Part shown: positions 1 to 35,405 of the stretch, one piece after another | Position numbering within the stretch: position 1 is the first letter of the stretch | Layout: every line of letters starts with the position of its first letter | Virus genome (UHGV): UHGV-0379469 | Length of the DNA stretch: 35,405 nt | Direction: 5' to 3' (one strand) | Source: a virus | Notes under the pieces: generated by a model | Seen by the model: only the letters and a program-made list of their open reading frames with translations | Told to the model about the DNA's origin: nothing | Database searches by the model: none | Program-made: the position numbers and the translations under genes

Positions 1-405
1 ACACCACCAACGGGCTGGCTGAAATGTAACGGTGCAGCATTTTCTTCTGAAATGTATCCCAGACTGGCAAGGGCTTATCCCACCAATAAATTACCGGATT
101 TACGCGGTGAATTTATCCGTGGCTGGGATGATGGGCGCGGGGTGGATGCCGGAAGGGGCATCTTAAGCATGCAGGGGTGGTTAACAGGAAGTCATTATCA
201 TAATATTCGGTCATGGGATGCGTGGGATAACACGGTACTGGTGCCAAATGACAAAGGAGGGGATAGTCTGTTGTCGACAGATAACGCCGTCCGGCAAGGT
301 GCAATTAACGGTAGATTTACCAGTCAATACAGAACGGAATCCTCAGATGGGAATGAAAGCCGCCCACGCAATATTGCCTTCAATTATATTGTGAGAACCG
401 CATAA
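1..405 (+). CDS. H: tail fibre protein H, C-terminal variable (receptor-binding) cassette in the expressed orientation; the 5' part of the same gene is 34215..35405 (wraps the window junction)
   Basis: Reading frame is continuous across the end/start junction (...PVPWSSA|TPPTGWLKCNGAAF...); stop TAA 403-405; C-terminus ...RPRNIAFNYIVRTA matches the end of the silent cassette. Confidence 0.85.
   Translation, partial: TPPTGWLKCNGAAFSSEMYPRLARAYPTNKLPDLRGEFIRGWDDGRGVDAGRGILSMQGWLTGSHYHNIRSWDAWDNTVLVPNDKGGDSLLSTDNAVRQGAINGRFTSQYRTESSDGNESRPRNIAFNYIVRTA
16..137. repeat. inverted repeat, left copy (122-bp perfect core; imperfect homology extends about 35349..35405 and 1..152)
   Basis: Bases 16..137 are the exact reverse complement of 1309..1430 (checked base by base; first mismatches at 15 and 138). 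Confidence 0.9.
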
Positions 406-1016
406 TGAATAACGCGATATTAAATGATGACCTTATTGCCGTACAGGCAGGAAACATCGTCGTTTATAACTATGATGGTGAAACACGGGAATATATTTCC
501 GAATCAACTGAATATCTTGCTGTGGGTGTCGGTATTCCGGCAAATTCCTGTTTAGATGCCCCGGGCGCACATAAAGCGGGCTATGCTATCCGCCGTTCGG
601 AGAATTTAAGTTCATGGGAGTATGCGCCAGACCATCGTGGTGAAACCGTCTATAACACTGACACGGGAAACACCGAAGAAATCACGACGCTGGGTGACTA
701 CCCGAAAAATACAACCACTATCGCCCCGTTAACACCATACGATAAATGGGATGGTGAAAAATGGGTGACAGATACTGAGGCACAACATGGTGCCGCAGTA
801 GAAGCGGCAGAAACCAAGCGCCAGTCACTGGCTGATGCGGCAATGGCTTCCATAAGTCTGATTCAGTTGAAGTTGCAGGCCGGGCGGAAGTTGACGCAGG
901 CAGAAACCACCCGGCTTAACGCCGTGCTGGATTATATAGACGCACTGAACGCAATGGATATAAACATGGCACCAGATATCAACTGGCCGGAAATACCACT
1001 GGCAGCAGTCAGTTGA
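405..1016 (+). CDS. tail fibre assembly chaperone (Tfa; P2 G / Mu U-like)
   Basis: 203-aa ORF; ATG overlaps H stop (TAATG); sits directly 3' of the fibre tip as Tfa genes do. Confidence 0.75.
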   Translation: MNNAILNDDLIAVQAGNIVVYNYDGETREYISESTEYLAVGVGIPANSCLDAPGAHKAGYAIRRSENLSSWEYAPDHRGETVYNTDTGNTEEITTLGDYPKNTTTIAPLTPYDKWDGEKWVTDTEAQHGAAVEAAETKRQSLADAAMASISLIQLKLQAGRKLTQAETTRLNAVLDYIDALNAMDINMAPDINWPEIPLAAVS

Positions 1017-1022
1017 ATATAA

Positions 1023-1502
1023 CTAAGCCGCCCTCACGATATAGTTAAATGCAATATTGCGGGGGCGGGTTTCACTACCACCTGTGTTACCAATACTTCC
1101 TCGTGAATGAAGCGTTGGTGATGGAATCAAACTCCCTCCTGTATTTGTGGCATCAAGCCCCCTGCCTTGTGTATATGTTTTTTTGAAAATCGTGGCCAAC
1201 TCCCATTCATCCTTTGTGTCATATCCATCGTTAGCTACAACAATATGGCGGTGTTTTTCCAACATCCCGGTTTGAATGCTCAATAAAGCGCGTGCTGCAT
1301 CAATTCCTCGCCCATCATCCCAGCCACGGATAAATTCACCGCGTAAATCCGGTAATTTATTGGTGGGATAAGCCCTTGCCAGTCTGGGATACATTTCAGA
1401 AGAAAATGCTGCACCGTTACATTTCAGCCACCCCGTTGGCGGCGTGGCTGAGGGCCATGGAACGGGCACACCAACGGGCAGCGCAGAGCCTTCCCCCAAA
1501 CC
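1023..1502 (-). CDS. silent alternative tail-fibre C-terminal cassette (promoterless; would fuse to H after inversion)
   Basis: Minus-strand ORF whose first ~65 codons repeat the H junction peptide (GLGEGSALPVGVPVPW...RGWDDGRG) then diverge; own stop at 1023-1025; ends ...RPRNIAFNYIVRAA. Confidence 0.7.
   Translation of the reverse strand, partial: GLGEGSALPVGVPVPWPSATPPTGWLKCNGAAFSSEMYPRLARAYPTNKLPDLRGEFIRGWDDGRGIDAARALLSIQTGMLEKHRHIVVANDGYDTKDEWELATIFKKTYTQGRGLDATNTGGSLIPSPTLHSRGSIGNTGGSETRPRNIAFNYIVRAA
1309..1430. repeat. inverted repeat, right copy (perfect core)
   Basis: Exact reverse complement of 16..137. Confidence 0.9.
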
Positions 1503-1516
1503 AACGTTTTCGTTTT
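1491..1516. other. 26-bp hix/gix-like recombination crossover site (right)
   Basis: TTCCCCCAAACCAACGTTTTCGTTTT; its inner 14 bp (TTCCCCCAAACCAA) equal the reverse complement of the inner half of the site at 35335..35360; central AA dinucleotide; lies at the edge of the inverted repeat next to the invertase gene. Confidence 0.7.
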
Positions 1517-1570
1517 TATCCCTACCTATACCAACTATGTATTTTTCACGAAACAAAGAGGATGTTTTTT

Positions 1571-2170
1571 ATGCAAATTGGCTATATTCGTGTGTCAACA
1601 AATGACCAGAACACGGATTTACAACGCAATGCACTGAACTGCGCAGGATGTGAACTGATTTTTGAAGATAAAATCAGCGGAACGAAATCAGCCAGACCGG
1701 GATTGAAAAAACTGCTCAGAACGCTATCAGAAGGAGATACGCTGGTTGTCTGGAAGCTGGACAGACTGGGCAGAAGTATGAAACACCTGATCACGCTTAT
1801 TGAGGAATTGCGAGAAAAAGGTGTTAATTTCCGTAGTCTGACGGACAGCATTGACACATCAACACCCATGGGGCGTTTCTTTTTTCACGTCATGGGGGCT
1901 TTAGCCGAAATGGAACGTGAATTAATTGTAGAGCGTACACTGGCCGGGCTGGCAGCAGCACGCGAACAAGGACGCATTGGCGGACGTCGCCCGAAGTTGA
2001 CAAAAGAACAACACGAGCAAATAGCGAGGCTGATTAAAAACGGTCATGACAGGAAACAACTGGCGATCATTTACGACATCGGCATATCGACGATTTATCG
2101 TTATCACCCTGTAGGCGATATACAGGCTGAAGAAACAACCAGGCAGACTCAGGAAAATGAAAACCGCTAA
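1571..2170 (+). CDS. site-specific DNA invertase, serine recombinase of the Hin/Gin/Cin/Pin family
   Basis: MQIGYIRVSTNDQNTDLQRNAL... N-terminus with catalytic-serine motif, C-terminal HTH; ~199 aa; adjacent to the invertible segment. The ORF-track start at 1376 is an in-frame upstream extension. Confidence 0.9.
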   Translation: MQIGYIRVSTNDQNTDLQRNALNCAGCELIFEDKISGTKSARPGLKKLLRTLSEGDTLVVWKLDRLGRSMKHLITLIEELREKGVNFRSLTDSIDTSTPMGRFFFHVMGALAEMERELIVERTLAGLAAAREQGRIGGRRPKLTKEQHEQIARLIKNGHDRKQLAIIYDIGISTIYRYHPVGDIQAEETTRQTQENENR

Positions 2171-2189
2171 TCTGACCATTAGCGGTTTT
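2161..2189. terminator. bidirectional intrinsic terminator between convergent invertase and U
   Basis: Perfect 10-bp stem AAACCGCTAA/TTAGCGGTTT with 8-nt loop, U-rich on both strands after the stem. Confidence 0.5.
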
Positions 2190-2196
2190 GCGTTAA

Positions 2197-2691
2197 TCAA
2201 AACAGCCCTTTAACGGAGCTGGCCGCGCTGTTAAGGGATGATGTGACCTTATCTTTGAAGCCGGACAGCATATCACTGAACGATGAGGATTGCAGACGCT
2301 CCCGCAAATCCTCATCACAGCGTTCAAGGGTCAGTGAAAATTCTATCTTTTTCGCCTTACCGTAGCGATCAAACTCGGAACGGGTCGTATTCGTTTCAGT
2401 CAGTACATACATGCCGTAAATCTGCCCGACACCATCAATCAGAGGCCAGGGGCGTCCTGTATATGCCTGCGTGGTCAGCAACGAAAGCGACACTTCGCCA
2501 CCTGTAATTTCAGGATAAAGCACGCCGGAAAGCACGATGCGATCATCACCTGCGCCGATATACTGCCAGCTTGCTGAACGGTTAACGCGTTCATTTTTCA
2601 CATGCCGCCAGCTTTTGTTTTGCTGTAACTGCTGATGCGGCAATGTGCGCAGCTCAAAAACAAACATGCCGTAGATCATCATCATGGCCAT
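2197..2691 (-). CDS. U: tail protein U
   Basis: 164-aa ORF immediately 3' of the tape measure gene on the same strand; size and position as P2 gpU. Confidence 0.7.
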   Translation of the reverse strand: MAMMMIYGMFVFELRTLPHQQLQQNKSWRHVKNERVNRSASWQYIGAGDDRIVLSGVLYPEITGGEVSLSLLTTQAYTGRPWPLIDGVGQIYGMYVLTETNTTRSEFDRYGKAKKIEFSLTLERCDEDLRERLQSSSFSDMLSGFKDKVTSSLNSAASSVKGLF

Positions 2692-2697
2692 GACTCC

Positions 2698-5541
2698 TCA
2701 ATCTTTATCGTAAAAACTGCCACGTCCGGCACGGTCGCGTCGTTCCAATTCTGCCCTGACCATTTCACCGACCAGTTTCGCCAGTTCGCGGGGATTCTGT
2801 GTAACAACGTTATGCAGATGAACATGAATTTCACCGCCAAATCCGGAGGCAACAGGCTCCCGGTTACGGGAAGTTGCAGGAGCTGATGCCACTGGCGATC
2901 GTATGGCCTCCGCCACCGGGCGGGAGCTGGCCGCAACAACAGGGACCAGCGCCGGAGGCAGCGGAGCCGGAACCACGGGTGTGATATTAATTGCGGGGGC
3001 AGGCTTACTGACCTGCGCAATCTTCCGCTCCTGCCACTCCCCACGAACAGCAAGTGCGCGGGGCAGGTTCTTAAAGACAATATCGCCGGGGCCAATGCGT
3101 TTTTTCGTCTCATCAACCAGCTTACCTGTGTTATCAGCAATTTTGCTGAGTCTGCGTAGCGTACCGGTATTGCTGTCTGTGAGCGGTTTGTTGTCTTTGG
3201 GCTTATCACCTCCGGTACCATTGCCATTTTCCACAGGCTTCGGCGGATTGATTTTCGCCAGGTCCCCCTGAAGCAAGGCAACCTTGTCCTGAAGAATGGC
3301 CGCACGCTGTGCGTCTTCGATTTTCTTGCGCGCCCTTTCCGCTTCATCCGGAAGCACACCGAGCTTTTCAAGTATCCACGCCAGCGTATCCAGCAACATT
3401 TTTGCAGGTGTCAGAACAAGCTGTAACGCACCGCCAAGAACGTTACCGAATATCTCGCCAGCACTGGTACATTTATCCAGCGTTTCCTTGCTGGACTCCA
3501 TCGGTGACAGCAGCGATTTAAACCAGTTAAACACCTGGCTGATCCCGCTTCCGATTGCGTCAAAAACAGGACCAAACCGTTCAAAGGTTTCGCGCAACGG
3601 GGTCAGCCTTTCCATAATCCCGCTGAACACCCCGGCAAAAAATGCCCTGATGGGATCCCAGTATTTCCAGATGAGAACGGCAGCTCCGGCGAGCGCAGCC
3701 ACAATAAGACCAACCGGACTGAACAACGCCCCGATAGCGCCCCCCAGTAAAGAAACGGAACCCGTCACCATTCCCCACAGCGCAGGCAACACCCTGACGA
3801 CATTCATTGACCGGGTAAGAATGTCAAAACCAAGACGCAGGGTGGCCAGCTTCCCGTAAAGCACCCCAATAACCAGCGACAACGAGCCAATCGTTGCAGT
3901 CATTGCCAGCAACGCACCGCCTGCTATCAGCAGCTGGCGCGTCAGTACCGGATGGGCCTGCGCCAGCGCCGTCACCCTTGATACCACCCGCGTGAGCCAC
4001 TGCGTGACAGAACGCAGCGGACCGTCAATCAGATCTGCAATGCGGATGCGCAACCCTTCCCATGCACTGCCGAGTGATTTCAGATCGCCGTCAAGGTTGT
4101 TGGCCATAACCTTTGCTGTGCGTTCAGCCTCACCGCGCGCGCCTTCAAGTTCTTTTCTCAGTTTGGGTAAGGAACCGTCACCCGCTGCATCAACGAGCGC
4201 CATAAACGATGTGAAAGCCTCTTCTCCGGCAATGTCCTTAAAGAACGATACCCGGTCAACTTCCCCGTATTTGCGGGTGGCTTTATAAAGGTCGGCCAGC
4301 ACATCCTCCATCGGGCGCATTTTGCCCCCGGCATCCGAGACAGACACGCCCAGCTCTTTCAGCGCCTCTGCTGCCGCCTTTGGCGGTGATGCCAGACGAG
4401 CCAGGCTGGCACGCATTGCCGTCCCGGCATCACTTCCCCTGATACCCATATTCGCCAGCACGCCCGCCATCGCTGCGGCCTGCTCCAGCGATATTCCCAG
4501 CTTGCCCGCCACCGGACCTGCATATTTCATGGTTTCGCCCAGTGCGCGAAGGTCAGTGTTGGTACGGGTAAACGCTGCGGTGAGTGTGTCACCGACCCGA
4601 TCCATCTGGTCAGCAGAAAGGCCGAACTGCGTCAGGATATTTGAGCCAATATCTGCCGTCTCGCCGAGATCCATACCGCCAGCCGTTGCCATGCTCAGCA
4701 CGCCGGGAAGCGCAGCCTGAATGGCCTGCGGTGTGAAGCCAGCCATTGCAAGAAATGCCTGTCCACTGGCGGCATCGCCTGCGGTGAACTGCGTTTCAGA
4801 GCCAAGTTTTAACGCCTGCTCACGCAGCGCCTTAAACTGCGGGCTGTTCTGGTCGATTCGCGTCAGTGCCTGAACGCGGGACATCTCTTTGCCGAACCCG
4901 ATCGCAGGCTGCAAAAAACGCCCGGCAGCATAGCCGCCCGCCGCTGCCGCACCAATTGCCAGCGCACCACCTGTTTTCAGTTTTCCCGCTGTTTCCTGCG
5001 CGCGCGAATACCGCTCACGCGCCCGCGTTACACGCGCAAGCGCCTGCCGTTCGCGTTCAAGCTGGTTGTTGTACTGTTCGGTGCGTCTGATGGCCTGCTG
5101 GATGGTGTTATCGCTGCCTGTCAGGGAAATGCCGTGGCGTTTCAGCTCTCCGCCAAGTTCCCGCATTTTCTGAATTTCCCGTGTGCGCGATTCATTCAGG
5201 CGTTCAAGCCGGGTGCTTAACTGCTGCATCAGCTTTTGTTGTTTTTCGCTGAGCACTGTACCCGTGCGTTGTAACTGATTAAGGGCGTTAAGCTGGCGTC
5301 GTGCTTTCAATATGCCAGCATCCGCTTTACTGACAGCGTCACGGGCGCGCTCAAATGAACGCGCCTGACGCTCGAGATTTTTGATCGCCCCCTGCGTTCG
5401 CTGGATGGAGTCACCAAACTGCCCCATCAGGCGGCGGGCGTTTTCGGCAGGCCGGGTCAGCCTGTCAACGGCGCTGAAAGCGACCCGGATGTCAAGAGTC
5501 TTCATTGTCTGCATTCCCGCTGCGAAGTGCCGCCCGCTCAC
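2698..5541 (-). CDS. T: tail tape measure protein T
   Basis: 947-aa ORF, Ala/Gly-rich and coiled-coil N-terminal half with hydrophobic central segments; follows the E/E' chaperone pair; exact start uncertain (alternative Met 27-36 nt downstream). Confidence 0.85.
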   Translation of the reverse strand: MSGRHFAAGMQTMKTLDIRVAFSAVDRLTRPAENARRLMGQFGDSIQRTQGAIKNLERQARSFERARDAVSKADAGILKARRQLNALNQLQRTGTVLSEKQQKLMQQLSTRLERLNESRTREIQKMRELGGELKRHGISLTGSDNTIQQAIRRTEQYNNQLERERQALARVTRARERYSRAQETAGKLKTGGALAIGAAAAGGYAAGRFLQPAIGFGKEMSRVQALTRIDQNSPQFKALREQALKLGSETQFTAGDAASGQAFLAMAGFTPQAIQAALPGVLSMATAGGMDLGETADIGSNILTQFGLSADQMDRVGDTLTAAFTRTNTDLRALGETMKYAGPVAGKLGISLEQAAAMAGVLANMGIRGSDAGTAMRASLARLASPPKAAAEALKELGVSVSDAGGKMRPMEDVLADLYKATRKYGEVDRVSFFKDIAGEEAFTSFMALVDAAGDGSLPKLRKELEGARGEAERTAKVMANNLDGDLKSLGSAWEGLRIRIADLIDGPLRSVTQWLTRVVSRVTALAQAHPVLTRQLLIAGGALLAMTATIGSLSLVIGVLYGKLATLRLGFDILTRSMNVVRVLPALWGMVTGSVSLLGGAIGALFSPVGLIVAALAGAAVLIWKYWDPIRAFFAGVFSGIMERLTPLRETFERFGPVFDAIGSGISQVFNWFKSLLSPMESSKETLDKCTSAGEIFGNVLGGALQLVLTPAKMLLDTLAWILEKLGVLPDEAERARKKIEDAQRAAILQDKVALLQGDLAKINPPKPVENGNGTGGDKPKDNKPLTDSNTGTLRRLSKIADNTGKLVDETKKRIGPGDIVFKNLPRALAVRGEWQERKIAQVSKPAPAINITPVVPAPLPPALVPVVAASSRPVAEAIRSPVASAPATSRNREPVASGFGGEIHVHLHNVVTQNPRELAKLVGEMVRAELERRDRAGRGSFYDKD

Positions 5542-6030
5542 GCCAGCTAACCACTTCGCCGGGCGTCATCATGAAGATTTCGGCGGGCGACCAGTTAAAA
5601 ATGGCGGCAATATCCGCCACCAGATCTTCGATGTGCTCAAAGCACACCAGGGTGATTACGCTGCCGTCTCCTGCACGCTCTTCGCGCCAGAGTCTGGCTC
5701 GCTCATAAAATTTACAGCCACAGCGCACAACTGAATAAAATCGCGTGACGACATTTTTTTAATCATCACTTCATCCAGTCGTGGCGAGGTCACGCGAGGC
5801 AACAGCGTGAACATGGTATCCGCTTTCAGATTCAGCACATCAGACAGCGACAGACCACGCAGGGATCCAGCCTGCTCAATAGCCCCGGTGATCTCCACAT
5901 ACGTGATTTTTTCGCCACCACGCTCAATTGGTCGGGTCAGTTTTACGCCACGTTCGACAGCCATATCCTCACCTGCCGTCACATCATCCGCCACGGTGTT
6001 ATTCCGGGTTTCAGTATCGATGTCTTTCAT
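5492..6030 (-). CDS. tail assembly chaperone E+E' fusion made by programmed -1 ribosomal frameshift
   Basis: The -1 frame is closed by TAA immediately 5' of the A-run and open from it to the stop at 5492-5494, giving ...IKK|NVVTRFYSV... overlapping the start of T. Confidence 0.65.
5656..6030 (-). CDS. E: tail assembly chaperone E
   Basis: 124-aa ORF between tail tube and tape measure genes; contains the A7 slip site near its 3' end. Confidence 0.8.
   Translation of the reverse strand: MKDIDTETRNNTVADDVTAGEDMAVERGVKLTRPIERGGEKITYVEITGAIEQAGSLRGLSLSDVLNLKADTMFTLLPRVTSPRLDEVMIKKMSSRDFIQLCAVAVNFMSEPDSGAKSVQETAA
5754..5760 (-). promoter_or_regulatory. slippery heptanucleotide AAAAAAA for the E/E' -1 frameshift
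   Basis: Seven consecutive A on the coding (minus) strand inside E, at the point where the -1 frame opens. Confidence 0.6.
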
Positions 6031-6085
6031 CAGTTGTCTCCTTTTCAGTCAGAGGCGACGCACTGCGCCGCCTGCATATTACTTA

Positions 6086-6598
6086 TCAGCCAAGCCCAAG
6101 CGCGGAACGGATACGGTCAGGCACAATGTCCTTGCCGTCCTTCCGGTAGATGTGGTTCAACAGGTCGATTTCCCACAGCGGGCGATCGTTAACGCTCAGC
6201 TTGTAGTAGGTGTTTTTGACAGCGTAAGTGTGTGATGTGGCTTCGCCCTGTTTGGCTTCCCCCATATCAATTTCCGTCACACGCCCACGCATCTCGATTT
6301 CATACAGATCGCTTTCTGCATCGGTGTAGTATTCACCCGCAAAACGCAGCAGCGTGCCGTCAATCGTGCCGCCATATTTAAGGAACAGCGCACGAACAGC
6401 TCCCCCCATGACAAAACTCGCATCAAGCGCGGAGTCGTCCAGACCGAGATCAATACTTACCGCCCCCATCATGCCACCACCACGATAGCTGTCGGTTTTG
6501 CGCGTCAGTTTGGGCGGCGTGACGGATGTCACTTTACCCACTTCGTTTTCACCATCCACAAACAACGTAAAAAAGCGAAGATGTTTTGGTACAGCCAT
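6086..6598 (-). CDS. FII: tail tube protein FII
   Basis: 170-aa ORF directly after the sheath gene; stop/start juxtaposed with FI at 6598. Confidence 0.85.
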   Translation of the reverse strand: MAVPKHLRFFTLFVDGENEVGKVTSVTPPKLTRKTDSYRGGGMMGAVSIDLGLDDSALDASFVMGGAVRALFLKYGGTIDGTLLRFAGEYYTDAESDLYEIEMRGRVTEIDMGEAKQGEATSHTYAVKNTYYKLSVNDRPLWEIDLLNHIYRKDGKDIVPDRIRSALGLG

Positions 6599-7782
6599 CA
6601 GGCACCTCCCAGCACCGCAAATGCGGGACCAAAGAATTCATCAGTAAACGTCTGGTAAAGCTCCATGTCTTCCAGTGGCGGAACGGGCGTATATTTGTAG
6701 CGAATACGCACACGCCCCTGACGTAAATCCGTGGTGCCGTTATCCACCACGTCATACCAGCACTCCGCGCCAATCAGTTTCCCGGCAGTAACCAGCGAAT
6801 CCAGTTTTGCCCTGATGGCACTGATAACATCCTTCACGTTCGCAGGCGTCAGTGGACTGTCGATGGTTTCAAACTGCGCTTCCGCAATTGAATCAGCCAG
6901 CACCTGTGCGGTTCGGGTATACACCTCAAAGATGTAGGCGTTCGTTTCCGGTGTGCGGTTGCCCCAGAAGCGGAACCCGTTGCGACGAATAATGGTCGTG
7001 ATTTCTTTGTTGTTGAGGCTGTTGGCATCGCTGTCTTCGGCCTGCAACGACCAGAACACATGCCTCGACATCCCCAGCACATTTTTAACCGGAACGTTGG
7101 ACAGTGATTTGTGCCAGCCCTGCTCATGGTCAATGTACGCACGAAGGCCGCACGCATAGGCAGGCGCGGGGAACGTTTCGTTTTTGCCACTTTTCGGGTT
7201 GTAGGCGATGAAGTCCGGCCATAAGAGCATCACCTCACGTTCGTTGAATTTCTGGCGATAGGTAATCGCCTCAGCCATCGTGTTACAGCCGTGACATGAG
7301 GCATACACAAACGCGCGCAGTTTACCTGCAATCACGCACAGGGATTTTGTTACAGCCTCCGTGTCCAGCTCCGGCGCGGCCAGAATACGCGGACGGTATC
7401 CGATGCTTTCATCCTGCTCTGCAACAAGCAGCGCATACATCCCCGTATAGCTGCCGTCATCCTCAGAACCACCGATAACCAGTTGATCCTGCGTCTTTCC
7501 GTCTTCTTCTTTGTGTTCAGCCACGCGAACGACGATCACCTTTGTGCTCACCTGGTCTGAGATGGCCTTAAGCGCACGATAAAGCGTCCCCGTTGTTCCG
7601 CATTTTCCCAGCACGTCATTGACGCGGGTCAGCAGTGTGGGCTTGTTCAGCGGGAACAGCTTCGCGTCCGCATCATCCGCCGTTGCCACGATACCGATAA
7701 CGCTGGAATCAACATCGTTAATCGCTGTTACCAGGTCGGTATTTTCCGTAACACGGGCACCATGAAAACGAGTTTCACTCAT
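6598..7782 (-). CDS. FI: contractile tail sheath protein FI
   Basis: 394-aa ORF with motifs recalled from P2 sheath protein (…GFRFWGNRT…, …YTPVPPLE…). Confidence 0.9.
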   Translation of the reverse strand: MSETRFHGARVTENTDLVTAINDVDSSVIGIVATADDADAKLFPLNKPTLLTRVNDVLGKCGTTGTLYRALKAISDQVSTKVIVVRVAEHKEEDGKTQDQLVIGGSEDDGSYTGMYALLVAEQDESIGYRPRILAAPELDTEAVTKSLCVIAGKLRAFVYASCHGCNTMAEAITYRQKFNEREVMLLWPDFIAYNPKSGKNETFPAPAYACGLRAYIDHEQGWHKSLSNVPVKNVLGMSRHVFWSLQAEDSDANSLNNKEITTIIRRNGFRFWGNRTPETNAYIFEVYTRTAQVLADSIAEAQFETIDSPLTPANVKDVISAIRAKLDSLVTAGKLIGAECWYDVVDNGTTDLRQGRVRIRYKYTPVPPLEDMELYQTFTDEFFGPAFAVLGGA

Positions 7783-7939
7783 AGCTTCAGCCCCTTGTAT
7801 CCGTTAAATGATTCAGCAACAATCATCACCCACCACGCGCGTAATCTCACCCCTGCGCTATTCTCCCGCCACGGCGACAACAAAAAGCAGTAACCCCCTC
7901 CGCACGCACATGCGACCATGCCGCACAGGGAGGGAACAG

Positions 7940-9049
7940 ATGACCGACACCACCATGCAATTGCTCAGTCAGGGCACAGCCCCCGTGAAAATGCCGGATT
8001 TTGATATTCTCGCGGAGGGTAAAACGCTGTCAGGCGTGGCAGAGCGCCTGATGAGCCTGTCACTGACCGACAACCGGGGATTTGAGGCGGACCAGCTCAC
8101 CATCACGCTGGATGATGCGGATGGTCAGTTGCAGCTACCGCCACGGGGCGCGCGCCTGACGGTTCTCATTGGCTGGAAAGGAGAACCGCTGACAGAAAAA
8201 GGCACTTACATTGTTGATGAAATCGCTCACGAAGGACCGCCGGACAGGCTGACTGTTTCAGCCAGAAGCGCAGATTTTCGGGATGAATTTAACGTTAAAC
8301 GTGAGGTGTCCTGGCATGATGTGACCGTTGAGCGTGTGGTATCCGCCATCGCTCATCGGTATGGTCTGAAACCGCAAATCAGCGAAATGCTGATGGATAT
8401 CGAAATCGACCACGCCGACCAGACCGAAGAAAGCGACATGTCCTTCCTTACGCGCATGGCGGAAATGCTGGGCGCAATCACCACGGTAAAAAGCGGCAAT
8501 CTGTTATTCATCATGCCAGGTGGTGGCGTGAACGCGCAGGGCCAGCCGTTGCCCTCGTTCGCCATTACACGCAGCAGCGGCGATCGCCATCAGTTCCGCA
8601 TTGCTGACCGCGAGGCGTATACGGGGGTACGCGCTTACTGGCTTGATCTTAATTACGGGAAAAAGAAAAAAGTCAGCGTGAAACGCCGCAAACCGCCAAA
8701 ACCCAAAAAGGAGAAAAGCAGCAGCCGTGAAGGTGATTATATGGAAGGCGCGGAAGGCAATGTGTTTGTGTTACGCAAGACTTATCAGAACGAGCAGGCA
8801 GCAAGACGCGCAGCGGCGGCAAAGTGGCAGCAGCTACAACGCGGAGCTGCATCATTCTCCATCACGCTGGCGCGTGGACGTGCGGAACTCTACCCCGAAA
8901 TGCATGGCACGGTGACAGGCTTCAAAAGTGACATCGACAATCAGGACTGGATTATTGCAAAAGCCGAGCACACCATTGATAACAGCGGCTTTACCACGCA
9001 GCTTGAGCTTGAAGCAAAAATCCCGGAATGGATAGCAGAAACAGAGTGA
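7940..9049 (+). CDS. D: tail protein D (late control gene D family)
   Basis: ATG at 7940 preceded by AGGGAGGGAA; protein contains ...YTGVRAYWLD..., a Lys/Arg-rich linker and ...FSITLARGR...; ORF-track start 7808 rejected (upstream 44 codons are S/P/T/R-rich and lack an RBS). Confidence 0.8.
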   Translation: MTDTTMQLLSQGTAPVKMPDFDILAEGKTLSGVAERLMSLSLTDNRGFEADQLTITLDDADGQLQLPPRGARLTVLIGWKGEPLTEKGTYIVDEIAHEGPPDRLTVSARSADFRDEFNVKREVSWHDVTVERVVSAIAHRYGLKPQISEMLMDIEIDHADQTEESDMSFLTRMAEMLGAITTVKSGNLLFIMPGGGVNAQGQPLPSFAITRSSGDRHQFRIADREAYTGVRAYWLDLNYGKKKKVSVKRRKPPKPKKEKSSSREGDYMEGAEGNVFVLRKTYQNEQAARRAAAAKWQQLQRGAASFSITLARGRAELYPEMHGTVTGFKSDIDNQDWIIAKAEHTIDNSGFTTQLELEAKIPEWIAETE

Positions 9050-9118
9050 GCAACTTAGATATATTAGCTCAGACTTAAGCTGGCAAGTTTACAGTATAGA
9101 ATTAAACATAAACGACGG

Positions 9119-9140
9119 TCCGCTCCGTGCCAGAAGCGGA
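9119..9140. terminator. weak hairpin between convergent D and cargo gene
   Basis: GTCCGCT..AGCGGAC stem followed by TTTG. Confidence 0.25.
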
Positions 9141-9169
9141 CTTTGTCATCCCCATGTAAGGTTGATTGC

Positions 9170-10192
9170 TTAATACGCATTTAATTTAAATTTGTATTTG
9201 CTTTCTATGTAATGGATAAATTCAATTATGCTTTTTTCTATCGCGTCTAATATATGAATATATCCATCCCGATTTAAGGTCCTATCCAACTCAAAATGAT
9301 GAACTATCCCATGTCTATATTGTATGATTTCAGAAATTCGATTCTCAAGGTAATCAACTGATTTTCCAATTCTTTTTTTCTTATAAAGAATCGCTCTCAC
9401 ATCTATATCTAGCCACTCTTTATATGCTTTGTTTAGGAGGGTTAAGTTTTGAAAAGTGTAATTTCTTGCAATAACACTTTCTATTGAAATATTTCCTTTC
9501 TCTATCTCAAGCAGAATATCAAAATCAACTTTTTGCTTATACGATGTTCTTTTTGCTATTGCGAAAGGATCGTACTTTATAAGTATTTGAAAAGCTCTAG
9601 AGAAAAAATATTCAAACATAGCAACCGCAAAAGGTACTAATCCATTATATATAACTCTACTGGGATCCATACATTGCATATCATCAAAGTATTCGGATAA
9701 GCCGCCATCTTCCGGCAGGTTTAATTTAATAGAAGGTTCAGGTAAGGCATGTTTAACAGCGGAAATCTCATGATGAACATGATTAAATATTGAAGAAATG
9801 CCACGACTGATCGGACTACTAGAATCCCCCCATAGAGGAGCGTATCTATTTTTCCCATAATCACCTATAAGTGTTCCACCAAAAAGACTCCTTGCGCCTT
9901 TTAGAACATCATTAAGCATTTTTACATCATGCCAACTAGCGCTAGATAAATTACGCACATGCAATGCCCATTTATTACCAGATATGTGTAGTTCGTCATT
10001 TGAAACAGGATATATATCAGCCGAAACTCCATCTGTAGATTTGAAGTCCGTATCATCAAACCAAGAGTAATTTAACGTTCCTTGGGGCCATTCCCACAAA
10101 TGTTTACACCTTTTAAAACCTAAATTTTCAAGATAATTTTTAAGTTCGTTTCTAGTTGCTTTTTTAGGGTACAGCGTTATATCTCTTCCCAT
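9170..10192 (-). CDS. hypothetical protein, AT-rich cargo gene; candidate anti-phage defence or abortive-infection protein
   Basis: 340-aa ORF with AGGTG RBS; much more AT-rich than the flanking phage genes; convergent with D and divergent from ogr; C-terminal RHGIVHH fits the Rx4-6H HEPN motif; no family recognised. Confidence 0.6.
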   Translation of the reverse strand: MGRDITLYPKKATRNELKNYLENLGFKRCKHLWEWPQGTLNYSWFDDTDFKSTDGVSADIYPVSNDELHISGNKWALHVRNLSSASWHDVKMLNDVLKGARSLFGGTLIGDYGKNRYAPLWGDSSSPISRGISSIFNHVHHEISAVKHALPEPSIKLNLPEDGGLSEYFDDMQCMDPSRVIYNGLVPFAVAMFEYFFSRAFQILIKYDPFAIAKRTSYKQKVDFDILLEIEKGNISIESVIARNYTFQNLTLLNKAYKEWLDIDVRAILYKKKRIGKSVDYLENRISEIIQYRHGIVHHFELDRTLNRDGYIHILDAIEKSIIEFIHYIESKYKFKLNAY

Positions 10193-10383
10193 GCTTTATT
10201 CACCTGACATACAATATTTTACATTTTAACTATCATGAACGTATGAATTTTTACATTGGATGTATGGAAGTTCAACAGCTATTGAAAGTTCAATTTTCAC
10301 TCTTCGCACAGAGCGAGCTGTTAGTTGGAATTAGGGATCGTACAATCTAGAATAGCGGCAGCACCACGTTAAGGGAGGTCGCT

Positions 10384-10644
10384 ATGTTCCGTTGTCCGCT
10401 TTGTGGCGCATCTGCCCGTATCCGCACAAGTCGTCCGGAAAATGATTCAAACACCGTGCGGCAAAAGTATTACCAGTGTAACAATCTGGAATGCGGCGTA
10501 TGCTTCTCAACACTGGAAGCTTTCCATAAATTCACATCGAAACAAGCCTCCGGCGTTCACTCTTCAGAAGGTATCCCGTGGCATGAGCTGCCAGCTTCAC
10601 ACAGGGGAAACAATCAGATGAGTTTGCCTTTACCTCAGAATTAA
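10384..10644 (+). CDS. ogr: Ogr/Delta-type zinc-finger late-gene transcription activator
   Basis: MFRCPLCGASARIRTSR...YYQCNNLECGVCFST: four-Cys zinc finger in the Ogr arrangement; located after D as in P2. Confidence 0.85.
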   Translation: MFRCPLCGASARIRTSRPENDSNTVRQKYYQCNNLECGVCFSTLEAFHKFTSKQASGVHSSEGIPWHELPASHRGNNQMSLPLPQN

Positions 10645-10834
10645 CAGGCAGAATTGCCGGAGTAACAAAAAAGCGATAGATTACGCGCGGGTGCCTTTCG
10701 GCTGATGGTCGGAGGGAATACCCGAAGGCCAGATGTGGAAAGGCCCCGGAAAACACTTTTGTTTAACCGAGGCCCTAACCGTCTACCCTAAGCAAGTGAA
10801 AGGTTAGCGCCTCTCCGGAAAAGGAGCAAGTGCT

Positions 10835-10975
10835 ATGTCGCAAAAATCGCTTACGGCCATCACGTTCTGCGTGACGGTAATCCTCATCATCTGGATGTTA
10901 CACGGTTCGCTGTGCGAAATACGGATGAGCTTCTGGGGAGCGGAGTTTGCGGCGTTCTTACAGTGTAAGCAGTAA
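10835..10975 (+). CDS. hok: Hok/Gef-family type I toxin (small membrane peptide)
   Basis: 46-aa ORF MSQKSLTAITFCVTVILIIWMLHGSLCEIRMSFWGAEFAAFLQCKQ: N-terminal TM helix plus SLCE(I/L)R...E(V/L)AAF signature of Hok peptides; not in the ORF track because it is short; flanked by strong hairpins. Confidence 0.7.
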   Translation: MSQKSLTAITFCVTVILIIWMLHGSLCEIRMSFWGAEFAAFLQCKQ

Positions 10976-10985
10976 GGAAACCGCG

Positions 10986-11005
10986 ACGGGGGAGCAATCC
11001 CCCGT
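10986..11005 (+). other. 8-bp stem / GCAA-loop hairpin in the hok 3' region
   Basis: ACGGGGGA GCAA TCCCCCGT. Confidence 0.4.
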
Positions 11006-11110
11006 CAATCGGTTGCCAGGGTAAGGCCGAAGTGGCACCCAAATTTAAATTGAGGCCCACCAGTAAGAGTGGTGGGCTTAACACTTGTTTAAATTTGAAA
11101 GGAACTCTTT

Positions 11111-11407
11111 ATGAGTGAAATGGTATTTTGTCGCGGATGCGGCAAGGAAATACATAAAGATGCCACATCCTGCCCCAATTGTGGAGCACCTCAAAGAACA
11201 GCAAGTTCAAAAAGCAGAATGACAGCCGCACTACTGGCTTTCTTTTTAGGTGGTCTTGGTGCACACAAATTTTATTTAGGTAAAGTGGGGCAAGGATTCC
11301 TTTACCTTATTTTTTGCTGGACATTCATTCCGGCAATCGTGGCATTTATTGAGTTTTTTATCTATCTATGCACCTCTGATGAAGATTTCGCCCGCAAATA
11401 TGGCTGA
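11111..11407 (+). CDS. zinc-ribbon + TM2-domain small membrane protein (cargo)
   Basis: N-terminal CxxC...CPNC zinc ribbon followed by two hydrophobic helices (LLAFFLGGLGAHKFYLG...) typical of TM2-domain proteins. Confidence 0.7.
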   Translation: MSEMVFCRGCGKEIHKDATSCPNCGAPQRTASSKSRMTAALLAFFLGGLGAHKFYLGKVGQGFLYLIFCWTFIPAIVAFIEFFIYLCTSDEDFARKYG

Positions 11408-11542
11408 TGCCTAACGGACGAATCAGAATGACAAACCCGCAGCGTAAAAATTGCGGGTTTTCTTTTTGTCACCCTCACACGTGAGGGCATCATACTTAAG
11501 ACAAAGCCCGCAATATTGCGAGCTTACCCTACATCTCGAAAA

Positions 11543-11563
11543 TGTGGTCACTGCGTGGACACG
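11543..11563 (+). repeat. putative integrase arm-type binding site (dimeric direct repeat)
   Basis: TGTGGTCActgcGTGGACAcg. Confidence 0.5.
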
Positions 11564-11809
11564 CTCTGACATAAATCCTTTTATATCAATTAATTAAATC
11601 ATCATTTTTTTCATCAACAAGGATTTTTAACCCTTTTTCAGTCTCTGACAATCTAAGGCTCCTTTATTAACAAACGCCCATTTGCAAACTGCTGTTTAAT
11701 CTGAAAAAACATTCATAATCATACAGATAACAACATAACCATTTAGACGGGCAATACTGAAAAATTGTTATTCAGTATCGCCCTTTAAGCCGTTTCAGGC
11801 TATATAAAA

Positions 11810-12829
11810 TTAATCCCCCGTGGACACTGCGTGGACACTCACGCCACCTTTCAGCGGATTAAGGGCCACCGCATCCTGCAGGTAATCCGGTGCAAAATGT
11901 GCATATGCCATTGTTTGCTGAATGGTTGCGTGGCCAAGAATCTTCTGAAGCGCAATAATGTTTCCTCCGTTCATCACAAAATGGCTGGCGAACGTATGCC
12001 GCAGCACATGTGCAGCCTGGCCTTTTGGCAAATCGGGCTTAACTCTTTTCAGCGCCAAGCAGAATTCCCGGTACTTCACCTCAAACAAGCCGCCTGTTTC
12101 TCTGGTTTTGATCGCCTCACAAACTGCCTGCGAAATTGGCACTGTTCTCTTTCGGCCATTTTTGGTTTCAAGAAACGTTACACGGTTATGAACTATCTGT
12201 TCACCACGAAGCTTACAGGCTTCACTCCAGCGCGCCCCCGTGCTTAAACACAAAAGCGCAACACGCCAGTAATCGCCCTCCAGTGTATCGAGCAATAACG
12301 CCACTTCCTTCTGGGACAGGAAAGCCATTTCTCGTGGAGATACATAAAGAATAGAAATTCCCCTTACCGGATGTTCTGCATCCCAGAGGCCTATTTTCTT
12401 CAGTACGGTAAACATTCCGGATAACCGATTCATGTATCTGTTAGCAGATGACGGTTTCAATCCATCAGCTATCTTTTGAGAACGCCACGCGATAATTTTT
12501 AGCTTATCAAGATCCACAGCCTGCATATCAGCGCCAAGCTCATTGATTATGTTGCGCAGTTGTTTTCGGTCTTCTTCCGCCTTACGCCTGTGCTGGCCGT
12601 GATACATCCACCACAACTCAAGCAAATCATTTAGCGTTCGACGATCACGGTAGCCCTGTATATATTCCCGCTTTTCAGCGTTCGCCATGATGTAGCGTTC
12701 AGTGGCCACCGCTACCGATTTTTTGTCAAATACCTTACGCACGCGCTTTCCCTTGCGTCCGTTCGGCCTGATGTCCAGCAAATAACGACCATCTTCGAGC
12801 TTCTTAATCGACATTGCGAAGCCCTCCAA
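11810..12829 (-). CDS. int: tyrosine integrase (P2 Int-like)
   Basis: 339-aa ORF; C-terminal catalytic region ...HVLRHTFASHF...LGHATIQQTMAYAHFAPDY with the R..H..R..Y signature. Confidence 0.9.
   Translation of the reverse strand: MEGFAMSIKKLEDGRYLLDIRPNGRKGKRVRKVFDKKSVAVATERYIMANAEKREYIQGYRDRRTLNDLLELWWMYHGQHRRKAEEDRKQLRNIINELGADMQAVDLDKLKIIAWRSQKIADGLKPSSANRYMNRLSGMFTVLKKIGLWDAEHPVRGISILYVSPREMAFLSQKEVALLLDTLEGDYWRVALLCLSTGARWSEACKLRGEQIVHNRVTFLETKNGRKRTVPISQAVCEAIKTRETGGLFEVKYREFCLALKRVKPDLPKGQAAHVLRHTFASHFVMNGGNIIALQKILGHATIQQTMAYAHFAPDYLQDAVALNPLKGGVSVHAVSTGD
11820..11838 (+). repeat. putative integrase arm-type binding site (dimeric direct repeat), overlaps int 3' end
   Basis: GTGGACActgcGTGGACAc; encodes ...VSVHAVST of Int. 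Confidence 0.5.
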
Positions 12830-12910
12830 TGAACCGCTCTACAATTTCTCCAGCCTCTTTCCAGCAATAATCAGACCAGACAAAAAGCAGGTCTAACCAG
12901 TTTTCTGGCC

Positions 12911-13231
12911 TCAGCGGGATAATTTTTGGATTGTTTCGGTTGAAACACGATCTCCCTCCGAATTGCAGGAACCATCAAGAGAGAGAGCCGGAGAAATTTG
13001 CCCAACCTCCGGCATCGTTTCATCTGTTGATAACCAATAAGCATATTTCTTAAATTTAGGGTGTTTCGTAACCTTAAGTAAGGCACCCTCTGTTACTTGC
13101 TTCCCCCTCACCTCATAGTTAGTTACCGTCCCATAAGGCAGCCCAACACAATCCGCAAACTCCTGGCGGGTCATACCTTCTGCTTCACGAATCAGGCGAA
13201 ATTTTTCACCCATGCTTGACAAAGATGCCAT
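12911..13231 (-). CDS. C: immunity repressor, P2 C-type (HTH)
   Basis: HTH segment MTRQEFADCVGLPYGTVTNYE and ...QISPAL... match the P2 C layout as recalled; start taken at MASLSS (alternative in-frame starts up to 13285). Confidence 0.75.
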   Translation of the reverse strand: MASLSSMGEKFRLIREAEGMTRQEFADCVGLPYGTVTNYEVRGKQVTEGALLKVTKHPKFKKYAYWLSTDETMPEVGQISPALSLDGSCNSEGDRVSTETIQKLSR

Positions 13232-13290
13232 ATCGGGCATATCCTCCATCGCAACATGCCACATCGGGCACAAACATAAAAACACTCAAA

Positions 13291-13319
13291 TAAGCCGATA
13301 TAAGCCATTTTGAGCCATT
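13291..13319. promoter_or_regulatory. candidate immunity operator: three 10-bp-phased direct repeats
   Basis: TAAGCCgata / TAAGCCattt / TGAGCCattc in the C-cox intergenic region. Confidence 0.45.
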
Positions 13320-13344
13320 CGAACGAATTAGGGAGATTACCACA

Positions 13345-13632
13345 ATGAGCGAATCAGAGCTTGGGGGCTTCATTCAGGTAGCACCATATCCACTTGAAGC
13401 GGTGCCATATCAACTATTCGCCAAGATGATCGGCCGCAAGGAATCCACAGTCAGAACCATGATTGACGCAGCAAAGCTACCGACAATTGACTTTGTGAAA
13501 CCAGGTTCAGTAAAGACGCGTGCATCAGAAAACTGGGTATATCTGCCAGCATTTAACGAAGGCATGCGCAAAGCGTTTTTTGAGCAACCGAAAGAACGCC
13601 GCGATGCATGGTTGTTGTGGCTGGGGCTTTAG
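13345..13632 (+). CDS. cox: Cox-like excisionase / transcriptional regulator
   Basis: ...PYQLFAKMIGRKESTVRTMIDAAKLP...WVYLPAFN...WLLWLGL matches P2 Cox as recalled; first gene of the early operon, divergent from C. Confidence 0.75.
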   Translation: MSESELGGFIQVAPYPLEAVPYQLFAKMIGRKESTVRTMIDAAKLPTIDFVKPGSVKTRASENWVYLPAFNEGMRKAFFEQPKERRDAWLLWLGL

Positions 13633-13638
13633 TCATAA

Positions 13639-13845
13639 ATGACCAGCCATATCATCAGCGCCATTCTGACCCTTGTTTTTATTGAGATAGGCGTAATAGC
13701 GATCTATTTGTTTCGTAAGTTAACGGGACATGAAGAACGCTTTATTGAACTCAGCATTGAATATATCGCCGCTTATACCAAAGGGCTTTTCCCGGCAGCT
13801 ATTGGGGCGATGTTTATAGCGTTTGTTATCTGGTTTATCGGGTGA
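13639..13845 (+). CDS. small hydrophobic membrane protein
   Basis: 68 aa, two predicted TM helices, tightly packed after cox. Confidence 0.45.
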   Translation: MTSHIISAILTLVFIEIGVIAIYLFRKLTGHEERFIELSIEYIAAYTKGLFPAAIGAMFIAFVIWFIG

Positions 13846-14097
13846 GAAACCTGATAAACCACAACTACTGCAATGAGGGTAATTATGTGTGGCATGGACA
13901 AATTGGACCTTATGTTAATTGTAATACTATCAATTAACTTCGGTTACCTCTTAAGCGGCGTAATTCTCATGTGCGGAGGCAAACGAAAATGAACCAGCAG
14001 TCCGCACAACGTGAAAACAATGCGATGCGATTTAATCGCAAATATTTTGAGTTCGGCCGCTATGCCGGAATAATTAAATCTGTACAGAGTCTTTAAA

Positions 14098-14439
14098 ATG
14101 AAACAGCAACGTAATTCACGCTTTCGTAATGGTGCTGAACGTCACGCTAACCGTTTCGCTACCAGTGCATCACGCAGCAACATCCGCTACAGCCTGAGTG
14201 ATACACACGCAACGCCGGATGGCTACCCAGTAAAACAAATCGGCGAGCATGCCTGGCTGATTGAGAAAGCTGGAATCGTGGTCCACAAATGCCCACGCAA
14301 TCCGTTTACTGGAAACCGCATTTTTGCTCTAAGCAGCGGCGAAAATCAGTTCGGGCAGGATTTCACATTATACGAAGCACTACGCACGGTTGATCGTCTG
14401 CTTCGCGGACAAGGTTTTATTAAACAGGCTGATTTATAA
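14098..14439 (+). CDS. hypothetical early protein
   Basis: 113-aa ORF in the early operon, codon usage like neighbours. Confidence 0.5.
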   Translation: MKQQRNSRFRNGAERHANRFATSASRSNIRYSLSDTHATPDGYPVKQIGEHAWLIEKAGIVVHKCPRNPFTGNRIFALSSGENQFGQDFTLYEALRTVDRLLRGQGFIKQADL

Positions 14440-14449
14440 CAGGTGCTTT

Positions 14450-14737
14450 ATGACCAAAGACCATGCACAAGGTGTATTTATCCGTTTTATTGATTTTCGC
14501 GGTGAACTGTTATTACGCGCATCCGCTATTGATGGAGTGGCTCCGGCGGGTAAAAACGGAGCCGACGAAGCCACTTACGTTTATCTGAACGGCACGCGAC
14601 TGCTTGTGGAACTTCCGTACCAGACCGTACGAGAAATCATTAGCAAAGCTGAAAAAGCGCGCCAGGCTAATGGCAATGAACCCTATATCGAAATTATTTG
14701 CATGGATTCAGAAGCTGAAATTCAGAAAGCAGATTAA
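14450..14737 (+). CDS. hypothetical early protein
   Basis: ATG at 14450 (MTKDHAQGVF...), 95 aa. Confidence 0.5.
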   Translation: MTKDHAQGVFIRFIDFRGELLLRASAIDGVAPAGKNGADEATYVYLNGTRLLVELPYQTVREIISKAEKARQANGNEPYIEIICMDSEAEIQKAD

Positions 14738-14748
14738 AGGGTGTTGCA

Positions 14749-14991
14749 ATGGGCAAAGAATATAAAACACTCATCAACAAAGCACTTGAGCGTTTTTATT
14801 TTCGCTTAAGTGCATCAGGCTCTCATGCTGAACGTGCAGCCCGTGACTCATTGACCAGGGCAATCCGGAGTCTGTATGACGTGGCTTTTTACGCTGATGA
14901 TCTGGATGCACTTAACGAACTTTCCGAGCTAATCTGTGCCGCAGAATGCGGGGAACATATTGAACCGTATAAGCTGGGGAATATCGCATGA
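14749..14991 (+). CDS. hypothetical early protein
   Basis: 80-aa ORF, 11 nt after the preceding stop. Confidence 0.5.
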   Translation: MGKEYKTLINKALERFYFRLSASGSHAERAARDSLTRAIRSLYDVAFYADDLDALNELSELICAAECGEHIEPYKLGNIA

Positions 14992-15104
14992 GTATATTTA
15001 TCTCATGGCTTGTTCTGATTATTTCTGTGGCCTGCGCCATTGGGATTATGCGAATTATTCATTCAGTAAAAAAGATTGAACGCTTTTTCACTGGCGAATA
15101 ACAG
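14988..15104 (+). CDS. small membrane peptide (translationally coupled)
   Basis: 38-aa ORF MSIFISWLVLIISVACAIGIMRIIHSVKKIERFFTGE starting at an ATGA overlap. Confidence 0.3.
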
Positions 15105-15193
15105 AGCAAATAAAACCACAGGTTAAATAAGAAAATGTAAAAACAATCCGCATTCGCGGAGGTATTCGCACACGTAAATAACGGAGATATAAA

Positions 15194-15610
15194 ATGAACA
15201 CAAAAGAAGAAGGCATTATCAACACATTAAAAAAAATATCAGAAGCGGAAGATGAAATGGCTAAAGATGCCGTGAAGCGTAGCCAACATATGGCAGCACT
15301 TCACGCACTGACCATTGCAAAAATCACCGCTGACGCAGCCAAAATTATTGAGGAACAGAGCAAAGAAATCGACACTCTTAAAACACAGTCAACAGTTGCA
15401 GCCATGAATCCGTCCAGCATTGGACGCTGCATTTATATTCTTGGTTCAGCAATGATGCCGCAATACACCATTATTGCCGAACTGCACGGCAAATACCTGA
15501 TAACGCCTTACCACACAAAAGAGTCTGAGCTTCTGACAAATCTCCGCCTGATAGAACGCTCTCAAGCTGTATTCATTGATGACGCGCAACGTGCCGTATT
15601 TAACGCATAG
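15194..15610 (+). CDS. hypothetical early protein
   Basis: 138-aa ORF. Confidence 0.5.
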   Translation: MNTKEEGIINTLKKISEAEDEMAKDAVKRSQHMAALHALTIAKITADAAKIIEEQSKEIDTLKTQSTVAAMNPSSIGRCIYILGSAMMPQYTIIAELHGKYLITPYHTKESELLTNLRLIERSQAVFIDDAQRAVFNA

Positions 15611-15633
15611 GGTTACTGGACAAAGGGGGCGCA

Positions 15634-15837
15634 ATGGCAATTAAGCATTTTTCCGTCGTTCGCTTTACCTCCAGAGGGCGCGAATACGAGGTCGACGAAC
15701 GCCTGATTACCACTATCGACAAACATCGTTCGGAAAAGGATGCGCACCACATCTACCTCACTGACGGCACTTATTTCTGCGCCACCAACGTGGCGCGGGT
15801 GAATCTTATCCGACAAGTACAGGAGCCACGCAGATGA
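15634..15837 (+). CDS. hypothetical early protein
   Basis: 67-aa ORF, overlaps next gene by 4 nt. Confidence 0.45.
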   Translation: MAIKHFSVVRFTSRGREYEVDERLITTIDKHRSEKDAHHIYLTDGTYFCATNVARVNLIRQVQEPRR

Positions 15838-16100
15838 CCATTCTGGACTACATCGCTACTCATCCGGGGTGTAGCGGCGGAGAGATCGCCGCAGCACTGA
15901 ATACTCCAACCACAGCCATTAATGCTGAGTTACGCCAACTTTGGCGCGGCGGCTTAGTCATCAGAACAAACCGCAGCACAGGTGGTCGCGCTCGCAAAAC
16001 TGGAGGCCAGGCTTCTTACCACGTAAACCCGATGCCGTTCGGGTGTAGCAATCCACTTACTCACATGTTTAACCAGCTACTGAAGGAAGCCAGAACATGA
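15834..16100 (+). CDS. hypothetical protein, possible winged-helix DNA-binding
   Basis: 88 aa; ATGA overlaps on both sides. Confidence 0.5.
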   Translation: MTILDYIATHPGCSGGEIAAALNTPTTAINAELRQLWRGGLVIRTNRSTGGRARKTGGQASYHVNPMPFGCSNPLTHMFNQLLKEART

Positions 16101-16396
16101 GCACCATCAACCACCAGAAGCTACGCGAACTGGCATTTGCCCTGCAACGAATGGCAACTCCTCAAAAATTACTGGCATTTCGCGCAATGCTCTCGCCGTC
16201 TGCTGTGCTGGCACTGCTGGATCAGCTGGAGCACGCCAGAACCACGGCTCCTGCCATTCGCCTGACGCTCCATCATGAAATCGCTGATTTCTGCGCAACG
16301 CTGGGGGCACCTGGCGAACCGGAAACGCCGGAAGCAATGCAGCAAGAGCTGCTGCAACGCATTGACAAGGTTTTTGATTTTTTTCTGAACCAGTAA
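16097..16396 (+). CDS. hypothetical early protein
   Basis: 99-aa ORF. Confidence 0.5.
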   Translation: MSTINHQKLRELAFALQRMATPQKLLAFRAMLSPSAVLALLDQLEHARTTAPAIRLTLHHEIADFCATLGAPGEPETPEAMQQELLQRIDKVFDFFLNQ

Positions 16397-16518
16397 GAAA
16401 CCAGAACATGCACACACAAAAAAACCGCTTGCCATGCCGCAATCGGTCAGGTTACATTTCCGTTGCACCTCATAAAACGGGTGCCGGGATTCTCAACCCG
16501 ATACAGAGCAAAGCGCAT

Positions 16519-16540
16519 AACCGCGCCAGCGGTTTTTTTG
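16519..16540 (+). terminator. intrinsic terminator-like hairpin with T7 tract
   Basis: aaCCGCgccaGCGGttttttt, about 125 nt after the preceding stop. Confidence 0.45.
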
Positions 16541-16718
16541 TGCGTACTGTATTGCCACGTCTTTTTCGCGTCAGAATTATGGCGGGGCGTACGGGGCCGA
16601 CTTCGGTCGGGCCGGATTCTTTGCTCTCCGGTGTTGAGAACCCTGTACGTCTCGCCACCCCGAGATTCTCAACTCTGGATGGTGAGCTATTTCTATCACC
16701 GAGCAAAGAGGCCACACC

Positions 16719-16949
16719 ATGGCAAACCGCAAACAACAGCGCGCATACGCTGCGCGTCGTCACATCCAGACTGAAATCAACCGTAGACTTTTCCGCGCAT
16801 CACGCGTCGCGCAAATCATGCACATCAATATGCTGCATGAGCGCAGCCACGCGCTATCGAACATCTATTCCGCCTCTGTTTTCAGCTATCTGGCGGATGA
16901 TCTGCGCGAGCTGCAACAACTCTTCCAGCAGCAAAACAAACTCCATTAA
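16719..16949 (+). CDS. hypothetical protein
   Basis: 76-aa ORF with AAGAGG RBS 8 nt upstream. Confidence 0.5.
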   Translation: MANRKQQRAYAARRHIQTEINRRLFRASRVAQIMHINMLHERSHALSNIYSASVFSYLADDLRELQQLFQQQNKLH

Positions 16950-17021
16950 TTCCTGTTCCGGGCCTTTCCTGCACCTTGCGGCGGGAGGCCTTCGCACATC
17001 TGTAGTAAAGAGAATTGCAGC

Positions 17022-17411
17022 ATGATTGACGCTCATGACTTCACAAGATGGGTGCGCACACAGGACACCCGTCTGGCTCCCGTTCTTCAGGGATTATTTG
17101 ATCTCTACATCCGTGGTCGTGACAACAGAGCACGCACCACAAAACCGGAGAATGCAGACACCCTTTATTTCACAGTAGACGACTGCTACCGCGTGGACTT
17201 CACACCACACGGGCTGGCGTTGCACTGCCTGACACCACACGGAGAATCACTGCTGGCGTATTACGACTCCCCGGCCTCCGTATTTGCGGCAATGCTGGCG
17301 CATCGCACTGCTGGCGGGTGTGCCTCGCTGAGTGAATACACCGCTGAATTTAACCGCCTTTCTGCCCTCTTCTCGCAGGAGTGGCAGCGCGTGACGGGAT
17401 ACCAGCCATGA
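17022..17411 (+). CDS. hypothetical protein preceding the replication gene
   Basis: 129-aa ORF; its stop overlaps the A start (ATGA). Confidence 0.5.
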   Translation: MIDAHDFTRWVRTQDTRLAPVLQGLFDLYIRGRDNRARTTKPENADTLYFTVDDCYRVDFTPHGLALHCLTPHGESLLAYYDSPASVFAAMLAHRTAGGCASLSEYTAEFNRLSALFSQEWQRVTGYQP

Positions 17412-20248
17412 ATGAGTTTGCATGGAGCTGGAATGAACCACGGCCAGCCATTGATCCGGCCAGATTTACGGAGCACAGGCAGGAAACTGAAACCGACCTG
17501 CAACGCGCCATCCGTTACTACCTTGAGGCAGACAAAAAGGCTCTGGAAGAACAGGAAGCGAAGGAGGAAGCCTTTTTCGCACAATCCACCGTGGGTAAAA
17601 AACTCATGGCATCCCTTGAGGAAGCCGGACAGCGTGAAAAGCTGGCACAAAGCATCATCAGCAAGCGTCAGGCAACAGAACAAGACCCGGTGGCCCGTGC
17701 TTTTGCCACACTGAAGGTGCTTCCCGTTTATCTGCGTGAACCTCTGAGCCGCCACCTCTCTTTCCTGCGCAAAAAACAGGAAGCCGATCGCCAGAAAGGC
17801 AAAAAGAGCTGGCAGGCTGAACGCTACGCGCGCGGAACCCTGCGCAAAATATTCGAACGCCTGGACCGCACCGACCACCGCTGGCTGACACCGGGTTATC
17901 GCTCCCTTGCCGGACGCGAACGCCTGGATGATTTGCTTTACCTGCCGCAGCTCAACAAGCACCAGATACAGACGCTGGCCACCATGACGGCGGCGATGTT
18001 CAGCAGCACCTTCGAAAAACTCTGCGATGGCTTTGGCGCGACCGATGGTGAGCTGACCATGGAGGTGGCACTGAAGGCGTATCAGATGCTGGCCCGCATG
18101 GCGTTACACCTGCACGCCATGCCTCCACATTATGACGCACTGACAACAGACAAAGACCGCAAGAACGAACCGGACACGGAACTGCTGCCGGGCGCAATCC
18201 TCCGCCTGACCTGTGCGGAATGGTGGAAACGCAAACTGTGGCTGTTACGTTGCGAGTGGCGGGAAGAACAACTCCGCGCCGCCTGTCTGGTTTCCAGAAA
18301 AACATCGCCCTATCTGAGCCAGGACGCGTTAAGCGAGTTTCGCGCACAGCGCGAGAAAACACGCGATTTCCTGAAAAGTTTCATGCTGGAAAACGAAGAC
18401 GGGTTCACGATTGATCTCGAGACGGTGTATTACGCGGGAGTAAGTAACCCGGTCCACCGTAAAGCAGAAATGATGGCCACCATGAAGGGGCTGGAACTTC
18501 TGGCCGAAGCCCGTGGCGACAGAGCGGTGTTTCTGACTGTCACCTGCCCGTCAAAATACCACGCCACAACAGAGAACGGTCATCCGAATCCCAAATGGAA
18601 CGGGGCCACCATGCGCGACTCCAGCGATTACCTGGTTAACACGTTTTTTGCGGCGGTCCGCAAAAAACTGAACCGCGATGGCCTGCGCTGGTATGGCATC
18701 CGCACGGTGGAGCCTCACCATGACGGCACCGTGCACTGGCATATGATGGTCTTTGCACATCCGGACGAGATTGAAACCATCGTGTCCCATGTCTGCGATA
18801 TTGCCATTCAGGAAGACCGCCACGAGCTGGGCGATGACATAACTCCGCGTTTTAAGGCTGAGTACGTAGACGGCTCAAAAGGCACGCCAACCAGCTACAT
18901 CGCCACCTACATCGGAAAGAACCTGGACAGCCGCGCCGTGGATGGCATCGACCCGAAAACGGGCAAGCCACGCGTTGACCACGAAACCGGAAAATCAATG
19001 GCAGAGAGCGTGGAACGCGCCATCGGCTGGGCGCGCCTTCACCGGGTCCGCCAGTTCCAGTTCTTTGGCATTCCCTCTCGTCAGGTATGGCGTGAACTCC
19101 GCCGCCTTGCCAGCCAGATGGCACGCAACCCGGAAGGCCCACAACGGCTGAAGGATGATGCAATGGATGCGGTACTCGCTGCCGCTGATGCCGGGTGTTT
19201 TGCCACCTACATTGAGAAACAGGGCGGCGTACTTGTTCCACGCAAAGACTACCTGATTCGCACCGCCTACGACCTCGCAGATGAGCTGAACGATTACGGC
19301 GAACAGAGCGTACAGATTTACGGGATCTGGTCACCACTCATCGGGGAGTCTTCCCGTGTGTGCACACATCCGGATAACTGGAAGCTGGTAAGACGTAAAC
19401 CGGAAGCGGAAGACAGCGCCCGCGAAAATGGTTTTGACCTTCAGGGCGGCCCTGCCGCCCCTTGGACTCGTGGCAATAACTGTCCCCGTGTACAGGAAAC
19501 AGACAACAACGGGACAGAACAGCCGGAAGAACGGCCAGCACCGTGGCCGCAGCTTCCTGACGGCGTTGACGTGAACGAATGGGTGCGCTCACTGAAACGG
19601 CACGAACGCCGGGCGCTGATGCGTTCGCTGCGTGACAAACAGGCAAAAAACAGCAGTGATGAAATGCAGAACTGGACACAGAGCCGCAAACAGCCACAGC
19701 CTTTGCCTGATAACCACGAATTACTCGCTAAAGAATGGCGGGAGTCTGCTGAATCTCTCGGCCTGCATATCGGTGAACAGCAGATGCAGCACCTGTTACG
19801 GGGCGGCAGTCTGTACGTTGACGGCAGCATCATTGCACCGCAGGGATTTGAAATTGTACGCAAACCGGATACCCGCCCGGACAGCCGAATCACGCAGCTC
19901 TGGCAACGCCTGAGCCGTAACCACGGCGTAAGCAGCACGGAGATCCGCCATAACCCAGTCGCCAGCTATCTGGAACAACTAGGGGCATCAGACCCTGAAG
20001 CCGCCGCACGCCTGGCATCCACACTTCAGCAAGACCAGAACACCATGAAAACACCCGTTACCGTACTTTCTGACATGCTGCGCGCCATCCGCGACGCAGA
20101 GCACGAACAGAGAATCAGTGAAACAACTGAACGCGCCCGCCGCAAAGCAGACCTGCTGCGGGGTGACCTGACCAGTGGAAACAAAAAACAGACAGAAACG
20201 GGATTCACAAATCCCGTAAATGAGCAAAAAACGCGCCGCGAAATATGA
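17408..20248 (+). CDS. A: replication initiation protein A (HUH rolling-circle endonuclease)
   Basis: HUH motif ...GTVHWHMMVFAH... and catalytic Tyr motif ...TSYIATYIGKN...; about 946 aa, longer than P2 gpA as I recall it (761 aa). Confidence 0.85.
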   Translation: MNEFAWSWNEPRPAIDPARFTEHRQETETDLQRAIRYYLEADKKALEEQEAKEEAFFAQSTVGKKLMASLEEAGQREKLAQSIISKRQATEQDPVARAFATLKVLPVYLREPLSRHLSFLRKKQEADRQKGKKSWQAERYARGTLRKIFERLDRTDHRWLTPGYRSLAGRERLDDLLYLPQLNKHQIQTLATMTAAMFSSTFEKLCDGFGATDGELTMEVALKAYQMLARMALHLHAMPPHYDALTTDKDRKNEPDTELLPGAILRLTCAEWWKRKLWLLRCEWREEQLRAACLVSRKTSPYLSQDALSEFRAQREKTRDFLKSFMLENEDGFTIDLETVYYAGVSNPVHRKAEMMATMKGLELLAEARGDRAVFLTVTCPSKYHATTENGHPNPKWNGATMRDSSDYLVNTFFAAVRKKLNRDGLRWYGIRTVEPHHDGTVHWHMMVFAHPDEIETIVSHVCDIAIQEDRHELGDDITPRFKAEYVDGSKGTPTSYIATYIGKNLDSRAVDGIDPKTGKPRVDHETGKSMAESVERAIGWARLHRVRQFQFFGIPSRQVWRELRRLASQMARNPEGPQRLKDDAMDAVLAAADAGCFATYIEKQGGVLVPRKDYLIRTAYDLADELNDYGEQSVQIYGIWSPLIGESSRVCTHPDNWKLVRRKPEAEDSARENGFDLQGGPAAPWTRGNNCPRVQETDNNGTEQPEERPAPWPQLPDGVDVNEWVRSLKRHERRALMRSLRDKQAKNSSDEMQNWTQSRKQPQPLPDNHELLAKEWRESAESLGLHIGEQQMQHLLRGGSLYVDGSIIAPQGFEIVRKPDTRPDSRITQLWQRLSRNHGVSSTEIRHNPVASYLEQLGASDPEAAARLASTLQQDQNTMKTPVTVLSDMLRAIRDAEHEQRISETTERARRKADLLRGDLTSGNKKQTETGFTNPVNEQKTRREI

Positions 20249-20293
20249 AGTGCGCACAAAACAGGCAAAAGCGGGATTTCAGAATCCCGTAAA
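20199..20293. repeat. two 22-bp palindromic iterons 73 bp apart, upstream of parM
   Basis: CGGGATTcacaaATCCCGTAAA (20199..20220, inside the 3' end of A) and CGGGATTtcagaATCCCGTAAA (20272..20293, intergenic); each an interrupted GGGATT/AATCCC palindrome. Confidence 0.6.
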
Positions 20294-20324
20294 CGGTTAA
20301 TTAATCAACATAAGGAAAATCGAC

Positions 20325-21284
20325 ATGAAAATTTGTATCGACGACGGCTCCACCAACATCAAGCTGGCATGGACTGAGAACGGCGAACGCCGCAACGCCA
20401 TCAGCCCGAACAGCTTCAAGTCGGAATGGTCTGCGCCGTTCGGTGGCACGCAGCCCGCGAACTACATGCTTGATAGCGTGCGCTATGGTTTTGATCCGGT
20501 CAGCGATCGCTTTGTCCAGACGACTGACACGCAATATCAGTACAGTGATGTGAATGTCATTGCCATTCATCACGCGCTGGTCAAATCAGGCATCACGCCA
20601 CAGGAGGTGGATGTGGTTGTCACCCTGCCACTGAGCGAGTATTTCGACACAAACGCACAGCCGGACATGGCCAACATCAACCGCAAAAAAGCGAACGTTA
20701 TGCGCCCGGTGGAATACCAGAACGGCGAAGCATTCACTATCCGTAATGTACGGGTTATGCCTGAATCCATTCCGGCTGGCTTTAAGGCACTGGCTGACAT
20801 GAGTCCGTTTGAATCCCTGCTGATTGTGGATTTAGGCGGAACCACGCTGGATGTGGCAAAGGTTCAGGGACAACTGGCAGGTATCAGCCAGGTGTTTTGC
20901 GATCCACACGTAGGCGTTTCCCTGATGGCCGATGCCGTACTGTCGGTGATGGCCACTAACGGTATGCGTACCAGTCACCACATCGCCAATACCATTATTG
21001 AGCACCGTCACGATGAAGCCTGGCTGCGCCAGCACATTCACAATGACGCGCATTACAACAGCCTGATGGCGGTTATTCGTGAAAAGGAGGAGACACTGAA
21101 ACAACGAGTGATCCGCGCGCTGGCGGGTTTTTCCGGTTACGGGCGGGTGATGGTTGTCGGTGGAGGGGCGGAGATTGTGGCACCCGCTATCCGCGAAGCC
21201 TGCGGAGTTAATGCGACTTTCATCGCGGACGGGGTGCCACAATTTGCTCTGGTTAATGGGCTGTACGCAATGAACAAGGAGTAA
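20325..21284 (+). CDS. parM: ParM/StbA actin-like partition ATPase
   Basis: MKICIDDGSTNIKLAW... N-terminus and ...DLGGTTLD..., ...VMVVGGGAE..., ...LVNGLYAM motifs aligning with plasmid R1 ParM as recalled. Confidence 0.8.
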   Translation: MKICIDDGSTNIKLAWTENGERRNAISPNSFKSEWSAPFGGTQPANYMLDSVRYGFDPVSDRFVQTTDTQYQYSDVNVIAIHHALVKSGITPQEVDVVVTLPLSEYFDTNAQPDMANINRKKANVMRPVEYQNGEAFTIRNVRVMPESIPAGFKALADMSPFESLLIVDLGGTTLDVAKVQGQLAGISQVFCDPHVGVSLMADAVLSVMATNGMRTSHHIANTIIEHRHDEAWLRQHIHNDAHYNSLMAVIREKEETLKQRVIRALAGFSGYGRVMVVGGGAEIVAPAIREACGVNATFIADGVPQFALVNGLYAMNKE

Positions 21285-21288
21285 ACCA

Positions 21289-21600
21289 ATGACGACACCA
21301 ACCAGAAGAATAAGTTTCTATCTGAAGCCAGCTGCCGTCAAGAACGAAGGAGAAGCATGCGCCTGGCTGGACAGCCTTACACCAGAAGCCCGCAAAAGCG
21401 GCCAACGCGTGGCTTTTCTGGCCGGGCTGGCACTTCTGAAGACGAATCCGGCAGAGGCTTACCGACTGGCCGCATGGGCTGATGATGAGATGTTACCTGT
21501 GACACAAATCAGCTCAAAAAAGTTTGAAGCACAGTCTGCACCAGTGGCTAAGATAACCAGCCAGATGGCTGGGAATATCCGGGCGTTATTTCCTGAGTAA
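21289..21600 (+). CDS. parR: ParR/StbB-like partition adaptor (DNA-binding)
   Basis: 103 aa directly after parM; RRISFYLKP...LAGLALL...RALFPE pattern resembles ParR. Confidence 0.6.
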   Translation: MTTPTRRISFYLKPAAVKNEGEACAWLDSLTPEARKSGQRVAFLAGLALLKTNPAEAYRLAAWADDEMLPVTQISSKKFEAQSAPVAKITSQMAGNIRALFPE

Positions 21601-21728
21601 AAGCATCTGCACGAAAAATGCTCACGTTTATAGAAACAGTATCATTCCATTTGGCACACTTACTTCAATAATCGATCTGTTAAACAAATAGATTGTCTAT
21701 TATCTATCGATTAAAACGATCAATTATC

Positions 21729-21757
21729 TTGACAGTAATGTGCCTTTTTGTAAGATC
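21729..21757 (+). promoter_or_regulatory. sigma70-like promoter candidate bracketed by an 11-bp inverted repeat
   Basis: TTGACA, 16-nt spacer, TAAGAT; flanked by CAATTATCTTG (21721..21731) and its reverse complement (21775..21785). Confidence 0.35.
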
Positions 21758-21964
21758 GTTCGCATTGTGAGCGACAAGATAATTGCGCGGCATTGTCCAT
21801 GCAAAACGCCCCAATAGCAGCAACTATTGGGGCGTAAAACTCGGTCGGACTCACTTAACCTGATATGCGTGCCTTCCGAAGTAAATCAAAATGTGCGTCG
21901 TATATTTTATTGCTTACACGCACCTCTGTAAAGGCACGCATATTTTTCCTATGAGGTAAATAAA

Positions 21965-22234
21965 GTGCGGGCTAAAACAGGTATTTGCAAGAACCCTCAT
22001 CGTTATAACCCAACATTTCTGTCTCTCCCTGAATATCAAGGACAAGAAGGTCGGCACAAATGCGCTGCCTGTGCTTTTGAGCTAGGCATAAAAGATGCGC
22101 TTGAAGGACGCGCTATGGCTCAGAATGATTTAGTTTTAGCTAACATTCCGTTTAGCCAGGCTGGAACTGTAAGGCACAGAGATGCCTATGAAGCATATGT
22201 TCGTGGTTGGCGATTAATACACAGCAACAATTGA
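21965..22234 (+). CDS. hypothetical protein (hotspot cargo; GTG start)
   Basis: 89-aa ORF followed by a strong intrinsic terminator; no family recognised. Confidence 0.4.
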   Translation: MRAKTGICKNPHRYNPTFLSLPEYQGQEGRHKCAACAFELGIKDALEGRAMAQNDLVLANIPFSQAGTVRHRDAYEAYVRGWRLIHSNN

Positions 22235-22242
22235 TACTTTTG

Positions 22243-22268
22243 AAGCGCCGATAAGGCGCTTTTTTTTG
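22243..22268 (+). terminator. rho-independent terminator
   Basis: AAGCGCC gataa GGCGCTT stem-loop followed by T8. Confidence 0.7.
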
Positions 22269-22720
22269 TTTGCACGATAGTGCACAAGTTTGCACAATTT
22301 TTTTGAACGACTTTTTGTACTTCCGGCCCGCATGGCGGCTGGATCCGTCAAGGATCCGTGCGTGCACAAAAAAATGCGTTTTTTCTGCGCGCAGGTGACG
22401 GGGGAACAGCCCGCGTTTCAGGGGGTAAATAGCATTCCCTGAACGATGTCGCAGCGACACAACAGAATGGCTGTATTTCTCACACTGAGCGTGAAAAAGA
22501 CGTGAGGGCTTTTGATTTGATGGGGTGACAGACAAGGCCGTCAAAATCGCACTGAGGCGGCGAGAACATGCAGTCAACGCGGTGGGATTGCGTAAGAGTC
22601 TGACTGTCGATGATGGCAATAAGCAGGAAAGCGTCGTGAAATTATCTGATTGATACAAGAGCTGGAGAGTCGGGGCATAAATTTTTTATGCCCCGGCGAA
22701 GCAGCAGACAAGCGAAGCGC
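22268..22720. other. probable cos / packaging region (not pinpointed)
   Basis: Noncoding tract at the 3' end of Q, where P2-type phages carry cos; three TGCAC motifs phased at 10 bp (22271, 22281, 22291), GGATCCGT direct repeat, stem-loop at 22670..22694. Confidence 0.3.
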
Positions 22721-22721
22721 G

Positions 22722-23768
22722 TCAGGATGTGGGCTGGGTGTCCAGCAGTGCGTAAGGGTTAAAGCGGATCACCTCTTCGCCAAGCCAGTCATTGATGTGC
22801 TTCATGGCCTCCATGACGGGCATCAGCTCGTTAATTGCGTAAACCCGCGCGGCCTTCTCCACATCACCAAACGCACTTTTTTCGCCCGGCATCGCCCCCA
22901 TCAGTTGCGGCGGAACGCGGTGCGCAGCCAGCACATCATCACGGGATGCCGCCTTAACATTCATGAACTCATCCTTTGCGGTGATCTGCTGGAACGGCAA
23001 AATTTGCACCCCCTCTTTGCCCCCGTTGGGCGCATGGATGAGCACGTTTTTAAACGCACCACCACCACGCGCACCCTGTAACGTTTCTTTCAGGGAGTCC
23101 ATGCTTTCGCGGTTTACCTGCGCTGCACCGATGTAGATGATGCACCCGGCGTGGGATCCATTGTCGTAGTACAGTTTTCTGAACATGTCCGCCGAATGAG
23201 ACAGGCTGGCCGAGAGTAATGCGCCAAGATATTCCGGCATGCCGTAAATTTCCTGGTTAATGTCCGGATTCATCAGGTGGCACACTTTGCCAGGGCGAAA
23301 CTGAAACGCGTCCTTGCCATCCTGCACATACCACCATGACTCAAGATCGCTTCCGCGTCGCATGTATTTCGCCAGGGCGTGCCGTAATTTAAGCGGCTCG
23401 CCGAGCATATTGCTCCGAAGCTCAAGGAATGCGTTACCGAACACAAACCAGTCCAGCGCCAGCGCCGAGAAATCCTGCCGGGAAAGCAGCGGGTGCGGGA
23501 TGTAGCAACCCAGCAACACATTGCGCTTAAAGTAAAGCGCAGACTGATGCCAGGACGTTTGCCGGGCAGCTCTTGCCAGACCGTACCAGTCCACCGGGGT
23601 TTCATACCACCGCCCGTTATCAGCACAGTACATATTGTCCAGCAGGTCATGCCCGGTCAGGCGATAAGGACCATCAAATGTGAATGCACTGAGCGACGAT
23701 TCTTTCCTGAGCGCATCAGCGAGATCAATGCGTGAACTCATGCGCACTTTTTTATTTTTTCTGCTCAT
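22722..23768 (-). CDS. Q: portal protein Q
   Basis: 348-aa ORF downstream of and overlapping (ATGA) the large terminase gene; size and position as P2 gpQ. Confidence 0.85.
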   Translation of the reverse strand: MSRKNKKVRMSSRIDLADALRKESSLSAFTFDGPYRLTGHDLLDNMYCADNGRWYETPVDWYGLARAARQTSWHQSALYFKRNVLLGCYIPHPLLSRQDFSALALDWFVFGNAFLELRSNMLGEPLKLRHALAKYMRRGSDLESWWYVQDGKDAFQFRPGKVCHLMNPDINQEIYGMPEYLGALLSASLSHSADMFRKLYYDNGSHAGCIIYIGAAQVNRESMDSLKETLQGARGGGAFKNVLIHAPNGGKEGVQILPFQQITAKDEFMNVKAASRDDVLAAHRVPPQLMGAMPGEKSAFGDVEKAARVYAINELMPVMEAMKHINDWLGEEVIRFNPYALLDTQPTS

Positions 23769-25519
23769 CAGAACTCCATAACCGTGAAACGCTCGTTTTC
23801 TCCTTCGCCGCCAATCGGTTCGTTAATGACAGCAAGCATGGTTGCCCACGCAAGGTCGCCGTGGCTGATCCCCCTCGCGCGGTCCGTTTCGTAAGTGATA
23901 AAGCCGCCCGGTGTTTTCACCTTACGCACGGCGTTAAAGGCCGCGACCAGCTCGCGTTCGGCGCGATCGTATTCCCACCGCCCGGCACGCATTATTTGCA
24001 GCATTTTCAGTACCAGCGACCGTTTTGATGACAGCGTGAAGGTGTACGGAATAGCAGCAGGGAAAAACCGTTTCACTATCTGATAAACAGCCTCCCCGTT
24101 CCCGCCCGTCACATCAATGCCGATGTGTTCCACGTTGTAGCGATACGTGAACTCTTCAATGACTCTGGCCTGTTCTTCAAACTCCAGCCCCTGAACGCGT
24201 CTCGTCTCCACCGTTCGAAAACGGCCACCAGGAACAGCCGGAGGAACCACCACGGACACAGCGCCGCTGTCGCCGTTGCCACTGCTGCCGTTTGCGTCAT
24301 ACCCAATCCATACCGGACGATTCCCCATCGGGCGGGGAGCAAAAGGTTTCCAGTCTTTCCAGTCGTCGTATCCGTCAACACCACAGCCAATCAGGATATT
24401 CAGGTTAAATGCCGATTCCCCTTCGCGAACAAACTCACACATATAGAGATTGAGGAACTCGTCTTCGGTGTTTTCATCACGAATTTCGTCGATATCGGTG
24501 TGTTTCCAACCGTGATTAACCACATCTTCCAGCGTGACAATTTGCCGCCACGTCCGGTCAGGGCAGATAAGCCCGTTATGCAGCGTTTTCCAGTCCACAG
24601 AAAAACGCTGGCGTTTATGCGAGGCCTTTTTCTCGTTCCAGCGGTCGCCGTTCCAGTAGGCGTATGCCTCGTGCGTTTCGGTGGATGGCGTGGAGAAGTA
24701 GGTGCGCCGCAGTCCGCTGAGGGTTGCCATAGCGCCAGCCACCTTGCGCAGTTCAGCAAAGCGACTGACCCAGAAAAATTCATCAAAATAAAAATTGCCC
24801 GTATAGGACTGTGCCGACGCAGCAGAAGTGCCGAGAAAATGCAGCTCTGCGCCGTTGGAGAGGATGATTTTATCGCCCCCTTTCAGCTCCACATCAACTT
24901 CAGCCGCGGCCTTCTGAATAATGCTTTTAAACTGGAACGCCTGACGACGCGACGCAGACAAAAAAATCTGGTTACGCTGGTAAGGTTGCGCCACATCGTC
25001 ACGCAGCGCCATCAGCAGCGCTTCCTGTGCAAAATACCAGGTCGCCCCAATCTGTCGGGATTTCAGGATCATCCTGTTACGTATCCCGGCTTCCCTGCAA
25101 AGAGTCAGGGAGTCAAACCAGCCCCGCTGATGCCACTCCAGCCTGCTGATGATTTTTTCCCGCAGTGCGGAAATCTGTTCCGGCGTGAAATGATTTTTGA
25201 GTTTTTTCGCCCGGCCTTTCTTTCCTGCGGCCATCACATCCGGCTGGCCATCATGCAGCTTTTTAAGCTGCCGGGTCAGCAGGTCTATTTCCTTAAAGTC
25301 ACCGCCTGTTTTATTCTGTTTTTCAGTAAGCTGGATGAGGCGCGCATCGATGGACTGCGTGACACGCTGCACGGGTGGCGTTTCATCCCACTGGTCGCGT
25401 TTTTTCCACGCATAAATCGTGTTCGGGTTTATTCCCATCAGACGTGATATTTCTGCGGGCGGATAACCCTGCCAGTAAAGTTGCCGCGCACGCTGGCGCA
25501 CAAAAGCGTCCTGAATCAT
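23768..25519 (-). CDS. P: terminase large (ATPase) subunit P
   Basis: 583-aa ORF divergent from the capsid operon; P2 gpP size and position. Confidence 0.85.
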   Translation of the reverse strand: MIQDAFVRQRARQLYWQGYPPAEISRLMGINPNTIYAWKKRDQWDETPPVQRVTQSIDARLIQLTEKQNKTGGDFKEIDLLTRQLKKLHDGQPDVMAAGKKGRAKKLKNHFTPEQISALREKIISRLEWHQRGWFDSLTLCREAGIRNRMILKSRQIGATWYFAQEALLMALRDDVAQPYQRNQIFLSASRRQAFQFKSIIQKAAAEVDVELKGGDKIILSNGAELHFLGTSAASAQSYTGNFYFDEFFWVSRFAELRKVAGAMATLSGLRRTYFSTPSTETHEAYAYWNGDRWNEKKASHKRQRFSVDWKTLHNGLICPDRTWRQIVTLEDVVNHGWKHTDIDEIRDENTEDEFLNLYMCEFVREGESAFNLNILIGCGVDGYDDWKDWKPFAPRPMGNRPVWIGYDANGSSGNGDSGAVSVVVPPAVPGGRFRTVETRRVQGLEFEEQARVIEEFTYRYNVEHIGIDVTGGNGEAVYQIVKRFFPAAIPYTFTLSSKRSLVLKMLQIMRAGRWEYDRAERELVAAFNAVRKVKTPGGFITYETDRARGISHGDLAWATMLAVINEPIGGEGENERFTVMEF

Positions 25520-25673
25520 TGCTCCCCCTGAGTAATTACAGGAAGATTACCCGCGCGCGAAACCGTTCTCCTTAACCCCCTGTTCTGACTGTTTTCTTAC
25601 AACAAAAGCCCTTTGTATCAGCCTGTTACGCTTTGCCATCATGACTGAAGAACCAGTCAGAGGGGCAAAAACT

Positions 25674-26510
25674 ATGGCTAATGAAAAAAAGACATCCCGC
25701 AAAAAGTTTCGCGTGGCTGTCTCCGGTGTAACGGCAGACGGGCGCGAAATCAACGGCGACATGCTGAAAGCTGCCGCCACCAGTTATAACCCGTCCGTTT
25801 ATGGTGCACGTGTGAATATTGAGCACATCCTGTCACCACTCCCCGGTAGCGAGTTTTCCGCTATGGGCGATGTTGTGGGGTTGAGCACCGAAGACATAAC
25901 CGATGGCCCGCTGGCAGGTCGCACGGCACTGTATGCCGAAATTGAGCCGACCGCTCGCATGATGTCCCTGCTTAACGATGGTAAAAAAATTTACTCCAGT
26001 ATTGAGCTGGAACCACAGTCAACCATCACGGGAGGCCCTTACCTGCGCGGGCTGGCAATGACCGACACCCCCGCCAGCCTGGGCACGGAACGTCTGGCCT
26101 TTGCGGCACAACAACGTATGCAACTGATGACATTCAACTGTCAGCAGGGAGACGTGGCGATGTTTACCGCCGCTATGGAGTCAGAACTTATCGAACTCAC
26201 CGAACAACGTCAGGAGGAAGGCACCCAGTGGTTTAACCGCGTTATGGGGATTATTGGCCGTGGCCGCAAAGCGGATGACGCCAGTTTCTCCCGTATTCAG
26301 GAAGCGGTGGAAGGTGTCGCAACGTCACAGGCCGACATTATCGACCGTTTTAATGTGCTGGAAACCCGCCATCAGCAGGACAGCCAGAAAATCACTTTAC
26401 TGACCACAGAGCTGGCAGAACTGAAGGAAAAACTGCGCACGCAGGACGGCGATCCGCAGAACCGGTTCACCGCAACAGGCGCAGCCTCCGACCAGTTGGC
26501 TGACTTCTGA
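25674..26510 (+). CDS. O: capsid scaffolding protein O
   Basis: Start at MANEKKTSRKKFRV (AGGGG RBS); N-terminus ...YGARVNIEHI... aligns with P2 gpO as recalled. Confidence 0.8.
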   Translation: MANEKKTSRKKFRVAVSGVTADGREINGDMLKAAATSYNPSVYGARVNIEHILSPLPGSEFSAMGDVVGLSTEDITDGPLAGRTALYAEIEPTARMMSLLNDGKKIYSSIELEPQSTITGGPYLRGLAMTDTPASLGTERLAFAAQQRMQLMTFNCQQGDVAMFTAAMESELIELTEQRQEEGTQWFNRVMGIIGRGRKADDASFSRIQEAVEGVATSQADIIDRFNVLETRHQQDSQKITLLTTELAELKEKLRTQDGDPQNRFTATGAASDQLADF

Positions 26511-26533
26511 TAAGACAAAGGAGCAAATTTTTT

Positions 26534-27586
26534 ATGAATCTGGTGATGTCAGATATTACCCGCAACAAGCTGGGTTGCTATATGGCGCAGCAGGCGTCGC
26601 TTAACAATATCCCGGTTTCCGCACTGGTATCGCGATTTACCGTGGAACCCTCGGTACAGCAGCGTTTTGAAAACGCCTCAAAGGAAAGCACCGAATTTAC
26701 AAAAAGAATTAACGTGATCGGCGTGACCGACCAGAAGGGCGAAAAAATCCTCCTGGATACCACAGGACCGATTGCGCGCACGAATACCAGTTATGACGGA
26801 ACAAAACGCCGTAACCCGAATAACGTGGTTGATCTGAAAAACCGCAAATACCAGTGCGAACAGGTGAACTACGACACGTTTATTTCGTATCCGCAGCTTG
26901 ATGCCTGGTCGGCACACAGCGATTTTCAGTCCCGCATCAGCGCACAGATTGCCCGACAGGTGGCGCTTGACCGAATCATGATCGGTTTCAACGGCACGTC
27001 TCACGCGGATGAGTCCAACTTCAGCACCAACAAGTTGCTTCAGGACGTTAACGTGGGGTGGCTGGAGCACATCAGAACCGACGCCAGCGAACGCGTTATG
27101 AATGACGTGACGCTGACCTCCCGTAACATGGACAACACCGTGGCGCACGCGGGTAAGTATGCGAACGCTGATGCACTGGTACAGGACGCGCGCTCATCCC
27201 TGCTGGATGAATGGCACAAGGAAGCTGACGACCTCGTGGTGATTATGGGGCGCAACCTGTTTAACTCGCTGCGTCTGCCCGTGCTGAACAGCATCAGCGG
27301 CCAGAATCCCAATGCGGAATTACTCGCCGGGCAGCTCATTCTGTCATCGCGCACCATTGGCGGGCTGGGCGTGTTCCTTGCGCCGTTCTTCCCGGATTCA
27401 ACGATGCTGATCACCTCGTTCAACAACCTGTCGATTTACTGGCAGAAAGGTTCAATGCGTCGTCTGATGAAAGACGAACCGGAATACAACCGCATCGCCA
27501 CCTACCAGTCCATCAATGACGCTTATGTCGTTGAAGACTATGGCAAGTGCGCGATGGTCACTGGCCTGAAGTTCGCCGACAGCTAA
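26534..27586 (+). CDS. N: major capsid protein N
   Basis: 350 aa; ...FTVEPSV..., ...MIGFNGT..., ...YVVEDYG... blocks as in P2 gpN. Confidence 0.85.
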   Translation: MNLVMSDITRNKLGCYMAQQASLNNIPVSALVSRFTVEPSVQQRFENASKESTEFTKRINVIGVTDQKGEKILLDTTGPIARTNTSYDGTKRRNPNNVVDLKNRKYQCEQVNYDTFISYPQLDAWSAHSDFQSRISAQIARQVALDRIMIGFNGTSHADESNFSTNKLLQDVNVGWLEHIRTDASERVMNDVTLTSRNMDNTVAHAGKYANADALVQDARSSLLDEWHKEADDLVVIMGRNLFNSLRLPVLNSISGQNPNAELLAGQLILSSRTIGGLGVFLAPFFPDSTMLITSFNNLSIYWQKGSMRRLMKDEPEYNRIATYQSINDAYVVEDYGKCAMVTGLKFADS

Positions 27587-27631
27587 TCAACTCACGGCGG
27601 GCATCATGCCCGCCTGTAACGGAGAGAAAAA

Positions 27632-28432
27632 ATGATTACTCCTGCACAGCAACACTGGCAGAACGTGATGGCACAGCGCGCAGGCCGGGCGAATGAAGGG
27701 GTGGACCACGCCGCGCGTACCGCGCATGAAGAGGTGCTGTATCGTCTGCGTCTGGCACAGGCCCGGCTTAAGGGCGTACAGGCCAGAAGCGCGAAAGCCG
27801 CCATCAAAAAAGAGTTGTTGCCGGATTTTTCCGGCTGGATTGAGGGAACGCTGGAGGCTGACGGCGGGCAGCAGGATGAAGTGATTGCCACGCTGATGGT
27901 GTGGGCGATTGACTGTGGCGATCTTCCGCTTGCGCTGCGTATCGGCGCGTATGTGGTCCGTCACAACCTCATCATGCCGGATAACTTTGGCCGTACTGCT
28001 GCCACGGTACTGACCGAAGAAATCTGTAATCCGGTACTGACGCAGGCCGGGACGGATGCCGACGCGGATTTGTCCGCCTTTATCGAACCACTGGACACCC
28101 TCCGGGAGATTGTCACCGACCAGGACATGCCGGACGAAGTGCGCGCCAAATTATGCAAAGCGTGCGCGTTTGCCCGCCGTGGCCTGAGTGATGCGGACAG
28201 CATGGCCCTGTCACTGAAGCTGCTGCGCGAAGCAATGCACCTGAACCCGAACGCAGGTGTGAAACGCGAGATTGCAACCCTTTCCCGCGCCCTGAAAAAA
28301 GCCGATTCCGCAGCCGCACCAGAAGACGCCAGCGCACAGCAGGCGCAGGACGAAAGCAGCAAAAGTAAAAAGACAACGCGGAAGCCTGCAACACGAAAAA
28401 CCACCGCGACGCAGAAGGCGAAGCGCGGTTAA
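27632..28432 (+). CDS. M: terminase small (endonuclease) subunit M
   Basis: 266 aa; ...DMPDEVRAKL... and basic C-terminal tail as in P2 gpM. Confidence 0.8.
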   Translation: MITPAQQHWQNVMAQRAGRANEGVDHAARTAHEEVLYRLRLAQARLKGVQARSAKAAIKKELLPDFSGWIEGTLEADGGQQDEVIATLMVWAIDCGDLPLALRIGAYVVRHNLIMPDNFGRTAATVLTEEICNPVLTQAGTDADADLSAFIEPLDTLREIVTDQDMPDEVRAKLCKACAFARRGLSDADSMALSLKLLREAMHLNPNAGVKREIATLSRALKKADSAAAPEDASAQQAQDESSKSKKTTRKPATRKTTATQKAKRG

Positions 28433-28534
28433 CGGCTGACCCCGTCAGCGGGCGGCGTGCGCGGTGTTCCGGTTTGACTCCGTGACCGTTTACACCGCGC
28501 ACCCACCGCCCGATTTTTTTCAGGAGTGAACCCC

Positions 28535-29029
28535 ATGAGTATGGTTGCCAGAACTGAACCAGGACCCGCAGAGGACGACATCACCGATACCGATGATGGC
28601 GACACTCGCATTTCAGCGGGTGCATTCTGGCCGGATATTGTGCTGCGTGAGCTGCGTCTGGCGATACGACTGCCGGGCCGTGTGACCACCTCCCGCCTGC
28701 TGCATACCGCCACCGGGGCCGTGGCACACGTTACCCGCGAGCTGGAAGCGTGGCAGCAGGAACAGCAGGCGGCTGGACATCAGACGCTGGCCGATGTTCC
28801 GGCACCCGTAATTAACGGAGAAAGCGTCAATCTCTGGCACTGGCGCAATGCTGTTTATACCGCCACACGCGCCCTGATTCTGGAGCGTTACCGCGATGCG
28901 GACACAACGGATAAGGGCGACCGCCGGGCGGACGCACTGGATATACAGACATCGGATTTGTGGCGCGATGTGAGCTGGGCCATCTCTGACATTCTGCGCC
29001 GCCCGCGAATTTTTGCGGAGCTGTGCTGA
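28535..29029 (+). CDS. L: head completion / stabilisation protein L
   Basis: ATG 28535 with CAGGAG RBS; ...LADVPAP...GESV... and ...LWRDV.WA... as in P2 gpL. Confidence 0.8.
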   Translation: MSMVARTEPGPAEDDITDTDDGDTRISAGAFWPDIVLRELRLAIRLPGRVTTSRLLHTATGAVAHVTRELEAWQQEQQAAGHQTLADVPAPVINGESVNLWHWRNAVYTATRALILERYRDADTTDKGDRRADALDIQTSDLWRDVSWAISDILRRPRIFAELC

Positions 29030-29229
29030 TGAAAGTGAAGGCACTGGAAGGCGACACCGTGGATTCGCTCTGTTTCCGGTACTACGGCACGACGCAGGGC
29101 GTCACCGAAAAGGTGCTGGATGCCAACCCCGGACTCTGTCAGCAGGTATTTCTGGACGCCGGGCAGGAAGTTGAGATGCCGGAGCCGGAGAAGAAGAAAC
29201 GAGAAATGATTCAGTTGTGGGGGGAGTAG
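29029..29229 (+). CDS. X: tail protein X
   Basis: 66 aa, MKVKALEGDTVDSLCFRYYGTT...; ATG overlaps L stop (TGATG). Confidence 0.8.
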   Translation: MKVKALEGDTVDSLCFRYYGTTQGVTEKVLDANPGLCQQVFLDAGQEVEMPEPEKKKREMIQLWGE

Positions 29230-29231
29230 CA

Positions 29232-29555
29232 GTGAGCACCATTCAAACAGGGATCACAGAGCAGGTTATTGCGTGGCTCTTTGACCACCTGCCAACGGTG
29301 TATGCAGCAGGCGCGGCGGTCAGCATTTCCGCGCTGATGAGTCTTTATGACGGACGAACGCTGGTTCAGACCGTAACGGGATCGCTGGCGTGCGGCGTTC
29401 TTGCCATGGCCGTGGCCGGGTCGTTGCGCTTCTTCGGAGTTCCTGAAGATGCCGTGACGTTTTTCGGCGCATCTATCGGTTTTATGGGCGCAGAAAAAGC
29501 ACGCGACAAGATCATTGCCGCCTTTAACCGCATAACCCAAAAGGGAGATGAATAA
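29232..29555 (+). CDS. holin
   Basis: About 108 aa with hydrophobic TM segments and charged C-terminus, first gene of the lysis cassette; GTG start with GGGGAG RBS. Confidence 0.65.
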   Translation: MSTIQTGITEQVIAWLFDHLPTVYAAGAAVSISALMSLYDGRTLVQTVTGSLACGVLAMAVAGSLRFFGVPEDAVTFFGASIGFMGAEKARDKIIAAFNRITQKGDE

Positions 29556-29609
29556 GTCGCAGGCTTAAAGCCGGTAATCACCATAAAAATCATTCACAGA
29601 GGTGACGAA

Positions 29610-30155
29610 ATGAAATCGAAAGACGAAATTTTTGATGTCGTTCTTGGCAAAGAAGGCGGCTACGTCAATCACCCGGATGACAGAGGCGGTCCGACAAAAT
29701 GGGGCATCACTGAAAAGGTGGCACGGGCACACGGATACCGTGGCGATATGCGTGATTTAACGCGCGGACAGGCACTGGAAATCCTTGAAGCTGATTACTG
29801 GTACGGACCGCGTTTTGATCAGATAGCGAAGCTGTCCCCGGATATTGCCGCAGAACTGTGTGACACCGGAGTAAATATGGGGCCGTCTGTGGCAACCAGA
29901 ATGCTTCAGCGCTGGCTGAACGTATTCAATCAGGGCGGGAAACTGTATCCCGATATGGACACGGACGGACGCACTGGCCCACGCACGATTAACGCATTGC
30001 GTGTATATCTGGAAAAACGCGGTCGGGACGGCGAGATGGTGATGTTAACAGCACTGAACTGTACACAGGGTGAACGCTATCTGGAGCTGGCGGAAAAACG
30101 CGAAGCCAACGAGTCGTTTGTCTACGGCTGGATAAAGGAACGCGTGGCAGCATGA
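29610..30155 (+). CDS. endolysin, GH108-type muramidase with peptidoglycan-binding domain
   Basis: N-terminal ...EGGYVNHPDDRGGPTKWGIT... signature of glycoside hydrolase family 108. Confidence 0.8.
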   Translation: MKSKDEIFDVVLGKEGGYVNHPDDRGGPTKWGITEKVARAHGYRGDMRDLTRGQALEILEADYWYGPRFDQIAKLSPDIAAELCDTGVNMGPSVATRMLQRWLNVFNQGGKLYPDMDTDGRTGPRTINALRVYLEKRGRDGEMVMLTALNCTQGERYLELAEKREANESFVYGWIKERVAA

Positions 30156-30559
30156 AGTTATGGACTTCTCTGGGCGTCGCTTTTCTTCTGATTGCCGGAT
30201 GGGGAACATCCATGCGTCTGTCATGGTCGCTTGGCCGGGAGAACGCCAGAAACGAAGCACAGGCCAGCGCCCTGAAAAGTACCGTCGACACCCTGAATAT
30301 CATCAGCGCCGGGGTACAGGATATGCAGCAGGTGCTGGCGCAACTCCGCGTGGAAAATCAGCAACGCAATCAGGACGGAGAGGTAAGACGTGAACAGCTA
30401 CGCAACGATATTGCAAAAGATGAATGCGCTCACGCTTTGCCTGACGCTCGTTTTACTGACAGGCTGCGCAGGCACGCAGAACGCGCCACGGCCAGCGCCG
30501 TCAGTCCGGCTTATACCGCAGACGCTGACCATACCGGTAACGCCTCCCCCCTTCCCTGA
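30152..30559 (+). CDS. i-spanin (Rz/LysB-like)
   Basis: N-terminal TM helix then coiled-coil region; ATGA overlap with the endolysin stop. Confidence 0.6.
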   Translation: MKLWTSLGVAFLLIAGWGTSMRLSWSLGRENARNEAQASALKSTVDTLNIISAGVQDMQQVLAQLRVENQQRNQDGEVRREQLRNDIAKDECAHALPDARFTDRLRRHAERATASAVSPAYTADADHTGNASPLP

Positions 30560-30710
30560 TACTCCCACATGGGGAAATCTCGGTATATGGGGCGACCGCC
30601 TTCTGGATGCACTGGAAACCTGTAACGCGGATAAACGGGCCATTGAATTACTGGAACAGCGCAGGCTGCAACGACTGAACAACGAGGATAACAACCATGC
30701 TGAAAACTGA
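30420..30710 (+). CDS. o-spanin (Rz1/LysC-like lipoprotein) overlapping the i-spanin in the +1 frame
   Basis: MNALTLCLTLVLLTGC lipobox signal peptide, Pro-rich mature part. Confidence 0.65.
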   Translation: MNALTLCLTLVLLTGCAGTQNAPRPAPSVRLIPQTLTIPVTPPPFPDTPTWGNLGIWGDRLLDALETCNADKRAIELLEQRRLQRLNNEDNNHAEN

Positions 30711-31164
30711 TTCCCTGCGTGAAGCCATGACCCGTTCATGCCGATGGTGTCAGGCTAACCCGGAAAAATTCACCATTTTCGTGGAGAACGGCAACATTGA
30801 AACGACCGGAGAAACGCCCTCGTTTGTTTACCGCTATCAGATGGTGATGTTTGTCATGGATTACGCCGGGGAGCTGGACGACCTCACGCTGCCGCTGCTG
30901 GCGTGGTTATCCGAAAATCAGCCACAGTTGTTGCTCAACCCTGAGCGTAATCAGGACATCAAATTCTCCGCCGTTATCAATGACGATGACAGCGCCGATC
31001 TCCTGTTTACGCTCCCCCTGCGGGAACGCGTTCGCATCACGCGCAGCAGTCAGGGCACACCGCAGGCAGAACACCTGCCGGAGCCAAAACCCCGCCTGCC
31101 ATCTTCCGAAGGCGACTGGTCGCATGTATTCCAGGATGTGACGTGGGGTGAAAGCGATGGATAA
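30697..31164 (+). CDS. R: tail completion protein R
   Basis: MLKTDSLREAMT...; ...LPLLAWLSENQP... as in P2 gpR. Confidence 0.8.
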   Translation: MLKTDSLREAMTRSCRWCQANPEKFTIFVENGNIETTGETPSFVYRYQMVMFVMDYAGELDDLTLPLLAWLSENQPQLLLNPERNQDIKFSAVINDDDSADLLFTLPLRERVRITRSSQGTPQAEHLPEPKPRLPSSEGDWSHVFQDVTWGESDG

Positions 31165-31792
31165 GGCATTCACCCGCGTGGATGAAACCTTTGAGGCCAT
31201 CCGCGACAGCCTGAATCAGCAGGTCATCAATAACATCGCCAGAAAGCTGGCACAGGATTTACGCCGCGCCCAGCAGGCGCGTATCCGGTCACAGAAAGCG
31301 CCGGACGGGACCGCGTGGACACCACGCAGACGCCGCGTAACCCGGATACAGGAACGCATTCGCTTTATCTGGAATAACGAAGCACGCACGCTGAAAAACT
31401 GGCATCACGACACGGGGAAATACGGGCGAACCATTACCGGGTGGGATGAGGATAAAAACAATATCCGCACGTTTTACCGGGATGACATCGACCGTTTTCT
31501 GGAAATACGCACCCGGCGCATCAACCAGGACAGCACAAAGCGCGTCCCCATGTTCGTAAAACTGCGCACCGCCCGCTACCTGAAAGCCCGTGCAGATGCT
31601 TCCGGTGTGACGGTGGGTTACAGCGGCGTGGCCGCACGTATTGCACGCGTTCATCAGTTCGGTGAGCGCGATCAGGTTGCGCCGGGCATTTTCACCGATT
31701 ACCCGGTACGTGAGCTGCTGGGTATCAGCCAGGCAGATGAGCGCCTGATTTATAACACGGTGCTGGGCCGGATTGCGGAGGCTGTACGGTGA
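31157..31792 (+). CDS. S: tail completion / virion morphogenesis protein S
   Basis: ORF between R and V; start ambiguous (GTG 31148 or ATG 31157). Confidence 0.7.
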   Translation: MDKAFTRVDETFEAIRDSLNQQVINNIARKLAQDLRRAQQARIRSQKAPDGTAWTPRRRRVTRIQERIRFIWNNEARTLKNWHHDTGKYGRTITGWDEDKNNIRTFYRDDIDRFLEIRTRRINQDSTKRVPMFVKLRTARYLKARADASGVTVGYSGVAARIARVHQFGERDQVAPGIFTDYPVRELLGISQADERLIYNTVLGRIAEAVR

Positions 31793-32370
31793 GCGCAGAA
31801 CTCATGCGACTGCTGAGCAATATCATCCGCACCGGGATCATCTCTGAAGTTGATGAGAAGTCCTGGCGCGTGCGCGTTCGCAGCGGCGAACTGGAAACAG
31901 GCTGGTTGCGCTGGAACACCACGCGCGCGGGAGCCTTCAATGTGTGGCTGCCGCCATCACCAGGCGAACAGGTGGTCATTGCCTGCATTGGCGGCAACCC
32001 GGAAACCGCCATGATAATTGGCAGCCTGTGGAGTGATGCCAGTCCGGCCCCCGGCAAAAGCCTGAAAGAAATCGTGATCAGCGCGCCGGACGGCGCGGTG
32101 TTCCGCTACGACGCGGACGCAGGCGCACTGAGCGCCAGCGGCATGAAAACAGCCACCCTGAAGGCATCCGTCAGCGTGACACTGGATACGCCCGTCGTGG
32201 AATGCACAAACCTTCTGAGAACAGCGACGCTTGACGTCACAAAAGGGGGAAAGATGAGCGGCAATATCACGCACAGCGGTGGCAACTTCACCTCAAACGG
32301 CATCACTGTGCATACGCATAAACACGGTGGCGTTAAAGGTGGCAGCGATTCGACAGGAGGCCCGCAGTGA
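31789..32370 (+). CDS. V: baseplate spike / assembly protein V
   Basis: ...LSNIIRTGII.EVD... and ...GITVHTHKHGGV... as in P2 gpV; GTG start overlapping S stop. Confidence 0.8.
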   Translation: MSAELMRLLSNIIRTGIISEVDEKSWRVRVRSGELETGWLRWNTTRAGAFNVWLPPSPGEQVVIACIGGNPETAMIIGSLWSDASPAPGKSLKEIVISAPDGAVFRYDADAGALSASGMKTATLKASVSVTLDTPVVECTNLLRTATLDVTKGGKMSGNITHSGGNFTSNGITVHTHKHGGVKGGSDSTGGPQ

Positions 32371-32717
32371 CAACCCGCTACACAGGAATGAACCCGGACG
32401 GAACGGGAAACCTGAACGATATGGAGCACCTGAAACAGTCAGTCAGGGACATCCTGACCACCCCGCTGGCAAGCCGGGTTATGCGACGGGAATATGGCAG
32501 CCTTGTGCCTGATTTGATTGACGAACCCATGAATAACACCACGCGTCTGCAATGCATGAGTGCTGCCGTGATTGCGCTGACACGATGGGAACCCCGCATT
32601 GCCCTGGATGCCATCGACGTTGTCTGGAAAGCGGGAGGCCGCGCCGGGGTGACGCTGTCGGGCACTGTCATGCAGACCATGCAGAATGTTGAGTTAACCA
32701 TCACGCTGAGGGAGTAA
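32367..32717 (+). CDS. W: baseplate wedge protein W (gp25-like)
   Basis: MTTRYTGMN...; AGGAGG RBS; GTGA overlap with V. Confidence 0.8.
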   Translation: MTTRYTGMNPDGTGNLNDMEHLKQSVRDILTTPLASRVMRREYGSLVPDLIDEPMNNTTRLQCMSAAVIALTRWEPRIALDAIDVVWKAGGRAGVTLSGTVMQTMQNVELTITLRE

Positions 32718-32720
32718 ATC

Positions 32721-33617
32721 ATGCCCGCCGTTGACCTTTCCCAGTTACCGGAACCCGCCATCATCGCGGAGCCTGACTTTGAAGCAATTCTGGCTGACAC
32801 AAAGGCCATGATGATTGCGTCCTATCCTGCCGAACAGCGTGAAGCCGTCTCCGCCGCGCTGGAGCTGGAATCGGAACCCCTGAACGTTATCGCTCAAACC
32901 ATGTCTTTTCGTGAAATGCTGTTACGCCAGCGGATCAATGAGGGGGCACGCGCCTGCATGTTAAGCCACAGCGCCGGGACAGACCTGGACAACCTCACGG
33001 GCAATATGAACACAAAACGCCTGACCATCACTCCGGCAACGGATACCACCGACGCAGTGATGGAAAGTGACACCTCGCTGAGACTACGGGCGCAACGGGC
33101 ATATGACGGTCTGAGTGTTGCTGGCCCTTCAGGTGCATATGAGTATTTTGCCCGCAGCGCCAGCGGTCTGGTACGCGATGCGCGGGCCATCAGCCCGTCT
33201 CCGGCCAACGTGACGGTTTCCATCCTGTCCACTGAAGGCGACGGCACAGCAACGGAGGCGTTGCTTAATACCGTTCGCGCCGTTCTGAATGCAGAGGATA
33301 CCCGCCCGGTGGCCGACCGCCTGACCGTACAGAGCGCCAGAATCGTGACATGGCGGCTGAATGCAAAACTGTACTTTTACCCCGGCCCGGAATCCGAACC
33401 TATTCTGGCCGCGGCTGAATCGTCGTTCAGGAAGTGGCTGGCTGAACAGGGGCTTATCGGTCAGGACGTGGCGTTGTCCGCCATTGCTGCCGCACTGCAT
33501 GTGCACGGTGTGCAACGCGTGGAGATAATCGAACCCACACAGAATATGGCCATCAGCGACATACAGGCGGCGCGCTGTGAGTCATTCACCATCAGCGAAG
33601 GTGGACGCAATGAGTAA
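32721..33617 (+). CDS. J: baseplate protein J
   Basis: 298-aa ORF between W and I. Confidence 0.8.
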   Translation: MPAVDLSQLPEPAIIAEPDFEAILADTKAMMIASYPAEQREAVSAALELESEPLNVIAQTMSFREMLLRQRINEGARACMLSHSAGTDLDNLTGNMNTKRLTITPATDTTDAVMESDTSLRLRAQRAYDGLSVAGPSGAYEYFARSASGLVRDARAISPSPANVTVSILSTEGDGTATEALLNTVRAVLNAEDTRPVADRLTVQSARIVTWRLNAKLYFYPGPESEPILAAAESSFRKWLAEQGLIGQDVALSAIAAALHVHGVQRVEIIEPTQNMAISDIQAARCESFTISEGGRNE

Positions 33618-34218
33618 TTCGTTGTTACCACCATCAGCCAGCAATTTCATGCGTTGTGCCGAAGCCGTCGGAACACGCATTACAGACATTCCGGTAGACC
33701 TCAACACGCTGTGGTCGCCGGACACCTGCCCGGTGCATCTGCTGCCTTATCTCGCCTGGGCGTTTTCCGTTGACCGCTGGGATCGCAACTGGCCGGAAGA
33801 GACAAAGCGACAGGTGATTCGTGATGCATGGCTGATACACCGACACAAAGGGACCATCAGCGCACTGCGAAGAGCCGTGGAGCCTCTCGGCTACCTGATT
33901 GAAGTAAAGGAGTGGTGGCAACTCAACGAGGAGCCAGGAACATTTCGCATTGTTGTCGGAGTACTTGATCAGGGCATCACCGATGAAATGTATCAGGAAC
34001 TTGAGCGCCTTATTGCGGATGCAAAACCAGTAAGTCGCCATCTGACGGGGCTGGCGATCAGCCTGAGTGTGAACGGAAAGATTTTCGTTGGTACGGGATG
34101 CTATCACGGCGATGCCCTGACGGTTTATCCCTACACCCCGGAGTCCATTATTGTCGAAGGGGATTATTTCCCTGCCCCGGCCATTCATTTAATTGATAAT
34201 CTGAGAGTAAACGCATGA
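33610..34218 (+). CDS. I: baseplate / tail protein I
   Basis: MSNSLLPPSAS...LNTLWSPDTCPVHLLPYLAWAFSVDRWD... as in P2 gpI; start overlaps J stop. Confidence 0.8.
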   Translation: MSNSLLPPSASNFMRCAEAVGTRITDIPVDLNTLWSPDTCPVHLLPYLAWAFSVDRWDRNWPEETKRQVIRDAWLIHRHKGTISALRRAVEPLGYLIEVKEWWQLNEEPGTFRIVVGVLDQGITDEMYQELERLIADAKPVSRHLTGLAISLSVNGKIFVGTGCYHGDALTVYPYTPESIIVEGDYFPAPAIHLIDNLRVNA

Positions 34219-35405
34219 CAGTGAAATACTACGCCATTCTGACTAATCAGGGCGCGGCACGACTGGCTAACGCGACGATGCTCGGCAGTAAGCTGAATCT
34301 GACGCAAATGGCCGTTGGTGATGCAAATGGTGTGTTACCAACACCAGACCCTGCACAAACAAAACTGATTAACCAGAAACGCATTGCACCGCTGAATCTT
34401 CTGAGTGTTGACCCTAACAATCAGAGCCAGATTATTGCGGAGCAAATCATCCCTGAAAACGAGGGAGGATTCTGGATCCGTGAGATTGGTCTTTATGATG
34501 ATGAAGGTGTACTCATTGCGGTGGCAAACTGCCCGGAAACGTACAAACCGCAGTTGCAGGAAGGCAGTGGACGCACCCAGACTATCCGCATGATTCTGGT
34601 TGTCACGAACACCGAAGCCATCACGCTGAAAATCGACCCGTCTGTGGTTCTGGCAACCCGCAAATATGTGGATGATAAAATCTCAGAGCACGAACAGTCA
34701 CGACGTCACCCGGACGCCTCGCTGACCGTAAAAGGTTTTACTCAGTTAAGCAGTGCAATTAACAGTGAATCAGAAACACTGGCCGCAACACCGAAAGCGG
34801 TTAAGGCTGCATATGACCTGGCTAACGGGAAATATACCGCCCAGAACGCCACCACTACACAAAAAGGGATTGTTCAGCTCAGTAGCGCCACGAACAGCAC
34901 GTCTGAAACGCTGGCAGCGACACCAAAAGCTGTTAAGGCGGTAATGGATGAAACGAACAAGAAAGCACCATTAAACAGCCCGGCACTGACCGGAACGCCA
35001 ACAACACCAACAGCGCCACAGGGGACTAATAGTACCCAGATCGCAAGCACGGCTTTCGTTATGGCCGCGATTGCCGCACTTGTAGATTCGTCACCTGATG
35101 CACTGAACACGCTGAATGAACTGGCTGCGGCGCTGGGCAATGACCCGAATTTTGCGACCACCATGACTAACGCGCTTGCGGGTAAGCAACCGAAGGATGC
35201 CACCCTGACGGCGCTGGCAGAGCTTGCTACATCAGCAGATAAACTCCCATATTTTACAGGGGCAGATCGTGCCGCGTTAACCGCGTTGACAAGTGTTGGA
35301 CGTGCCATTCTTGGTAAAACCAGCACTCAGGGAGTTCTTGATTACCTTGGTTTGGGGGAAGGCTCTGCACTGCCCGTTGGTGTGCCCGTTCCGTGGTCCT
35401 CAGCA
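34215..35405 (+). CDS. H: tail fibre protein H, N-terminal constant part (continues at 1..405 across the circular junction)
   Basis: ATG 34215 overlaps I stop; internal tandem repeat QLSSA.NS.SETLAATPKAVKA x2; no stop before the window end and in frame with bases 1..405. Confidence 0.9.
   Translation, partial: MTVKYYAILTNQGAARLANATMLGSKLNLTQMAVGDANGVLPTPDPAQTKLINQKRIAPLNLLSVDPNNQSQIIAEQIIPENEGGFWIREIGLYDDEGVLIAVANCPETYKPQLQEGSGRTQTIRMILVVTNTEAITLKIDPSVVLATRKYVDDKISEHEQSRRHPDASLTVKGFTQLSSAINSESETLAATPKAVKAAYDLANGKYTAQNATTTQKGIVQLSSATNSTSETLAATPKAVKAVMDETNKKAPLNSPALTGTPTTPTAPQGTNSTQIASTAFVMAAIAALVDSSPDALNTLNELAAALGNDPNFATTMTNALAGKQPKDATLTALAELATSADKLPYFTGADRAALTALTSVGRAILGKTSTQGVLDYLGLGEGSALPVGVPVPWSSA
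35335..35360. other. 26-bp hix/gix-like recombination crossover site (left)
   Basis: TTCTTGATTACCTTGGTTTGGGGGAA: 18 of 26 positions match the Salmonella hixL consensus as recalled (TTCTTGAAAACCAAGGTTTTTGATAA); inner half is the reverse complement of the inner half of 1491..1516. Confidence 0.7.

Follow-up and report, generated by a model that had tools for sequence, protein, structure and literature searches.

The DNA inversion systems of the Din family, including Min of plasmid p15B, Pin of e14, Cin of P1, and Gin of Mu, share a layout in which an invertase with Resolvase and HTH_7 domains adjoins the invertible segment, and the segment carries alternative C-terminal tail-fibre tips, each behind a common repeat. 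The Min system uses 26-bp crossover sites with an AA core; the sequences of the mix sites (including p15B mixQ''R') and of the pixR sites are listed in Table 3 of PMC3241671. Whereas these known segments reside on a P1-related plasmid, Mu, or e14, the system described here belongs to a P2-family phage. Systems of this family also feature a Fis-bound recombinational enhancer in the invertase gene or close to it. The underlying biology, in which a coliphage of the P88 type bears a tail-fibre switch of the Din family, is known; the P88 paper (PMC5285337) contains nothing on cos or the invertase.

The window, by which we mean the whole 35,405-nt stretch of DNA that was analyzed, is the genome of a P88-like temperate E. 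coli phage (Xuanwuvirus, Peduoviridae; P2 family) in its excised circular form. A 25-kb query aligned to PhiR44_2, P88_4B11, and Chuche with 94-96% identity over 73-80% of its length, and the P88 alignment covers 26.5 kb of the 35.4-kb window at 73-96%; this high nucleotide identity to P88-type phages over most of the genome places the window within Xuanwuvirus. We set the ORF map and Pfam matches of the window against the annotated records of its relatives (P88, KP063541.1; P88_4B11, LR595891.1; PhiR44_2, PV340564.1). These 35-37-kb genomes share with the window an identical gene order throughout and 94-96% identity over most of their length. The P88-type arrangement is recognizable by the inverted FI-U tail block (FI-FII-E-T-U on the strand opposite H/G), the gpA replication gene (17381..20248, plus strand; Pfam Phage_GPA, 1e-129) followed by ParM and a partition gene, int-C-cox at the att end, and, in P88 and P88_4B11, a DNA invertase after the tail-fibre cassettes. 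The window differs from P88 in having short Collar-domain tip cassettes in place of the long P88 H, and its int/att module (11041-14118) is unmatched in P88, yet the same in PhiR44_2. Relative to P88 and its relatives as a group, it has a GH108 endolysin in place of an M15 peptidase and an additional 340-aa ORF between D and ogr. The structural, lysis-control, replication (gpA), ogr, int/C/cox, and portal/terminase modules are also homologous to those of P2 (NC_001895.1), and the N-terminal two-thirds of H is ~88% identical in DNA to that of P2; however, P2 has neither an invertase nor alternative tips, its F-operon block is inverted relative to the window, and its att site differs.

We located an attP core, TTTTCATCAACAAGGATTTT, at 11608-11627 (20 nt; no strand assigned), flanked on both sides by phage arms. 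In NZ_AP027818.1, an integrated relative lying between flk and pdxB has a copy of this core at each end, the two being separated by 35,155 nt, and the host flanks of that prophage are not present in the window; the PhiR44_2 record begins at window position 11628. Between attL and attR, the whole of the integrated prophage runs collinear with the window, the only departures being the tip cassettes (1-1570) and a lysin allele (29533-30149). With all attL-attR modules collinear apart from these two replaced alleles, attP intact, and host DNA absent, the window matches in these respects what a complete circular phage genome would hold. The tyrosine integrase gene (int; 11810..12829, minus strand; Pfam Phage_integrase and Int_N), the portal gene (22722-23768, minus strand), and the large terminase gene (23768-25519, minus strand), the latter two also identified by Pfam matches, are all internal, as an earlier interpretation of the DNA (hereafter the sequence-only reading) had proposed, and its preference for a circular, excised form over an integrated prophage agrees with the intact attP, the two phage arms, and the absence of host DNA. 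The same reading counted cos-adjacent genes among the internal features, and cos itself could not be located by homology: the 19-nt cos end of P2 has no match in the window when up to 3 mismatches are allowed, and a blastn-short comparison of the circularised P2 cos region with the window found no similarity. The P2-type terminase and portal genes nevertheless lead us to expect cos packaging, and cos should lie in the region upstream of the portal gene (22258..22732, no strand assigned), which is conserved at 93-97% in relatives. The sole positional hint within it is a candidate cos end at 22316/22317, the position at which the two termini of the linear P88_4B11 record meet.

With attP and the cos region joined and host sequence absent, the best explanation is that the DNA was assembled from excised or replicating phage. 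Close relatives are commonly integrated as prophages, which might suggest an integrated prophage or a chromosomal excerpt with no circular form; we regard this as virtually inconceivable, and it was rejected based on the window sequence itself, which has phage DNA on either side of an undisrupted 20-nt attP core, none of the host DNA that flanks the integrated relative, and both of its ends inside the phage gene H.

The constant 5' part of H (Hc; 34215..35405, plus strand) begins with an ATG at 34215, comprises 397 codons with Pfam matches to Phage_tail_fib and Phage_fiber_2, and runs off the window end. Its translation ends with PVPWSSA, and base 1 carries on in frame (TPPTGWLKCNG) into the variable C-terminal cassette Hv1 (1..405, plus strand; 134 codons plus a stop at 403-405). 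As the sequence-only reading had anticipated, translation across the rotated junction yields one continuous H, of 531 aa; a full Pfam Collar domain (model 1-57 of 57) occupies residues 389-436 and spans the join at residues 397/398. The window ends have no direct terminal overlap of at least 8 nt. The exact 397-aa Hc product is also on record as a contig-end partial protein, and two MEGAHIT contigs have the 134-aa Hv1 product recorded at their start.

The sequence joined at 35405/1 aligns without a gap to an inverted copy, previously placed at about 1430..1502; we found that the pairing extends over 1273-1507. This copy forms the right arm of an invertible tail-fibre segment of the Min/Pin type, an identity that was missed when the copy was first described. 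The left arm (35344..35405 then 1..173, plus strand; 235 nt in total) pairs gaplessly with the right arm (1273..1507, minus strand), which is the 5' end of the silent cassette Hv'; position 35405 pairs with 1446, and base 1 pairs with 1445. The arms are mismatched at 35369, 35393, 35397, 35405, 3, 6, and 15, and they match exactly over positions 16-137. Exactly two crossover sites of this kind occur in the window, in inverted orientation, where none would be expected by chance. The left site, TTCCCCCAAACC AA GGTAATCAAGAA (35335..35360, minus strand; core dinucleotide 35347-35348), is identical at 26 of 26 positions to p15B mixQ''R' (PMC3241671 Table 3). The right site, TTCCCCCAAACC AA CGTTTTCGTTTT (1491..1516, plus strand; core 1503-1504), has the inner half, AA core, and CGTTTT common to the mix and pixR sites in the same table.

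Within the segment, Hv1 is followed by a G/U-like tail-fibre assembly gene (405..1016, plus strand; Pfam Caudo_TAP) and by Hv' (1023..1499, minus strand; Pfam Collar), for which the mechanical ORF reaches 1556 and relatives have a 158-aa gene call at the same position. Adjoining the segment is a gene for a 199-aa DNA invertase (1571..2170, plus strand), a small serine recombinase whose N terminus holds a resolvase domain (Resolvase PF00239, 2e-51) and whose C terminus holds a helix-turn-helix (HTH_7 PF02796, 1e-12); its P88 counterpart is annotated as a DNA invertase. Together with two inverted 26-bp sites that have a 2-bp core and fit the dix consensus, these features are those of a Din-family system. 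Alternative orders and orientations, a further property of that family, were observed across relatives only: the same cassettes adjoin Hc, adjoin the invertase, or stand behind another cassette, on either strand, and the 3-5 cassettes of a given relative come in permuted order, in the manner of Min. Each cassette retains its own repeat version whatever its order or orientation. Based on these sequence features, the serine invertase is predicted to recombine the 26-bp sites and thereby to fuse constant H to one or another C-terminal tip; ~200 nt of common sequence precedes every tip. The window as given differs from Min in having two sites and two tips only, and, read from its sequence alone, in a single tail-fibre assembly gene that would flip with Hv1.

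The closest relative (L017) has 99.91% identity to the window over 11 kb, and its tail-fibre region is laid out as Hc-IR-cX-IR-cY-IR-Hv1. The first and third repeat copies in this relative, those of cX and Hv1, share exactly the 145 nt that correspond to window positions 35402..35405 then 1..141 (plus strand; hereafter R), and they are 944 nt apart, the interval being occupied by cX and cY. The end-to-start join of the window falls inside R; the circle is thus closed within a repeat that is present twice in its closest relative, and not on unique sequence. When we searched complete E. coli genomes for the arrangement of this relative, only multi-piece matches were identified, never one piece.

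The haplotype linkage between cassettes and repeat versions distinguishes the two sides of the join. The repeat version that the window carries beside Hc (35349-35401; last 57 nt) accompanies cX in 10 loci, eight with the identical sequence and two that are 1 nt off. The Hv1 repeat version (35354A/35357A/35363T/35397C/35401T) occurs in 7 loci, and the remaining loci have other non-window versions; in every other locus with an intact repeat, Hv1 accompanies a non-window version, which in the draft assembly L016 differs from that of the window by 1 nt. The version proper to Hv1 holds whether the cassette lies beside Hc, beside the invertase, or behind another cassette. The complete chromosomes D72 and AR_0013 have a two-cassette Hc-Hv1-tfa-Hv'-invertase layout that is gapless like the window, but with the Hv1-type repeat. 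Based on this comparison, the two ends of the window most likely belong to different copies of the cassette-flanking repeat.

Two MEGAHIT contigs begin at window base 1. One of these, k141_7066 (97 kb), is from a sister sample and has Hc fused to cY; the other, k141_40771, is 35,542 nt long, with no more than 4 base differences from the window over its first 10,405 nt. We built a k=141 de Bruijn graph from the window plus 944 nt (cX and cY), and this graph resolved into unitigs of 35,542, 1,081, and 145 nt. The 35,542-nt unitig begins at base 1 and ends at base 137, reproducing the size and start of the real k141_40771, and 35,542 minus 137 equals 35,405, the length of the window. In contrast, the window closed as given has zero branches at k=141, so that there is no reason for a contig to start at base 1; the size and start were reproduced only with the 944 nt added. 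MEGAHIT contigs share their branching k-mer, for which the evidence here is the exact fit. We sought the predicted 1,081-nt sibling contig via its expected 124-aa product, which is not on record, nor is the 442-aa end product that we guessed for k141_40771.

We consider it likely that the circle was closed through the repeat by assembly, that the source has four tips, that the window skips cX and cY, and that the joined H is chimeric. The source region would most likely have matched the closest relative in its order, Hc-[cX]-[cY]-[Hv1+tfa]-<-[Hv']-invertase, with the sequences before cX and Hv1 identical over 145 nt (35402-35405 plus 1-141). Owing to this identity, an assembler running at k=141 would give one long contig bounded on both sides by R and extending from base 1 to base 137; the 137-nt end overlap would have been taken for a direct terminal repeat and trimmed, leaving a 35,405-nt "circle" that skips the ~944 nt of cX and cY. 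We infer that bases 1-137 of R are the trimmed terminal overlap of the source contig, and that this contig's genome also carried cX and cY; the graph branch could instead arise from a cX cassette in another co-resident prophage. The break is therefore most likely a de Bruijn-graph contig boundary and not an arbitrary opening of a finished circle. Since the ends meet inside a repeat of swappable tail-fibre tips, the circle probably lacks ~0.9 kb, and the H read across 35405/1 is probably an assembly chimera in which Hc with a cX-type repeat is joined to Hv1; the joining stretch is common to both tips, which is why the product looks like a plausible protein.

These observations modify the sequence-only reading, which described the window as a circular permutation of a complete replicon, opened inside H at a breakpoint that looked like an assembler artefact. 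The circular, host-free form and the opening within H hold, but the two ends likely derive from different repeat copies; an assembler effect at a repeat is likewise upheld, but as a product of the k=141 graph and not as the simple opening of a finished circle. The replicon is unlikely to be complete as described, given the 944 nt (cX and cY) between repeat copies in the closest relative, the cX-type repeat beside Hc, and the absence of the joined H from protein records.

Protein records also bear on whether the join is real. The Hc+cX protein (521 aa) was found exactly on 36 contigs, and Hc+Hv1 with Hv1's own repeat version (531 aa) was found exactly on 2 contigs, one of which is a 4.78-Mb chromosome; whereas both parental combinations are thus present, the joined 531-aa H of the window is absent among ~15 billion proteins. 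This absence, and the cX version of the repeat beside Hc, weigh against a finished two-tip circle (Hv1 and Hv') that was opened arbitrarily in H and whose joined H is real, for example through natural deletion or gene conversion. Such a circle would also leave unexplained, having no k=141 branch, why the base-1 start is common to an unrelated 97-kb contig and to a sibling exactly 137 nt longer than the window. We nevertheless weighed it seriously, as the join is in frame and gapless and leaves the Collar domain intact, no other module is missing, the size is typical for the genus, and in L016 the repeat joined to Hv1 is only 1 nt away from the cX type. The two-cassette layout of D72 and AR_0013, collinear across the join, further indicates that a real two-cassette phage is possible, although the repeat there is Hv1-type. 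On balance, we judge the finished circle unlikely. A related proposition is that the Hc/cX-type-repeat/Hv1 join is itself real, the window then being a natural derivative of a four-tip Min-type system in a P88-like phage, from which homologous recombination or gene conversion between the 145-nt direct repeats removed two receptor-binding tips. This is possible but doubtful; if true, cassette loss and repeat homogenisation would have been caught in a gut or environmental population, with the four-tip parent in sister samples.

A true two-cassette phage might also have been assembled into a contig that was cut at R by another element of the metagenome, such as a P2-like or P1-like prophage with an identical 145-nt cX stretch. 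The cX-type repeat is indeed widespread, occurring in 10 loci and, as an exact match to a 50-mer across the join, in 5 IMG/VR contigs; a single E. coli genome may have as many as 19-23 matching places, and P1-like plasmids have these cassettes too. However, this scenario needs Hv1 with a cX-type 35349-35401, a combination seen in no closed genome, and both the closest relative (99.9%) and k141_7066 from the sister sample put extra cassettes inside this same phage; we find it highly improbable. The 5 IMG/VR matches were rejected as independent proof of an Hc-Hv1 join, as all of them lie in the cX repeat copy, and the 50-mer had no match among GTDB species representatives.

Closure of the circle through the repeat, the reading that we prefer, resembles false "circular" or "complete" calls, in which a contig begins and ends in the same short repeat; here the overlap of 137 nt would be shorter than the k of 141, and trimming it would leave an apparently closed circle. 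Unlike in the usual case, the repeat serves a site-specific inversion system as its homology arm; the omitted DNA would therefore consist of alternative receptor-binding tips, and the reading frame is kept across the join. A contig may thus look closed and complete, with an in-frame gene and an intact domain over the join, and yet be closed through a repeat. Because the DNA dropped or mis-joined at this locus is the receptor-binding tip of the tail fibre, host-range inference, overlap-based "complete genome" flags, and catalogues of tail-fibre diversity would be affected. A warning sign is a terminal overlap shorter than the assembler k, in sequence that recurs elsewhere in the contig.

Two other causes of the break at 35405/1 were considered and rejected. 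The window's own left and right arms match exactly over 122 nt (16-137), which is shorter than k=141, and the exact stretch is shorter still in the sibling contigs. Inversion heterogeneity predicts breaks near 35347 and 35368 and does not explain the one at 35405/1; a Logan contig that stops at 35368 and incomplete H products of 375-384 aa are in keeping with such inversion-core breaks. More generally, the records include hundreds of H proteins cut off at residues 375-414, indicating that assemblies routinely break in this part of the gene.

The window is a P88-like phage of the genus Xuanwuvirus (Peduoviridae), with 94-96% identity to PhiR44_2, P88_4B11 and P88, a gene order common to all of them, and P2-type portal, terminase, gpA, integrase, Cox and ogr genes. 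The whole integrated prophage of E. coli 2017.15.02CC (between flk and pdxB) is collinear with the window from attL to attR, except at the tail-fibre tips (1-1570) and the lysin allele (29533-29949 region; aligned gap 29533-30149). Two copies of a 20-nt core, TTTTCATCAACAAGGATTTT, stand 35,155 nt apart in that prophage; the window's copy, at 11608-11627, has both phage arms around it, which identifies it as attP. No host DNA is present in the window, and the portal, the terminase and the conserved region ahead of them are all internal. The sequence-only reading of a circular form is therefore right, and the intact attP together with the lack of host DNA excludes an integrated prophage. The P2 cos sequence was not found in the window; the termini of the linear P88_4B11 record map next to each other at 22316/22317, which is only a candidate cos position.

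Tail-fibre gene H had also been read in frame from the window end into its start, and the joined sequence as aligning without gaps to an inverted copy; both observations were borne out. From the ATG at 34215, 1,191 nt (exactly 397 codons) extend to the window end (...GEGSALPVGVPVPWSSA), and the frame is kept from base 1 (TPPTGWLKCNGAAF...) to a stop at 403-405. Translation across the join gives a 531-aa product, in which a complete Pfam Collar domain (residues 389-436) spans the join. The left arm (35344-35405 plus 1-173) pairs gaplessly with the right arm (1273-1507), placing 35405 opposite 1446 and base 1 opposite 1445; the arms mismatch at 35369, 35393, 35397, 35405, 3, 6 and 15 and are exact over 16-137. 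A search for direct terminal overlap between the window ends found none.

The inverted copy forms the right arm of an invertible tail-fibre segment of the Din family, which is accompanied by a 199-aa serine recombinase (1571-2170; Resolvase and HTH_7). The left crossover site (35335-35360) matches mixQ''R', a site of the p15B Min system, at 26/26 positions, as listed in a table of PMC3241671, and the right crossover site (1491-1516) has its inner half-site, AA core and CGTTTT in common with mix and pixR sites. A predicted crossover at 35347/8 x 1503/4 would swap the variable C-terminal cassette Hv1 (1-405; assembly gene after it) for a silent alternative tip, Hv' (1023-1499, minus strand). The window join falls 57 nt inside this segment. 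Whereas Mu, P1 and P88 have an assembly gene for each tip, the segment holds a single one (405-1016), which flips along with Hv1; Hv' has none of its own, and neither do cX and cY, the additional tip cassettes of relatives.

Three independent contigs share the boundary at the join. The first base of both ERZ27281687 k141_7066 (MEGAHIT, 97 kb, including host DNA) and ERZ27281037 k141_40771 (MEGAHIT, 35,542 nt) is window base 1, and the last base of NCBI contig DAJKAQ010000108.1 is equivalent to window 35405. Contig k141_40771 exceeds the window length by 137 nt and differs from the window at just four bases in the first 10,405 nt, all in the right arm. These bases (1368, 1371, 1375 and 1384), the sole differences from either MEGAHIT contig over the first 10.4 kb, agree in the window with their left-arm partners (78, 75, 71 and 62), leaving the arms exact across 122 nt; they reflect either gene conversion between the arms or a consensus artefact. 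Partial products of 375-414 aa, cut off at contig ends, are also plentiful in the H protein cluster. A Logan contig from run SRR7351731 matches window 23633-32460 at 100% identity; this run and the ENA assemblies ERZ27281037 and ERZ27281687 are candidates for the source of the window.

The closest relative, ERZ28626847 scaffold_252, is 99.91% identical across 11 kb. Its tip order is Hc-(IR-cX)-(IR-cY)-(IR-Hv1-tfa)-(inverted Hv'-IR)-invertase, where Hc is the constant 5' part of H (34215-35405), IR the inverted-repeat sequence preceding each tip and tfa the assembly gene. Repeat copies 1 and 3 of this relative, spaced 944 nt apart, are identical across exactly window 35402-35405 plus 1-141 (145 nt). 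A graph was constructed at k=141, with branching k-mers common to adjoining contigs. The window closed as given yielded zero branches, and the window plus the 944-nt insert yielded three unitigs of 35,542, 1,081 and 145 nt. The longest runs from base 1 round to base 137, in agreement with the real contig k141_40771 in length and start; subtracting its 137-nt self-overlap leaves 35,405 nt, the window length. The predicted 1,081-nt sibling contig, sought through its expected 124-aa product, was not found. DAJKAQ010000108.1, an independent E. coli draft contig, carries a repeat version unlike that of the window, and its end at 35405 is unexplained by the k=141 model.

Site-specific crossover takes place at the core, so every tip keeps its own ~200-nt repeat. 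Among the fetched loci, the window version of 35349-35401 is tied to cX in 10, of which eight are identical and depart from the window at base 142. The Hv1 repeat reads 35354A/35357A/35363T/35397C/35401T in seven loci, with other non-window versions in the remaining intact-repeat loci, and the linkage of the Hv1-type repeat is independent of where Hv1 sits; the sole case of a nearly cX-type repeat on Hv1 is a draft assembly (L016). Exact protein look-up placed window Hc plus cX (521 aa) on 36 contigs and window Hc plus Hv1 via Hv1's own repeat (...PWPLA..., 531 aa) on two, of which one is a 4.78-Mb chromosome; H as joined in the window (...PWSSA... plus Hv1) is absent from the protein collection. 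Five IMG/VR matches to the join-spanning 50-mer were rejected as proof of an Hc-to-Hv1 join, as all lie in cX repeat copies.

The window had been taken for a complete circle whose break is an assembler artefact within a repeat. The circular form and the repeat-bounded break stand; completeness is doubtful, as the graph, the repeat linkage and the protein look-ups indicate that ~0.94 kb with cX and cY is probably missing. We consider it most likely, with fairly good confidence, that the window is a repeat-bounded contig whose 137-nt overlap was mistaken for a terminal repeat, giving a "circle" without these cassettes; H read over 35405/1 would then be a chimera. A true two-tip genome is less likely: it could have arisen naturally by deletion or gene conversion, or the branch could be due to some other element of the metagenome. 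A layout with two cassettes (Hc-Hv1-tfa-Hv'-invertase) does occur in the complete chromosomes D72 and AR_0013, but both carry the Hv1-type repeat, and a two-tip genome formed by deletion or gene conversion also has against it that the closed window is unbranched whereas adding 944 nt reproduces k141_40771. Each component is already known: the genus of the phage, tail-fibre switches of Min/Pin type and false circular closure through repeats. A repeat-bounded contig of this kind is a caution for completeness calls resting on terminal overlaps and for receptor-binding proteins read over contig joins.

A 340-aa orphan ORF (9170-10192, minus strand) lies between tail gene D and ogr. P88, PhiR44_2 and the KOr024 prophage lack it, and five E. 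coli chromosomes have it at 99.9% identity. It had no PADLOC or PHROG matches and a sub-threshold RiboL-PSP-HEPN match (21.9 bits; cut-off 28.4), and could represent defence-type cargo in a P2-family hotspot. Between ogr and attP, a hok/gef toxin gene and a TM2-domain gene (10348-11500) occur as in related prophages. The gpA replication gene is followed by genes for an actin-like segregation ATPase, ParM, and a small partition protein (20325-21600, plus strand), which are conserved in the genus and coexist with an integrase in a phage also found integrated. A variable cargo slot (21601-22257) separates the partition genes from the conserved region on the cos side; its gene content differs among relatives, and here it holds an 89-aa ORF (21965-22234) of PHROG 3941 (function unknown). 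The FI-FII-E-T-U tail block (2197-7782, minus strand) lies on the strand opposite to H/G and D, an orientation shared with P88 and relatives and reversed in P2. The lysis module (29533-30149) carries a swapped allele: the window and several relatives encode a GH108 and PG_binding_3 endolysin, whereas P88, KOr024 and 2017.15.02CC have an M15 peptidase.

What the first reader, a model, noticed from the sequence alone, without database searches (positions are those of the whole stretch)
1..2170. Mu/P1/e14-type invertible tail-fibre tip segment with hix-like crossover sites and cognate invertase
Two 26-bp sites in inverted orientation (35335..35360 and 1491..1516) share the inner half TTCCCCCAAACCAA and resemble hix/gix sites. 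They bracket a roughly 1.56-kb segment holding two alternative fibre C-termini in opposite orientations, whose junction-proximal ~210 bp form an inverted repeat with a 122-bp perfect core. A Hin/Gin-family invertase gene follows. Both cassettes keep the reading frame of the H constant region through the crossover (...LGLGEG...). This predicts phase-variable host range. As far as I recall, canonical P2 lacks such a segment.
Basis: partly seen in the sequence, partly recalled or inferred. Interest (0 to 1): 0.6.

Follow-up and report, generated by a model that had tools for sequence, protein, structure and literature searches.

The report
Invertible phage tail-fibre tip switch
A P2-family (P88-like) E. 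coli phage carries a DNA segment that a Pin/Gin-type enzyme flips to swap the tip of its tail fibre; flipping at this locus was already shown by experiment in a 98%-identical prophage, so it is real but ordinary.

Summary
Two 26-bp pix/cix/gix-like sites (35335-35360 and 1491-1516) lie in inverted orientation with matching TT/AA cores. They bracket 1,559 bp holding fibre tip A (+), one tail-fibre assembly gene (+) and tip B (-). The cassette leaders form a ~210-bp inverted repeat with a 122-bp perfect core. In-silico inversion keeps gene H in frame (531 vs 537 aa). The gene at 1571-2170 is a serine DNA invertase, 81.5% identical to e14 PinE and 71.5% to Mu Gin.

The window is a circularly permuted P88-like (Xuanwuvirus) genome, so H runs across its ends. 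E. coli genomes hold ~98%-identical prophages in both orientations. Two assemblies of strain E2348/69 differ only by an exact 1,928-bp reverse complement, whose junctions fall within 37 bp starting at the site cores. Goldberg et al. 2014 showed inversion at exactly that locus by sequencing and PCR. Its outer sites are identical to the window's and its invertase is 99% identical.

The feature is therefore already known.

One open point remains. Unlike Mu, P1, e14 and P88, this module has a single chaperone gene, which is antisense to H whenever tip B is expressed.

The parts
34215..35348 (+). Constant part of tail-fibre gene H (ATG 34215 to the crossover dinucleotide 35347-35348)
   Evidence: Translation. 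Pfam Phage_tail_fib N-terminal domain and Phage_fiber_2 repeats. The last 120 aa are 100% identical in EC9682.
35335..35360 (+). Left crossover site (pix/cix-like): TTCTTGATTACC TT GGTTTGGGGGAA
   Evidence: The inner half matches e14 pix at 11/12 positions and cix and gix at 9/12. It is identical to the site in E2348/69.
35349..35405 (+). Start of tip cassette A and of the left inverted-repeat arm (continues at 1)
1..405 (+). Rest of tip cassette A, currently fused to H (stop at 403-405). The left repeat arm ends near 150. Encodes a Collar domain plus a variable gp37/gp12-like tip.
   Evidence: Collar, E 1e-13; PDB 9CUY E 1e-17, 2XGF E 4e-14.
405..1016 (+). The only tail-fibre assembly (chaperone) gene, tfa. 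Its start overlaps the stop of cassette A (TAATG).
   Evidence: Pfam Caudo_TAP E 6e-33. No second copy in the window.
1023..1502 (-). Silent tip cassette B. It lacks its own start and is fused to H after inversion. The right repeat arm spans about 1295-1504.
   Evidence: Collar, E 1e-14; T4 gp37 tip 2XGF, E 2e-17. Expressed as the H C-terminus in STEC1590.
1491..1516 (-). Right crossover site. Its reverse complement reads AAAACGAAAACG TT GGTTTGGGGGAA.
   Evidence: Identical to the invertase-proximal site of E2348/69. The e14 invertase-proximal site also ends in ...AAACG TT GG.
1571..2170 (+). Serine DNA invertase (199 aa, catalytic Ser9 in the motif RVSTNDQ)
   Evidence: Pfam Resolvase + HTH_7. 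PDB Gin 4M6F, E 2e-91. Identity is 81.5% to PinE, 73% to Cin, 71.5% to Gin and 99% to the E2348/69 enzyme.
1589..1660 (+). Stretch homologous to the annotated recombinational (Fis) enhancer of P1 cin (gene nt 19-90)
   Evidence: 79% DNA identity to the P1 enhancer against 65% over the next 210 nt, with conserved blocks TCAACAAATGA and GCAGGATGTGA. Function is inferred.
2160..2189 (.). 12-bp-stem hairpin between the invertase stop and the gpU stop. It looks like a terminator that could work in both directions.
   Evidence: The scan reports it on the - strand only. The + strand reading is my own view of the sequence. Function is inferred.

Best explanation
This is a Pin/Gin/Cin-type site-specific DNA inversion switch in the tail-fibre gene H of a P88-like (Peduoviridae) temperate phage of E. 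coli.

Proposed mechanism:
1. Invertase dimers bind the two 26-bp sites.
2. A Fis-bound enhancer in the first ~90 bp of the invertase gene probably brings them together on supercoiled DNA.
3. Ser9 cleaves both sites at the central TT/AA dinucleotide, the subunits rotate, and the ends are rejoined.
4. The 1,559-bp segment is thereby flipped.

The flip replaces the last ~155 codons of H (tip A, followed by tfa) with tip B. A lysogen population would therefore release virions with two different gp37/gp12-like receptor-binding tips.

Shown here: the sites, the matching cores, frame retention, the invertase family, and inversion in vivo at an essentially identical locus.
Inferred: dependence on Fis and the enhancer, and the change of host range.
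For: Structure.

Invertase: Resolvase + HTH_7 domains, E 2e-91 to the Gin crystal structures, and 81.5% identity to PinE.

Sites: they align with pix, cix and gix, with the same TT core as pix and cix. Site R lies 68 bp from the invertase ATG, against 67 bp between the annotated G-segment boundary and gin in Mu.

Both orientations occur in nature. D72 and AR_0013 match the as-found orientation in one piece. STEC1589 and STEC1590 match the in-silico inverted sequence in one piece.

Same strain, two states. E2348/69 assemblies NZ_CP059840.2 and NC_011601.1 are identical over 7,945 bp except for an exact reverse complement of 1,928 bp. The junctions fall inside the 37 bp that start at the site cores, not in the long perfect core of the repeat.

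Published experiment: PMC4272514 Table S1 lists NC_011601.1 1891695-1893703 and 1892127-1893703 as flipping loci. Four variants were confirmed by PCR, and the printed inverted-repeat sequence equals window 35344..~140.

The window's two sites are identical to the outer sites of that locus, and its invertase is 197/199 identical.
Against: No reads from this particular genome were available, so flipping of this copy is inferred from identity of all its parts.

The host-range effect has not been tested for these tips.

Conservation of the enhancer region could simply reflect the conserved RVSTNDQNT catalytic motif encoded there.

After inversion the only tfa gene is antisense to H, so it is not certain that the B state yields a functional fibre.
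Confidence: 0.93

Rival explanations
1. The two orientations arise by RecA-dependent homologous recombination between the ~210-bp inverted repeats, and the invertase plays no part.
For: The 122-bp perfect core is long enough for RecA. The repeat arms are mosaics across strains. For example, the leader of the window's cassette A equals the leader of E2348/69 cassette C, so exchange or gene conversion inside the repeats does occur over evolutionary time.
Against: The E2348/69 isomers exchanged within the 37 bp that begin at the site core, and polymorphisms just inside travelled with the segment. Minority orientations of 10-50% within single colonies (PMC4272514) are far above what short-repeat RecA inversion would be expected to give (my own judgement, not measured here). 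An intact, 99%-identical invertase with canonical sites sits next to the segment.
Confidence: 0.04
2. The switch is effectively ON/OFF. Only the A state, with tfa co-transcribed, gives working fibres. The B state gives misfolded or absent fibres because no chaperone is made.
For: The window has a single tfa. B is always opposite to tfa in every locus examined. The tips are T4 gp37-like, and from general knowledge T4 gp37 needs the Tfa-like chaperone gp38. No promoter-like site that could drive tfa independently was found.
Against: Cassette B is an intact ORF kept at ~98% protein identity across prophages and at 62% in a P1-like phage with the same layout, which argues for selection on a functional product. 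Collar-type tips occur in many phage groups, including Synechococcus and Ralstonia phages, but whether those phages have tfa genes was not checked. Host strains often carry other prophage tfa genes that could act in trans.
Confidence: 0.15
3. This copy is a frozen remnant that no longer inverts.
For: Only one orientation is seen in the window. It has two cassettes, whereas relatives have up to five, so it may have lost cassettes by deletion between direct sites.
Against: The invertase ORF is full length with the catalytic serine. Both sites are identical to those of the experimentally flipping E2348/69 locus. The same two-cassette layout is found in both orientations in different strains.
Confidence: 0.03

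Closest known systems
Invertible tail-fibre locus of the P2-like prophage of EPEC E2348/69 (NC_011601.1 1891695-1893703; Goldberg et al. 2014, PMC4272514)
   Same: DNA is about 98% identical. The outer crossover sites are identical. The invertase is 197/199 identical and Tfa is shared. Inversion was shown experimentally.
   Different: E2348/69 has three tip cassettes and three sites, giving four isomers. The window has two cassettes and two sites, giving two isomers.
e14 P segment / PinE of E. coli K-12
   Same: It is the closest characterised invertase (81.5% identity). Its sites are the closest: inner half GGTTTGGGAGAA against GGTTTGGGGGAA, a TT core, and an invertase-proximal site ending in AAACG. 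The invertase gene follows the segment.
   Different: e14 has two chaperone genes, tfaP and tfaE, one per tip. It is a defective lambdoid element, not a P2-family phage.
Mu G segment / Gin and P1 C segment / Cin
   Same: The logic is the same: a constant 5' part of the fibre gene, alternative 3' parts in opposite orientation, 26-bp sites, and an enhancer in the 5' end of the invertase gene. The spacing from site to invertase gene matches Mu (68 vs 67 bp).
   Different: Mu and P1 have a symmetric Sv-U / U'-S'v layout with two chaperones and segments of 3-4.2 kb. Here the segment is 1.56 kb, has one tfa, and carries short collar-type tips.
Multi-cassette inversion regions of P1-like phage-plasmids (p15B Min type)
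   Same: P1-like plasmids and Punavirus vB_EcoM-673R5 carry the same module at about 88% DNA identity, with several collar-type tips, one tfa and the invertase. Chromosomal relatives reach five cassettes.
   Different: The window has only two sites, so it is a simple flip-flop. The p15B sequence itself was not available, so the link to Min rests on literature (PMC6906374) and on memory.
Escherichia phage P88 (type species of Xuanwuvirus)
   Same: The backbone is the same at 94.6% identity from the invertase gene through gpD, including the reversed FI-U tail block. The invertase sits in the same place (81% identity).
   Different: P88 carries a different, Mu-like segment content: a long fibre and two tfa genes.

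Membership tests
Hin/Gin/Cin/Pin (Din) DNA invertase systems | Small serine recombinase with an N-terminal catalytic domain (Ser9/10) and a C-terminal HTH | tested here: met
   Pfam Resolvase E 2e-51 and HTH_7 E 1e-12. Gin structures 4M6F and 3UJ3, E ~1e-91, aligned 1-185 with the RVSTNDQ motif. Identity to Gin, Cin and PinE is 71.5-81.5%.
Hin/Gin/Cin/Pin (Din) DNA invertase systems | Two 26-bp sites, each made of two imperfect 12-bp half-sites around a 2-bp core, in inverted orientation with identical cores | tested here: met
   The core is TT on both sites when read in the same sense. The inner half matches pix at 11/12 and cix and gix at 9/12.
Hin/Gin/Cin/Pin (Din) DNA invertase systems | Fis-dependent recombinational enhancer in cis, within the 5' end of the invertase gene | tested here: inconclusive
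   The region homologous to the annotated P1 cin enhancer (window 1589-1660) is 79% identical, against 65% over the next 210 nt. It also encodes the catalytic motif, and Fis binding cannot be tested here.
Hin/Gin/Cin/Pin (Din) DNA invertase systems | The segment actually inverts in vivo | tested here: met
   Shown for the ~98%-identical locus, not for this copy. The E2348/69 assemblies are exact inversion isomers, published PCR and sequencing confirm flipping, and both orientations occur among two-cassette prophages.
Mu G / P1 C type tail-fibre switch | Constant 5' fibre part fused in frame to alternative 3' parts | tested here: met
   H_A is 531 aa and H_B is 537 aa after in-silico inversion. 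STEC1590 encodes the 537-aa form.
Mu G / P1 C type tail-fibre switch | Each alternative tip is followed by its own assembly gene (U and U') | tested here: not met
   The window has one Caudo_TAP gene only. Mu, P1, e14, P88, 500465-2 and P2-T22 each have two.
p15B Min-type multiple inversion system | More than two crossover sites, giving several invertible sub-segments | tested here: not met
   Only two sites were found in the window (with a looser pattern). Relatives have three to six.
Xuanwuvirus (P88-like Peduoviridae) | Collinear nucleotide similarity to P88-like genomes, including the reversed FI-U tail block and the invertase next to the fibre genes | tested here: met
   Identity is 94.6-96.5% over window 1577-9063 to P88, P884B11 and Shae_phiSM. 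The gene order is the same. Only about a quarter of the genome was compared.

The most novel reading that the evidence does not exclude
The flip changes two things at once: which tip is fused to H, and whether the sole Tfa gene is co-transcribed with H. The unit [tipA -> tfa -> <- tipB] has no site between tfa and B, so tip B is always made with tfa antisense. Either B is a gp37-like tip that folds without a Tfa-class chaperone, or Tfa here acts as an accessory or adhesin component whose presence is itself phase-varied. In relatives with three to five cassettes, this would give combinations of tip and Tfa state.
Probability: 0.3. Interest if true: 0.4.

Novelty: already known. Interest (0 to 1): 0.15.

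Why it matters
It assigns the window correctly as a P88-like temperate phage with a working-type fibre switch. It also shows that this genome would produce mixed virion populations, which matters for host-range prediction, prophage typing and assembly comparison, because inversion isomers look like structural variants. The biology itself is textbook. The only open question of some interest is how a gp37-like tip (B) is assembled when the single chaperone gene faces the wrong way.

Tried and rejected
- **Independent tfa promoter.** I looked for one that would rescue the B state. The sigma-70 scan found none in 1-2800. A P2-late-type TGT-N12-ACA dyad lies at 1538-1555, but the pattern is not enriched (7 found, 8.9 expected) and by eye no suitably spaced -10 follows it, so I dropped it.
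- **Second tfa copy.** tblastn found none elsewhere in the window.
- **Read-through from the FI-U operon.** I considered leftward read-through from the convergent FI-U late operon as a source of tfa transcripts. The terminator-like hairpin at 2160-2189, and the different gene context in P1-like plasmids that carry the same module, argue against a general role.
- **Close homologues of tip B with a downstream tfa.** I searched the phage collection. The only close hit (62%) has the same layout, and the rest are 42% identical or less, so this was uninformative.
- **Further crossover sites.** I looked for more sites in the window, including sites that might explain the reversed FI-U block. None were found.
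- **Neighbouring ORFs.** PADLOC found nothing for the ORFs at 9170-10192 and 11810-12829.
Full report
**1. What is in the sequence**

The window is a circular permutation of a phage genome. Tail-fibre gene H starts at 34215, runs off the end of the window and continues at base 1 to a stop at 403-405 (531 aa). The ends are truly contiguous, because the prophage of E. coli D72 matches a query spanning the junction in one piece at 98.4% identity (H26).

- 35335-35360 reads TTCTTGATTACC-TT-GGTTTGGGGGAA.
- 1491-1516 has the reverse complement AAAACGAAAACG-TT-GGTTTGGGGGAA.

From the shared half-site inward, the two cassette leaders form an inverted repeat. It runs from 35347 to about 150 on one arm and from 1504 to about 1295 on the other. 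It is 95.5% identical over 200 nt and has perfect runs of 122 bp (16-137 = rc 1309-1430), 23 bp and 22 bp. The repeat finder recovers it, together with a second, weaker inverted repeat at the 3' ends of the cassettes (344-404 / 1024-1084).

The segment between the core dinucleotides is 1,559 bp. Inverting it in silico at the cores keeps H in frame and gives a 537-aa protein with a different C-terminus.

**2. What the parts are**

| Part | Coordinates | Evidence |
|---|---|---|
| H, N-terminal part | from 34215 | Phage_tail_fib and Phage_fiber_2 domains |
| Tips A and B | 35349-405 (+); 1023-1502 (-) | Phage Tail Collar domain |
| tfa | 405-1016 (+) | Caudo_TAP assembly protein |
| Invertase | 1571-2170 (+) | Resolvase + HTH_7 |

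Against solved structures, both tips match the T4 gp37 long-fibre tip (2XGF, E 2e-17 for B, including the terminal NIAFNYIVR strand) and short tail fibres (9CUY, T4 gp12). Both tips carry an HxH motif by inspection (HYH in A, HRH in B).

The invertase matches the Mu Gin crystal structures at E ~1e-91 over residues 1-185, with the catalytic serine motif RVSTNDQ. It is 81.5% identical to e14 PinE, 73% to P1 Cin, 71.5% to Mu Gin, and 99% (197/199) to the enzyme of the E2348/69 prophage.

I aligned the sites with real pix, cix and gix sites taken from the K-12, P1 and Mu records:

| Site half | Window | Best matches |
|---|---|---|
| Inner half | GGTTTGGGGGAA | pix GGTTTGGGAGAA (11/12); cix and gix (9/12) |
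| Core | TT | same as pix and cix |
| Invertase-proximal outer half | ends in AAACG | same ending as in e14 |

Site R lies 68 bp before the invertase ATG, against 67 bp in Mu.

The stretch homologous to the annotated P1 cin enhancer (gene nt 19-90, window 1589-1660) is 79% identical to P1, against 65% for the next 210 nt. This is suggestive only, because the same stretch encodes the catalytic motif.

**3. Where it comes from**

From the invertase gene through gpD (1577-9063), the window is 94.6-96.5% identical to Escherichia phage P88, Xuanwuvirus P884B11 and Citrobacter phage Shae_phiSM. It shares their unusual layout, in which the FI-FII-E-T-U tail block is on the opposite strand from H. All these records annotate a DNA invertase at this place.

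The content of the invertible segment is mosaic within the group. P88 has a Mu-like segment with two tfa genes. The window's segment is instead found at about 98% identity in many E. coli prophages. It is also found at about 88% in P1-like phage-plasmids and in the Punavirus vB_EcoM-673R5.

**4. Does it invert?**

Three lines of evidence say it does.

(a) Among prophages with the same two-cassette layout, both states exist. D72 and AR_0013 match the as-found orientation in one piece. STEC1589 and STEC1590 match my in-silico inverted sequence in one piece, with H annotated at 1,614 bp, which is 537 aa. At 80% coverage or better, 37 genomes match the as-found query and 34 match the inverted query. 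Many of these hits are multi-piece, so the counts are rough.

(b) Two independent assemblies of one strain, E2348/69, are identical over 7,945 bp except for an exact reverse complement of 1,928 bp with 0 mismatches. The polymorphisms that distinguish the repeat arms moved with the segment. The exchange therefore happened within the 37 bp that begin at the core dinucleotide of each site, not in the long perfect core of the repeat. That is what a site-specific crossover predicts, and it is not what RecA acting on the longest identity would favour.

(c) Goldberg et al. 2014 (PMC4272514) list NC_011601.1 1891695-1893703 and 1892127-1893703 as phase-variable loci in a P2-like prophage. They found four co-existing variants, confirmed them by PCR, and described three alternative C-termini. 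Their printed repeat sequence equals window 35344 to about 140. Locus position 2948 of L004 is record position 1891695, so this is exactly the locus I compared.

The window's two sites are identical to the two outer sites of that locus. All cis and trans components of the experimentally flipping system are therefore present here.

**5. Mechanism**

The best-supported account is the standard Hin/Gin-family reaction (established knowledge for this family):
1. Invertase dimers bind the two sites.
2. They are assembled with a Fis-bound enhancer on supercoiled DNA.
3. They cleave at the 2-bp core through a phosphoserine link, rotate and religate.

The identical TT/AA cores in inverted orientation allow religation after a 180-degree rotation.

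The outcome is a swap of the last ~155 codons of H. The change of receptor specificity is inferred from the gp37/gp12-like nature of the tips and from Mu, P1 and carotovoricin precedents cited in PMC4272514. It was not tested.

**6. What differs from the classical systems**

Mu, P1, e14, P88, phage 500465-2 and the P2-like phage of strain T22 all carry one assembly gene per tip. The window has a single tfa.

In every relative examined, the unit tipA -> tfa -> <- tipB is rigid, with extra stand-alone cassettes on either side. TUM1887 has up to five cassettes. Tip B is therefore always expressed with tfa antisense to H.

I found no promoter that would express tfa independently. A hairpin at 2160-2189 probably stops read-through from the convergent FI-U operon.

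According to PMC4272514, about 90% of E2348/69 cells are in the reference state. In NC_011601.1 that state has tfa antisense to H.

Three possibilities remain open: B folds without Tfa, Tfa comes from elsewhere, or the B state is defective. This is the only part of the finding that is not textbook.

**7. Other evolutionary notes**

The repeat arms are mosaics between strains. The leader of the window's cassette A is identical to the leader of E2348/69 cassette C. D72 and STEC1590 both carry the GGTTTAGGAGAA variant at the H-proximal site, even though they are in opposite states. Gene conversion or homologous exchange inside the repeats therefore also occurs. This probably maintains the 122-bp perfect core, alongside selection on the Collar domain it encodes.

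**8. Verdict**

The feature is already known: near-identical loci are annotated in many E. coli genomes, and one has been shown by experiment to flip. Interest is low. The residual interest lies in the single-chaperone asymmetry.

Noticed in passing
window 35405/1 junction: The window is a circularly permuted complete phage or prophage genome. Gene H runs across the ends, and D72 matches across the junction in one piece.
   Followed up: yes
window 405-1016 versus 1023-1502: The module has only one tail-fibre assembly gene for two tips (up to five tips in relatives). Tip B can never be co-oriented with it. Mu, P1, e14 and P88 have one chaperone per tip.
   Followed up: partly
window 2197-7782 (- strand): The tail block gpU-T-E-FII-FI lies on the strand opposite to H and gpD, unlike my recollection of P2. 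Two late operons therefore converge on the invertase gene. This is conserved in P88-like phages. No crossover-like sites flank the block.
   Followed up: partly
window 2160-2189: A 12-bp-stem hairpin (AAAACCGCTAAT...ATTAGCGGTTTT) lies between the invertase stop and the gpU stop. The scan reports it as terminator-like on the - strand, and by eye it could also terminate on the + strand.
   Followed up: no
window 35347-150 and 1295-1504; L001-L005: The inverted-repeat arms are mosaic between strains. The leader of the window's cassette A equals that of E2348/69 cassette C. This points to gene conversion among the cassette leaders.
   Followed up: partly
L008 (ON470615.2), L015 (NZ_CP091679.1): The same multi-tip, single-tfa, invertase module occurs at about 88% identity in P1-like phage-plasmids. 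It has therefore been exchanged between P1-family and P2-family elements.
   Followed up: partly
window 1538-1555: A TGT-N12-ACA dyad, the form I recall for P2 late promoter activator sites, sits between site R and the invertase ATG. The pattern is not above chance in the window, and by eye no matching -10 follows it.
   Followed up: partly
window 9170-10192 (- strand): A 340-aa ORF between gpD and the regulatory genes has only a sub-threshold HEPN RiboL-PSP hit (21.9 bits against a cutoff of 28.4) and no PADLOC match. It may be an accessory gene. Phage 500465-2 has an unnamed gene of the same size at the same place.
   Followed up: partly
L014 (NZ_CP128963.1, TUM1887), L002 (EC9682): Relatives carry four or five tip cassettes, some in direct orientation with their own internal sites (AGCATGAAAACG-TT-GGTTTGGGGGAA). 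They are shufflon-like multi-inversion versions of the same locus. The window's two-cassette form may be a deletion derivative.
   Followed up: partly

What the first reader, a model, noticed from the sequence alone, without database searches (positions are those of the whole stretch)
405..1502. Asymmetric invertible segment: two fibre tips but a single tail-fibre assembly gene
Mu G and e14 P segments carry a chaperone for each orientation. Here only the expressed cassette has a downstream tfa (405..1016). The silent cassette ends 6 bp from the tfa stop on the other strand, so after inversion tfa would be antisense. Either the second tip folds without a chaperone, uses the same chaperone from another transcript, or is non-functional.
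Basis: partly seen in the sequence, partly recalled or inferred. Interest (0 to 1): 0.45.

Follow-up and report, generated by a model that had tools for sequence, protein, structure and literature searches.

The report
Two fibre tips, one shared chaperone
A prophage DNA switch swaps between two tail-fibre tips but carries only one fibre-assembly chaperone gene; this is the smallest form of an already described multi-tip switch family, and the second tip is clearly kept functional by selection, although how it gets its chaperone is unresolved.

Summary
The window is a circularly permuted P88-like (P2-family) prophage. Its fibre gene (34215..35405 + 1..405) runs into a 1559-bp invertible segment bounded by two hix/gix-like sites. 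The segment holds tip1, one tfa and a tail-to-tail silent tip2, with a Pin/Min-like invertase next to it. Inversion gives an in-frame 537-aa fibre with tfa antisense. There is no second tfa anywhere in the 35 kb.

It is not unusual. The same block (about 97% identical) is in 146 complete E. coli genomes, in both orientations. The EPEC E2348/69 copy was shown experimentally to flip. Relatives in prophages and p15B-Min-like P1 plasmids carry 2-9 such tips and still one tfa.

Both tips are the same gp37-like collar class. Near-identical tfa genes follow at least 15 different collar tips elsewhere, so this chaperone is generic for the class. In e14, the two chaperones serve two different tip classes.

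Tip2 is not a pseudogene. Its tfa-antisense lineage is a separate synonymous clade under strong purifying selection (3 nonsynonymous against 18 synonymous changes).

How tip2 fibres fold with tfa antisense is unresolved: either trans or low-level supply, or Tfa is dispensable. This is a new member of a known kind, of moderate interest.

The parts
34215..35405 (+). Constant 5' part of tail-fibre gene H. It runs off the window end and continues at position 1, because the window is circularly permuted.
   Evidence: ATG at 34215. The joined translation gives a 531-aa ORF with Phage_tail_fib (E=2e-62), Phage_fiber_2 repeats and a Collar domain.
35335..35360 (+). Left crossover site, TTCTTGATTACC|TT|GGTTTGGGGGAA (12-2-12, hix/gix/mix-like), inside the H reading frame.
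   Evidence: Homology between the two repeat arms begins exactly at the central TT. It is one of only two matches in the window.
1..405 (+). Tip1 cassette, the currently expressed C-terminal end of H. The conserved collar N-part is 1..~173 and the variable insert with an HYH motif is ~174..360. It ends in the C-terminal strand RPRNIAFNYIVRTA, with the stop at 403..405.
   Evidence: PDB hits are 9cuy short tail fibre (1e-17) and the T4 gp37 tip 2XGF (4e-14). In every related locus where this tip type occurs, a sense tfa follows it directly.
405..1016 (+). tfa, the only tail-fibre assembly gene of the genome (203 aa). Its start overlaps the tip1 stop (TAATG).
   Evidence: Pfam Caudo_TAP E=6e-33. 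It is the only hit in the six-frame scan. It is 78.5% identical to e14 TfaE and 72-84% identical to tfa genes that follow five other collar-tip types.
1017..1022 (.). 6-bp spacer between the convergent stop codons of tfa and tip2. There is no crossover site here, so tip2 and tfa stay tail-to-tail permanently.
   Evidence: The junction GCGGCTTA(G/A)TTATA(T/C)TCAACTG is conserved in all arrays examined.
1023..1502 (-). Tip2 cassette (silent in this orientation). It is collar-class with an HRH motif and ends ETRPRNIAFNYIVRAA. After inversion it fuses in frame to H.
   Evidence: Pfam Collar E=1e-14. PDB 2XGF 2e-17, including the C-terminal NIAFNYIVR strand. In-frame fusion gives 537 aa. Purifying selection is shown.
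1273..1507 (-). Right arm of the ~235-nt inverted repeat. It encodes the shared collar N-part.
   Evidence: (pairs I1 and I2) and the alignment.
1491..1516 (+). Right crossover site, TTCCCCCAAACC|AA|CGTTTTCGTTTT.
   Evidence: The same site and downstream leader are conserved in all multi-cassette relatives.
1571..2170 (+). Serine DNA invertase (199 aa), Pin/Min-like. It is co-oriented with H, and no strong terminator lies between them.
   Evidence: Pfam Resolvase E=2e-51 plus HTH_7 E=1e-12. GYIRVST catalytic motif. 82% identical to PinE. The N-terminal 60 aa are identical to the invertases of the multi-cassette arrays.
2160..2189 (.). Bidirectional hairpin terminator between the invertase and the convergent tail operon (gpU, tape measure and so on, on the minus strand).
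   Evidence: (12-bp stem followed by a T run on the minus strand) and the sequence.

Best explanation
This is a working two-state tail-fibre switch, the minimal two-cassette form of the Pin/Min-type multiple-inversion arrays.

A Pin-like serine invertase recombines two 26-bp sites. One site lies inside fibre gene H and the other lies next to the invertase gene. Recombination flips 1559 bp and exchanges the last ~150 codons of H between tip1 and tip2.

Both tips are small T4-gp37-like collar modules. Each has a conserved collar N-part, an ~80-aa variable insert with an HxH motif, and a conserved C-terminal strand.

The single tfa is a lambda-Tfa/TfaE-type chaperone that is generic for this tip class. 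It is not a private partner of tip1. It is simply hard-wired behind one cassette, so the design is one chaperone per tip class rather than one per orientation.

Tip2 is a real, selected alternative tip. In the tip2-ON state, tfa is antisense to the late fibre transcript. Tip2 fibres must therefore mature without a co-transcribed tfa.

My preferred reading, about 40%, is that the chaperone is diffusible and is supplied from other transcripts in small amounts. Possible sources are weak transcription of the tip1-tfa unit, or sister genome copies flipped late in infection when the invertase is read through from the fibre operon. The alternative, about 30%, is that Tfa only improves yield and tip2 can trimerise without it.

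Shown here: the anatomy, the in-frame switch, both states occurring in nature, the class-generic pairing of the chaperone, and selection on tip2. Inferred: that tip2-ON virions are infectious, and the route of chaperone supply.
For: Anatomy and in-frame switch.

Invertase identity.

Both orientations in near-identical prophages. H::tip2 occurs as one contiguous match in STEC1589/1590, ETEC6335, 266917_2 and GF66.2 (annotation). H::tip1 occurs in D72, KOr024, AR_0013 and E2348/69 CP059840. Two assemblies of E2348/69 differ by one inversion. Goldberg 2014 showed by sequencing and PCR that this very locus (NC_011601.1 1891695-1893703) flips among four variants.

One tfa for many tips. At least 19 IMG/VR and genome loci have 2-9 collar cassettes and exactly one tfa. 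All 40 E. coli records listed show one tfa. P1-like plasmids show the same. A p15B-min-like region has 7 cassettes and one tfaE.

Class-generic chaperone. Near-identical tfa genes directly follow tip types t0, t3, t7, t15 and H1, and the 60%-identity tfa cluster follows at least 15 tip clusters. Where a non-collar tip is present, a second, different tfa class accompanies it (e14; plasmid L088).

Tip2 is selected. Against tip2 copies that are followed by a sense tfa, dN is 0.009 and dS is 0.81. The tfa-antisense copies form their own synonymous clade, at least 0.5 dS from any other. Within it there are 3 nonsynonymous against 18 synonymous changes (binomial P=3e-9). The median dN/dS within the clade is 0.07.
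Against: No transcript source for tfa in the tip2-ON state was found. There are no sigma-70-like promoters on either strand of 1..2800. The convergent tail operon ends at a hairpin terminator. A TGT-N12-ACA dyad at 1538..1555 has the wrong spacing for a leftward P2-type late promoter and is no more frequent than chance.

The same tip2 protein is followed by a conserved sense tfa in 24 P2-like loci. This argues that it normally uses the chaperone.

No plaque-isolated phage with this convergent junction is in the phage collection, so infectivity of the tip2-ON state is not documented.

The selection evidence is comparative. It could be inflated if cassettes are occasionally replaced from unsampled functional copies.
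Confidence: 0.6

Rival explanations
1. Tip2, and collar tips generally, fold without any Tfa. The tfa gene is needed only by, or only improves the yield of, the cassette it is coupled to, so its orientation is irrelevant for tip2.
For: Tip2 is permanently tail-to-tail with tfa in every array, yet it is under strong purifying selection. No promoter for tfa was found in the inverted state. The arrays occur in two unrelated phage backbones with different late regulation, P88-like and P1-like, so any expression trick would have to be self-contained. T4 gp12 has the same collar domain, and from textbook knowledge it does not use a gp38/Tfa-type chaperone.
Against: Every array retains exactly one intact tfa, and cassette types are interchangeable between coupled, free and convergent positions. 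Examples are t5, t0 and t3. There is therefore no 'special' Tfa-dependent type. The same tip2 protein keeps a conserved sense tfa in 24 P2-like loci. From the literature (my own knowledge), gp37-type tips classically need gp38 or Tfa.
Confidence: 0.3
2. The tip2-ON state is a dead end. Tfa is required in cis-sense, so tip2-ON cells release fibre-defective particles. The cost is tolerated because inversion re-creates the productive state in the lysogen population.
For: tfa is antisense and apparently promoterless in that state. Collar tips are otherwise almost always followed by a sense tfa across species. Prophage orientation is not under selection while the prophage is silent, so finding both states in genomes does not prove function.
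Against: A cassette that can never yield a working fibre should decay. Instead the convergent-context tip2 lineage is monophyletic at synonymous sites and shows dN/dS of about 0.04-0.07. All copies examined are intact.
Confidence: 0.15
3. The silent cassette is a decayed pseudogene left behind after its own tfa was deleted.
For: Symmetrical relatives with two convergent tfa genes exist (L041, L073, L077, L079). P88_4B11 also has two.
Against: The ORF is intact and in frame with H after inversion. It is 97-98% identical in protein to tips in active contexts despite dS of about 0.8. The convergent junction is old and conserved across diverged arrays, so it is not a recent deletion scar.
Confidence: 0.02

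Closest known systems
Min multiple-inversion system of plasmid p15B (Sandmeier, Iida, Arber 1990-92) and the min-like C-segments of P1/P7-like plasmids
   Same: Pin/Min-type invertase with an identical leader region. Tightly packed collar-class 3' cassettes, each starting with a crossover site. One tfaE-like 203-aa gene sits tail-to-tail with one cassette. The tips and the tfa share 82-91% nucleotide identity with the plasmid copies.
   Different: Only two sites and two cassettes here, against six sites in p15B (from the literature, my own knowledge). The host backbone is a P88-like integrated myovirus, not a P1-like plasmid prophage. The original p15B papers could not be read here, and the p15B sequence itself was not compared.
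P2-like prophage 'shufflon' of EPEC E2348/69 (Goldberg et al. 2014, PMC4272514)
   Same: The same prophage type and the same locus, about 97% identical. It has the same tip1-tfa-tip2 core and the same invertase. Flipping was demonstrated experimentally.
   Different: E2348/69 has a third cassette and a third site, giving four variants. That paper does not discuss the chaperone.
e14 P segment of E. coli K-12 (and the Mu G / P1 C segments)
   Same: The invertase is 82% identical to PinE and the Tfa is 78.5% identical to TfaE. stfE is a collar-class tip 58-59% identical to tip1 and tip2. The site lies in the same LGLGEG motif.
   Different: e14 is symmetrical: tip > tfa > < tfa < tip. Its two tips belong to different classes, each with its own chaperone class (TfaE 200 aa, TfaP 137 aa). 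The window has two tips of one class and one chaperone.
T4 gp37 distal tip with gp38, and lambda Tfa
   Same: Collar N-part, HxH motif and C-terminal NIAFNYIVR strand (PDB 2XGF). The chaperone belongs to the lambda Tfa family (HK97 tfa is 83% identical at the nucleotide level).
   Different: The tips here carry only an ~80-aa insert instead of the long gp37 needle and head.

Membership tests
Din-family serine invertase switch (Gin/Cin/Hin/Pin/Min) | Small serine recombinase: resolvase catalytic domain with an active-site Ser, plus a C-terminal HTH | tested here: met
   Pfam Resolvase 2e-51 and HTH_7 1e-12. GYIRVST motif. 82% identical to PinE.
Din-family serine invertase switch (Gin/Cin/Hin/Pin/Min) | Two 26-bp crossover sites (12-2-12) in inverted orientation bounding the segment, one next to the invertase gene | tested here: met
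   Sites at 35335..35360 and 1491..1516. Arm homology starts at the central dinucleotide. These are the only two matches, against 0.23 expected.
Din-family serine invertase switch (Gin/Cin/Hin/Pin/Min) | Inversion exchanges alternative 3' ends of a fibre gene in frame | tested here: met
   531-aa and 537-aa isoforms with the same Pfam architecture.
Din-family serine invertase switch (Gin/Cin/Hin/Pin/Min) | The segment actually inverts | tested here: met
   Both orientations occur in 96-98% identical prophages. The homologous E2348/69 locus was shown to flip. This was not shown for this exact sequence.
Din-family serine invertase switch (Gin/Cin/Hin/Pin/Min) | Fis-dependent recombinational enhancer in the 5' part of the invertase gene | not tested
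   No tool-based test was made.
Min-type multiple-inversion array | More than two crossover sites, giving overlapping invertible segments and more than two alternative tips | tested here: not met
   The window has only two sites and two cassettes. Close relatives have 3-9 cassettes. The window is therefore a minimal relative, not a multiple-inversion system itself.
Min-type multiple-inversion array | Collar-class cassettes sharing one tfaE-like gene that lies tail-to-tail with one cassette | tested here: met
Min-type multiple-inversion array | Invertase orthologous to Min of p15B | tested here: inconclusive
   The N-terminal 60 aa and the leader are identical to the invertases of min-like P1 plasmids. 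The p15B Min sequence itself was not available.
Symmetrical G/C/P-type segment (one chaperone per orientation) | Two convergent tfa genes, one behind each alternative tip | tested here: not met
   There is a single tfa in the whole circular genome and no sense tfa after inversion.
Tail fibre assembly protein (Caudo_TAP, lambda Tfa / TfaE) | Sequence family membership and a position directly downstream of, and overlapping, the fibre gene | tested here: met
   PF02413 E=6e-33. TAATG overlap. 78.5% identical to TfaE.
Tail fibre assembly protein (Caudo_TAP, lambda Tfa / TfaE) | Chaperone activity on the fibre tip | not testable with these tools
   This needs co-expression or genetics.
gp37-like collar tip | Collar domain N-part, HxH motif, and a C-terminal strand returning to the collar | tested here: met
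   Pfam Collar. PDB 2XGF, 9cuy and gp12. HYH and HRH motifs and the RPRNIAFNYIVR ending are read directly from the sequence.
Intramolecular-chaperone fibre tips (Peptidase_S74 type) | A C-terminal auto-cleaved chaperone domain | tested here: not met
   No such Pfam domain is present. Both isoforms end at the collar strand.

The most novel reading that the evidence does not exclude
Collar-class fibre tips in Min-type arrays are matured by one class-generic chaperone whose supply does not depend on its orientation relative to the fibre gene, or they need no chaperone at all. Either case would overturn the working rule that each alternative tip needs its own co-transcribed Tfa. One possible self-contained supply mechanism is a late burst of invertase, read through from the fibre operon, that mixes orientations among replicating genome copies.
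Probability: 0.4. Interest if true: 0.5.

Novelty: new member of a known kind. Interest (0 to 1): 0.35.

Why it matters
Fibre engineering and host-range prediction usually assume that every receptor-binding tip must travel with its cognate chaperone. These arrays suggest that, for one common tip class in E. coli prophages and P1-like plasmids, a single generic chaperone is enough, possibly in trans or not at all. That would simplify tip swapping.

It also identifies a concrete unsolved problem: how a tip that is permanently tail-to-tail with its only chaperone gene stays functional. This can be tested with one invertase deletion and one tfa deletion in a well-studied strain, EPEC E2348/69.

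Tried and rejected
- Second tfa. A six-frame profile scan of the circularised window and an ORF scan of the simulated inverted state found none.
- Intramolecular chaperone domain. None found.
- Promoter for tfa in the inverted state. There are no sigma-70-like sites in 1..2800. The TGT-N12-ACA dyad at 1538..1555 is conserved in Min-type leaders. However, the pattern is no more frequent than chance in the window (7 found against 8.9 expected), and its spacing to any -10 element is wrong for a leftward P2 late promoter.
- Read-through from the convergent FI-U tail operon. It is blocked by a hairpin terminator at 2160..2189, and this geometry is absent from the P1-like arrays.
- Recent deletion of a second tfa. 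Rejected, because the 6-bp junction is conserved among arrays separated by dS 0.34-0.5.
- Palindrome-avoidance idea. Convergent tfa pairs in symmetrical loci are only about 62% identical at the nucleotide level. This fits the idea that identical convergent copies are not tolerated, but it is only weak support.
- Plaque-isolated phage with the convergent junction. None in the phage collection.
- Exact junction pattern in species-representative genomes. Zero hits.
- Original p15B papers and the North et al. 2019 Tfa structure paper. Not held.
- PDB search with Tfa. No significant hit.
- Structure prediction of tip-Tfa complexes. Not attempted, because the tool predicts single chains only and does not accept constructed sequences.
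Full report
**Observation**

An ORF ending at 405 is followed by tfa at 405..1016 (203 aa, Pfam Caudo_TAP E=6e-33), with the start and stop overlapping as TAATG. Six base pairs after the tfa stop, a minus-strand ORF ends at 1023. That ORF carries a Phage Tail Collar domain.

A serine invertase (Resolvase plus HTH_7, GYIRVST motif) follows at 1571..2170.

The inverted repeat continues across the window ends: 35344..35405+1..173 against 1273..1507, about 235 nt at 90-93% identity. The fibre gene H starts at 34215.

Homology between the two arms begins exactly at the central dinucleotide of two 26-bp hix/gix-like sites. These are TTCTTGATTACC|TT|GGTTTGGGGGAA at 35335..35360 and TTCCCCCAAACC|AA|CGTTTTCGTTTT at 1491..1516. 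They are the only two such sites in the window, against 0.23 expected by chance.

Simulated inversion of the 1559-bp segment replaces the 531-aa fibre with an in-frame 537-aa fibre ending in tip2. It places tfa antisense, with no tfa-like ORF downstream in sense. A profile built from 134 Tfa sequences finds only one tfa in all six frames of the circularised window (E=5e-99; next best E=1).

**Genomic setting**

Gene order matches the P88-like phages (Xuanwuvirus). It runs J, I, H, the invertible segment, the invertase, and then gpU, tape measure, E, FII and FI on the opposite strand, followed by D. P88_4B11 itself has a symmetrical segment with two tfa genes.

**How common it is, and whether it flips**

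Window 1..1560 is at least 80% covered in 146 of 5426 complete E. coli genomes, at up to 98% identity. All 40 listed records have exactly one tfa under the match, together with 2-4 'phage tail protein' features.

- D72 is colinear with the window.
- E2348/69 has a third cassette.
- EC9 has four tips, with tfa antisense to the expressed fibre.

A query built as H-constant plus tip2 matches as a single contiguous piece in STEC1589/1590, ETEC6335, 266917_2 and GF66.2. In STEC1590, RefSeq annotates H::tip2 > tfa < tip1 < invertase >. The H plus tip1 query matches contiguously in KOr024, D72, AR_0013, E2348/69 (CP059840) and Br_178.

Two assemblies of E2348/69 differ by one inversion. Goldberg et al. 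2014 showed by sequencing and PCR that a P2-like prophage locus of E2348/69 with three repeats flips among four coexisting variants. Their supplement places it at NC_011601.1 1891695-1893703 and 1892127-1893703, which is the locus homologous to the window. That paper does not discuss the chaperone.

**The wider family**

A survey of 80 IMG/VR loci found with the variable part of tip2 was mapped for collar tips, tfa genes and invertases. At least 19 loci hold 2-9 tightly packed collar cassettes and exactly one tfa. They occur both in P88-like prophages and in P1-like plasmid prophages.

These arrays share one invertase type, with the N-terminal 60 aa identical and the same leader. 240 plasmid records, mostly P1-like, carry the module, mostly with one tfa and up to six cassettes.

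A published P7-like plasmid has a C-segment reported as 99% identical to the min region of p15B. Its gene table lists seven small cassettes, one 612-nt tfaE and pin. The window is therefore the minimal two-cassette relative of the Min-type arrays. I could not read the original p15B papers.

In every array, one cassette is coupled upstream of tfa (t1, t5, t21, t27). One cassette is tail-to-tail with tfa (tip2-type t0, or t3, t43), with no site between them. The convergent cassette can therefore never be co-oriented with tfa.

**What the tips and the chaperone are**

Both tips match the T4 gp37 distal tip (PDB 2XGF). For tip2 the match includes the C-terminal NIAFNYIVR strand. Both also match the gp12 collar and a recently solved short tail fibre, 9cuy, over their whole length.

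Each tip has one HxH motif. Both full-length isoforms have identical Pfam architecture and no intramolecular chaperone domain.

The window Tfa is 78.5% identical to e14 TfaE. It is 72-84% identical to tfa genes that directly follow tip types t0, t3, t7, t15 and H1 in P2-like loci, and those tfa genes are nearly identical to one another. The 60%-identity tfa cluster follows at least 15 different collar-tip clusters. Across species, a collar tip followed directly by a sense tfa is the norm.

Where a non-collar tip is present, a second, unrelated short tfa accompanies it. In e14, collar-class stfE pairs with TfaE and the non-collar StfP tip pairs with TfaP. In plasmid L088, several collar cassettes and one TfaE-like gene face a second tfa and a non-collar tip.

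The rule that fits the data is one chaperone per tip class, not one per orientation.

**Is tip2 functional?**

The tip2 variable part (93 codons) was collected from 41 loci. In 24 loci it is directly followed by a sense tfa, and in 14 it is convergent with tfa.

- The window copy against the tfa-coupled copies gives dN 0.009 and dS about 0.8.
- Within the convergent group, the window against L024 shows 3 nonsynonymous against 18 synonymous differences (binomial P=3e-9 under neutrality).
- The median dN/dS within the convergent group is 0.07.
- At synonymous sites the convergent copies form their own clade of three sublineages (dS 0.34-0.51), each at least 0.5 dS from any non-convergent copy sampled.
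- The convergent junction sequence is conserved among them, and homology to the coupled copies stops at the stop codon.

Tip2 has therefore evolved for a long time in the tfa-antisense position under strong protein-level constraint. This rules out a pseudogene. It also argues against a state that never produces a working fibre.

**The unresolved step**

If tip2-ON phage are functional, the fibre matures without a co-transcribed tfa. I looked for a source of tfa transcripts in that state and found none.

- There are no sigma-70-like promoters in 1..2800.
- A TGT-N12-ACA dyad at 1538..1555 is no commoner than chance and is wrongly spaced for a leftward P2 late promoter.
- A hairpin terminator at 2160..2189 closes the convergent tail operon.

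The invertase is co-oriented with H and has no strong terminator before it. It is therefore probably read through late in infection. A late burst of inversion among genome copies is a possible self-contained source of Tfa, but that is speculation.

Against complete independence from the chaperone: every array keeps one intact tfa, cassette types are interchangeable between positions, and the same tip2 protein keeps a conserved sense tfa in P2-like loci.

My estimates are:
- about 40% that Tfa is supplied in trans or at low level;
- about 30% that Tfa is dispensable or only improves yield for tip2;
- about 15% that tip2-ON is a dead end;
- about 2% that tip2 is a pseudogene.

**Verdict**

This is a new member of a known kind: a two-cassette Pin/Min-type fibre switch, whose three-cassette sister locus in E2348/69 has been shown to flip.

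The point that remains interesting is the chaperone problem, which the literature I could read has not addressed. It is testable with an invertase deletion and a tfa deletion. Interest is 0.35.

Noticed in passing
window 34215..35405 joined to 1..405: The window is a circular permutation of a complete 35.4-kb P88-like prophage genome. The break falls inside the inverted repeat of the fibre switch, as would happen if an assembler broke the contig at the invertible repeat.
   Followed up: yes
window 2197..7782 (minus strand) and 7783..7807: The tail block FI-FII-E-T-U is inverted relative to P2 and converges on the invertase. Only 25 bp separate the FI start from the divergent D start, so there is no obvious room for a late promoter for either. 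P88_4B11 and the E. coli relatives have the same order.
   Followed up: partly
window 1538..1555: A perfect TGT-N12-ACA dyad (the P2 Ogr-box pattern) lies between the right crossover site and the invertase ATG. It is conserved, with internal changes, in all Min-type arrays, including those on P1-like plasmids. Its function is unknown, and the pattern count in the window is at chance level.
   Followed up: partly
window 20325..21600: ParM-like (StbA_N/ParM, E=8e-82) and plasmid-stability StbB-like (E=1e-23) genes sit between the replication gene A and the portal/terminase genes of an integrase-bearing prophage.
   Followed up: no
window 9170..10192 (minus strand): A 340-aa ORF next to gene D has a weak, sub-threshold RiboL-PSP HEPN hit (E=2e-4). 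It may be defence cargo in a P2-type hotspot.
   Followed up: no
window 11111..11407: A small zinc-ribbon plus TM2-domain membrane protein (TM2 E=5e-19) lies near the integrase.
   Followed up: no
L020 4135..9398 (IMG/VR 2541047915_000010): A mirrored arrangement: invertase < tip2 > tfa < tip1 < | tip1 > tfa > tip2 < H <. This is an inverted duplication of the whole core. It could be an assembly artefact of a flipping locus or a real palindromic duplication.
   Followed up: no
L097, L098, L104, L109 (Photorhabdus genomes), about 4400..6600: The fibre gene is followed by a second short collar-domain ORF and then one tfa, all on one strand, with no invertase detected within the locus.
   Followed up: no
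L003 ~6425, L044 ~3854, L061 ~9336, L062 ~4597, L064 ~5645: In P1-like arrays a second stretch, about 61-63% identical to the invertase N-terminus, lies just beyond the invertase. This is reminiscent of the truncated invertase gene reported next to min in p15B (from memory of the literature).
   Followed up: no
window 990..1016 and the alignment: Tfa proteins of the single-tfa arrays end in ...WPE(I/M)PLAA(V/I/A)S. Tfa proteins that follow tips in symmetrical P2-like segments end in ...WPELPEA. The different tail lies in the part of tfa that abuts the convergent cassette.
   Followed up: no

What the first reader, a model, noticed from the sequence alone, without database searches (positions are those of the whole stretch)
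2197..7939. Tail sheath-tube-chaperone-tape measure-U block is inverted relative to D/ogr and to the canonical P2 order
In P2-type genomes as I recall them, FI-FII-E-E'-T-U-D-ogr are co-directional with H and G. Here FI to U (6598..7782 down to 2197..2691) are on the minus strand, convergent with the invertase and divergent from D. That leaves a 157-bp FI/D intergenic region that must carry two divergent late promoters. This is either a real 5.6-kb inversion, possibly an invertase off-target event since the invertase gene abuts one breakpoint, or a misassembly.
Basis: partly seen in the sequence, partly recalled or inferred. Interest (0 to 1): 0.65.

Follow-up and report, generated by a model that had tools for sequence, protein, structure and literature searches.

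The report
Lineage-typical inverted tail operon, P88-like phage
The sheath-to-gpU tail gene block really does point the opposite way from P2, but this is the normal, fixed gene order of a large P88-like clade of P2-family phages found in about a quarter of complete E. coli genomes, not a new rearrangement or an assembly error.

Summary
FI, FII, E/E', T and U (7782 down to 2197) lie on the minus strand. They converge on the invertase gene and diverge from D (start 7940), leaving a 157-bp FI/D spacer. All other detectable P2 homologues keep P2 order and strand.

The suggested causes are not supported. The same arrangement occurs in phage P88 and in members of three other Peduoviridae genera. It is colinear in 1349 of 5426 complete E. 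coli genomes and in 116 loci from about 20 enterobacterial genera. Inverted loci form one clade in both D and FI trees rooted on phiCTX. None of 1413 E. coli genomes joins this U to this D in the P2 orientation.

The spacer holds a positionally conserved T(G/C)T-N12-ACA dyad (7862-7879). Hexamers resembling -10 elements sit 44-49 nt to each side on opposite strands. This is the geometry annotated for P2's divergent P/O late promoters, so a shared Ogr-dependent bidirectional promoter is my inference, untested. The feature is ordinary and already present in public annotated genomes.

The parts
1571..2170 (+). Hin/Gin-family serine DNA invertase of the tail-fibre invertible segment. It converges on U.
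   Evidence: Pfam Resolvase (E 2e-51) plus HTH_7. Annotated 'DNA invertase' in P88 and 500465-2.
2160..2189 (.). Hairpin with a 12-bp stem, flanked by an A-run and a T-run, overlapping the invertase stop codon. Probably a bidirectional intrinsic terminator for the invertase and the leftward F operon.
   Evidence: Terminator scan. It folds on both strands, with z -4.3 and -3.3 against shuffles. Function is inferred.
2197..2691 (-). gpU tail protein, last gene of the inverted block.
   Evidence: Pfam Phage_P2_GpU, E 5.5e-39. 46% identical to P2 U.
2698..5541 (-). gpT tape measure protein. These are ORF limits; the exact start codon was not determined.
   Evidence: Pfam PhageMin_Tail, E 3.7e-58. 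32% identical to P2 T.
5492..6030 (-). gpE (5656-6030) and its -1 frameshift extension E' (ORF 5492-5728). Candidate slippery heptamer A_AAT_TTT at 5713-5707.
   Evidence: Pfam Phage_TAC_7 (weak, below cut-off) on E and Phage_P2_GpE on E'. The fused product aligns with P2 E+E' residues 1-141, E 1.8e-28.
6086..6598 (-). FII tail tube protein.
   Evidence: Pfam Phage_tube, E 2e-45. 42% identical to P2 FII.
6598..7782 (-). FI tail sheath protein, first gene of the leftward F operon.
   Evidence: Pfam sheath domains. 45% identical to P2 FI.
7783..7939 (.). 157-bp FI/D spacer, the putative bidirectional late-promoter region.
   Evidence: Sequence. Conserved blocks in an alignment of 21 diverse relatives. 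Extrapolated spacer length is 125-198 bp across the clade.
7862..7879 (.). Dyad TCT-N12-ACA (TCTCCCGCCACGGCGACA), the putative Ogr-binding site. Its centre is 88 nt from the FI ATG.
   Evidence: Position is conserved across the clade: 48 of 124 distinct spacers have an exact TGT-N12-ACA (shuffles: mean 4.3, maximum 12). 123 of 124 match with at most one mismatch anywhere in the spacer (shuffles: mean 62.7, maximum 76). All exact-dyad centres lie 74-88 nt from the FI ATG. The same TCT-N12-ACAAC occurs at 25584-25603 in the P/O spacer.
7822..7827 (-). Hexamer resembling a -10 element (GATGAT on the minus strand) for the leftward FI promoter, 43.5-48.5 nt from the dyad centre.
   Evidence: The equivalent GAT(T/G)AT, GAATAT or CAATGAT sits at the same offset in 20 diverse relatives. 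Function is inferred.
7914..7919 (+). Hexamer resembling a -10 element (GACCAT) for the rightward D promoter, 43.5-48.5 nt from the dyad centre. The GGGAGGG ribosome-binding site follows at 7928-7934.
   Evidence: Relatives have AATCAT, AACTAT or GACGAT at the same offset, preceded by a conserved CGCGCGCG box. Function is inferred.
7940..9049 (+). gpD, the baseplate hub / late control D protein, divergent from FI.
   Evidence: Pfam Phage_GPD. 48% identical to P2 D. Start supported by the ribosome-binding site and by P88's annotation.
10384..10644 (+). Ogr/Delta-type zinc-finger late activator. It is separated from D by an inserted low-GC gene (9170-10192, minus strand).
   Evidence: Pfam Ogr_Delta, E 5e-14. 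42% identical to P2 Ogr. A sigma-70-like match at 10325-10353 lies upstream.
25584..25601 (.). Matching dyad TCT-N12-ACA in the divergent P/O (terminase/scaffold) spacer, used as the internal comparison.
   Evidence: Hexamers TAATCT (P side) and CATCAT (O side) lie at the same 44-50 nt offsets.

Best explanation
The window is a complete, circularly permuted genome of a P88-like temperate phage (Peduoviridae, at or near Xuanwuvirus).

The minus-strand FI-FII-E/E'-T-U block is the fixed, ancestral gene order of a large enterobacterial clade of P2-family phages. It stems from one ancient in-place inversion of the F operon together with its Ogr-dependent promoter, with D and ogr left behind. It is not a recent flip, it is not invertase-driven in this genome, and it is not an assembly artefact.

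Inferred mechanism of expression. The Ogr site is a two-fold symmetric dyad centred about 55 bp upstream of late start sites. The inversion therefore placed that site beside D. A -10 element at the mirror distance now lets a single activator site drive two units: leftward FI-U, which keeps the ancestral PF geometry, and rightward D (plus ogr where the two genes abut). P2's own divergent P and O late promoters are annotated with one shared site in the same way. The leftward operon ends at a bidirectional hairpin terminator shared with the invertase gene.
For: Shown:
- Strand and order relative to P2, with gene identities.
- Identical arrangement in P88 (Xuanwuvirus), 500465-2 (Gemsvirus), phiT5282H (Novemvirus) and 3LV2017 (Reginaelenavirus). 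The papers read describe P88 as chemically inducible and lytic on many E. coli strains, and the close relative PhiSM as spontaneously active (PMC6456863).
- Colinear matches covering at least 80% of window 1577-9049 in 1349 of 5426 complete E. coli genomes.
- 116 of 116 fully scorable loci with D at least 61% identical are inverted. 24 loci with D at most 54% identical to the window's D, and closer to P2's, are canonical.
- Inverted loci are monophyletic in NJ trees of D (128 of 128) and FI (126 of 126) rooted on canonical phiCTX. 186, SopEPhi and phiCTX are canonical.
- FI and D are about equally diverged from P2 (45% and 48% identity), as expected for an inversion in place.
- None of 1413 E. 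coli genomes spans a synthetic P2-orientation U|D junction.

Supporting the inferred promoter:
- The dyad is conserved in position inside an otherwise diverged spacer.
- Hexamers resembling -10 elements lie 44-49 nt to each side of the dyad centre in 20 diverse relatives.
- The P2 record annotates one activator site for PP and PO, with start sites 54.5 and 56.5 nt from its centre.
- The window's own P/O spacer has the same TCT-N12-ACAAC and the same offsets.
- In canonical relatives the PF dyad centre is 79-86 nt from the FI ATG, against 72-88 nt in the inverted clade.
- The terminator hairpin folds on both strands.
Against: - No transcription start sites, Ogr binding or reporter data exist for this spacer, so the promoter model rests on sequence geometry and conservation alone.
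- In the window the FI-side half of the dyad is TCT rather than TGT.
- TST-N12-ACAAC is not enriched genome-wide: 4 matches against 2.0 expected, and 17 of 100 shuffles reach 4.
- The compared spacers are phylogenetically related, so the shuffle controls overstate significance.
- In the Salmonella/Xenorhabdus/Photorhabdus subclade, a TTGTCT about 17 bp upstream of the D-side -10 could make a sigma-70-type, activator-independent D promoter.
- Locus sampling was limited to the best 80 hits per collection and to Enterobacterales.
- The trees are NJ without support values. Polarity rests on a single tree outgroup, with 186, SopEPhi, HP1 and K139 supporting it by gene order only.
Confidence: 0.85

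Rival explanations
1. A recent inversion peculiar to this genome, or an actively flipping segment, caused by the neighbouring tail-fibre invertase acting on secondary hix-like sites.
For: The invertase gene ends 26 bp from U. Matches of 17/26 to gix and hix lie at 2193-2218 and 7982-8007, near the two ends of the block.
Against: - The same arrangement is found in 1349 E. coli genomes and across the whole clade.
- None of 1413 genomes has the flipped junction.
- The hix-like matches occur only in relatives at least 95% identical. Elsewhere in the clade the scores are at background (means 13.9-14.5, background mode 13-14).
- Their central dinucleotides (GC and CC) differ from the TT of the genuine sites at 35335 and 1491.
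- The 2193 match coincides with a hairpin followed by a T-run at the end of U.
- 90 of 101 inverted loci have no invertase beside U.
Confidence: 0.02
2. Misassembly: the 5.6-kb block was placed in the wrong orientation by the assembler.
For: The contig is broken inside a repeat, the inverted repeat of the tail-fibre invertible segment. Repeats therefore did affect this assembly.
Against: - Both junctions are reproduced in single alignment pieces in independent complete genomes, for example NZ_CP062763 at 100% coverage and 97.7% identity.
- They are also reproduced in isolated phage genomes.
- No inverted repeat flanks the block. The longest inverted pair with arms near the two ends is 22 nt at 82% (2404-2425 and 8270-8291), and the others are short.
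Confidence: 0.01
3. Module replacement rather than inversion in place: an ancestor of the clade acquired a foreign FI-U cassette that happened to insert in reverse orientation.
For: Phage genomes are mosaic. The tape-measure gene varies widely in identity between loci (26-99%).
Against: - FI, FII and U are about as diverged from P2 as the flanking D, V, J and I are (42-46% against 48-60%).
- The FI and D trees recover the same clade.
- The FI promoter keeps the ancestral distance between dyad and ATG.
Confidence: 0.08
4. The ancient founding inversion was catalysed by a Hin-family invertase at secondary sites. The trace has since eroded, and most descendants have lost the invertase.
For: Invertase genes occupy the same slot, between the tail-fibre genes and the F block, in both arrangement types: 11 of 101 inverted and 3 of 21 canonical loci. 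SopEPhi has an invertase fragment just upstream of FI.
Against: No conserved hix-like sites lie at the breakpoints. The sporadic distribution of the invertase fits repeated gain with tail-fibre cassettes. Nothing distinguishes this from illegitimate recombination.
Confidence: 0.08
5. The spacer holds two independent promoters rather than one shared activator site. FI uses the Ogr dyad, and D (with ogr) uses a sigma-70-type promoter that does not need Ogr.
For: TTGTCT or TTGTTC lies about 17 bp upstream of the D-side -10 in the Salmonella/Xenorhabdus/Photorhabdus subclade. In P2, ogr has its own -35/-10 promoter.
Against: - The window and its nearer relatives lack that -35-like element: the window has GTAACC there.
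- The D-side -10 sits at the same mirror distance from the dyad in all subclades.
- The sigma-70 scan finds no promoter in 7783-7939.
Confidence: 0.2

Closest known systems
Escherichia phage P88 (NC_026014, Xuanwuvirus) and close relatives PhiR44_2, Shae_phiSM, Chuche, P884B11, 520873, 503458 and 500465-2
   Same: 93-96% nucleotide identity over 61-88% of the window. The order and strands are identical: invertase, then U-T-E'-E-FII-FI on the opposite strand, then D divergent. The FI/D spacer is 156-157 bp.
   Different: Accessory content differs. The window has a low-GC gene between D and ogr, which 500465-2 shares and P88 lacks. It has only one tail-fibre assembly gene in the invertible segment, where P88 and 500465-2 have two.
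Bacteriophage P2 (NC_001895), F operon and late promoter PF
   Same: The same genes are present (FI, FII, E, E+E', T, U, D, ogr) at 32-48% identity, with the frameshift retained. The distance from the Ogr-type dyad to the FI ATG is the same: 82 nt in P2 and 88 nt here.
   Different: In P2 the record annotates FI to D as one rightward operon from PF, with U abutting D. Here FI-U is inverted as a unit, and D needs its own promoter.
P2 divergent late promoters PP and PO with a single annotated activator-binding site (3057-3087)
   Same: Two divergent transcription units flank one dyad, with start sites or -10 elements at mirror distances. In P2 the start sites are 56.5 and 54.5 nt from the centre. 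Here the hexamers resembling -10 elements are 43.5-48.5 nt from the centre on both sides.
   Different: The P2 case is annotated from experiments. The FI/D case is inferred from sequence only.
Hin/Gin/Cin/Pin invertible tail-fibre segments (Mu G segment, P1 C segment)
   Same: The window has a true system of this kind. A serine invertase (1571-2170) lies next to a roughly 1.5-kb segment bounded by hix-like sites at 35335-35360 and 1491-1516, inside inverted repeats that carry alternative H C-termini.
   Different: The 5.6-kb FI-U block is not part of that system. It has no flanking inverted repeats, no conserved hix sites and no orientation polymorphism.

Membership tests
P2-family phages (Peduoviridae) | The P2 set of structural, lysogeny and replication genes (Q, P, O, N, M, L, X, R, S, V, W, J, I, H, FI, FII, E, T, U, D, ogr, int, C, cox, A). 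| tested here: met
   tblastn finds 23 of 34 P2 proteins at 26-72% identity. Pfam confirms the tail genes and Ogr.
P2-family phages (Peduoviridae) | Canonical P2 gene order and orientation, with FI to D in one co-directional operon. | tested here: not met
   FI-U is inverted. This does not exclude membership: ICTV-classified Peduoviridae genera share the inverted order.
P88-like phages (genus Xuanwuvirus or a neighbouring genus) | High nucleotide identity over most of the genome to P88 or P884B11. My recollection of the ICTV genus threshold is about 70% identity over the full length; I did not verify it. | tested here: inconclusive
   P88 gives 94-95% identity over 68% of window 1-12000 and 77% of 12001-35405. 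Coverage times identity is near the threshold. The closely matching 500465-2 is classified in Gemsvirus, so the genus assignment is not settled.
P88-like phages (genus Xuanwuvirus or a neighbouring genus) | The arrangement invertase, U-to-FI on the opposite strand, then D divergent, with a spacer of about 157 bp. | tested here: met
Ogr/Delta-dependent late promoter | A TGT-N12-ACA dyad centred about 55 bp upstream of the start site, with a -10 element and no good -35. | tested here: inconclusive
   The dyad has one mismatch (TCT). Hexamers resembling -10 elements lie at the offsets expected on both sides, and the position is conserved in relatives. No start-site data are available.
Ogr/Delta-dependent late promoter | Binding of, and activation by, an Ogr-family zinc-finger protein. 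| not testable with these tools
   An Ogr homologue is encoded at 10384-10644. Binding was not assayed.
Hin-family invertible DNA segment (considered for the FI-U block) | Inverted recombination sites of about 26 bp (hix/gix type) at both ends. | tested here: not met
   The best matches are 17/26, confined to close relatives, at background level in the rest of the clade, and with mismatched core dinucleotides.
Hin-family invertible DNA segment (considered for the FI-U block) | Both orientations present among closely related genomes. | tested here: not met
   None of 1413 E. coli genomes spans the alternative junction.

The most novel reading that the evidence does not exclude
The ancient inversion rewired late transcription in this clade. 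A single symmetric Ogr site now drives the FI-U operon in one direction and a short D(-ogr) unit in the other. The genome would then have two bidirectional late control regions (P/O and F/D), and ogr would sit directly under a late promoter as a tight positive-feedback loop. I found no description of this in the papers searched. It would show how a palindromic activator site lets an operon be split by inversion without losing regulation.
Probability: 0.55. Interest if true: 0.3.

Novelty: already known. Interest (0 to 1): 0.15.

Why it matters
The main value is as a correction. A gene order that looks aberrant against the textbook P2 map is the standard layout of one of the commonest E. coli prophage types, present in about 25% of complete genomes. 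Pipelines and readers that use P2 as the only reference will keep flagging it.

The secondary point is modest but testable. The FI/D spacer appears to be a second bidirectional Ogr-dependent promoter, built by inverting an operon around a symmetric activator site.

The comparison also exposes likely mis-annotations in public records. RefSeq 500465-2 annotates a 413-aa D that covers the promoter region, and P88 annotates a 44-aa ORF inside the spacer.

Tried and rejected
- An exact TGT-N12-ACA search of the window gave 7 hits, none in a late intergenic region. The relaxed T(G/C)T form was needed. The extended pattern is not enriched genome-wide, so its weight comes from position and conservation, not from count.
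- I scanned the breakpoints for hix/gix/window-hix sites. Two 17/26 matches looked suggestive, but a clade-wide comparison showed they are not conserved and lie within the background tail. I dropped them as evidence.
- An inverted-repeat search of 1-9100 found only the tail-fibre repeats and short pairs that look like chance. Nothing flanks the block.
- Literature searches for an explicit description of the inversion in P88-type phages or Peduoviridae found none in the papers read. One preprint describes flipping of the P88 tail-fibre segment only.
- The xenorhabdicin paper places the variable tail-fibre region next to the sheath gene, which suggests a canonical-type locus. I did not pursue it.
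- A PADLOC scan of the low-GC gene between D and ogr found nothing.
- HP1 and K139 were fetched as outgroups, but their tail gene order is too different to score for this character. All their tail genes are co-directional.
- I did not use the search for homologous proteins, structure prediction or the RNA tools, because the question did not need them.
Full report
**What the window is.** The 35,405-bp window carries a full P2-type gene set. Its two ends join in frame inside the tail-fibre gene H...PVPWSSA|TPPTGWLKCNG.... It is therefore a complete, circularly permuted phage genome, cut inside the inverted repeat of its tail-fibre invertible segment. Its closest relatives in the phage collection are PhiR44_2, Citrobacter PhiSM, Chuche, P88, P884B11, 520873, 503458 and 500465-2. 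These match at 93-96% identity over 61-88% of the sequence. The window is a P88-like member of the Peduoviridae.

**Check of the observation.** tblastn of P2 proteins places Q, P, O, N, M, L, X, R, S, V, W, J, I, H, D, ogr, int, C, cox and A in P2 order and on the P2 strand. FI (7764-6631), FII (6598-6092), E (5964-5689), T (5496-3337) and U (2685-2305) are all on the minus strand.

Pfam confirms sheath, tube, GpE, tape measure, GpU, GPD, Ogr_Delta and a Resolvase+HTH_7 invertase. The E+E' -1 frameshift is intact: the heptamer A_AAT_TTT lies at 5713-5707, and the fused product aligns with all of P2 E+E'.

The longest D ORF starts at 7808. The ATG at 7940 follows GGGAGGG and matches the annotated P88 start, so the FI/D spacer is 7783-7939, or 157 bp. 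The coordinates and description in the finding are correct.

**Is it peculiar to this genome?** No.
- P88 (Xuanwuvirus) and 500465-2 (Gemsvirus) are annotated with the same order and strands. So are Enterobacter phage phiT5282H (Novemvirus) and Klebsiella phage 3LV2017 (Reginaelenavirus). The last two have no invertase next to U.
- Window 1577-9049, which spans both junctions, matches colinearly over at least 80% of its length in 1349 of 5426 complete E. coli genomes. Many matches are a single piece at 93-98% identity.
- I fetched 160 loci around D homologues from one-genome-per-species bacterial contigs and from IMG/VR viral contigs, and scored FI, FII, T and U against D by tblastn, together with three phage records fetched earlier, P88, 500465-2 and P2. 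116 loci have the inverted order, 24 the canonical order, and the rest are truncated.
- Every inverted locus has D at least 61% identical to the window's. Hosts include Escherichia, Salmonella, Edwardsiella, Serratia, Erwinia, Pantoea, Enterobacter, Kosakonia, Klebsiella, Pectobacterium, Brenneria, Xenorhabdus, Photorhabdus, Providencia, Morganella, Yersinia, Hafnia and Rouxiella. Every canonical locus has D at most 54% identical to the window's and closer to P2's.
- In NJ trees of D and of FI rooted on Pseudomonas phage phiCTX, the inverted loci form one clade with no canonical member inside: 128 of 128 for D and 126 of 126 for FI.
- P2, 186, SopEPhi and phiCTX are canonical. HP1 and K139 have a different order, but all their tail genes are co-directional. 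The inverted state is therefore derived and arose once.
- FI and D are similarly diverged from P2 (45% and 48%). This fits an inversion in place better than acquisition of a foreign cassette.

**Is it still flipping, and is the invertase involved?**
- I built the junction that a flip would create, the 3' end of U followed by the start of D. None of 1413 E. coli genomes that carry these genes spans it.
- The genuine recombination sites of the tail-fibre segment lie at 35335-35360 and 1491-1516, at the edge of the repeat.
- Scanning the block's ends gave 17/26 matches to gix and hix at 2193-2218 and 7982-8007. They occur only in relatives at least 95% identical. In the other 91 clade members the best scores at the equivalent places equal the background.
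- The core dinucleotides of these matches (GC, CC) differ from the TT of the real sites. The 2193 match coincides with a hairpin plus T-run at the end of U.
- Only 11 of 101 inverted loci have an invertase gene beside U. 3 of 21 canonical loci have one in the same slot upstream of FI, and SopEPhi has an invertase fragment there.
- The invertase is therefore a sporadic passenger of the tail-fibre cassette in both arrangement types. Whether such an enzyme caused the founding event cannot be decided from these data.
- Misassembly is excluded by the many independent assemblies. No inverted repeat flanks the block.

**How the arrangement probably works (inferred).** In P2 the record annotates one promoter, PF, for FI through D, and one activator-binding site (3057-3087) for the divergent promoters PP and PO. 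Their start sites lie 56.5 and 54.5 nt from the centre of that site. PF and PV start 57.5 and 55.5 nt from theirs.

An alignment of the FI/D spacer from 21 diverse clade members is poorly conserved, apart from a few blocks. The central block is a T(G/C)T-N12-ACA(AC) dyad, at 7862-7879 in the window (TCTCCCGCCACGGCGACA).
- Among 124 distinct spacers, 48 have an exact TGT-N12-ACA (shuffles: mean 4.3, maximum 12).
- 123 of 124 match with at most one mismatch (shuffles: mean 62.7, maximum 76).
- All exact-dyad centres lie 74-88 nt from the FI ATG. In the 20 representatives examined individually, the positionally equivalent dyad is centred 72-88 nt from it.

These sequences are related, so the controls overstate significance. 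The positional constancy inside an otherwise diverged spacer is still the point.

When the two halves are read outward from the dyad centre, hexamers resembling -10 elements appear at positions 44-49 on both sides in all subclades:

| Side | Relatives | Window |
|---|---|---|
| FI | GAT(T/G)AT, GAATAT or CAATGAT | GATGAT, 7827-7822 |
| D | AATCAT, AACTAT or GACGAT, after a CGCGCGCG box | GACCAT, 7914-7919 |

The window's own P/O spacer has the same TCT-N12-ACAACAAAAGC at 25584-25603, with TAATCT and CATCAT at the same offsets. In canonical relatives the PF dyad centre is 79-86 nt from the FI ATG (82 in P2). This is the same range as on the FI side of the inverted clade.

The simplest reading is this. 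The inversion carried PF and its symmetric Ogr site along with the operon. The site then came to lie next to D, and a -10 element at the mirror distance gives D its own late promoter, as at P/O. In most clade members D is followed directly by ogr.

Predicted start sites are near 7815 (minus strand) and 7926 (plus strand). The leftward operon ends at a 12-bp-stem hairpin (2160-2189) flanked by A and T runs. The hairpin folds on both strands and overlaps the invertase stop codon, so it is probably a bidirectional terminator.

None of this has been tested experimentally. One alternative is that D uses a sigma-70-type promoter that does not need Ogr. A TTGTCT about 17 bp upstream of the D-side -10 in one subclade hints at this.

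**Comparison with what is known, and novelty.** The arrangement is present and annotated in public genomes of isolated phages. P88 is reported as inducible and able to lyse a range of E. coli strains, and PhiSM as spontaneously active (PMC6456863). I found no paper that comments on the inversion or on the FI/D promoter, but the searchable library is incomplete. The feature itself is therefore already known. The bidirectional-promoter reading is a small, testable addition.

**Verdict.** Interest is low.

Noticed in passing
window 35231-35405 joined to 1-173, versus 1273-1516: The window's ends join in frame inside tail-fibre gene H, so the record is a circular genome. It is cut inside the roughly 240-bp inverted repeat of the invertible tail-fibre segment. 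The hix-like crossover sites lie at 35335-35360 and 1491-1516. The break point probably reflects assembly ambiguity from a population holding both orientations.
   Followed up: partly
window 1-1556: The invertible segment holds two alternative H C-termini that converge on each other (plus strand ending at 405; minus strand 1023-1556). It has only one tail-fibre assembly gene (405-1016, plus strand), whereas P88 and 500465-2 carry two. In the flipped state this chaperone gene would be antisense to the late transcript.
   Followed up: no
window 9170-10192 (minus strand): A low-GC (about 35%) 340-aa gene is inserted between D and ogr on the opposite strand. It has a weak, sub-threshold Pfam hit to HEPN RiboL-PSP and no PADLOC hit. 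500465-2 has a 340-aa hypothetical-protein gene at the same position, and P88 has none. It looks like a moron, possibly a defence or abortive-infection gene.
   Followed up: partly
window 7808-7939; L002 10347-11588; L001 9173-9304: Public annotations disagree over the spacer. RefSeq 500465-2 calls D as the 413-aa long ORF, equivalent to a start at 7808, which covers the putative bidirectional promoter. P88 annotates a separate 44-aa hypothetical ORF there. The ribosome-binding site before 7940, and the lack of conservation of the extension in relatives, suggest that both are over-calls.
   Followed up: partly
L005 (NZ_JBQPOM010000071.1, 'Vagococcus sp. WN89Y'): A 226-kb contig labelled as a Firmicute (Vagococcus) carries a D gene 98% identical to the window's, with the same inverted arrangement. 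The most likely explanation is enterobacterial contamination of that assembly.
   Followed up: no
window 2193-2218 and 7982-8007: Two 17/26 matches to the gix and hix consensus lie near the two ends of the inverted block. They score as high as the genuine sites do against the same consensus. They are not conserved beyond relatives at least 95% identical, and I judge them to be chance or constrained by coding and hairpin sequence.
   Followed up: yes
window 31148-32370: S (31148-31792) and V (31789-32370) overlap, with no intergenic region. P2 has orf30 and the separate PV promoter between them. The O operon may therefore run uninterrupted through the baseplate and fibre genes, which would leave only two bidirectional late control regions in this genome, P/O and F/D.
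   Followed up: no
window 7897-7913 and 25553-25560; relatives: A CGCGCGCG-type box just upstream of the -10-like hexamer is conserved on the D side of the spacer across the clade. It also occurs on the P side of the window's P/O spacer (CGCGCGCGGGTAATCT). Its role is unknown.
   Followed up: no

What the first reader, a model, noticed from the sequence alone, without database searches (positions are those of the whole stretch)
9050..10383. AT-rich single-gene cargo island between D and ogr: candidate defence / abortive-infection protein
The 340-aa ORF at 9170..10192 is far more AT-rich than the phage backbone and is transcribed against the flanking late genes. It sits in an inter-module position where P2-like phages do not normally carry a gene, as I recall. 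Its C-terminus carries RHGIVHH, fitting the Rx4-6H HEPN RNase motif, and I recognise no phage-core function. Composition, position and motif together suggest a horizontally acquired, possibly undescribed, anti-phage or toxin-like gene.
Basis: partly seen in the sequence, partly recalled or inferred. Interest (0 to 1): 0.7.

Follow-up and report, generated by a model that had tools for sequence, protein, structure and literature searches.

The report
Prophage cargo gene encoding HEPN RNase
A P2-like E. coli phage carries, in a swap-in slot between two core genes, a single foreign gene for a predicted RNA-cutting (HEPN) protein that most likely protects the host against other phages; this is an expected kind of gene, but this family has not been tested.

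Summary
ORF 9170..10192 (-) encodes 340 aa, has 33.5% GC against a 53% backbone, lies antisense between gpD and ogr, and carries RHGIVHH at residues 293-299.

It sits on 1292 bp of extra DNA relative to the empty D-ogr junction. It has its own terminator and no partner ORF.

The protein has two domains:
- Residues 1-112 form an alpha/beta domain with no Pfam match. Its fold is a generic KA1/TBP/ZipA-like sandwich.

R293, H298, E194 and D89 are invariant across 54 relatives of 19-62% identity. No PADLOC, PHROG, NCBIfam or PDB-sequence match was found, and I found no experimental paper.

The gene is in 65 of 5426 complete E. coli genomes, always at this site. In related prophages the same slot is empty, or holds a GmrSD-like enzyme, a Thoeris pair, a PIN protein, DUF3800, HxsABCD or unknown genes.

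Homologues elsewhere are AT-rich, partnerless cargo of phages, islands and small islets.

Most likely it is a stand-alone sensor-plus-RNase abortive-infection protein. That function is inferred, not shown. It is a new member of a known kind, of moderate interest.

The parts
9050..9059 (+). Left copy of the junction repeat GCAACTTAGA, directly after the gpD stop codon
   Evidence: Comparison with the empty site L005: homology runs to 9059
9060..9094 (+). Left border of the cargo slot (TATATTAGCTCAGACTTAAGCTGGCAAGTTTACAG). It is shared with unrelated cargos in sister prophages and absent from the empty site
   Evidence: Border comparison of 10 loci
9118..9141 (-). Intrinsic terminator hairpin of the cargo gene: 9-bp stem with 6 GC pairs, followed by a T-rich tail
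   Evidence: Terminator scan; RNA fold -25.1 kcal/mol, z = -3.8
9170..10192 (-). Cargo gene: 340-aa two-domain protein (stop codon included)
9857..10192 (-). N-terminal alpha/beta domain, residues 1-112, with invariant D89 and near-invariant S86, N94, G105, G106. Inferred sensor or regulatory module
9194..9694 (-). HEPN helical domain, residues 167-333, with invariant E194
9296..9316 (-). RHGIVHH, the Rx4H catalytic motif (R293, H298 invariant; H294 near-invariant)
10193..10304 (-). AT-rich 5' region of the cargo gene, with an RBS-like GGTGA 8 nt before the ATG. The promoter was not located with confidence
   Evidence: Sequence; no - strand site in this stretch passed the promoter scan
10305..10347 (+). 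Right border of the cargo slot, conserved among unrelated cargos. It contains a -35-like TTGGAA (10325..10330)
10342..10351 (+). Right, degenerate copy of the junction repeat (ACAATCTAGA, 7 of 10). TAGA at 10348..10351 duplicates 9056..9059
10348..10383 (+). Backbone upstream of ogr, kept intact: -10-like TAGAAT (10348..10353) and the ogr RBS
   Evidence: Matches the empty site L005 without mismatch back to 10348; promoter-like site TTGGAA-17-TAGAAT

Best explanation
The 1292 bp added between gpD and ogr form a self-contained cargo cassette ('moron') of a Xuanwuvirus (P88-like, P2-related) temperate phage. It encodes one protein that combines an N-terminal alpha/beta domain with a C-terminal HEPN ribonuclease domain of the RiboL-PSP-HEPN/AbiD-AbiF-related group. 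The proposed mechanism has five steps. (1) The gene is transcribed on its own, against the late genes, probably in the lysogen. (2) The protein is kept inactive in uninfected cells. (3) A cue from a superinfecting phage is sensed through the N-terminal domain and allows two HEPN domains to form the composite R-x4-H active site. (4) The enzyme cuts RNA (tRNA, mRNA or rRNA) without needing a metal ion. (5) Translation stops and the infection aborts, which protects the lysogen population and the resident prophage. Shown here: the cassette structure, the HEPN fold and invariant motif, purifying selection, the absence of a partner gene, and mobile AT-rich cargo status in a slot that holds known defence genes. 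Inferred: expression in lysogeny, RNase activity, dimerisation, the sensing role of the N-domain, and the anti-phage phenotype.
Against: There is no experimental data for any family member; paper searches found none. The query's own Pfam score (21.9 bits) is below the gathering cut-off of 28.4. No PADLOC model matches any of 54 relatives. Several homologue contexts are small islets among housekeeping genes with no recognisable defence neighbours. I did not compute an enrichment statistic against a control. The N-domain fold is generic, so a sensing role is only a guess. The promoter was not identified.
Confidence: 0.6

Rival explanations
1. It is an addiction or toxin module. The HEPN protein would be a toxin whose role is to stabilise the prophage or island (post-segregational killing), neutralised by an unrecognised antitoxin such as a small RNA, rather than to defend against phages.
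For: HEPN domains are common toxins of toxin-antitoxin pairs: HepT/MntA and RnlA/RnlB appear among the structural matches. The phage also carries hok/gef just downstream. Some homologues sit near TA-like genes: ParD and DUF4160/DUF2442.
Against: The insert contains no partner ORF. The only small ORF, 9064..9180, overlaps the terminator. No neighbour is conserved across 13 non-E. coli homologue loci. A fused N-terminal domain conserved with the HEPN domain in all relatives fits autoregulation better than a trans-acting antitoxin.
Confidence: 0.12
2. It serves the phage itself rather than the host. It could be an RNase that helps the lytic cycle or lysogeny control, or a counter-defence factor that degrades host immune RNAs or signals.
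For: It lies next to the late-gene activator ogr and is carried by phages. Antisense placement could couple its expression to late transcription.
Against: It is absent from about 95% of otherwise near-identical prophages, so the phage does not need it. Close homologues occur in non-phage islands and chromosomal islets. It is interchangeable with GmrSD-like and Thoeris cargo. There is no match in PHROGs or in BFVD viral structures.
Confidence: 0.1
3. It is a HEPN-fold protein with a role other than RNase, for example nucleotide or ligand binding, or a regulatory scaffold for another host or phage factor.
For: Some HEPN families are non-catalytic (PMC3710099). D89, S86 and N94 in the N-domain are as conserved as the HEPN motif, so the key activity could lie there.
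Against: According to PMC3710099, non-catalytic HEPN domains have typically lost the Rx4-6H motif. Here R, H and the upstream acidic residue are invariant down to 19% identity.
Confidence: 0.08

Closest known systems
Pfam PF18735 HEPN_RiboL-PSP ('Ribo L-PSP-HEPN' of Anantharaman et al. 2013, PMC3710099, described there as distantly related to AbiD/AbiF)
   Same: It is the only sequence family that matches. The match covers residues 181-330 of the query, 38 of 54 relatives match it, and the Rx4-6H motif is conserved.
   Different: The query scores below the gathering threshold. No endoribonuclease L-PSP domain is present: the N-terminal domain has no Pfam match and no YjgF-like structural match. 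The ParB operon association listed for that family is not seen here.
HepS of Salmonella prophage Gifsy-1 (PMC13043305; PDB 9oik)
RnlA/LsoA toxins (RNase LS type)
HEPN-containing E. coli defence systems PD-T4-2, PD-T4-5, PD-T7-3, ApeA and AbiD/F
   Same: These are HEPN effectors, often single genes, and often carried on P2-like prophages or plasmids (bioRxiv 10.1101/2022.05.12.491691; PMC10952713).
   Different: No PADLOC v2 model matches the query at E<=1, and none matches the 54 relatives beyond scattered single-member hits at E<=0.1.
P2 accessory-gene hotspots (old/tin between A and Q; Z/fun in the tail region; 'third hotspot' between a tail protein and CI)
   Same: It is a variable slot between conserved core genes that holds alternative defence cargo (PMC9122126; bioRxiv 10.1101/2024.10.15.618418; bioRxiv 10.64898/2026.02.27.708500). 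The D-ogr slot lies inside the region named as the third hotspot.
   Different: In the papers I read, the precise D-ogr junction, its conserved borders and its cargo list are not described. In this phage the classical A-Q hotspot holds ParM/StbB partition genes instead.

Membership tests
HEPN superfamily | Four-helix up-down bundle with an insert between the two helical hairpins | tested here: met
HEPN superfamily | Rx4-6H motif with a polar residue (N/D/H) after R, plus an upstream conserved acidic residue | tested here: met
   R293-H294-x3-H298. R293, H298 and E194 are invariant in 54 relatives of 19-62% identity, and position 294 is H or N. Criteria are from PMC3710099.
HEPN superfamily | Metal-independent RNase activity | not testable with these tools
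   Needs biochemistry.
Pfam PF18735 HEPN_RiboL-PSP | Score at or above the gathering threshold (28.4 bits) | tested here: inconclusive
   The query scores 21.9 bits, E 1.8e-4. 38 of 54 relatives match at E<=0.01, best 5.1e-9. Many close homologues carry a precomputed PF18735 hit.
Pfam PF18735 HEPN_RiboL-PSP | Fusion to an endoribonuclease L-PSP domain (the architecture that gave the family its name) | tested here: not met
HepS-type single-protein HEPN abortive infection | Prophage-encoded, single HEPN protein with no partner gene | tested here: met
HepS-type single-protein HEPN abortive infection | Sequence homology to HepS | tested here: not met
   Profiles A1 and A2 searched against all PDB chain sequences give no HEPN hit at E<=10.
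HepS-type single-protein HEPN abortive infection | Activation by a phage structural protein; tRNA anticodon cleavage; Abi phenotype | not testable with these tools
   Needs infection assays and RNA end mapping.
RnlA/LsoA type II toxin-antitoxin | Adjacent cognate antitoxin gene | tested here: not met
   The insert has no second credible ORF, and no neighbour is conserved among homologues.
RnlA/LsoA type II toxin-antitoxin | NTD-NRD-HEPN three-domain architecture and a family HMM match | tested here: not met
   There is one N-terminal domain only, and no RnlA-type Pfam hit.
Known defence families in PADLOC-DB v2.0.0 | HMM match to any model | tested here: not met
   No families match the query at E<=1. 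Across 54 relatives there are only five unrelated single-member chance hits.
Prophage defence-hotspot cargo | The same slot between the same core genes holds alternative, unrelated cargo that includes known defence genes | tested here: met
   Observed states of the slot: empty, a 201-aa gene, a 217/221-aa gene, DUF3800, HxsABCD, a GmrSD-domain protein, a PIN protein, and ThsA with a TIR protein. The borders are shared between these cargos.

The most novel reading that the evidence does not exclude
The family is a new stand-alone immune sensor-effector. Its family-specific N-terminal domain (invariant D89, S86, N94, GG105-106) would recognise a phage cue not used by known systems and unlock the HEPN RNase. 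In addition, the D-ogr junction would be a distinct cassette-exchange slot whose conserved borders carry the ogr promoter. That slot offers a small, clean set of further untested candidates (DUF3800, PIN, HxsABCD, and the 201-aa and 221-aa proteins).
Probability: 0.4. Interest if true: 0.55.

Novelty: new member of a known kind. Interest (0 to 1): 0.4.

Why it matters
If confirmed, this would add an easily testable single-gene defence family. The family spans 341 clusters at 50% identity across Gammaproteobacteria and occurs in pathogenic E. coli lineages such as IHE3034, O55:H7 DEC5A and an ST131 strain. It is invisible to the PADLOC v2 models. The finding also pins down a third cargo slot of P2-like phages at base-pair resolution, with conserved borders that could be used to mine further cargo. 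It would not change how prophage-encoded immunity is understood, because HEPN effectors in P2 hotspots are expected.

Tried and rejected
- PADLOC, PHROGs and NCBIfam scans of the query gave nothing. PADLOC on 54 relatives gave nothing.
- PDB sequence searches with both profiles gave only chance hits or none.
- The BFVD viral fold search gave nothing at E<=0.001. The afdb50 fold library was unavailable.
With A1 it returned only 7 viral loci.
- I considered that the N-terminal domain might be the L-PSP/YjgF domain implied by the Pfam name. I rejected this because there is no structural or HMM support.
- I looked for a partner or antitoxin ORF in the insert and among neighbours of homologues and found none.
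- I looked for the gene on plasmids and found none.
- Paper searches for 'RiboL-PSP', PF18735 and the protein accession found no functional study.
- I did not run the genome-contig scan or a formal defence-enrichment statistic.

Full report
**Observation**

It lies between gpD (7808..9049, +) and ogr (10384..10644, +). An E. coli chromosome that is 99.9% identical over this stretch carries the same two annotations.

GC falls to 0.30-0.38 across the gene, against 0.53-0.58 in the tail genes. The ORF is 33.5% GC, the unique insert 34.5%, and the rest of the window 53.0%. RHGIVHH is residues 293-299, nt 9296..9316.

The phage is a Xuanwuvirus (P88-like Peduoviridae). Its best matches are PhiR44_2 and P884B11 at about 96% identity.

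**The cassette**

I compared the window with a sister prophage in which the D stop codon and the ogr ATG are 42 bp apart (L005).
- Homology runs to 9059 on the left and resumes at 10348 on the right, with TAGA present at both junctions.
- The window has 1334 bp between D and ogr, so 1292 bp are extra.
- A 9-bp-stem terminator lies 29 nt after the stop codon on the gene's strand (9141..9118). As RNA it folds at -25.1 kcal/mol, z = -3.8.
- A GGTGA sits 8 nt before the ATG. No - strand promoter match passed the scan, and the region's promoter-like count is not above shuffles. The promoter is therefore unassigned.
- No other credible ORF fits in the insert. The 38-codon ORF at 9064..9180 overlaps the terminator.

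**The protein**

Among the standard libraries, only Pfam gives a hit: HEPN_RiboL-PSP (PF18735), E 1.8e-4, 21.9 bits against a cut-off of 28.4, over residues 181-330. PADLOC, PHROGs and NCBIfam give nothing.

The family is real and well conserved.
- There are 292 word-indexed hits, nearly all about 340 aa. They are 63-86% identical to the query in Pantoea, Proteus, Shewanella, Aeromonas, Pseudomonas, Methylococcaceae and Halochromatium.
- A profile search of 1.84 billion cluster representatives finds 341 clusters at E<=0.001. The full-length ones all cover both halves of the protein.
- In an alignment of 54 full-length members (19-62% identical to the query), the invariant residues are D89, E194, R293 and H298.
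- The near-invariant residues include G55, S86, N94, F104, G105, G106, G113, N183, F247, Q248 and H294. The few sequences that lack H294 have N there.
- This matches the HEPN active-site description of Anantharaman et al.: Rx4-6H, a polar N/D/H after the R, and an upstream acidic residue (PMC3710099).
- 38 of the 54 members match PF18735, best E 5.1e-9. No Pfam model matches the N-terminal half.

The AlphaFold2 model (36-sequence alignment, pLDDT 84.7, pTM 0.65) has three parts:
- a beta-alpha-beta3-alpha-beta domain at residues 1-112;
- a disordered loop at 112-122, followed by a long helix at 127-149;
- a helical bundle at 167-333, with a beta-hairpin just before the motif helix.

Sequence profiles find no solved relative. 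BFVD viral structures give nothing significant.

**Selection and mobility**

Against the Pantoea homologue, dN/dS is 0.07. Against more distant homologues, pN is 0.18-0.24 with synonymous sites saturated.

The gene is AT-rich relative to its flanks in all nine loci tested. Examples are 0.37 versus 0.60 in Aeromonas and 0.48 versus 0.63 in Halochromatium.

In complete E. coli genomes the insert occurs in 65 of 5426. It is always whole, single-copy and chromosomal, at 97.6-99.9% identity, and always has the D and ogr flanks. It is absent from PLSDB plasmids. In the phage collection it occurs only in Escherichia phage 500465-2.

**The slot is a cargo hotspot**

Of 1206 E. coli records matching the flanks, an evenly spaced sample of 40 gave the following:
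- about 55% empty junctions;
- 3 with this gene;
- 3 with other small genes;
- about a quarter matching only from the right junction onwards.

Fetching examples showed these alternative cargos at the same place:
- a 201-aa protein and 217/221-aa proteins with hydrophobic N-termini;
- a DUF3800 protein, with or without an IS5;
- the four-gene HxsABCD radical-SAM system;
- a GmrSD restriction-endonuclease-domain protein;
- a 500-aa PIN-domain protein;
- a TIR protein next to a 208-aa protein that matches ThsA at E 2.8e-88, which makes a Thoeris pair, with an IS3 and a group II intron between it and ogr. In this case gpD is not in the stretch I fetched.

All cargo-bearing variants share short border sequences that the empty site lacks.
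- The left border follows GCAACTTAGA and reads TG(C/T)ATTAGCTCAGAC.
- The right border reads CAGTTGGAGTCTGAGC.AGTACAACTTAGA and is followed by the ogr leader.
- The empty site therefore looks like the product of loss between two CAACTTAGA copies. Cargo is probably swapped by recombination in the shared borders; this is an inference.
- The right border supplies a -35-like TTGGA(G/A) 17 bp upstream of the conserved TAGAAT (window 10325..10353). This may be the ogr promoter, but it is untested.

[quoted passage not shown] Minor P2 hotspots 'within the late genes' and near int/att are also reported (bioRxiv 10.64898/2026.02.27.708500). Rousset et al. analysed only the A-Q hotspot (PMC9122126). In this window the A-Q hotspot carries ParM/StbB partition genes.

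**Homologues elsewhere**

Phage and mobile-element contexts:
- A second P2-like phage carries an 80%-identical copy among its tail-fibre and assembly genes. Another viral contig carries an 83% copy next to umuDC-like genes and a tail protein.
- A Pantoea copy lies in a lambdoid prophage that also has a SIR2_2 gene.
- A Pseudomonas copy lies in an integrase/AlpA/DUF927 island beside a UvrD-type helicase.
- One metagenomic copy lies beside smpB with AbiTii, integrases and a type I RM system.
- Another sits in an element with an integrase, a DpnII-MboI endonuclease, ParA and a relaxase.

Other contexts:
- The remaining copies sit in small islets among housekeeping genes, some next to HNH, ParD, DUF4160/DUF2442 or IS110 genes.
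- No neighbour recurs between contexts.
- I did not compute an enrichment statistic.

**Interpretation**

The best reading is a stand-alone, horizontally mobile HEPN ribonuclease with a fused family-specific regulatory domain, carried as defence-type cargo. The closest functional model is HepS, a single HEPN protein of prophage Gifsy-1. HepS is allosterically activated by siphovirus tail-tip proteins and cuts tRNA anticodon loops (PMC13043305). The two share only the fold.

The family belongs to, or sits beside, Pfam's RiboL-PSP-HEPN group, which Anantharaman et al. call distantly related to AbiD/AbiF. It lacks the L-PSP fusion.

The resemblance to RnlA/LsoA in size and layout is weak, and there is no antitoxin gene. 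I consider the rivals less likely, for these reasons:
- an addiction toxin with a hidden antitoxin: no partner gene is present;
- a phage-serving RNase or counter-defence factor: most sister phages lack the gene;
- a non-catalytic HEPN: the catalytic residues are strictly kept.

**Verdict**

The function is still inferred.

This is a new, untested member of a well-known kind, a HEPN effector in a prophage cargo hotspot, so interest is moderate. The base-pair definition of the D-ogr slot and its other cargos is a useful by-product.

Noticed in passing
window 9050-9094 and 10305-10353; loci L002-L004, L025-L030: The D-ogr slot has conserved left and right border sequences shared by unrelated cargos and absent from the empty site. 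They are flanked by copies of CAACTTAGA. The right border provides a -35-like TTGGA(G/A) 17 bp upstream of a conserved TAGAAT in front of ogr.
   Followed up: partly
L028 2704-4287; L029 2791-4293; L027 3163-4332; L026 1443-4840; L030 1-969; L002 1803-2408; L003 1845-2510: Alternative cargos in the same slot in other E. coli prophages: a GmrSD-domain protein, a PIN-domain protein, DUF3800, HxsABCD, a Thoeris-like ThsA+TIR pair, a 201-aa unknown and a 221-aa unknown with a hydrophobic N-terminus. Several of these are untested candidates.
   Followed up: partly
window 10835-10975 and 11111-11407: There are two more accessory genes between ogr and the attP/integrase region: a Hok/Gef toxin (PF01848) and a 98-aa zinc-ribbon plus TM2-domain protein.
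   Followed up: partly
window 20325-21600: In this phage the classical P2 defence hotspot between replication gene A and portal gene Q carries a ParM/StbB-type partition pair rather than a defence system. The phage may therefore be able to persist as a plasmid.
   Followed up: partly
window 9062-9144: 83 bp at the 3' end of the insert, including the terminator hairpin, match at 77% identity an unannotated place in 8 E. coli chromosomes that lack the gene (H89-H92).
   Followed up: no
window 7808-9049; L001 19297-20150: RefSeq annotation calls gpD as only 266 aa and flags a short overlapping pseudogene fragment, whereas the ORF here extends up to 413 codons. The D start is probably mis-annotated in many records.
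   Followed up: no
window 1023-2170: A resolvase/invertase gene (PF00239 + HTH_7) lies next to oppositely oriented tail-fibre assembly genes, which indicates an invertible host-range segment. The tail sheath-to-U operon is inverted relative to gpD.
   Followed up: partly
L012 9121-12167: In the Pseudomonas island the homologue is followed by a 739-aa UvrD-type helicase and a 276-aa unknown protein. This pair might be another defence module.
   Followed up: no

What the first reader, a model, noticed from the sequence alone, without database searches (positions are those of the whole stretch)
10650..11100. Unannotated Hok-family type I toxin with hairpin-rich flanks between ogr and attP
A 46-aa ORF (10835..10975) missed by the ORF track encodes a textbook Hok/Gef-like peptide (TM helix plus SLCEIR...EFAAF). 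The ~190-nt leader and the 3' region contain several strong hairpins (for example 10986..11005 and 11054..11078), consistent with the folded hok mRNA and an antisense Sok-like RNA. This would be a post-segregational killing or abortive-infection module, which fits the plasmid-like features of this replicon.
Basis: partly seen in the sequence, partly recalled or inferred. Interest (0 to 1): 0.55.

Follow-up and report, generated by a model that had tools for sequence, protein, structure and literature searches.

The report
Known prophage hok/sok toxin–antitoxin locus
The small gene after ogr is a real Hok-family membrane toxin with the folded mRNA and antisense-RNA features of a hok/sok toxin–antitoxin module. 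It is a common locus, already annotated and catalogued in E. coli P2-like and lambdoid prophages, so the finding is correct but ordinary.

Summary
The 46-aa ORF at 10835..10975 is real. It passes Pfam HOK_GEF (30.1 bits, cut-off 22) and matches PHROG 251 over its full length (E 2.5e-23). RefSeq already names the identical protein WP_000078920.1 'Hok/Gef family protein'. The whole module (10650..11040) occurs in 1742 of 5426 complete E. coli genomes and in P88-like P2 phages directly after ogr. A variant identical at 45 of 46 residues (cluster 72) was among 42 homologues reported toxic in a 2026 preprint.

The RNA anatomy of hok mRNA is recognisable:
- a 5' tac box pairs with a 3' fbi box, and conservation stops exactly at the fbi end;
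- tac can pair alternatively with ucb;
- ucb forms a hairpin with a GAGG box;
- the 3' stem-loop (10985..11006) shows compensatory changes;
- an antisense promoter and terminator hairpin sit where R1 has Sok.

The Rfam sok model matches at 51.9 bits, below its threshold of 59.

- The gene is unannotated only in the first-stage ORF track.
- Hairpin 11054..11078 lies outside the module, in an inserted TM2-gene cassette.
- This Hok cluster has no conserved mok reading frame, the one departure from the R1 paradigm.

Sok expression and the module's biological role were not tested here. Verdict: already known, low interest.

The parts
10654..10682 (+). Putative hok promoter: -35 TTGCCG (10654..10659), 17-nt spacer, -10 TAGATT (10677..10682)
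   Evidence: Read from the sequence. The -10 to +1 spacing is the same as for R1 TATGAT (PMC9841398). All 13 aligned sequences keep TANNNT at this position. The consensus scan did not flag it. Inferred.
10689..11040 (+). Predicted full-length hok mRNA (352 nt)
   Evidence: The Rfam sok model starts at 10689. In R100 the same model starts at about hok +1. Similarity to all other hok loci of this cluster ends at 11040. MFE -155.4 kcal/mol, z -5.6.
10689..10703 (+). tac box (5' end, GGGUGCCUUUCGGCU); pairs with fbi or, alternatively, with ucb
   Evidence: MFE folds; 96 % of cells paired with fbi across 14 homologues; the tac/ucb stem is chosen by RNAalifold, with one compensatory pair.
10733..10807 (+). 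Non-conserved 24-codon leader ORF (ATG at +45); not a mok equivalent
   Evidence: Its end point varies widely among 95 related modules, and only 11 overlap the hok start.
10742..10749 (+). ucb (GGCCCCGG), anti-SD-like box
   Evidence: Pairs with 10767..10774 with a C-A mismatch. From the R1 sequence and the C74/A106 opposition described in PMC9841398, I infer the same geometry in R1. GGCCCC is present in 97 % of 66 distinct modules.
10767..10774 (+). SD-like box CCGAGGCC, homologous to the R1 mok SD but followed by no start codon
   Evidence: Model-mediated alignment with R100. The R1 mok AUG position aligns to UAC (10785..10787). GAGG is present in 95 % of distinct modules.
10736..10794 (-). 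Predicted Sok-like antisense RNA, about 57 nt: 18-nt 5' tail, long hairpin (10776..10740), then UUUCC
   Evidence: Reverse-strand sequence; fold -20.6 to -23.2 kcal/mol, z -2.4 to -2.8. Position is homologous to R1 Sok (my recollection of the R1 Sok sequence, checked against the R100 sequence). Ends not mapped; inferred.
10801..10829 (-). Putative Sok promoter: -35 TTGCTC (10829..10824), 17-nt spacer, -10 TAACCT (10806..10801)
   Evidence: Aligns through the Rfam model to R100 GCGCAA / AGGATA, that is TTGCGC-17-TATCCT. AGGTTAGCGCCTC is invariant in 14 homologues. Not detected by the consensus scan. Inferred.
10823..10826 (+). hok Shine-Dalgarno GGAG; predicted to pair partly with the upstream CUCUCC stretch (10811..10816)
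   Evidence: Sequence; MFE structures.
10835..10975 (+). hok CDS, 46 aa
   Evidence: Identical to RefSeq WP_000078920.1. The start region AUGUCGCAA pairs with UUGCGGCGU (10947..10955) in every one of 14 homologues.
10985..11006 (+). 3' stem-loop, expected to be the protective 3' end of the processed (truncated) hok mRNA
   Evidence: z -6.4. All cells paired, 4 of 9 pairs with compensatory changes. The R1 equivalent was shown to stabilise the truncated mRNA (PMC9841398).
11025..11040 (+). fbi box (fold-back inhibition), pairs with tac
   Evidence: Conservation with all homologues stops at its last base.
11054..11078 (+). GC hairpin flanked by the AAATTTAAA / TTTAAATTT inverted repeat. It lies outside the hok module, at the 5' edge of the inserted TM2 cassette, and is a possible hok terminator
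   Evidence: In P88-type loci a different terminator follows fbi. That ancestral terminator is found at 11436..11468, after the TM2 gene. The U-tract is poor and the terminator scan did not flag it.

Best explanation
Window 10654..11040 is a complete hok/sok-type type I toxin-antitoxin module of the prophage-borne 46-aa Hok cluster. That cluster is PHROG 251, cluster 72 of Escalera-Maurer et al., and RefSeq WP_000078920.1.

**Proposed mechanism** (sequence features are shown; the dynamics are inferred from plasmid R1):
1. A weak constitutive promoter makes a 352-nt mRNA. Its 5' tac box pairs with the 3' fbi box.
2. In this closed form, ucb holds the GAGG box in a hairpin, and the hok start codon is paired with the codons for EFAAF. 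The RNA is therefore neither translated nor bound by antisense RNA.
3. Slow 3' trimming back to the stable stem-loop 10985..11006 removes fbi. tac then re-pairs with ucb, and the leader opens.
4. A short, unstable antisense RNA (about 10794 to 10736, - strand) pairs with the opened leader and triggers decay.
5. When antisense synthesis stops (loss of the element, prophage induction, or transcription shut-off by an infecting phage), Hok is made, inserts in the inner membrane and kills or lyses the cell.

**Difference from R1:** no conserved mok reading frame couples translation into hok. How the ribosome gains access to the hok start is therefore open.
For: **Protein**
- Pfam HOK_GEF above threshold.
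- PHROG 251 full length, E 2.5e-23.
- C12, T14, L26-C27-E28 and E37 have the same spacing as the conserved residues C16, T18, L30-C31-E32 and E41 of the Hok logo.
- The N-terminal half is hydrophobic, and dN/dS is below 1.
- The identical protein is annotated Hok/Gef in RefSeq.
- A 45/46-identical variant (72_1621) and the Stx-phage variant (72_1589) were tested. Only three other sequences were non-toxic.

**RNA**
- The Rfam sok model matches 10689..10848 over its full length, E 1e-10. The R100 control scores 88.9 bits with the same end points.
- tac/fbi closure appears in the MFE fold, z -5.6, and refolding to tac/ucb appears in the trimmed RNA.
- Across 14 homologues 94.9 % of cells are paired, against 36-52 % when partners are slid. 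The 3' stem has 4 compensatory pairs.
- Conservation ends exactly at fbi.
- The Sok promoter and hairpin lie at the homologous positions.

**Distribution**
- 1742 of 5426 complete E. coli genomes.
- Present in P88-like phages after ogr, in lambdoid prophages next to lom or gpJ, and in a few plasmids.
Against: - The Rfam hit is below the family's gathering score (51.9 against 59). Nothing is reported there at the curated threshold.
- The NCBIfam Hok and HokA models are far below their cut-offs.
- The sigma-70 consensus scan found no promoter on either strand. Both promoters rest on homology alone.
- No mok exists. The R1 mok AUG position aligns to UAC. In 35 of 66 distinct related modules no upstream ORF in another frame reaches the hok SD, and where one does, its start varies.
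- R1 work shows that mok translation up to the hok SD is required for Hok synthesis. This step of the mechanism therefore cannot be transferred.
- No transcript data and no toxicity test exist for this exact sequence in its native context.
- The tac/fbi helix shows only one-sided changes, with no double compensations.
Confidence: 0.85

Rival explanations
1. It is a decaying or silenced hok locus. The peptide is still toxic if forced, but in its native context it is never translated, because the mok coupling frame has been lost. On this view it resembles several chromosomal hok copies of E. coli K-12 that are regarded as inactive.
For: - No conserved mok; the leader ORF is truncated at variable places.
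- The hok AUG is sequestered in a 9-bp invariant helix in both predicted conformations.
- R1 needs mok translation.
- One relative is an obvious pseudogene, with a stop at codon 2.
- The preprint's discussion notes that earlier reports suggested chromosomal Hok homologues are mostly inactive in K-12.
Against: - Purifying selection acts on the peptide: dN/dS 0 to 0.53, including 3-4 synonymous and no non-synonymous differences from two near relatives.
- The ORF is intact in all but one of 95 modules, while the leader ORF drifts.
- tac, ucb, GAGG, the Sok promoter complement, the 3' stem and fbi are all strongly conserved, with compensatory changes.
- The module has spread into at least four different prophage contexts. 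That is hard to explain for a dead module.
Confidence: 0.12
2. The ORF and hairpins are unrelated features: a chance small ORF lying among terminators of ogr and the neighbouring cassette.
For: - Hairpin 11054..11078 does belong to the neighbouring TM2 cassette rather than to hok.
- The scan reads the 10984..11007 hairpin as a terminator on the minus strand.
Against: - Family matches at E 3.7e-07 and 2.5e-23.
- A full-length covariance-model match at E 1e-10.
- A 5'-3' long-range pairing conserved in 14 homologues.
- The module moves as a unit of fixed ends between unrelated phage contexts.
Confidence: 0.01

Closest known systems
hok/mok/sok (parB) of plasmids R1/R100
   Same: - A small Hok/Gef membrane toxin.
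- A -10 box at the same distance from a G-rich +1.
- tac/fbi 5'-3' closure and an alternative tac/ucb stem.
- A ucb/GAGG hairpin with what I infer to be the same C-A mismatch.
- The hok start paired to the distal coding region.
- A stable 3' stem that would stop 3' trimming.
- An antisense promoter (TTGC.C-17-TA.CCT) and antisense hairpin at homologous positions.
- A hairpin just downstream of fbi.

Sources.
   Different: - 46 aa against 52 aa.
- The leader is 146 nt against 173 nt.
- There is no mok. R100 has ATG +116 and 70 codons, whereas here that position reads UAC and no upstream frame is conserved.
- Rfam score is 51.9 against 88.9 bits.
- It is carried on an integrating P2-like phage rather than a conjugative plasmid.
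Hok cluster 72 of Escalera-Maurer et al. (bioRxiv 10.1101/2025.08.07.668861) = PHROG 251 'MokW-like host killing' = RefSeq WP_000078920.1 / WP_000078916.1 / WP_000078907.1
   Same: - This is the same gene. Phage P88 gp52 and the UTI89 and F163 prophages encode the identical peptide.
- The tested 72_1621 differs by V15A only.
- It is a high-abundance cluster and is reported toxic on overexpression.
   Different: Nothing at the protein level. In this window a TM2-gene cassette separates the module from its usual terminator.
hokW-sokW of Stx2 prophage Sp5 (Takada et al. 2021, PMC8621323)
   Same: - A prophage-borne hok/sok type I TA.
- It was shown to be toxic and to be repressed by its antisense RNA.
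- It was shown to be activated on prophage induction and to raise phage release about two-fold.
- This is the best experimental guide to what a phage gains from such a module.
   Different: - It is a different paralogue. HokW is 51 aa and starts MKQQKAM (primer YO-357). It belongs to the HokD-type cluster 35.
- The 'MokW-like' label on the present gene in phage records is only a family name.
- Stx phages carry a relative of the present gene separately, next to lom.

Membership tests
Hok/Gef toxin family (Pfam PF01848; PHROG 251) | Profile match above the curated threshold | tested here: met
   Pfam HOK_GEF 30.1 bits against 22, residues 7-44 on profile positions 5-42 of 42. PHROG 251 82.8 bits, residues 1-46.
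Hok/Gef toxin family (Pfam PF01848; PHROG 251) | About 50 aa, hydrophobic N-terminal helix, conserved C..T and L-C-E ... E residues | tested here: met
   46 aa. Mean Kyte-Doolittle hydropathy (15-residue windows) is above 2 over the windows starting at residues 5-13. C12, T14, L26, C27, E28 and E37 have the same spacing as logo positions C16, T18, L30, C31, E32 and E41.
Hok/Gef toxin family (Pfam PF01848; PHROG 251) | Toxic when expressed | not testable with these tools
   Not tested for this sequence. The 45/46-identical 72_1621 and the variant 72_1589 were in a 45-homologue panel in which only 19_179, 60_1482 and 69_1540 were non-toxic.
NCBIfam HokA equivalog / Hok subfamily (NF007290, NF007279) | Score above the curated cut-off | tested here: not met
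   35.8 against 89 bits, and 23.6 against 73 bits. It is not an orthologue of HokA or of the R1-type Hok subfamily.
hok mRNA / sok RNA family (Rfam RF01794) | Covariance-model score at or above the gathering score | tested here: inconclusive
   51.9 bits against 59, E 1.1e-10, model positions 1-157 of 157, + strand 10689..10848. No hit at the gathering threshold. The R100 control scores 88.9 and a sister locus 42.8.
R1-type hok/mok/sok regulatory architecture | tac/fbi long-range 5'-3' pairing | tested here: met
   15 pairs in the MFE fold. 96.1 % of cells are paired in 14 homologues, with one-sided changes only. The module boundary coincides with the fbi end.
R1-type hok/mok/sok regulatory architecture | Alternative tac/ucb stem, and a ucb/SD-box hairpin | tested here: met
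   The trimmed RNA refolds tac onto +47..59. RNAalifold picks this stem, and one pair changes CG to UA. The ucb/GAGG hairpin has 85.7 % of cells paired. These are in silico results only.
R1-type hok/mok/sok regulatory architecture | Stable 3' stem-loop upstream of fbi that ends the processed mRNA | tested here: met
   10985..11006, -19.7 kcal/mol. All cells paired, 4 of 9 pairs compensatory. Processing itself was not tested.
R1-type hok/mok/sok regulatory architecture | Short antisense Sok RNA with its own promoter inside the leader | tested here: inconclusive
   Homologous -35/-10 boxes and a terminator-like hairpin are present, and their complement is invariant. The consensus scan finds no promoter, and no transcript data are available.
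R1-type hok/mok/sok regulatory architecture | mok reading frame that starts after the SD box and is translated into the hok start region | tested here: not met
   The R1 mok AUG aligns to UAC. The mok-like frame is open from 10792 to 10968 but has no ATG, GTG or TTG before the hok ATG, and none of the near-cognate starts CTG, ATT, ATC or ATA. No conserved upstream ORF is found in 66 distinct modules, whereas the R100 control recovers mok.
hokW-sokW of Sp5 | Same gene as the experimentally studied HokW | tested here: not met
   HokW is 51 aa and starts MKQQKAM. It falls in cluster 35, not cluster 72.

The most novel reading that the evidence does not exclude
The 46-aa prophage Hok cluster, including this locus, may be regulated without mok-type translational coupling. 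The conserved but start-codon-less GAGG box that Sok covers could act as a ribosome standby or loading site, as in tisB/istR-1. Alternatively, Sok could act purely by triggering decay. Either way, this would be a second regulatory design within the hok family. The published Hok survey I read explicitly left Mok unanalysed.
Probability: 0.2. Interest if true: 0.4.

Novelty: already known. Interest (0 to 1): 0.15.

Why it matters
It matters little as a discovery. The gene is annotated in RefSeq, has its own PHROG, sits in a catalogued Hok cluster with toxicity data, and occurs in about a third of complete E. coli genomes.

It is useful as annotation. It marks the ogr-attP end of this P2-like phage as a moron slot that carries a type I toxin-antitoxin module. 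By analogy with hokW-sokW and R1 hok/sok, the module may stabilise the prophage, speed lysis on induction, or exclude other phages.

The only point of wider interest is that this abundant Hok cluster lacks a conserved mok frame. If confirmed experimentally, that would show the textbook hok/mok/sok coupling is not universal in the family.

Tried and rejected
I replaced it with degenerate DNA-pattern scans.
- **The genome-contig scan** gave only 5 species hits, three of them in non-enteric genomes that I suspect are E. coli contamination. It adds little.
- **The sigma-70/terminator consensus scan** found no promoter on either strand. It found only the 10984..11007 hairpin, read on the minus strand.
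- **PADLOC** has no model matching Hok, the TM2 protein or the HEPN-like ORF.
- **Equating the locus with hokW-sokW** was rejected, because the primers and the length show a different paralogue.
- **Looking for mok** failed in four ways: canonical and near-cognate starts in both alternative frames; all leader ORFs in 14 homologues; the ATG +45 ORF in 95 modules; and any upstream ORF reaching the hok SD. None is conserved.
- **A text search** for the peptide or its WP accessions found nothing in main texts. The peptide's near-identical variant was found only in a supplement.
- **The large protein-database, structure-prediction and fold-search tools** were not used, because the family assignment was already unambiguous.

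Full report

The + strand carries ATG 10835 to TAA 10975. It encodes MSQKSLTAITFCVTVILIIWMLHGSLCEIRMSFWGAEFAAFLQCKQ, 46 aa, with GGAG at 10823..10826.

- The peptide passes Pfam HOK_GEF (30.1 bits, gathering score 22, E 3.7e-07).
- It matches PHROG 251 'MokW-like host killing' over its whole length (82.8 bits, E 2.5e-23).
- NCBIfam's HokA and Hok-subfamily models score far below their cut-offs. It is therefore a distinct branch, not a HokA or R1-Hok orthologue.
- The residues reported as conserved in more than 80 % of 1264 Hok peptides (C16, T18, L30-C31-E32, E41 of the logo) are present with the same spacing (C12, T14, L26-C27-E28, E37).

The integrase is 11810..12829 on the - strand. Homology to an integrated copy ends at about 11627. 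'Between ogr and attP' is therefore right.

**2. Is it unannotated or new?**

No.

- A 100 % identical stretch in E. coli F163 carries a CDS at exactly these coordinates, WP_000078920.1 'Hok/Gef family protein'. UTI89 has the same protein.
- The module 10650..11040 is found at 80 % coverage or more in 1742 of 5426 complete E. coli genomes, and is annotated as Hok/Gef in the records listed.
- In P88-like P2 phages (Xuanwuvirus) it lies after ogr and is labelled 'MokW-like host killing'.
- Relatives of 74-87 % DNA identity lie next to lom in Stx phages, between gpJ and the tail-fibre gene in other lambdoid prophages, beside ykgM, and on a few plasmids.
- A 2026 preprint that catalogues 32,532 Hok loci places this peptide in its high-abundance cluster 72. 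Its test panel included 72_1621, which differs from the window peptide by V15A only, and the Stx-phage variant 72_1589. Of 45 homologues, only three other sequences were non-toxic.
- The same preprint reports that hok is enriched in prophages.

**3. Anatomy of the module**

*Ends of the module.* Alignment of 13 loci shows conservation from the -35 region to GGCACCC at 11040, and none beyond.

*Promoter and start.* The Rfam sok model (RF01794) matches 10689..10848 on the + strand over all 157 model positions. The score is 51.9 bits (E 1.1e-10), below the gathering score of 59. On R100, whose hok CDS is identical to that of R1, the same model scores 88.9 bits and runs from about hok +1 to the hok AUG. 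The model therefore describes the sense leader and can be used to transfer R1 coordinates. R1's -10 box TATGAT ends 7 nt before +1 (sequence). Here TAGATT (10677..10682) has the same spacing to G10689, with TTGCCG 17 nt upstream. All 13 aligned sequences keep TANNNT.

*Closed form.* The 352-nt RNA 10689..11040 folds at -155.4 kcal/mol (z -5.6). Its first 15 nt pair with its last 16, which is the tac/fbi closure.

*Open form.* Trimmed to 11006, the 5' end re-pairs with +47..59, which is the tac/ucb stem. RNAalifold selects this stem for the 14-sequence alignment, with one CG-to-UA compensation.

*ucb/GAGG hairpin.* GGCCCCGG (10742..10749) pairs with CCGAGGCC (10767..10774) with a central C-A mismatch. 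From the R1 sequence and the C74/A106 opposition described for R1, I infer that the ucb/mok-SD pairing in R1 has the same geometry.

*Covariation.* On an explicit structure of tac/fbi, ucb/GAGG and the 3' stem, 94.9 % of cells pair, against 36-52 % when partners are slid. The 3' stem 10985..11006 has 4 of 9 pairs with compensatory changes. The tac/fbi helix varies on one side only. Because the structure was derived from this sequence, the slid control is generous.

*hok start.* AUGUCGCAA pairs with UUGCGGCGU (10947..10955, the codons for FAAF) in all 14 sequences. R100 has the analogous CAUGAAA/UUUCAUG complementarity.

*Sok.* On the minus strand, TTGCTC (10829..10824), 17 nt, TAACCT (10806..10801) align through the model to R100's TTGCGC-17-TATCCT. 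That this is the Sok promoter is my recollection of the R1 literature. The transcript from about 10794 would have an 18-nt free 5' tail, then a long hairpin and UUUCC, about 57 nt in all. The complement AGGTTAGCGCCTC is invariant. The generic consensus scan flags neither promoter. Both rest on homology.

**4. What is not there: mok**

In R1, mok (AUG at 116-118, 70 codons) must be translated at least up to the hok SD for Hok to be made.

- Here the homologous position reads UAC.
- The mok-like frame is open from 10792 to 10968. It contains no ATG, GTG or TTG before the hok ATG, and none of the near-cognate starts CTG, ATT, ATC or ATA.
- The only sizeable leader ORF (ATG 10733, 24 codons) stops 27 nt before the hok ATG.
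- In 95 related modules (66 distinct) gathered from the fetched loci and an IMG/VR pattern scan, the Hok ORF is intact at 45-47 aa in all but one. The ATG +45 ORF, by contrast, ends at scattered positions and overlaps the hok start in only 11.
- In 35 of the 66 distinct modules no upstream ORF in another frame reaches the hok SD. Where one does, its start varies. The same script recovers mok in R100.
- dN/dS for Hok is 0 to 0.53.

The toxin is therefore under selection and a mok frame is not. The sample is biased towards close relatives, because the pattern required two exact 10-mers. The preprint states that Mok was not analysed.

**5. The second hairpin and the neighbours**

In P88-type loci, fbi is followed after about 24 nt by CCCGCAGCG..CTGCGGGTTTTCTTTTT. 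In the window that terminator is at 11436..11468, after a TM2-domain/zinc-ribbon gene at 11111..11407 (Pfam TM2 68.6 bits).

A cassette of about 380 bp (11041 to about 11420) has therefore been inserted exactly at the fbi end. Hairpin 11054..11078 and its AAATTTAAA/TTTAAATTT flanks are the cassette's left edge. It occupies the position of a hok terminator, as the hairpin 8 nt after fbi does in R100. Its U-tract is poor, however, and it is not homologous to the hok module.

**6. Likely function**

*Shown:* a conserved, selected Hok gene embedded in a conserved hok-type RNA architecture.

*Inferred from R1:* the tac/fbi to tac/ucb switch, 3' trimming, and Sok-triggered decay.

*Biological role:* not tested. 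There are three precedents:
- prophage or plasmid stabilisation by killing cells that lose the element;
- earlier lysis and about two-fold more phage release on induction, as shown for hokW-sokW in Sp5;
- partial exclusion of T4 by R1 hok/sok, as cited.

hokW itself is a different paralogue (51 aa, MKQQKAM..., cluster 35). The element has both an integrase with attP and a ParM-type segregation gene. A stabilising role is therefore compatible with either lifestyle.

**7. Verdict**

The locus is an already known, widely annotated member of the Hok family. The one feature that departs from the textbook system is the absence of a conserved mok frame in this Hok cluster. That is a modest lead, not a discovery.

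Noticed in passing
window 9064..10347 (ORF 9170..10192, - strand): This 1.28-kb segment between gpD and ogr is absent from the otherwise 98-99 % identical F163 prophage. It holds a 340-aa ORF with only a sub-threshold RiboL-PSP-HEPN Pfam hit (21.9 against 28.4 bits) and no PADLOC, PHROG or NCBIfam match. It may be an uncharacterised defence moron.
   Followed up: partly
window 11041..11420 (gene 11111..11407, + strand): A TM2-domain protein with an N-terminal zinc ribbon (Pfam TM2 68.6 bits; phrog_10292, unknown function) lies in a cassette of about 380 bp. The cassette is inserted exactly between the hok fbi end and the ancestral terminator (11436..11468). Its left edge is the 11054..11078 hairpin, flanked by a 9-bp AT-rich inverted repeat.
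   Followed up: partly
window 20325..21284 (+ strand): A ParM/StbA actin-like plasmid segregation protein (Pfam StbA_N 273 bits, ParM_N 230 bits) lies next to the P2 gpA replication gene (17381..20248). The phage also has Cox (13345..13632) and an integrase.
   Followed up: no
window 16465..16662 (+ strand): Rfam hits above the gathering score to isrK (16465..16539, 62.8 bits) and C4 antisense RNA (16575..16662, 78.5 bits). This is a P1/P7-type antisense immunity element inside the early region of a P2-like phage.
   Followed up: no
window about 11600..11627: Homology to the integrated F163 prophage (next to flk) stops at 11627. The attP crossover lies about here, roughly 590 nt downstream of the hok module.
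   Followed up: partly
L005 484.. (AZ162 prophage at serS) and L018 (E. albertii): In these two lineages the leader ATG at +45 opens a 61- or 79-codon frame that overlaps hok in the mok-like frame. In the window and most other lineages, indels in the loop of the ucb hairpin shift it into short frames. This may be a remnant of an ancestral mok, or chance.
   Followed up: partly
L036 4430..4586 and 5154..5310: One IMG/VR contig carries two copies of this hok module about 720 bp apart.
   Followed up: no
L014, L015, L017 (genome-contig hits): Exact matches to this E. coli-type hok module occur in assemblies labelled Xanthomonas pisi, a Planococcaceae MAG and Vagococcus sp. I suspect these are contaminating enterobacterial contigs rather than real hosts.
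   Followed up: no

What the first reader, a model, noticed from the sequence alone, without database searches (positions are those of the whole stretch)
16400..16700. Structured noncoding region in the early operon with long-range inverted repeats and a recurring TTCTCAAC motif
Between the 99-aa early ORF and the next gene, a segment GGGATTCTCAACCCGATACAGAGCAAAG (about 16486..16513) pairs with its imperfect reverse complement CTTTGCTCTCCGGTGTTGAGAACCC (about 16617..16642). These enclose a terminator-like hairpin with T7 (16519..16540) and a UUCG-tetraloop hairpin (about 16594..16613). A third direct copy GAGATTCTCAAC follows at about 16662..16673. This could be a regulated terminator/antiterminator, a small RNA, or protein-binding iterons such as an origin-like site.
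Basis: seen in the sequence. Interest (0 to 1): 0.5.

Follow-up and report, generated by a model that had tools for sequence, protein, structure and literature searches.

The report
Antisense-RNA immunity module of a P2-type prophage
The "structured noncoding region" is a known kind of phage immunity switch: a small C4/CI-type antisense RNA with its two decoy/target sites, here found unannotated in a P88-like (P2-type) E. coli prophage, where it most likely blocks translation of a P4 epsilon-like derepression gene.

Summary
Rfam places two curated families on them above gathering score: isrK (16465-16539) and C4 antisense RNA (16575-16662). Each occurs in the isrK-like RNA (a1/b1) and again just after C4 (a2/b2). 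C4 carries both complements. In 86 related prophage loci the scaffold is nearly invariant. The boxes are hypervariable (6 a-types, 12 b-types, 16 combinations) and change together at all three sites, with G.U wobbles. That proves RNA-RNA pairing and points to immunity specificities. The layout and spacing match the curated P1 immI region and the P4 seqA-CI-seqC region. A conserved 205-codon frame that starts upstream of the internal promoter resembles P4 eta. This is a known kind (Barquist 2013 already equated IsrK/C4 with P4 seqA/CI). It is a new, unannotated member in P2-type phages. The iteron/origin reading is rejected.

The parts
16408..17025 (+). eta-like read-through ORF (205 codons). 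It starts 11 nt after the stop of the 99-aa ORF and upstream of the internal promoter. It crosses the isrK-like RNA, C4 and a2/b2, then the epsilon-like gene in another frame, and ends in an ATGA overlap with the start of the 129-aa ORF.
   Evidence: ORF list. The frame is open with the same start and end in 81 of 84 P88-like loci and in PhiSM. Stop counts per frame over 46 unique variants are 4 versus 68 and 137. There is a weak Pfam Phage_ASH match, and that family matches P4 eta exactly where it crosses the RNA genes.
16412..16446 (.). Left border of the conserved module: an A7 run plus the hairpin CCGCTTGC-CATGCC-GCAATCGG. On the minus strand it reads as a hairpin followed by T7 (terminator-like). 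It is also the left arm of the 21-nt inverted repeat I1, whose right arm is 16525-16545. Role unexplained.
   Evidence: the repeat finder I1. Weak minus-strand Hrs13-like terminator match. Conservation begins here although the upstream genes differ. With the upstream sequence included, the MFE fold uses the I1 helix (-50.7 versus -43.9 kcal/mol with the terminator enforced).
16429..16458 (+). Predicted sigma-70 promoter of the isrK-like RNA (TTGCCA-N18-TACATT), with predicted start at about 16465. It is the positional equivalent of P4 PLE and P1 P1c4 (P51b).
   Evidence: Promoter scan. Both hexamers are invariant in 48 variants. P4 has the same geometry, TTGCCT-N18-TATAGT. The distance from the -10 to a1 is 32 nt, as in the curated P1 annotation. 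No transcript data.
16465..16539 (+). isrK/seqA-type short RNA: hairpin 1 (16465-16484), hairpin 2 (16485-16500) with target box a1 (16490-16497) in its loop, single-stranded target box b1 (16505-16513), and an intrinsic terminator (16519-16534 plus U7).
   Evidence: Rfam RF01394, 62.8 bits against a gathering score of 50. Fold. Terminator scan. a1-a' and b1-b' covariation.
16575..16662 (+). C4/CI-type antisense RNA: a 17-bp closing stem (16580-16596 with 16641-16657), UUCG hairpin 1 (16597-16610), hairpin 2 (16611-16632) with b' (16617-16627) in its 12-nt loop, and a' (16633-16640) single-stranded.
   Evidence: Rfam RF01695, 78.5 bits against a gathering score of 45. MFE -47.6 kcal/mol with the same fold. 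Compensatory changes in the long stem (3 pairs) and in hairpin 1 (2 pairs).
16666..16673 (+). Downstream target box a2 (UUCUCAAC), complementary to a'.
   Evidence: 4 of 8 pairs show changes on both sides.
16701..16711 (+). Downstream target box b2 (GAGCAAAGAG), overlapping the Shine-Dalgarno AAGAGG (16706-16711) of the epsilon-like gene.
   Evidence: 5 of 11 pairs show changes on both sides. The b'-b2 duplex is -14.3 kcal/mol.
16719..16949 (+). Regulated gene: a 76-aa homolog of the P4 epsilon helper-derepression protein.
   Evidence: Pfam PF25738, 31.5 bits against a cut-off of 27. 33% identity over 51 aa to P4 epsilon, E = 4e-9. RefSeq names it 'derepression protein'.
17022..20248 (+). Downstream genes of the same transcription unit: a 129-aa ORF (17022-17411) and the gpA replication endonuclease (17381-20248). 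They may be subject to polarity from the switch.
   Evidence: Phage_GPA, 432 bits.

Best explanation
The region is the RNA immunity (immI-type) module of a P88-like, P2-type prophage of E. coli. It is homologous to P1 c4-icd-ant, to P4 seqA-CI-seqC and to Gifsy-1 isrK-'orf45'-anrP.

Proposed mechanism:
1. An internal promoter (about 16429-16458) starts transcription near 16465.
2. Most transcripts stop at the intrinsic terminator. This gives an isrK-like RNA of about 75 nt that displays boxes a1 and b1.
3. Read-through transcripts contain the C4-type RNA (about 16580-16660), a stable tRNA-like fold that displays the complementary boxes b' (in a loop) and a' (single-stranded).
4. C4 pairs with a2 and b2 in the leader of the next gene, either in cis in the unprocessed transcript or in trans after excision. 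Because b2 covers the Shine-Dalgarno, the epsilon-like derepression protein is not translated. By polarity, the 129-aa ORF and replication gene A are probably also kept low.
5. The a1/b1 copy in the isrK-like RNA is a second binding site that competes for or cooperates with C4.
6. The a and b boxes are the specificity determinants. They are hypervariable and assort independently, which defines heteroimmune groups.
7. Transcripts that come from the upstream early promoter carry the start codon of a 205-codon eta-like frame. Translation of that frame across the module probably makes those transcripts insensitive to the RNA, as described for P4 eta.

Shown here: the two RNA families, their folds, the three-way co-varying pairings, the overlap of b2 with the ribosome-binding site, the homology of the regulated gene to epsilon, and the conservation of the promoter hexamers and of the long frame.

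Inferred: promoter activity, termination, processing, translational repression, polarity, and the antirepressor role of the epsilon-like protein.
For: RNA families. Rfam gives C4 at 78.5 bits and isrK at 62.8 bits, both above gathering score. The same two families, in the same order, precede epsilon in P4 and the antirepressor gene anrP in Gifsy-1.

Layout. The curated P1 annotation has promoter, a1, b1, C4, a2, b2, then icd/ant. Its spacings from the -10 to a1 (32 nt) and from b1 to C4 (67 nt) are identical to the window's, and it labels a2/b2 as sites for 'repression of icd ant translation'.

Covariation. There are 48 unique variants from 86 loci. Sequence entropy is confined to the boxes. 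Pairs with changes on both sides: a1-a' 4 of 8, b1-b' 6 of 9 (100% paired), a'-a2 4 of 8, b'-b2 5 of 11. Compensatory pairs also occur in the C4 stems. Overall 97% of cells pair against about 41% when the partners are slid, and 0 of 500 shuffles reach the observed score.

Specificity. Cognate duplexes average -22.9 kcal/mol and non-cognate ones -11.5.

SD occlusion. b2 overlaps AAGAGG, 7 nt before the ATG. The MFE fold of the read-through transcript pairs b'/a' with b2/a2 in cis.

Regulated gene. It belongs to the epsilon family.

eta-like frame.. The P4 logic is summarised in PMC10111431.

Literature. Barquist 2013 (PMC3632133) equates IsrK/C4 with P4 seqA/CI. In Gifsy-1 the long transcript is transcribed but not translated, and IsrK supplied in trans relieves this (PMC4825925). 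Sakai Sp13, a P2-like prophage with an epsilon-like gene, is mitomycin-inducible although its repressor lacks a peptidase motif (PMC2669165). EDL933 carries this module at 96% identity.
Against: No transcript, processing or reporter data exist for this locus or for any P88-like phage.

The promoter match is only 9 of 12, and such matches are no more frequent here than in shuffled sequence.

The antirepressor role is uncertain. Epsilon-like proteins are about 91% identical in phages whose C repressors are only 29-48% identical to this one. That does not fit a tightly co-evolved antirepressor-repressor pair.

Rfam's c4-a1b1 model did not reach E <= 1 here.

The eta-like frame is supported only by its openness. 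In the window's own sequence the overlapping frame would stay open by chance 23% of the time.

Whether the output is translational block (as in P1), Rho-dependent termination (as in P4) or both cannot be decided from sequence.
Confidence: 0.85

Rival explanations
1. Same module, but the main output is P4-style premature transcription termination. In this reading C4 pairing with a1/b1 and a2/b2 causes Rho-dependent termination ahead of the epsilon-like gene and gene A, and blocking the ribosome-binding site is only the trigger. The RNA would then be primarily a replication-immunity factor, as CI is for the P4 alpha operon.
For: The gene order RNA module, epsilon, ORF, replication gene is the same as in P4. 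An eta-like frame is conserved, and in P4 that frame exists to bypass termination. In P1 too, the translational block leads to loss of downstream ant expression; that is established knowledge and appears in the annotation note ('apparently required for expression of ant').
Against: No Kil homolog is present. The 129-aa ORF is unrelated to P4 orf151. No terminator was detected downstream of b2. Rho sites cannot be predicted with these tools. This reading is not exclusive of the best explanation.
Confidence: 0.4
2. The short isrK-like RNA is the active trans-regulator, working as an activator as reported for Gifsy-1 IsrK. It binds the C4 segment of the long transcript, or free C4, and so frees the ribosome-binding site. 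The level of the short RNA would then decide induction.
For: In Gifsy-1, IsrK supplied in trans raises anrP translation about 140-fold by pairing with 'orf45' (PMC4825925). That 'orf45' interval is a C4-family hit. a1/b1 are as complementary to C4 as a2/b2 are, at -23.1 versus -22.9 kcal/mol.
Against: In P4 the homologous seqA site is required for immunity rather than against it (PMC3632133; PMC10111431). The stoichiometry and timing of the two RNAs are unknown here.
Confidence: 0.35
3. A purely cis-acting terminator/antiterminator. The long-range pairing, or the I1 helix (16412-16432 with 16525-16545), would decide whether the T7 terminator forms, with no trans-acting RNA.
For: With the upstream sequence included, the MFE fold uses the I1 helix, which consumes the 3' arm of the terminator (-50.7 versus -43.9 kcal/mol).
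Against: Both I1 arms are invariant, so no covariation supports the helix. The upstream arm duplicates the 5' arm of the terminator rather than sequestering it, which is kinetically unfavourable for antitermination. P4 lacks an equivalent. The co-varying pairings involve the C4 fold, not the terminator.
Confidence: 0.07
4. The repeated boxes are DNA sites (iterons or operators) for a protein, for example at a replication origin next to gene A.
For: There are two direct copies and one inverted copy of each box close to the replication gene.
Against: - Complementarity is kept through G.U/U.G states, which are mismatches at the DNA level.
- The boxes sit in the loops and single strands of a conserved, covariation-supported RNA fold that matches curated RNA families.
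- The two boxes assort independently in 16 combinations while the neighbouring proteins stay about 91% identical.
Confidence: 0.02

Closest known systems
P1/P7 immI region (c4 antisense RNA, a1/b1 and a2/b2 sites, icd-ant)
   Same: The order and spacing match: promoter, a1, b1, C4, a2, b2, first ORF. The distance from the -10 to a1 is 32 nt and from b1 to C4 is 67 nt in both. a2 lies a few nt after C4, and b2 lies about 10 nt before the start codon (one search compared). C4 belongs to the same Rfam family. The a-box polarity is the same, with the target beginning AUU.
   Different: The regulated gene is an epsilon-family protein of 76 aa, not icd-ant. There is an intrinsic terminator between b1 and C4, giving an isrK-type short RNA. 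The host phage is P2-type, with a C/Cox switch, and is not a P1-type plasmid prophage. Whether the prophage repressor has an operator at this promoter (as P1 C1 does at Oc4) was not examined.
Satellite P4 immunity region (PLE, seqA, CI RNA, seqC, eta/kil, then epsilon)
   Same: Both Rfam families occur in the same order. The promoter geometry is the same. There is a terminator after b1. b2 lies on a Shine-Dalgarno. A long frame starts upstream of the promoter and crosses the RNA genes. An epsilon homolog lies downstream, followed by the replication gene.
   Different: In P4, b2 controls kil (65 aa) and epsilon follows by translational coupling. Here the epsilon-like gene sits directly at b2 and there is no Kil. 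The eta-like frame is out of frame with the regulated gene. The a-box duplex is strand-swapped relative to P4. The replication gene is P2-type gpA, not the alpha primase. The element is a complete helper-type phage, not a satellite.
Gifsy-1 isrK-orf45(STnc1160)-anrP-isrJ locus of Salmonella
   Same: An isrK hit is followed by a C4 hit and then an antirepressor-type gene. The long transcript is translationally silent.
   Different: The host phage is lambdoid. The regulated gene is a Rha/Bro-type antirepressor. The published model treats the C4 interval as a small ORF and IsrK as an activator.
N15 anti-immunity locus (CA RNA and antA/B/C)
   Same: It is cited as a structurally similar processed-RNA control of an antirepressor (PMC3632133).
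   Different: It was not examined here.

Membership tests
Rfam RF01695 C4 antisense RNA (clan CL00128) | Covariance-model score at or above the family gathering score, over the full model | tested here: met
   78.5 bits against 45, model positions 1-87 of 87, E = 6e-14 in the whole window.
Rfam RF01695 C4 antisense RNA (clan CL00128) | Long closing stem enclosing two hairpins, supported by compensatory changes | tested here: met
   Three compensatory pairs in the 17-bp stem and two in hairpin 1; 99.8-100% of cells paired. The MFE fold is the same.
Rfam RF01695 C4 antisense RNA (clan CL00128) | Two exposed boxes (a', b') complementary to sites both upstream and downstream in the same transcript | tested here: met
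   covariation.
Rfam RF01695 C4 antisense RNA (clan CL00128) | Excised from a longer transcript (RNase P 5' processing) to give a stable RNA of about 77 nt | not testable with these tools
   The only indication is a tRNA-like stem followed by ACCC. No RNA data are available.
Rfam RF01394 isrK / P4 seqA element | Covariance-model score at or above the gathering score; two hairpins plus an intrinsic terminator | tested here: met
   62.8 bits against 50, model positions 1-77 of 77. Terminator confirmed by the scan and by folding.
Rfam RF01394 isrK / P4 seqA element | Own promoter directly upstream, so that the RNA starts at model position 1 | tested here: inconclusive
   TTGCCA-N18-TACATT ends 7 nt before model position 1. 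It is invariant in 48 variants and has the same geometry as P4 PLE. It is only a consensus match; no start-site data exist.
Rfam RF03163 c4-a1b1 (a1, b1 targets of C4) | Covariance-model match | tested here: not met
   No hit at E <= 1 in 16300-16800, although P4 (44.1 bits) and Gifsy-1 (48.1 bits) do match. The a1/b1 function is supported here by covariation instead.
P1 immI-type switch (antisense control of an antirepressor operon) | b2 overlaps the ribosome-binding site of the first regulated ORF | tested here: met
   b2 is 16701-16710, the SD AAGAGG is 16706-16711 and the ATG is at 16719. This holds in all variants.
P1 immI-type switch (antisense control of an antirepressor operon) | The regulated product inactivates the prophage repressor | not testable with these tools
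   The product belongs to the epsilon family, and the prophage repressor belongs to the P2 C family at 37-42% identity. However, the epsilon-like protein is conserved across very different C proteins.
P4-type immunity with eta bypass | A long ORF that starts upstream of the internal promoter and is translated across the RNA genes | tested here: inconclusive
   The frame is open in 81 of 84 loci and in PhiSM, with a conserved ATG and ATGA end. Stops avoid this frame. Translation itself was not shown.
P4-type immunity with eta bypass | kil as the first translated gene after seqC | tested here: not met
   The gene at b2 is the epsilon-like gene. There is no in-frame kil-like end and no similarity.
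Pfam PF25738 Derepression (P4 epsilon) family | HMM score at or above the gathering score | tested here: met
   31.5 bits against 27. BLASTP to P4 epsilon gives E = 4e-9.

The most novel reading that the evidence does not exclude
RNA-level cross-talk between satellites and helper-type phages. In P4-like satellites the a-box duplex is strand-swapped. The satellite CI RNA carries AUUCUCA or AUUUCCAC, which are the same sequences that P88-like phages use as a-box targets for their own C4 RNA. A satellite CI RNA could therefore mimic the target and bind the a' box of a resident P88-like C4 RNA, or the reverse. This would titrate the immunity RNA and trigger expression of the epsilon-like gene and gene A, or of the satellite alpha operon. 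The hypervariable boxes would then record an arms race between helpers and satellites, rather than only heteroimmunity among phages.
Probability: 0.1. Interest if true: 0.75.

Novelty: new member of a known kind. Interest (0 to 1): 0.4.

Why it matters
P88-like prophages carrying this module are found in roughly a fifth of complete E. coli genomes (1180 of 5426), including O157:H7 EDL933. Yet RefSeq annotates no RNA gene here, and some records draw spurious proteins ("ash family", or a minus-strand hypothetical) over it.

Recognising the module has four consequences:
1. It gives these P2-type phages a second, RNA-based immunity layer on top of C/Cox.
2. It offers a concrete candidate mechanism for the unexplained mitomycin C inducibility of Sakai Sp13.
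3. It shows that a helper-type phage and its satellite P4 share a homologous immunity-plus-epsilon cassette.
4. It provides a natural set of 16 or more orthogonal antisense/target pairs on one scaffold, which would be useful as a model of how specificity evolves.

Tried and rejected
- Genome-contig scan for the epsilon-like gene: only 3 loci, because the collection holds one genome per species. I used IMG/VR instead.
- Literature search for a description of the RNA module in P88 or PhiSM: none found.
- Search for transcript evidence in EHEC studies: nothing on Sp13.
- Primary P4 papers (PMC94026, PMC176756): not held. I relied on the summary in PMC10111431.
- Second promoter-like site TTGCCA-N17-AATTAT (16552-16580): rejected. 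Its -35 is not conserved (T/C at 16553) and its predicted start would fall inside the C4 stem.
- LexA box upstream of the module: none seen by eye in 16540-16560; not searched systematically.
- I1 helix as an antiterminator: not supported, since both arms are invariant, the kinetics are unfavourable and P4 has no equivalent.
- 129-aa ORF compared with P4 orf151: no similarity.
- CRISPR-DR33 and Hrs13 sub-threshold Rfam hits: these are simply the two terminator-like hairpins.
- Co-occurrence test for matched box types between satellite and prophage: only two genomes carried both, one matched and one not.

Full report
WHAT THE WINDOW IS

The window is a P88-like (genus Xuanwuvirus, Peduoviridae, P2-type) prophage of E. 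coli. The 6.3 kb around the finding is 100% identical to prophages inserted next to pdxB in two complete genomes. Of 5426 complete genomes, 1474 hold a match to at least part of that stretch. The core 541 bases (16410-16950) are present in 1180 of them, including O157:H7 EDL933 at 96% identity.

The RefSeq gene order is: integrase, C repressor, Cox, several small early ORFs, a MarR-type wHTH protein, a 99-aa ORF, a 322-nt unannotated gap, "derepression protein" (76 aa), a 129-aa ORF, replication endonuclease gpA, then ParM. The finding lies in that gap.

CHECK OF THE OBSERVATION

The second half of the long repeat, GAGCAAAG, has its own second direct copy at 16701-16708. That copy is complementary to the same C4 segment and overlaps the Shine-Dalgarno (AAGAGG, 16706-16711) of the ORF that starts at 16719.

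So there are two boxes. Box a (UUCUCAAC) and box b (GAGCAAAG) each occur twice in the sense orientation:
- a1 at 16490-16497 and b1 at 16505-16513
- a2 at 16666-16673 and b2 at 16701-16710

Each occurs once as the complement:
- b' at 16617-16627
- a' at 16633-16640

WHAT IT IS

An Rfam scan of the whole window gives exactly two hits above gathering score:
- isrK (RF01394) at 16465-16539, 62.8 bits
- C4 antisense RNA (RF01695) at 16575-16662, 78.5 bits

The "UUCG hairpin" is hairpin 1 of C4. In the C4 fold, b' lies in the 12-nt loop of hairpin 2, and a' lies in the single strand between hairpin 2 and the 17-bp closing stem. a1 lies in the loop of isrK hairpin 2.

The same two families occur in the same order elsewhere:
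- In satellite phage P4, at the known seqA and CI positions, directly upstream of epsilon.
- In Gifsy-1, between antQ and the antirepressor gene anrP. There the C4 hit coincides with the interval published as "orf45"/STnc1160.

The curated P1 record annotates promoter P1c4, a1, b1, C4 RNA, a2, b2 ("repression of icd ant translation"), icd and ant. The window has the same distances as P1 from the -10 to a1 (32 nt) and from b1 to the start of C4 (67 nt).

Barquist et al. 2013 already wrote that IsrK and C4 are structural homologs of P4 seqA and CI RNA, and that P1, P7 and N15 use similar systems (PMC3632133). Mageeney et al. 2023 note that the Rfam C4 and isrK models detect CI and seqA relatives (PMC10111431). 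The kind is therefore known.

COMPARATIVE EVIDENCE

I collected 80 IMG/VR loci, 3 genome loci and several phage records that encode the epsilon-like gene. The 350 nt upstream of that gene fall into 48 unique variants. The scaffold is almost invariant, including both promoter hexamers, the terminator and the C4 stems. Sequence entropy is concentrated in the boxes.

The boxes change together at all three sites. There are six a-types and twelve b-types in 16 combinations, so a and b assort independently.

On 24 representative sequences, the pairs with changes on both sides are:
- a1-a': 4 of 8
- b1-b': 6 of 9 (100% of cells paired)
- a'-a2: 4 of 8
- b'-b2: 5 of 11

Several G.U states occur in these pairs. 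Overall 96-97% of cells pair, against about 41% when the partners are slid by 1-3 columns, and no shuffle out of 500 reaches the observed covariation score. The C4 closing stem and hairpin 1 also show compensatory pairs.

Predicted duplex energies for C4 with the a2 and b2 targets average -22.9 kcal/mol for cognate pairs and -11.5 for non-cognate pairs. Types that share one box give intermediate values.

This is the signature of RNA-RNA recognition under diversifying selection, that is, of immunity specificities. It excludes a protein-binding iteron explanation.

THE REGULATED GENE

The 76-aa product matches Pfam Derepression (PF25738, 31.5 bits against a cut-off of 27). It aligns with P4 epsilon at 33% identity over 51 residues (E = 4e-9).

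Among deposited phages the gene occurs only in the nine P88-group records. The prophage's own repressor is a P2 C-family protein, 37-42% identical to P2 C.

Asadulghani et al. 2009 noticed an epsilon-like gene in the P2-like prophage Sp13 of O157 Sakai. They pointed out that Sp13 is mitomycin C-inducible although its repressor has no peptidase motif (PMC2669165).

One caution applies. Epsilon-like proteins are about 91% identical in phages whose C proteins are only 29-48% identical to this one. A strictly cognate antirepressor-repressor pair is therefore unlikely.

HOW IT MOST LIKELY WORKS

A promoter-like site, TTGCCA-N18-TACATT (16429-16458), ends 7 nt before position 1 of the isrK model. 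It is invariant in all variants and has the same geometry as P4 PLE, TTGCCT-N18-TATAGT.

Transcripts from this promoter would mostly end at the terminator and give the short a1/b1 RNA. Read-through transcripts carry C4 and the a2/b2 leader. In the MFE fold of the read-through transcript, b'/a' pair with b2/a2 in cis. After excision C4 can do the same in trans. Either way the Shine-Dalgarno of the epsilon-like gene is occluded.

This matches two precedents: the curated P1 mechanism, and the Gifsy-1 observation that the long transcript is made but not translated. Whether Rho-dependent polarity then silences the 129-aa ORF and gene A, as in P4, cannot be decided here.

The role of the short RNA is open. 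In P4, seqA is needed for immunity. In Gifsy-1, IsrK supplied in trans relieves repression.

AN eta-LIKE FRAME

A 205-codon frame (16408-17025) starts 11 nt after the stop of the 99-aa ORF and upstream of the internal promoter. It runs through both RNA genes and through the epsilon-like gene in another frame. It ends in an ATGA overlap with the 129-aa ORF.

The evidence that this frame is maintained:
- It is open, with the same start and the same end, in 81 of 84 P88-like loci. Five different upstream contexts each supply an in-frame ATG.
- It is also open in PhiSM, whose epsilon-like protein is only 64.5% identical.
- Over 46 unique variants, this frame has 4 stops, all in three indel or duplication variants. 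The other two frames have 68 and 137.
- Synonymous randomisation of the epsilon-like gene leaves the overlapping frame open in 0.8% of trials for PhiSM, but in 23% for the window.

Pfam Phage_ASH matches P4's long eta frame exactly where it crosses seqA, CI and seqC, and it does not match epsilon. It weakly matches the window's frame too.

In P4, eta is translated only from the upstream late promoter, and its translation prevents termination (summary in PMC10111431). By analogy, transcripts from the early promoter would be insensitive to the RNA, while transcripts from the internal promoter would be sensitive. This step is inference from conservation only.

COMPARISON WITH THE KNOWN SYSTEMS, AND NOVELTY

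The module passes the tests for membership of the C4 and isrK families and has the P1 immI layout. It shares the terminator, the downstream epsilon gene and the eta-like frame with P4. It lacks kil, and it has the opposite strand polarity of the a duplex.

It is a new, unannotated member of a known kind, in a phage group (P2-type) where I found no description of it. Interest is moderate.

The most novel reading still open is RNA cross-talk with satellites. Two of the three a' types in 80 P4-like satellites (AUUCUCA and AUUUCCA) equal the target a-types of P88-like phages. Satellite CI and helper-type C4 could therefore pair through their a' boxes. The b boxes show no such match, and only two genomes with both elements were available, one matched and one not.

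Noticed in passing
window 16408-17025 (+): A 205-codon frame crosses both RNA genes and the whole epsilon-like gene (in another frame) and ends in an ATGA overlap with the next gene. It is open in 81 of 84 related loci and in the divergent PhiSM, and it resembles P4 eta.
   Followed up: yes
window 16412-16432 and 16525-16545: A 21-nt inverted repeat (90% complementary) flanks the internal promoter and the isrK-like RNA. The left arm plus 16425-16446 reads as a terminator on the minus strand. In transcripts from upstream it could pair with the 3' half of the isrK terminator. Both arms are invariant and P4 has no equivalent. Function unexplained.
   Followed up: partly
P4 (L003) 8330-8704, minus strand; window 16453-16740: Pfam PF10554 'Phage_ASH' models the translation of the seqA/CI/seqC RNA region (the eta frame), not epsilon, which is PF25738. 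A published satellite survey (PMC8628076) used PF10554 as its 'epsilon' marker. RefSeq 'ash family protein' calls lie over this RNA module.
   Followed up: yes
L087 (Gifsy-1) 34131-34214, minus strand: The interval published as 'orf45'/STnc1160 in the Gifsy-1 isrK locus is a C4-family RNA hit (69 bits). IsrK's reported target is therefore a C4-type antisense RNA.
   Followed up: yes
L088-L167 (P4-like satellites) compared with L004-L086 (P88-like phages): Satellites show the same mosaic of hypervariable boxes, but the a duplex is strand-swapped. Two of the three satellite CI a' types equal the target a-types of P88-like phages, which allows possible CI-C4 pairing.
   Followed up: partly
L020, about 17 nt inserted in C4 hairpin 2 (aligned to window ~16616): One P88-like variant has a duplicated C4 hairpin 2 carrying two different b' loops (CTTTGCTCT and CTTGTGTAG). 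It may be a recombination intermediate or an RNA with dual specificity.
   Followed up: no
L002 (phage P88) 4056-4244, minus strand; window 16470-16763, minus strand: GenBank P88 annotates a minus-strand hypothetical protein over the C4 RNA. It has no Pfam match and is probably spurious. RefSeq E. coli records annotate no RNA gene in the gap.
   Followed up: partly
window ~20325-21600 (+): Directly after gpA the prophage encodes a ParM-type segregation ATPase and a 'plasmid partitioning/stability' protein. These are unusual for an integrated P2-type phage and are reminiscent of plasmid-prophage lifestyles such as P1, N15 and the P4 plasmid state.
   Followed up: no
L170 (Rac-type prophage) 2451-3299: The same isrK-C4 module (about 76% identical) lies inside the 5' part of an annotated Rha-family regulatory protein CDS. 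The cassette therefore recurs in front of, or fused to, different antirepressor-type genes.
   Followed up: partly
window 12911-13231 (-) compared with 16719-16949 (+): The epsilon-like protein is about 91% identical between phages whose C repressors are only 29-48% identical (P88, PhiSM). Its target may therefore not be the cognate C repressor alone.
   Followed up: partly
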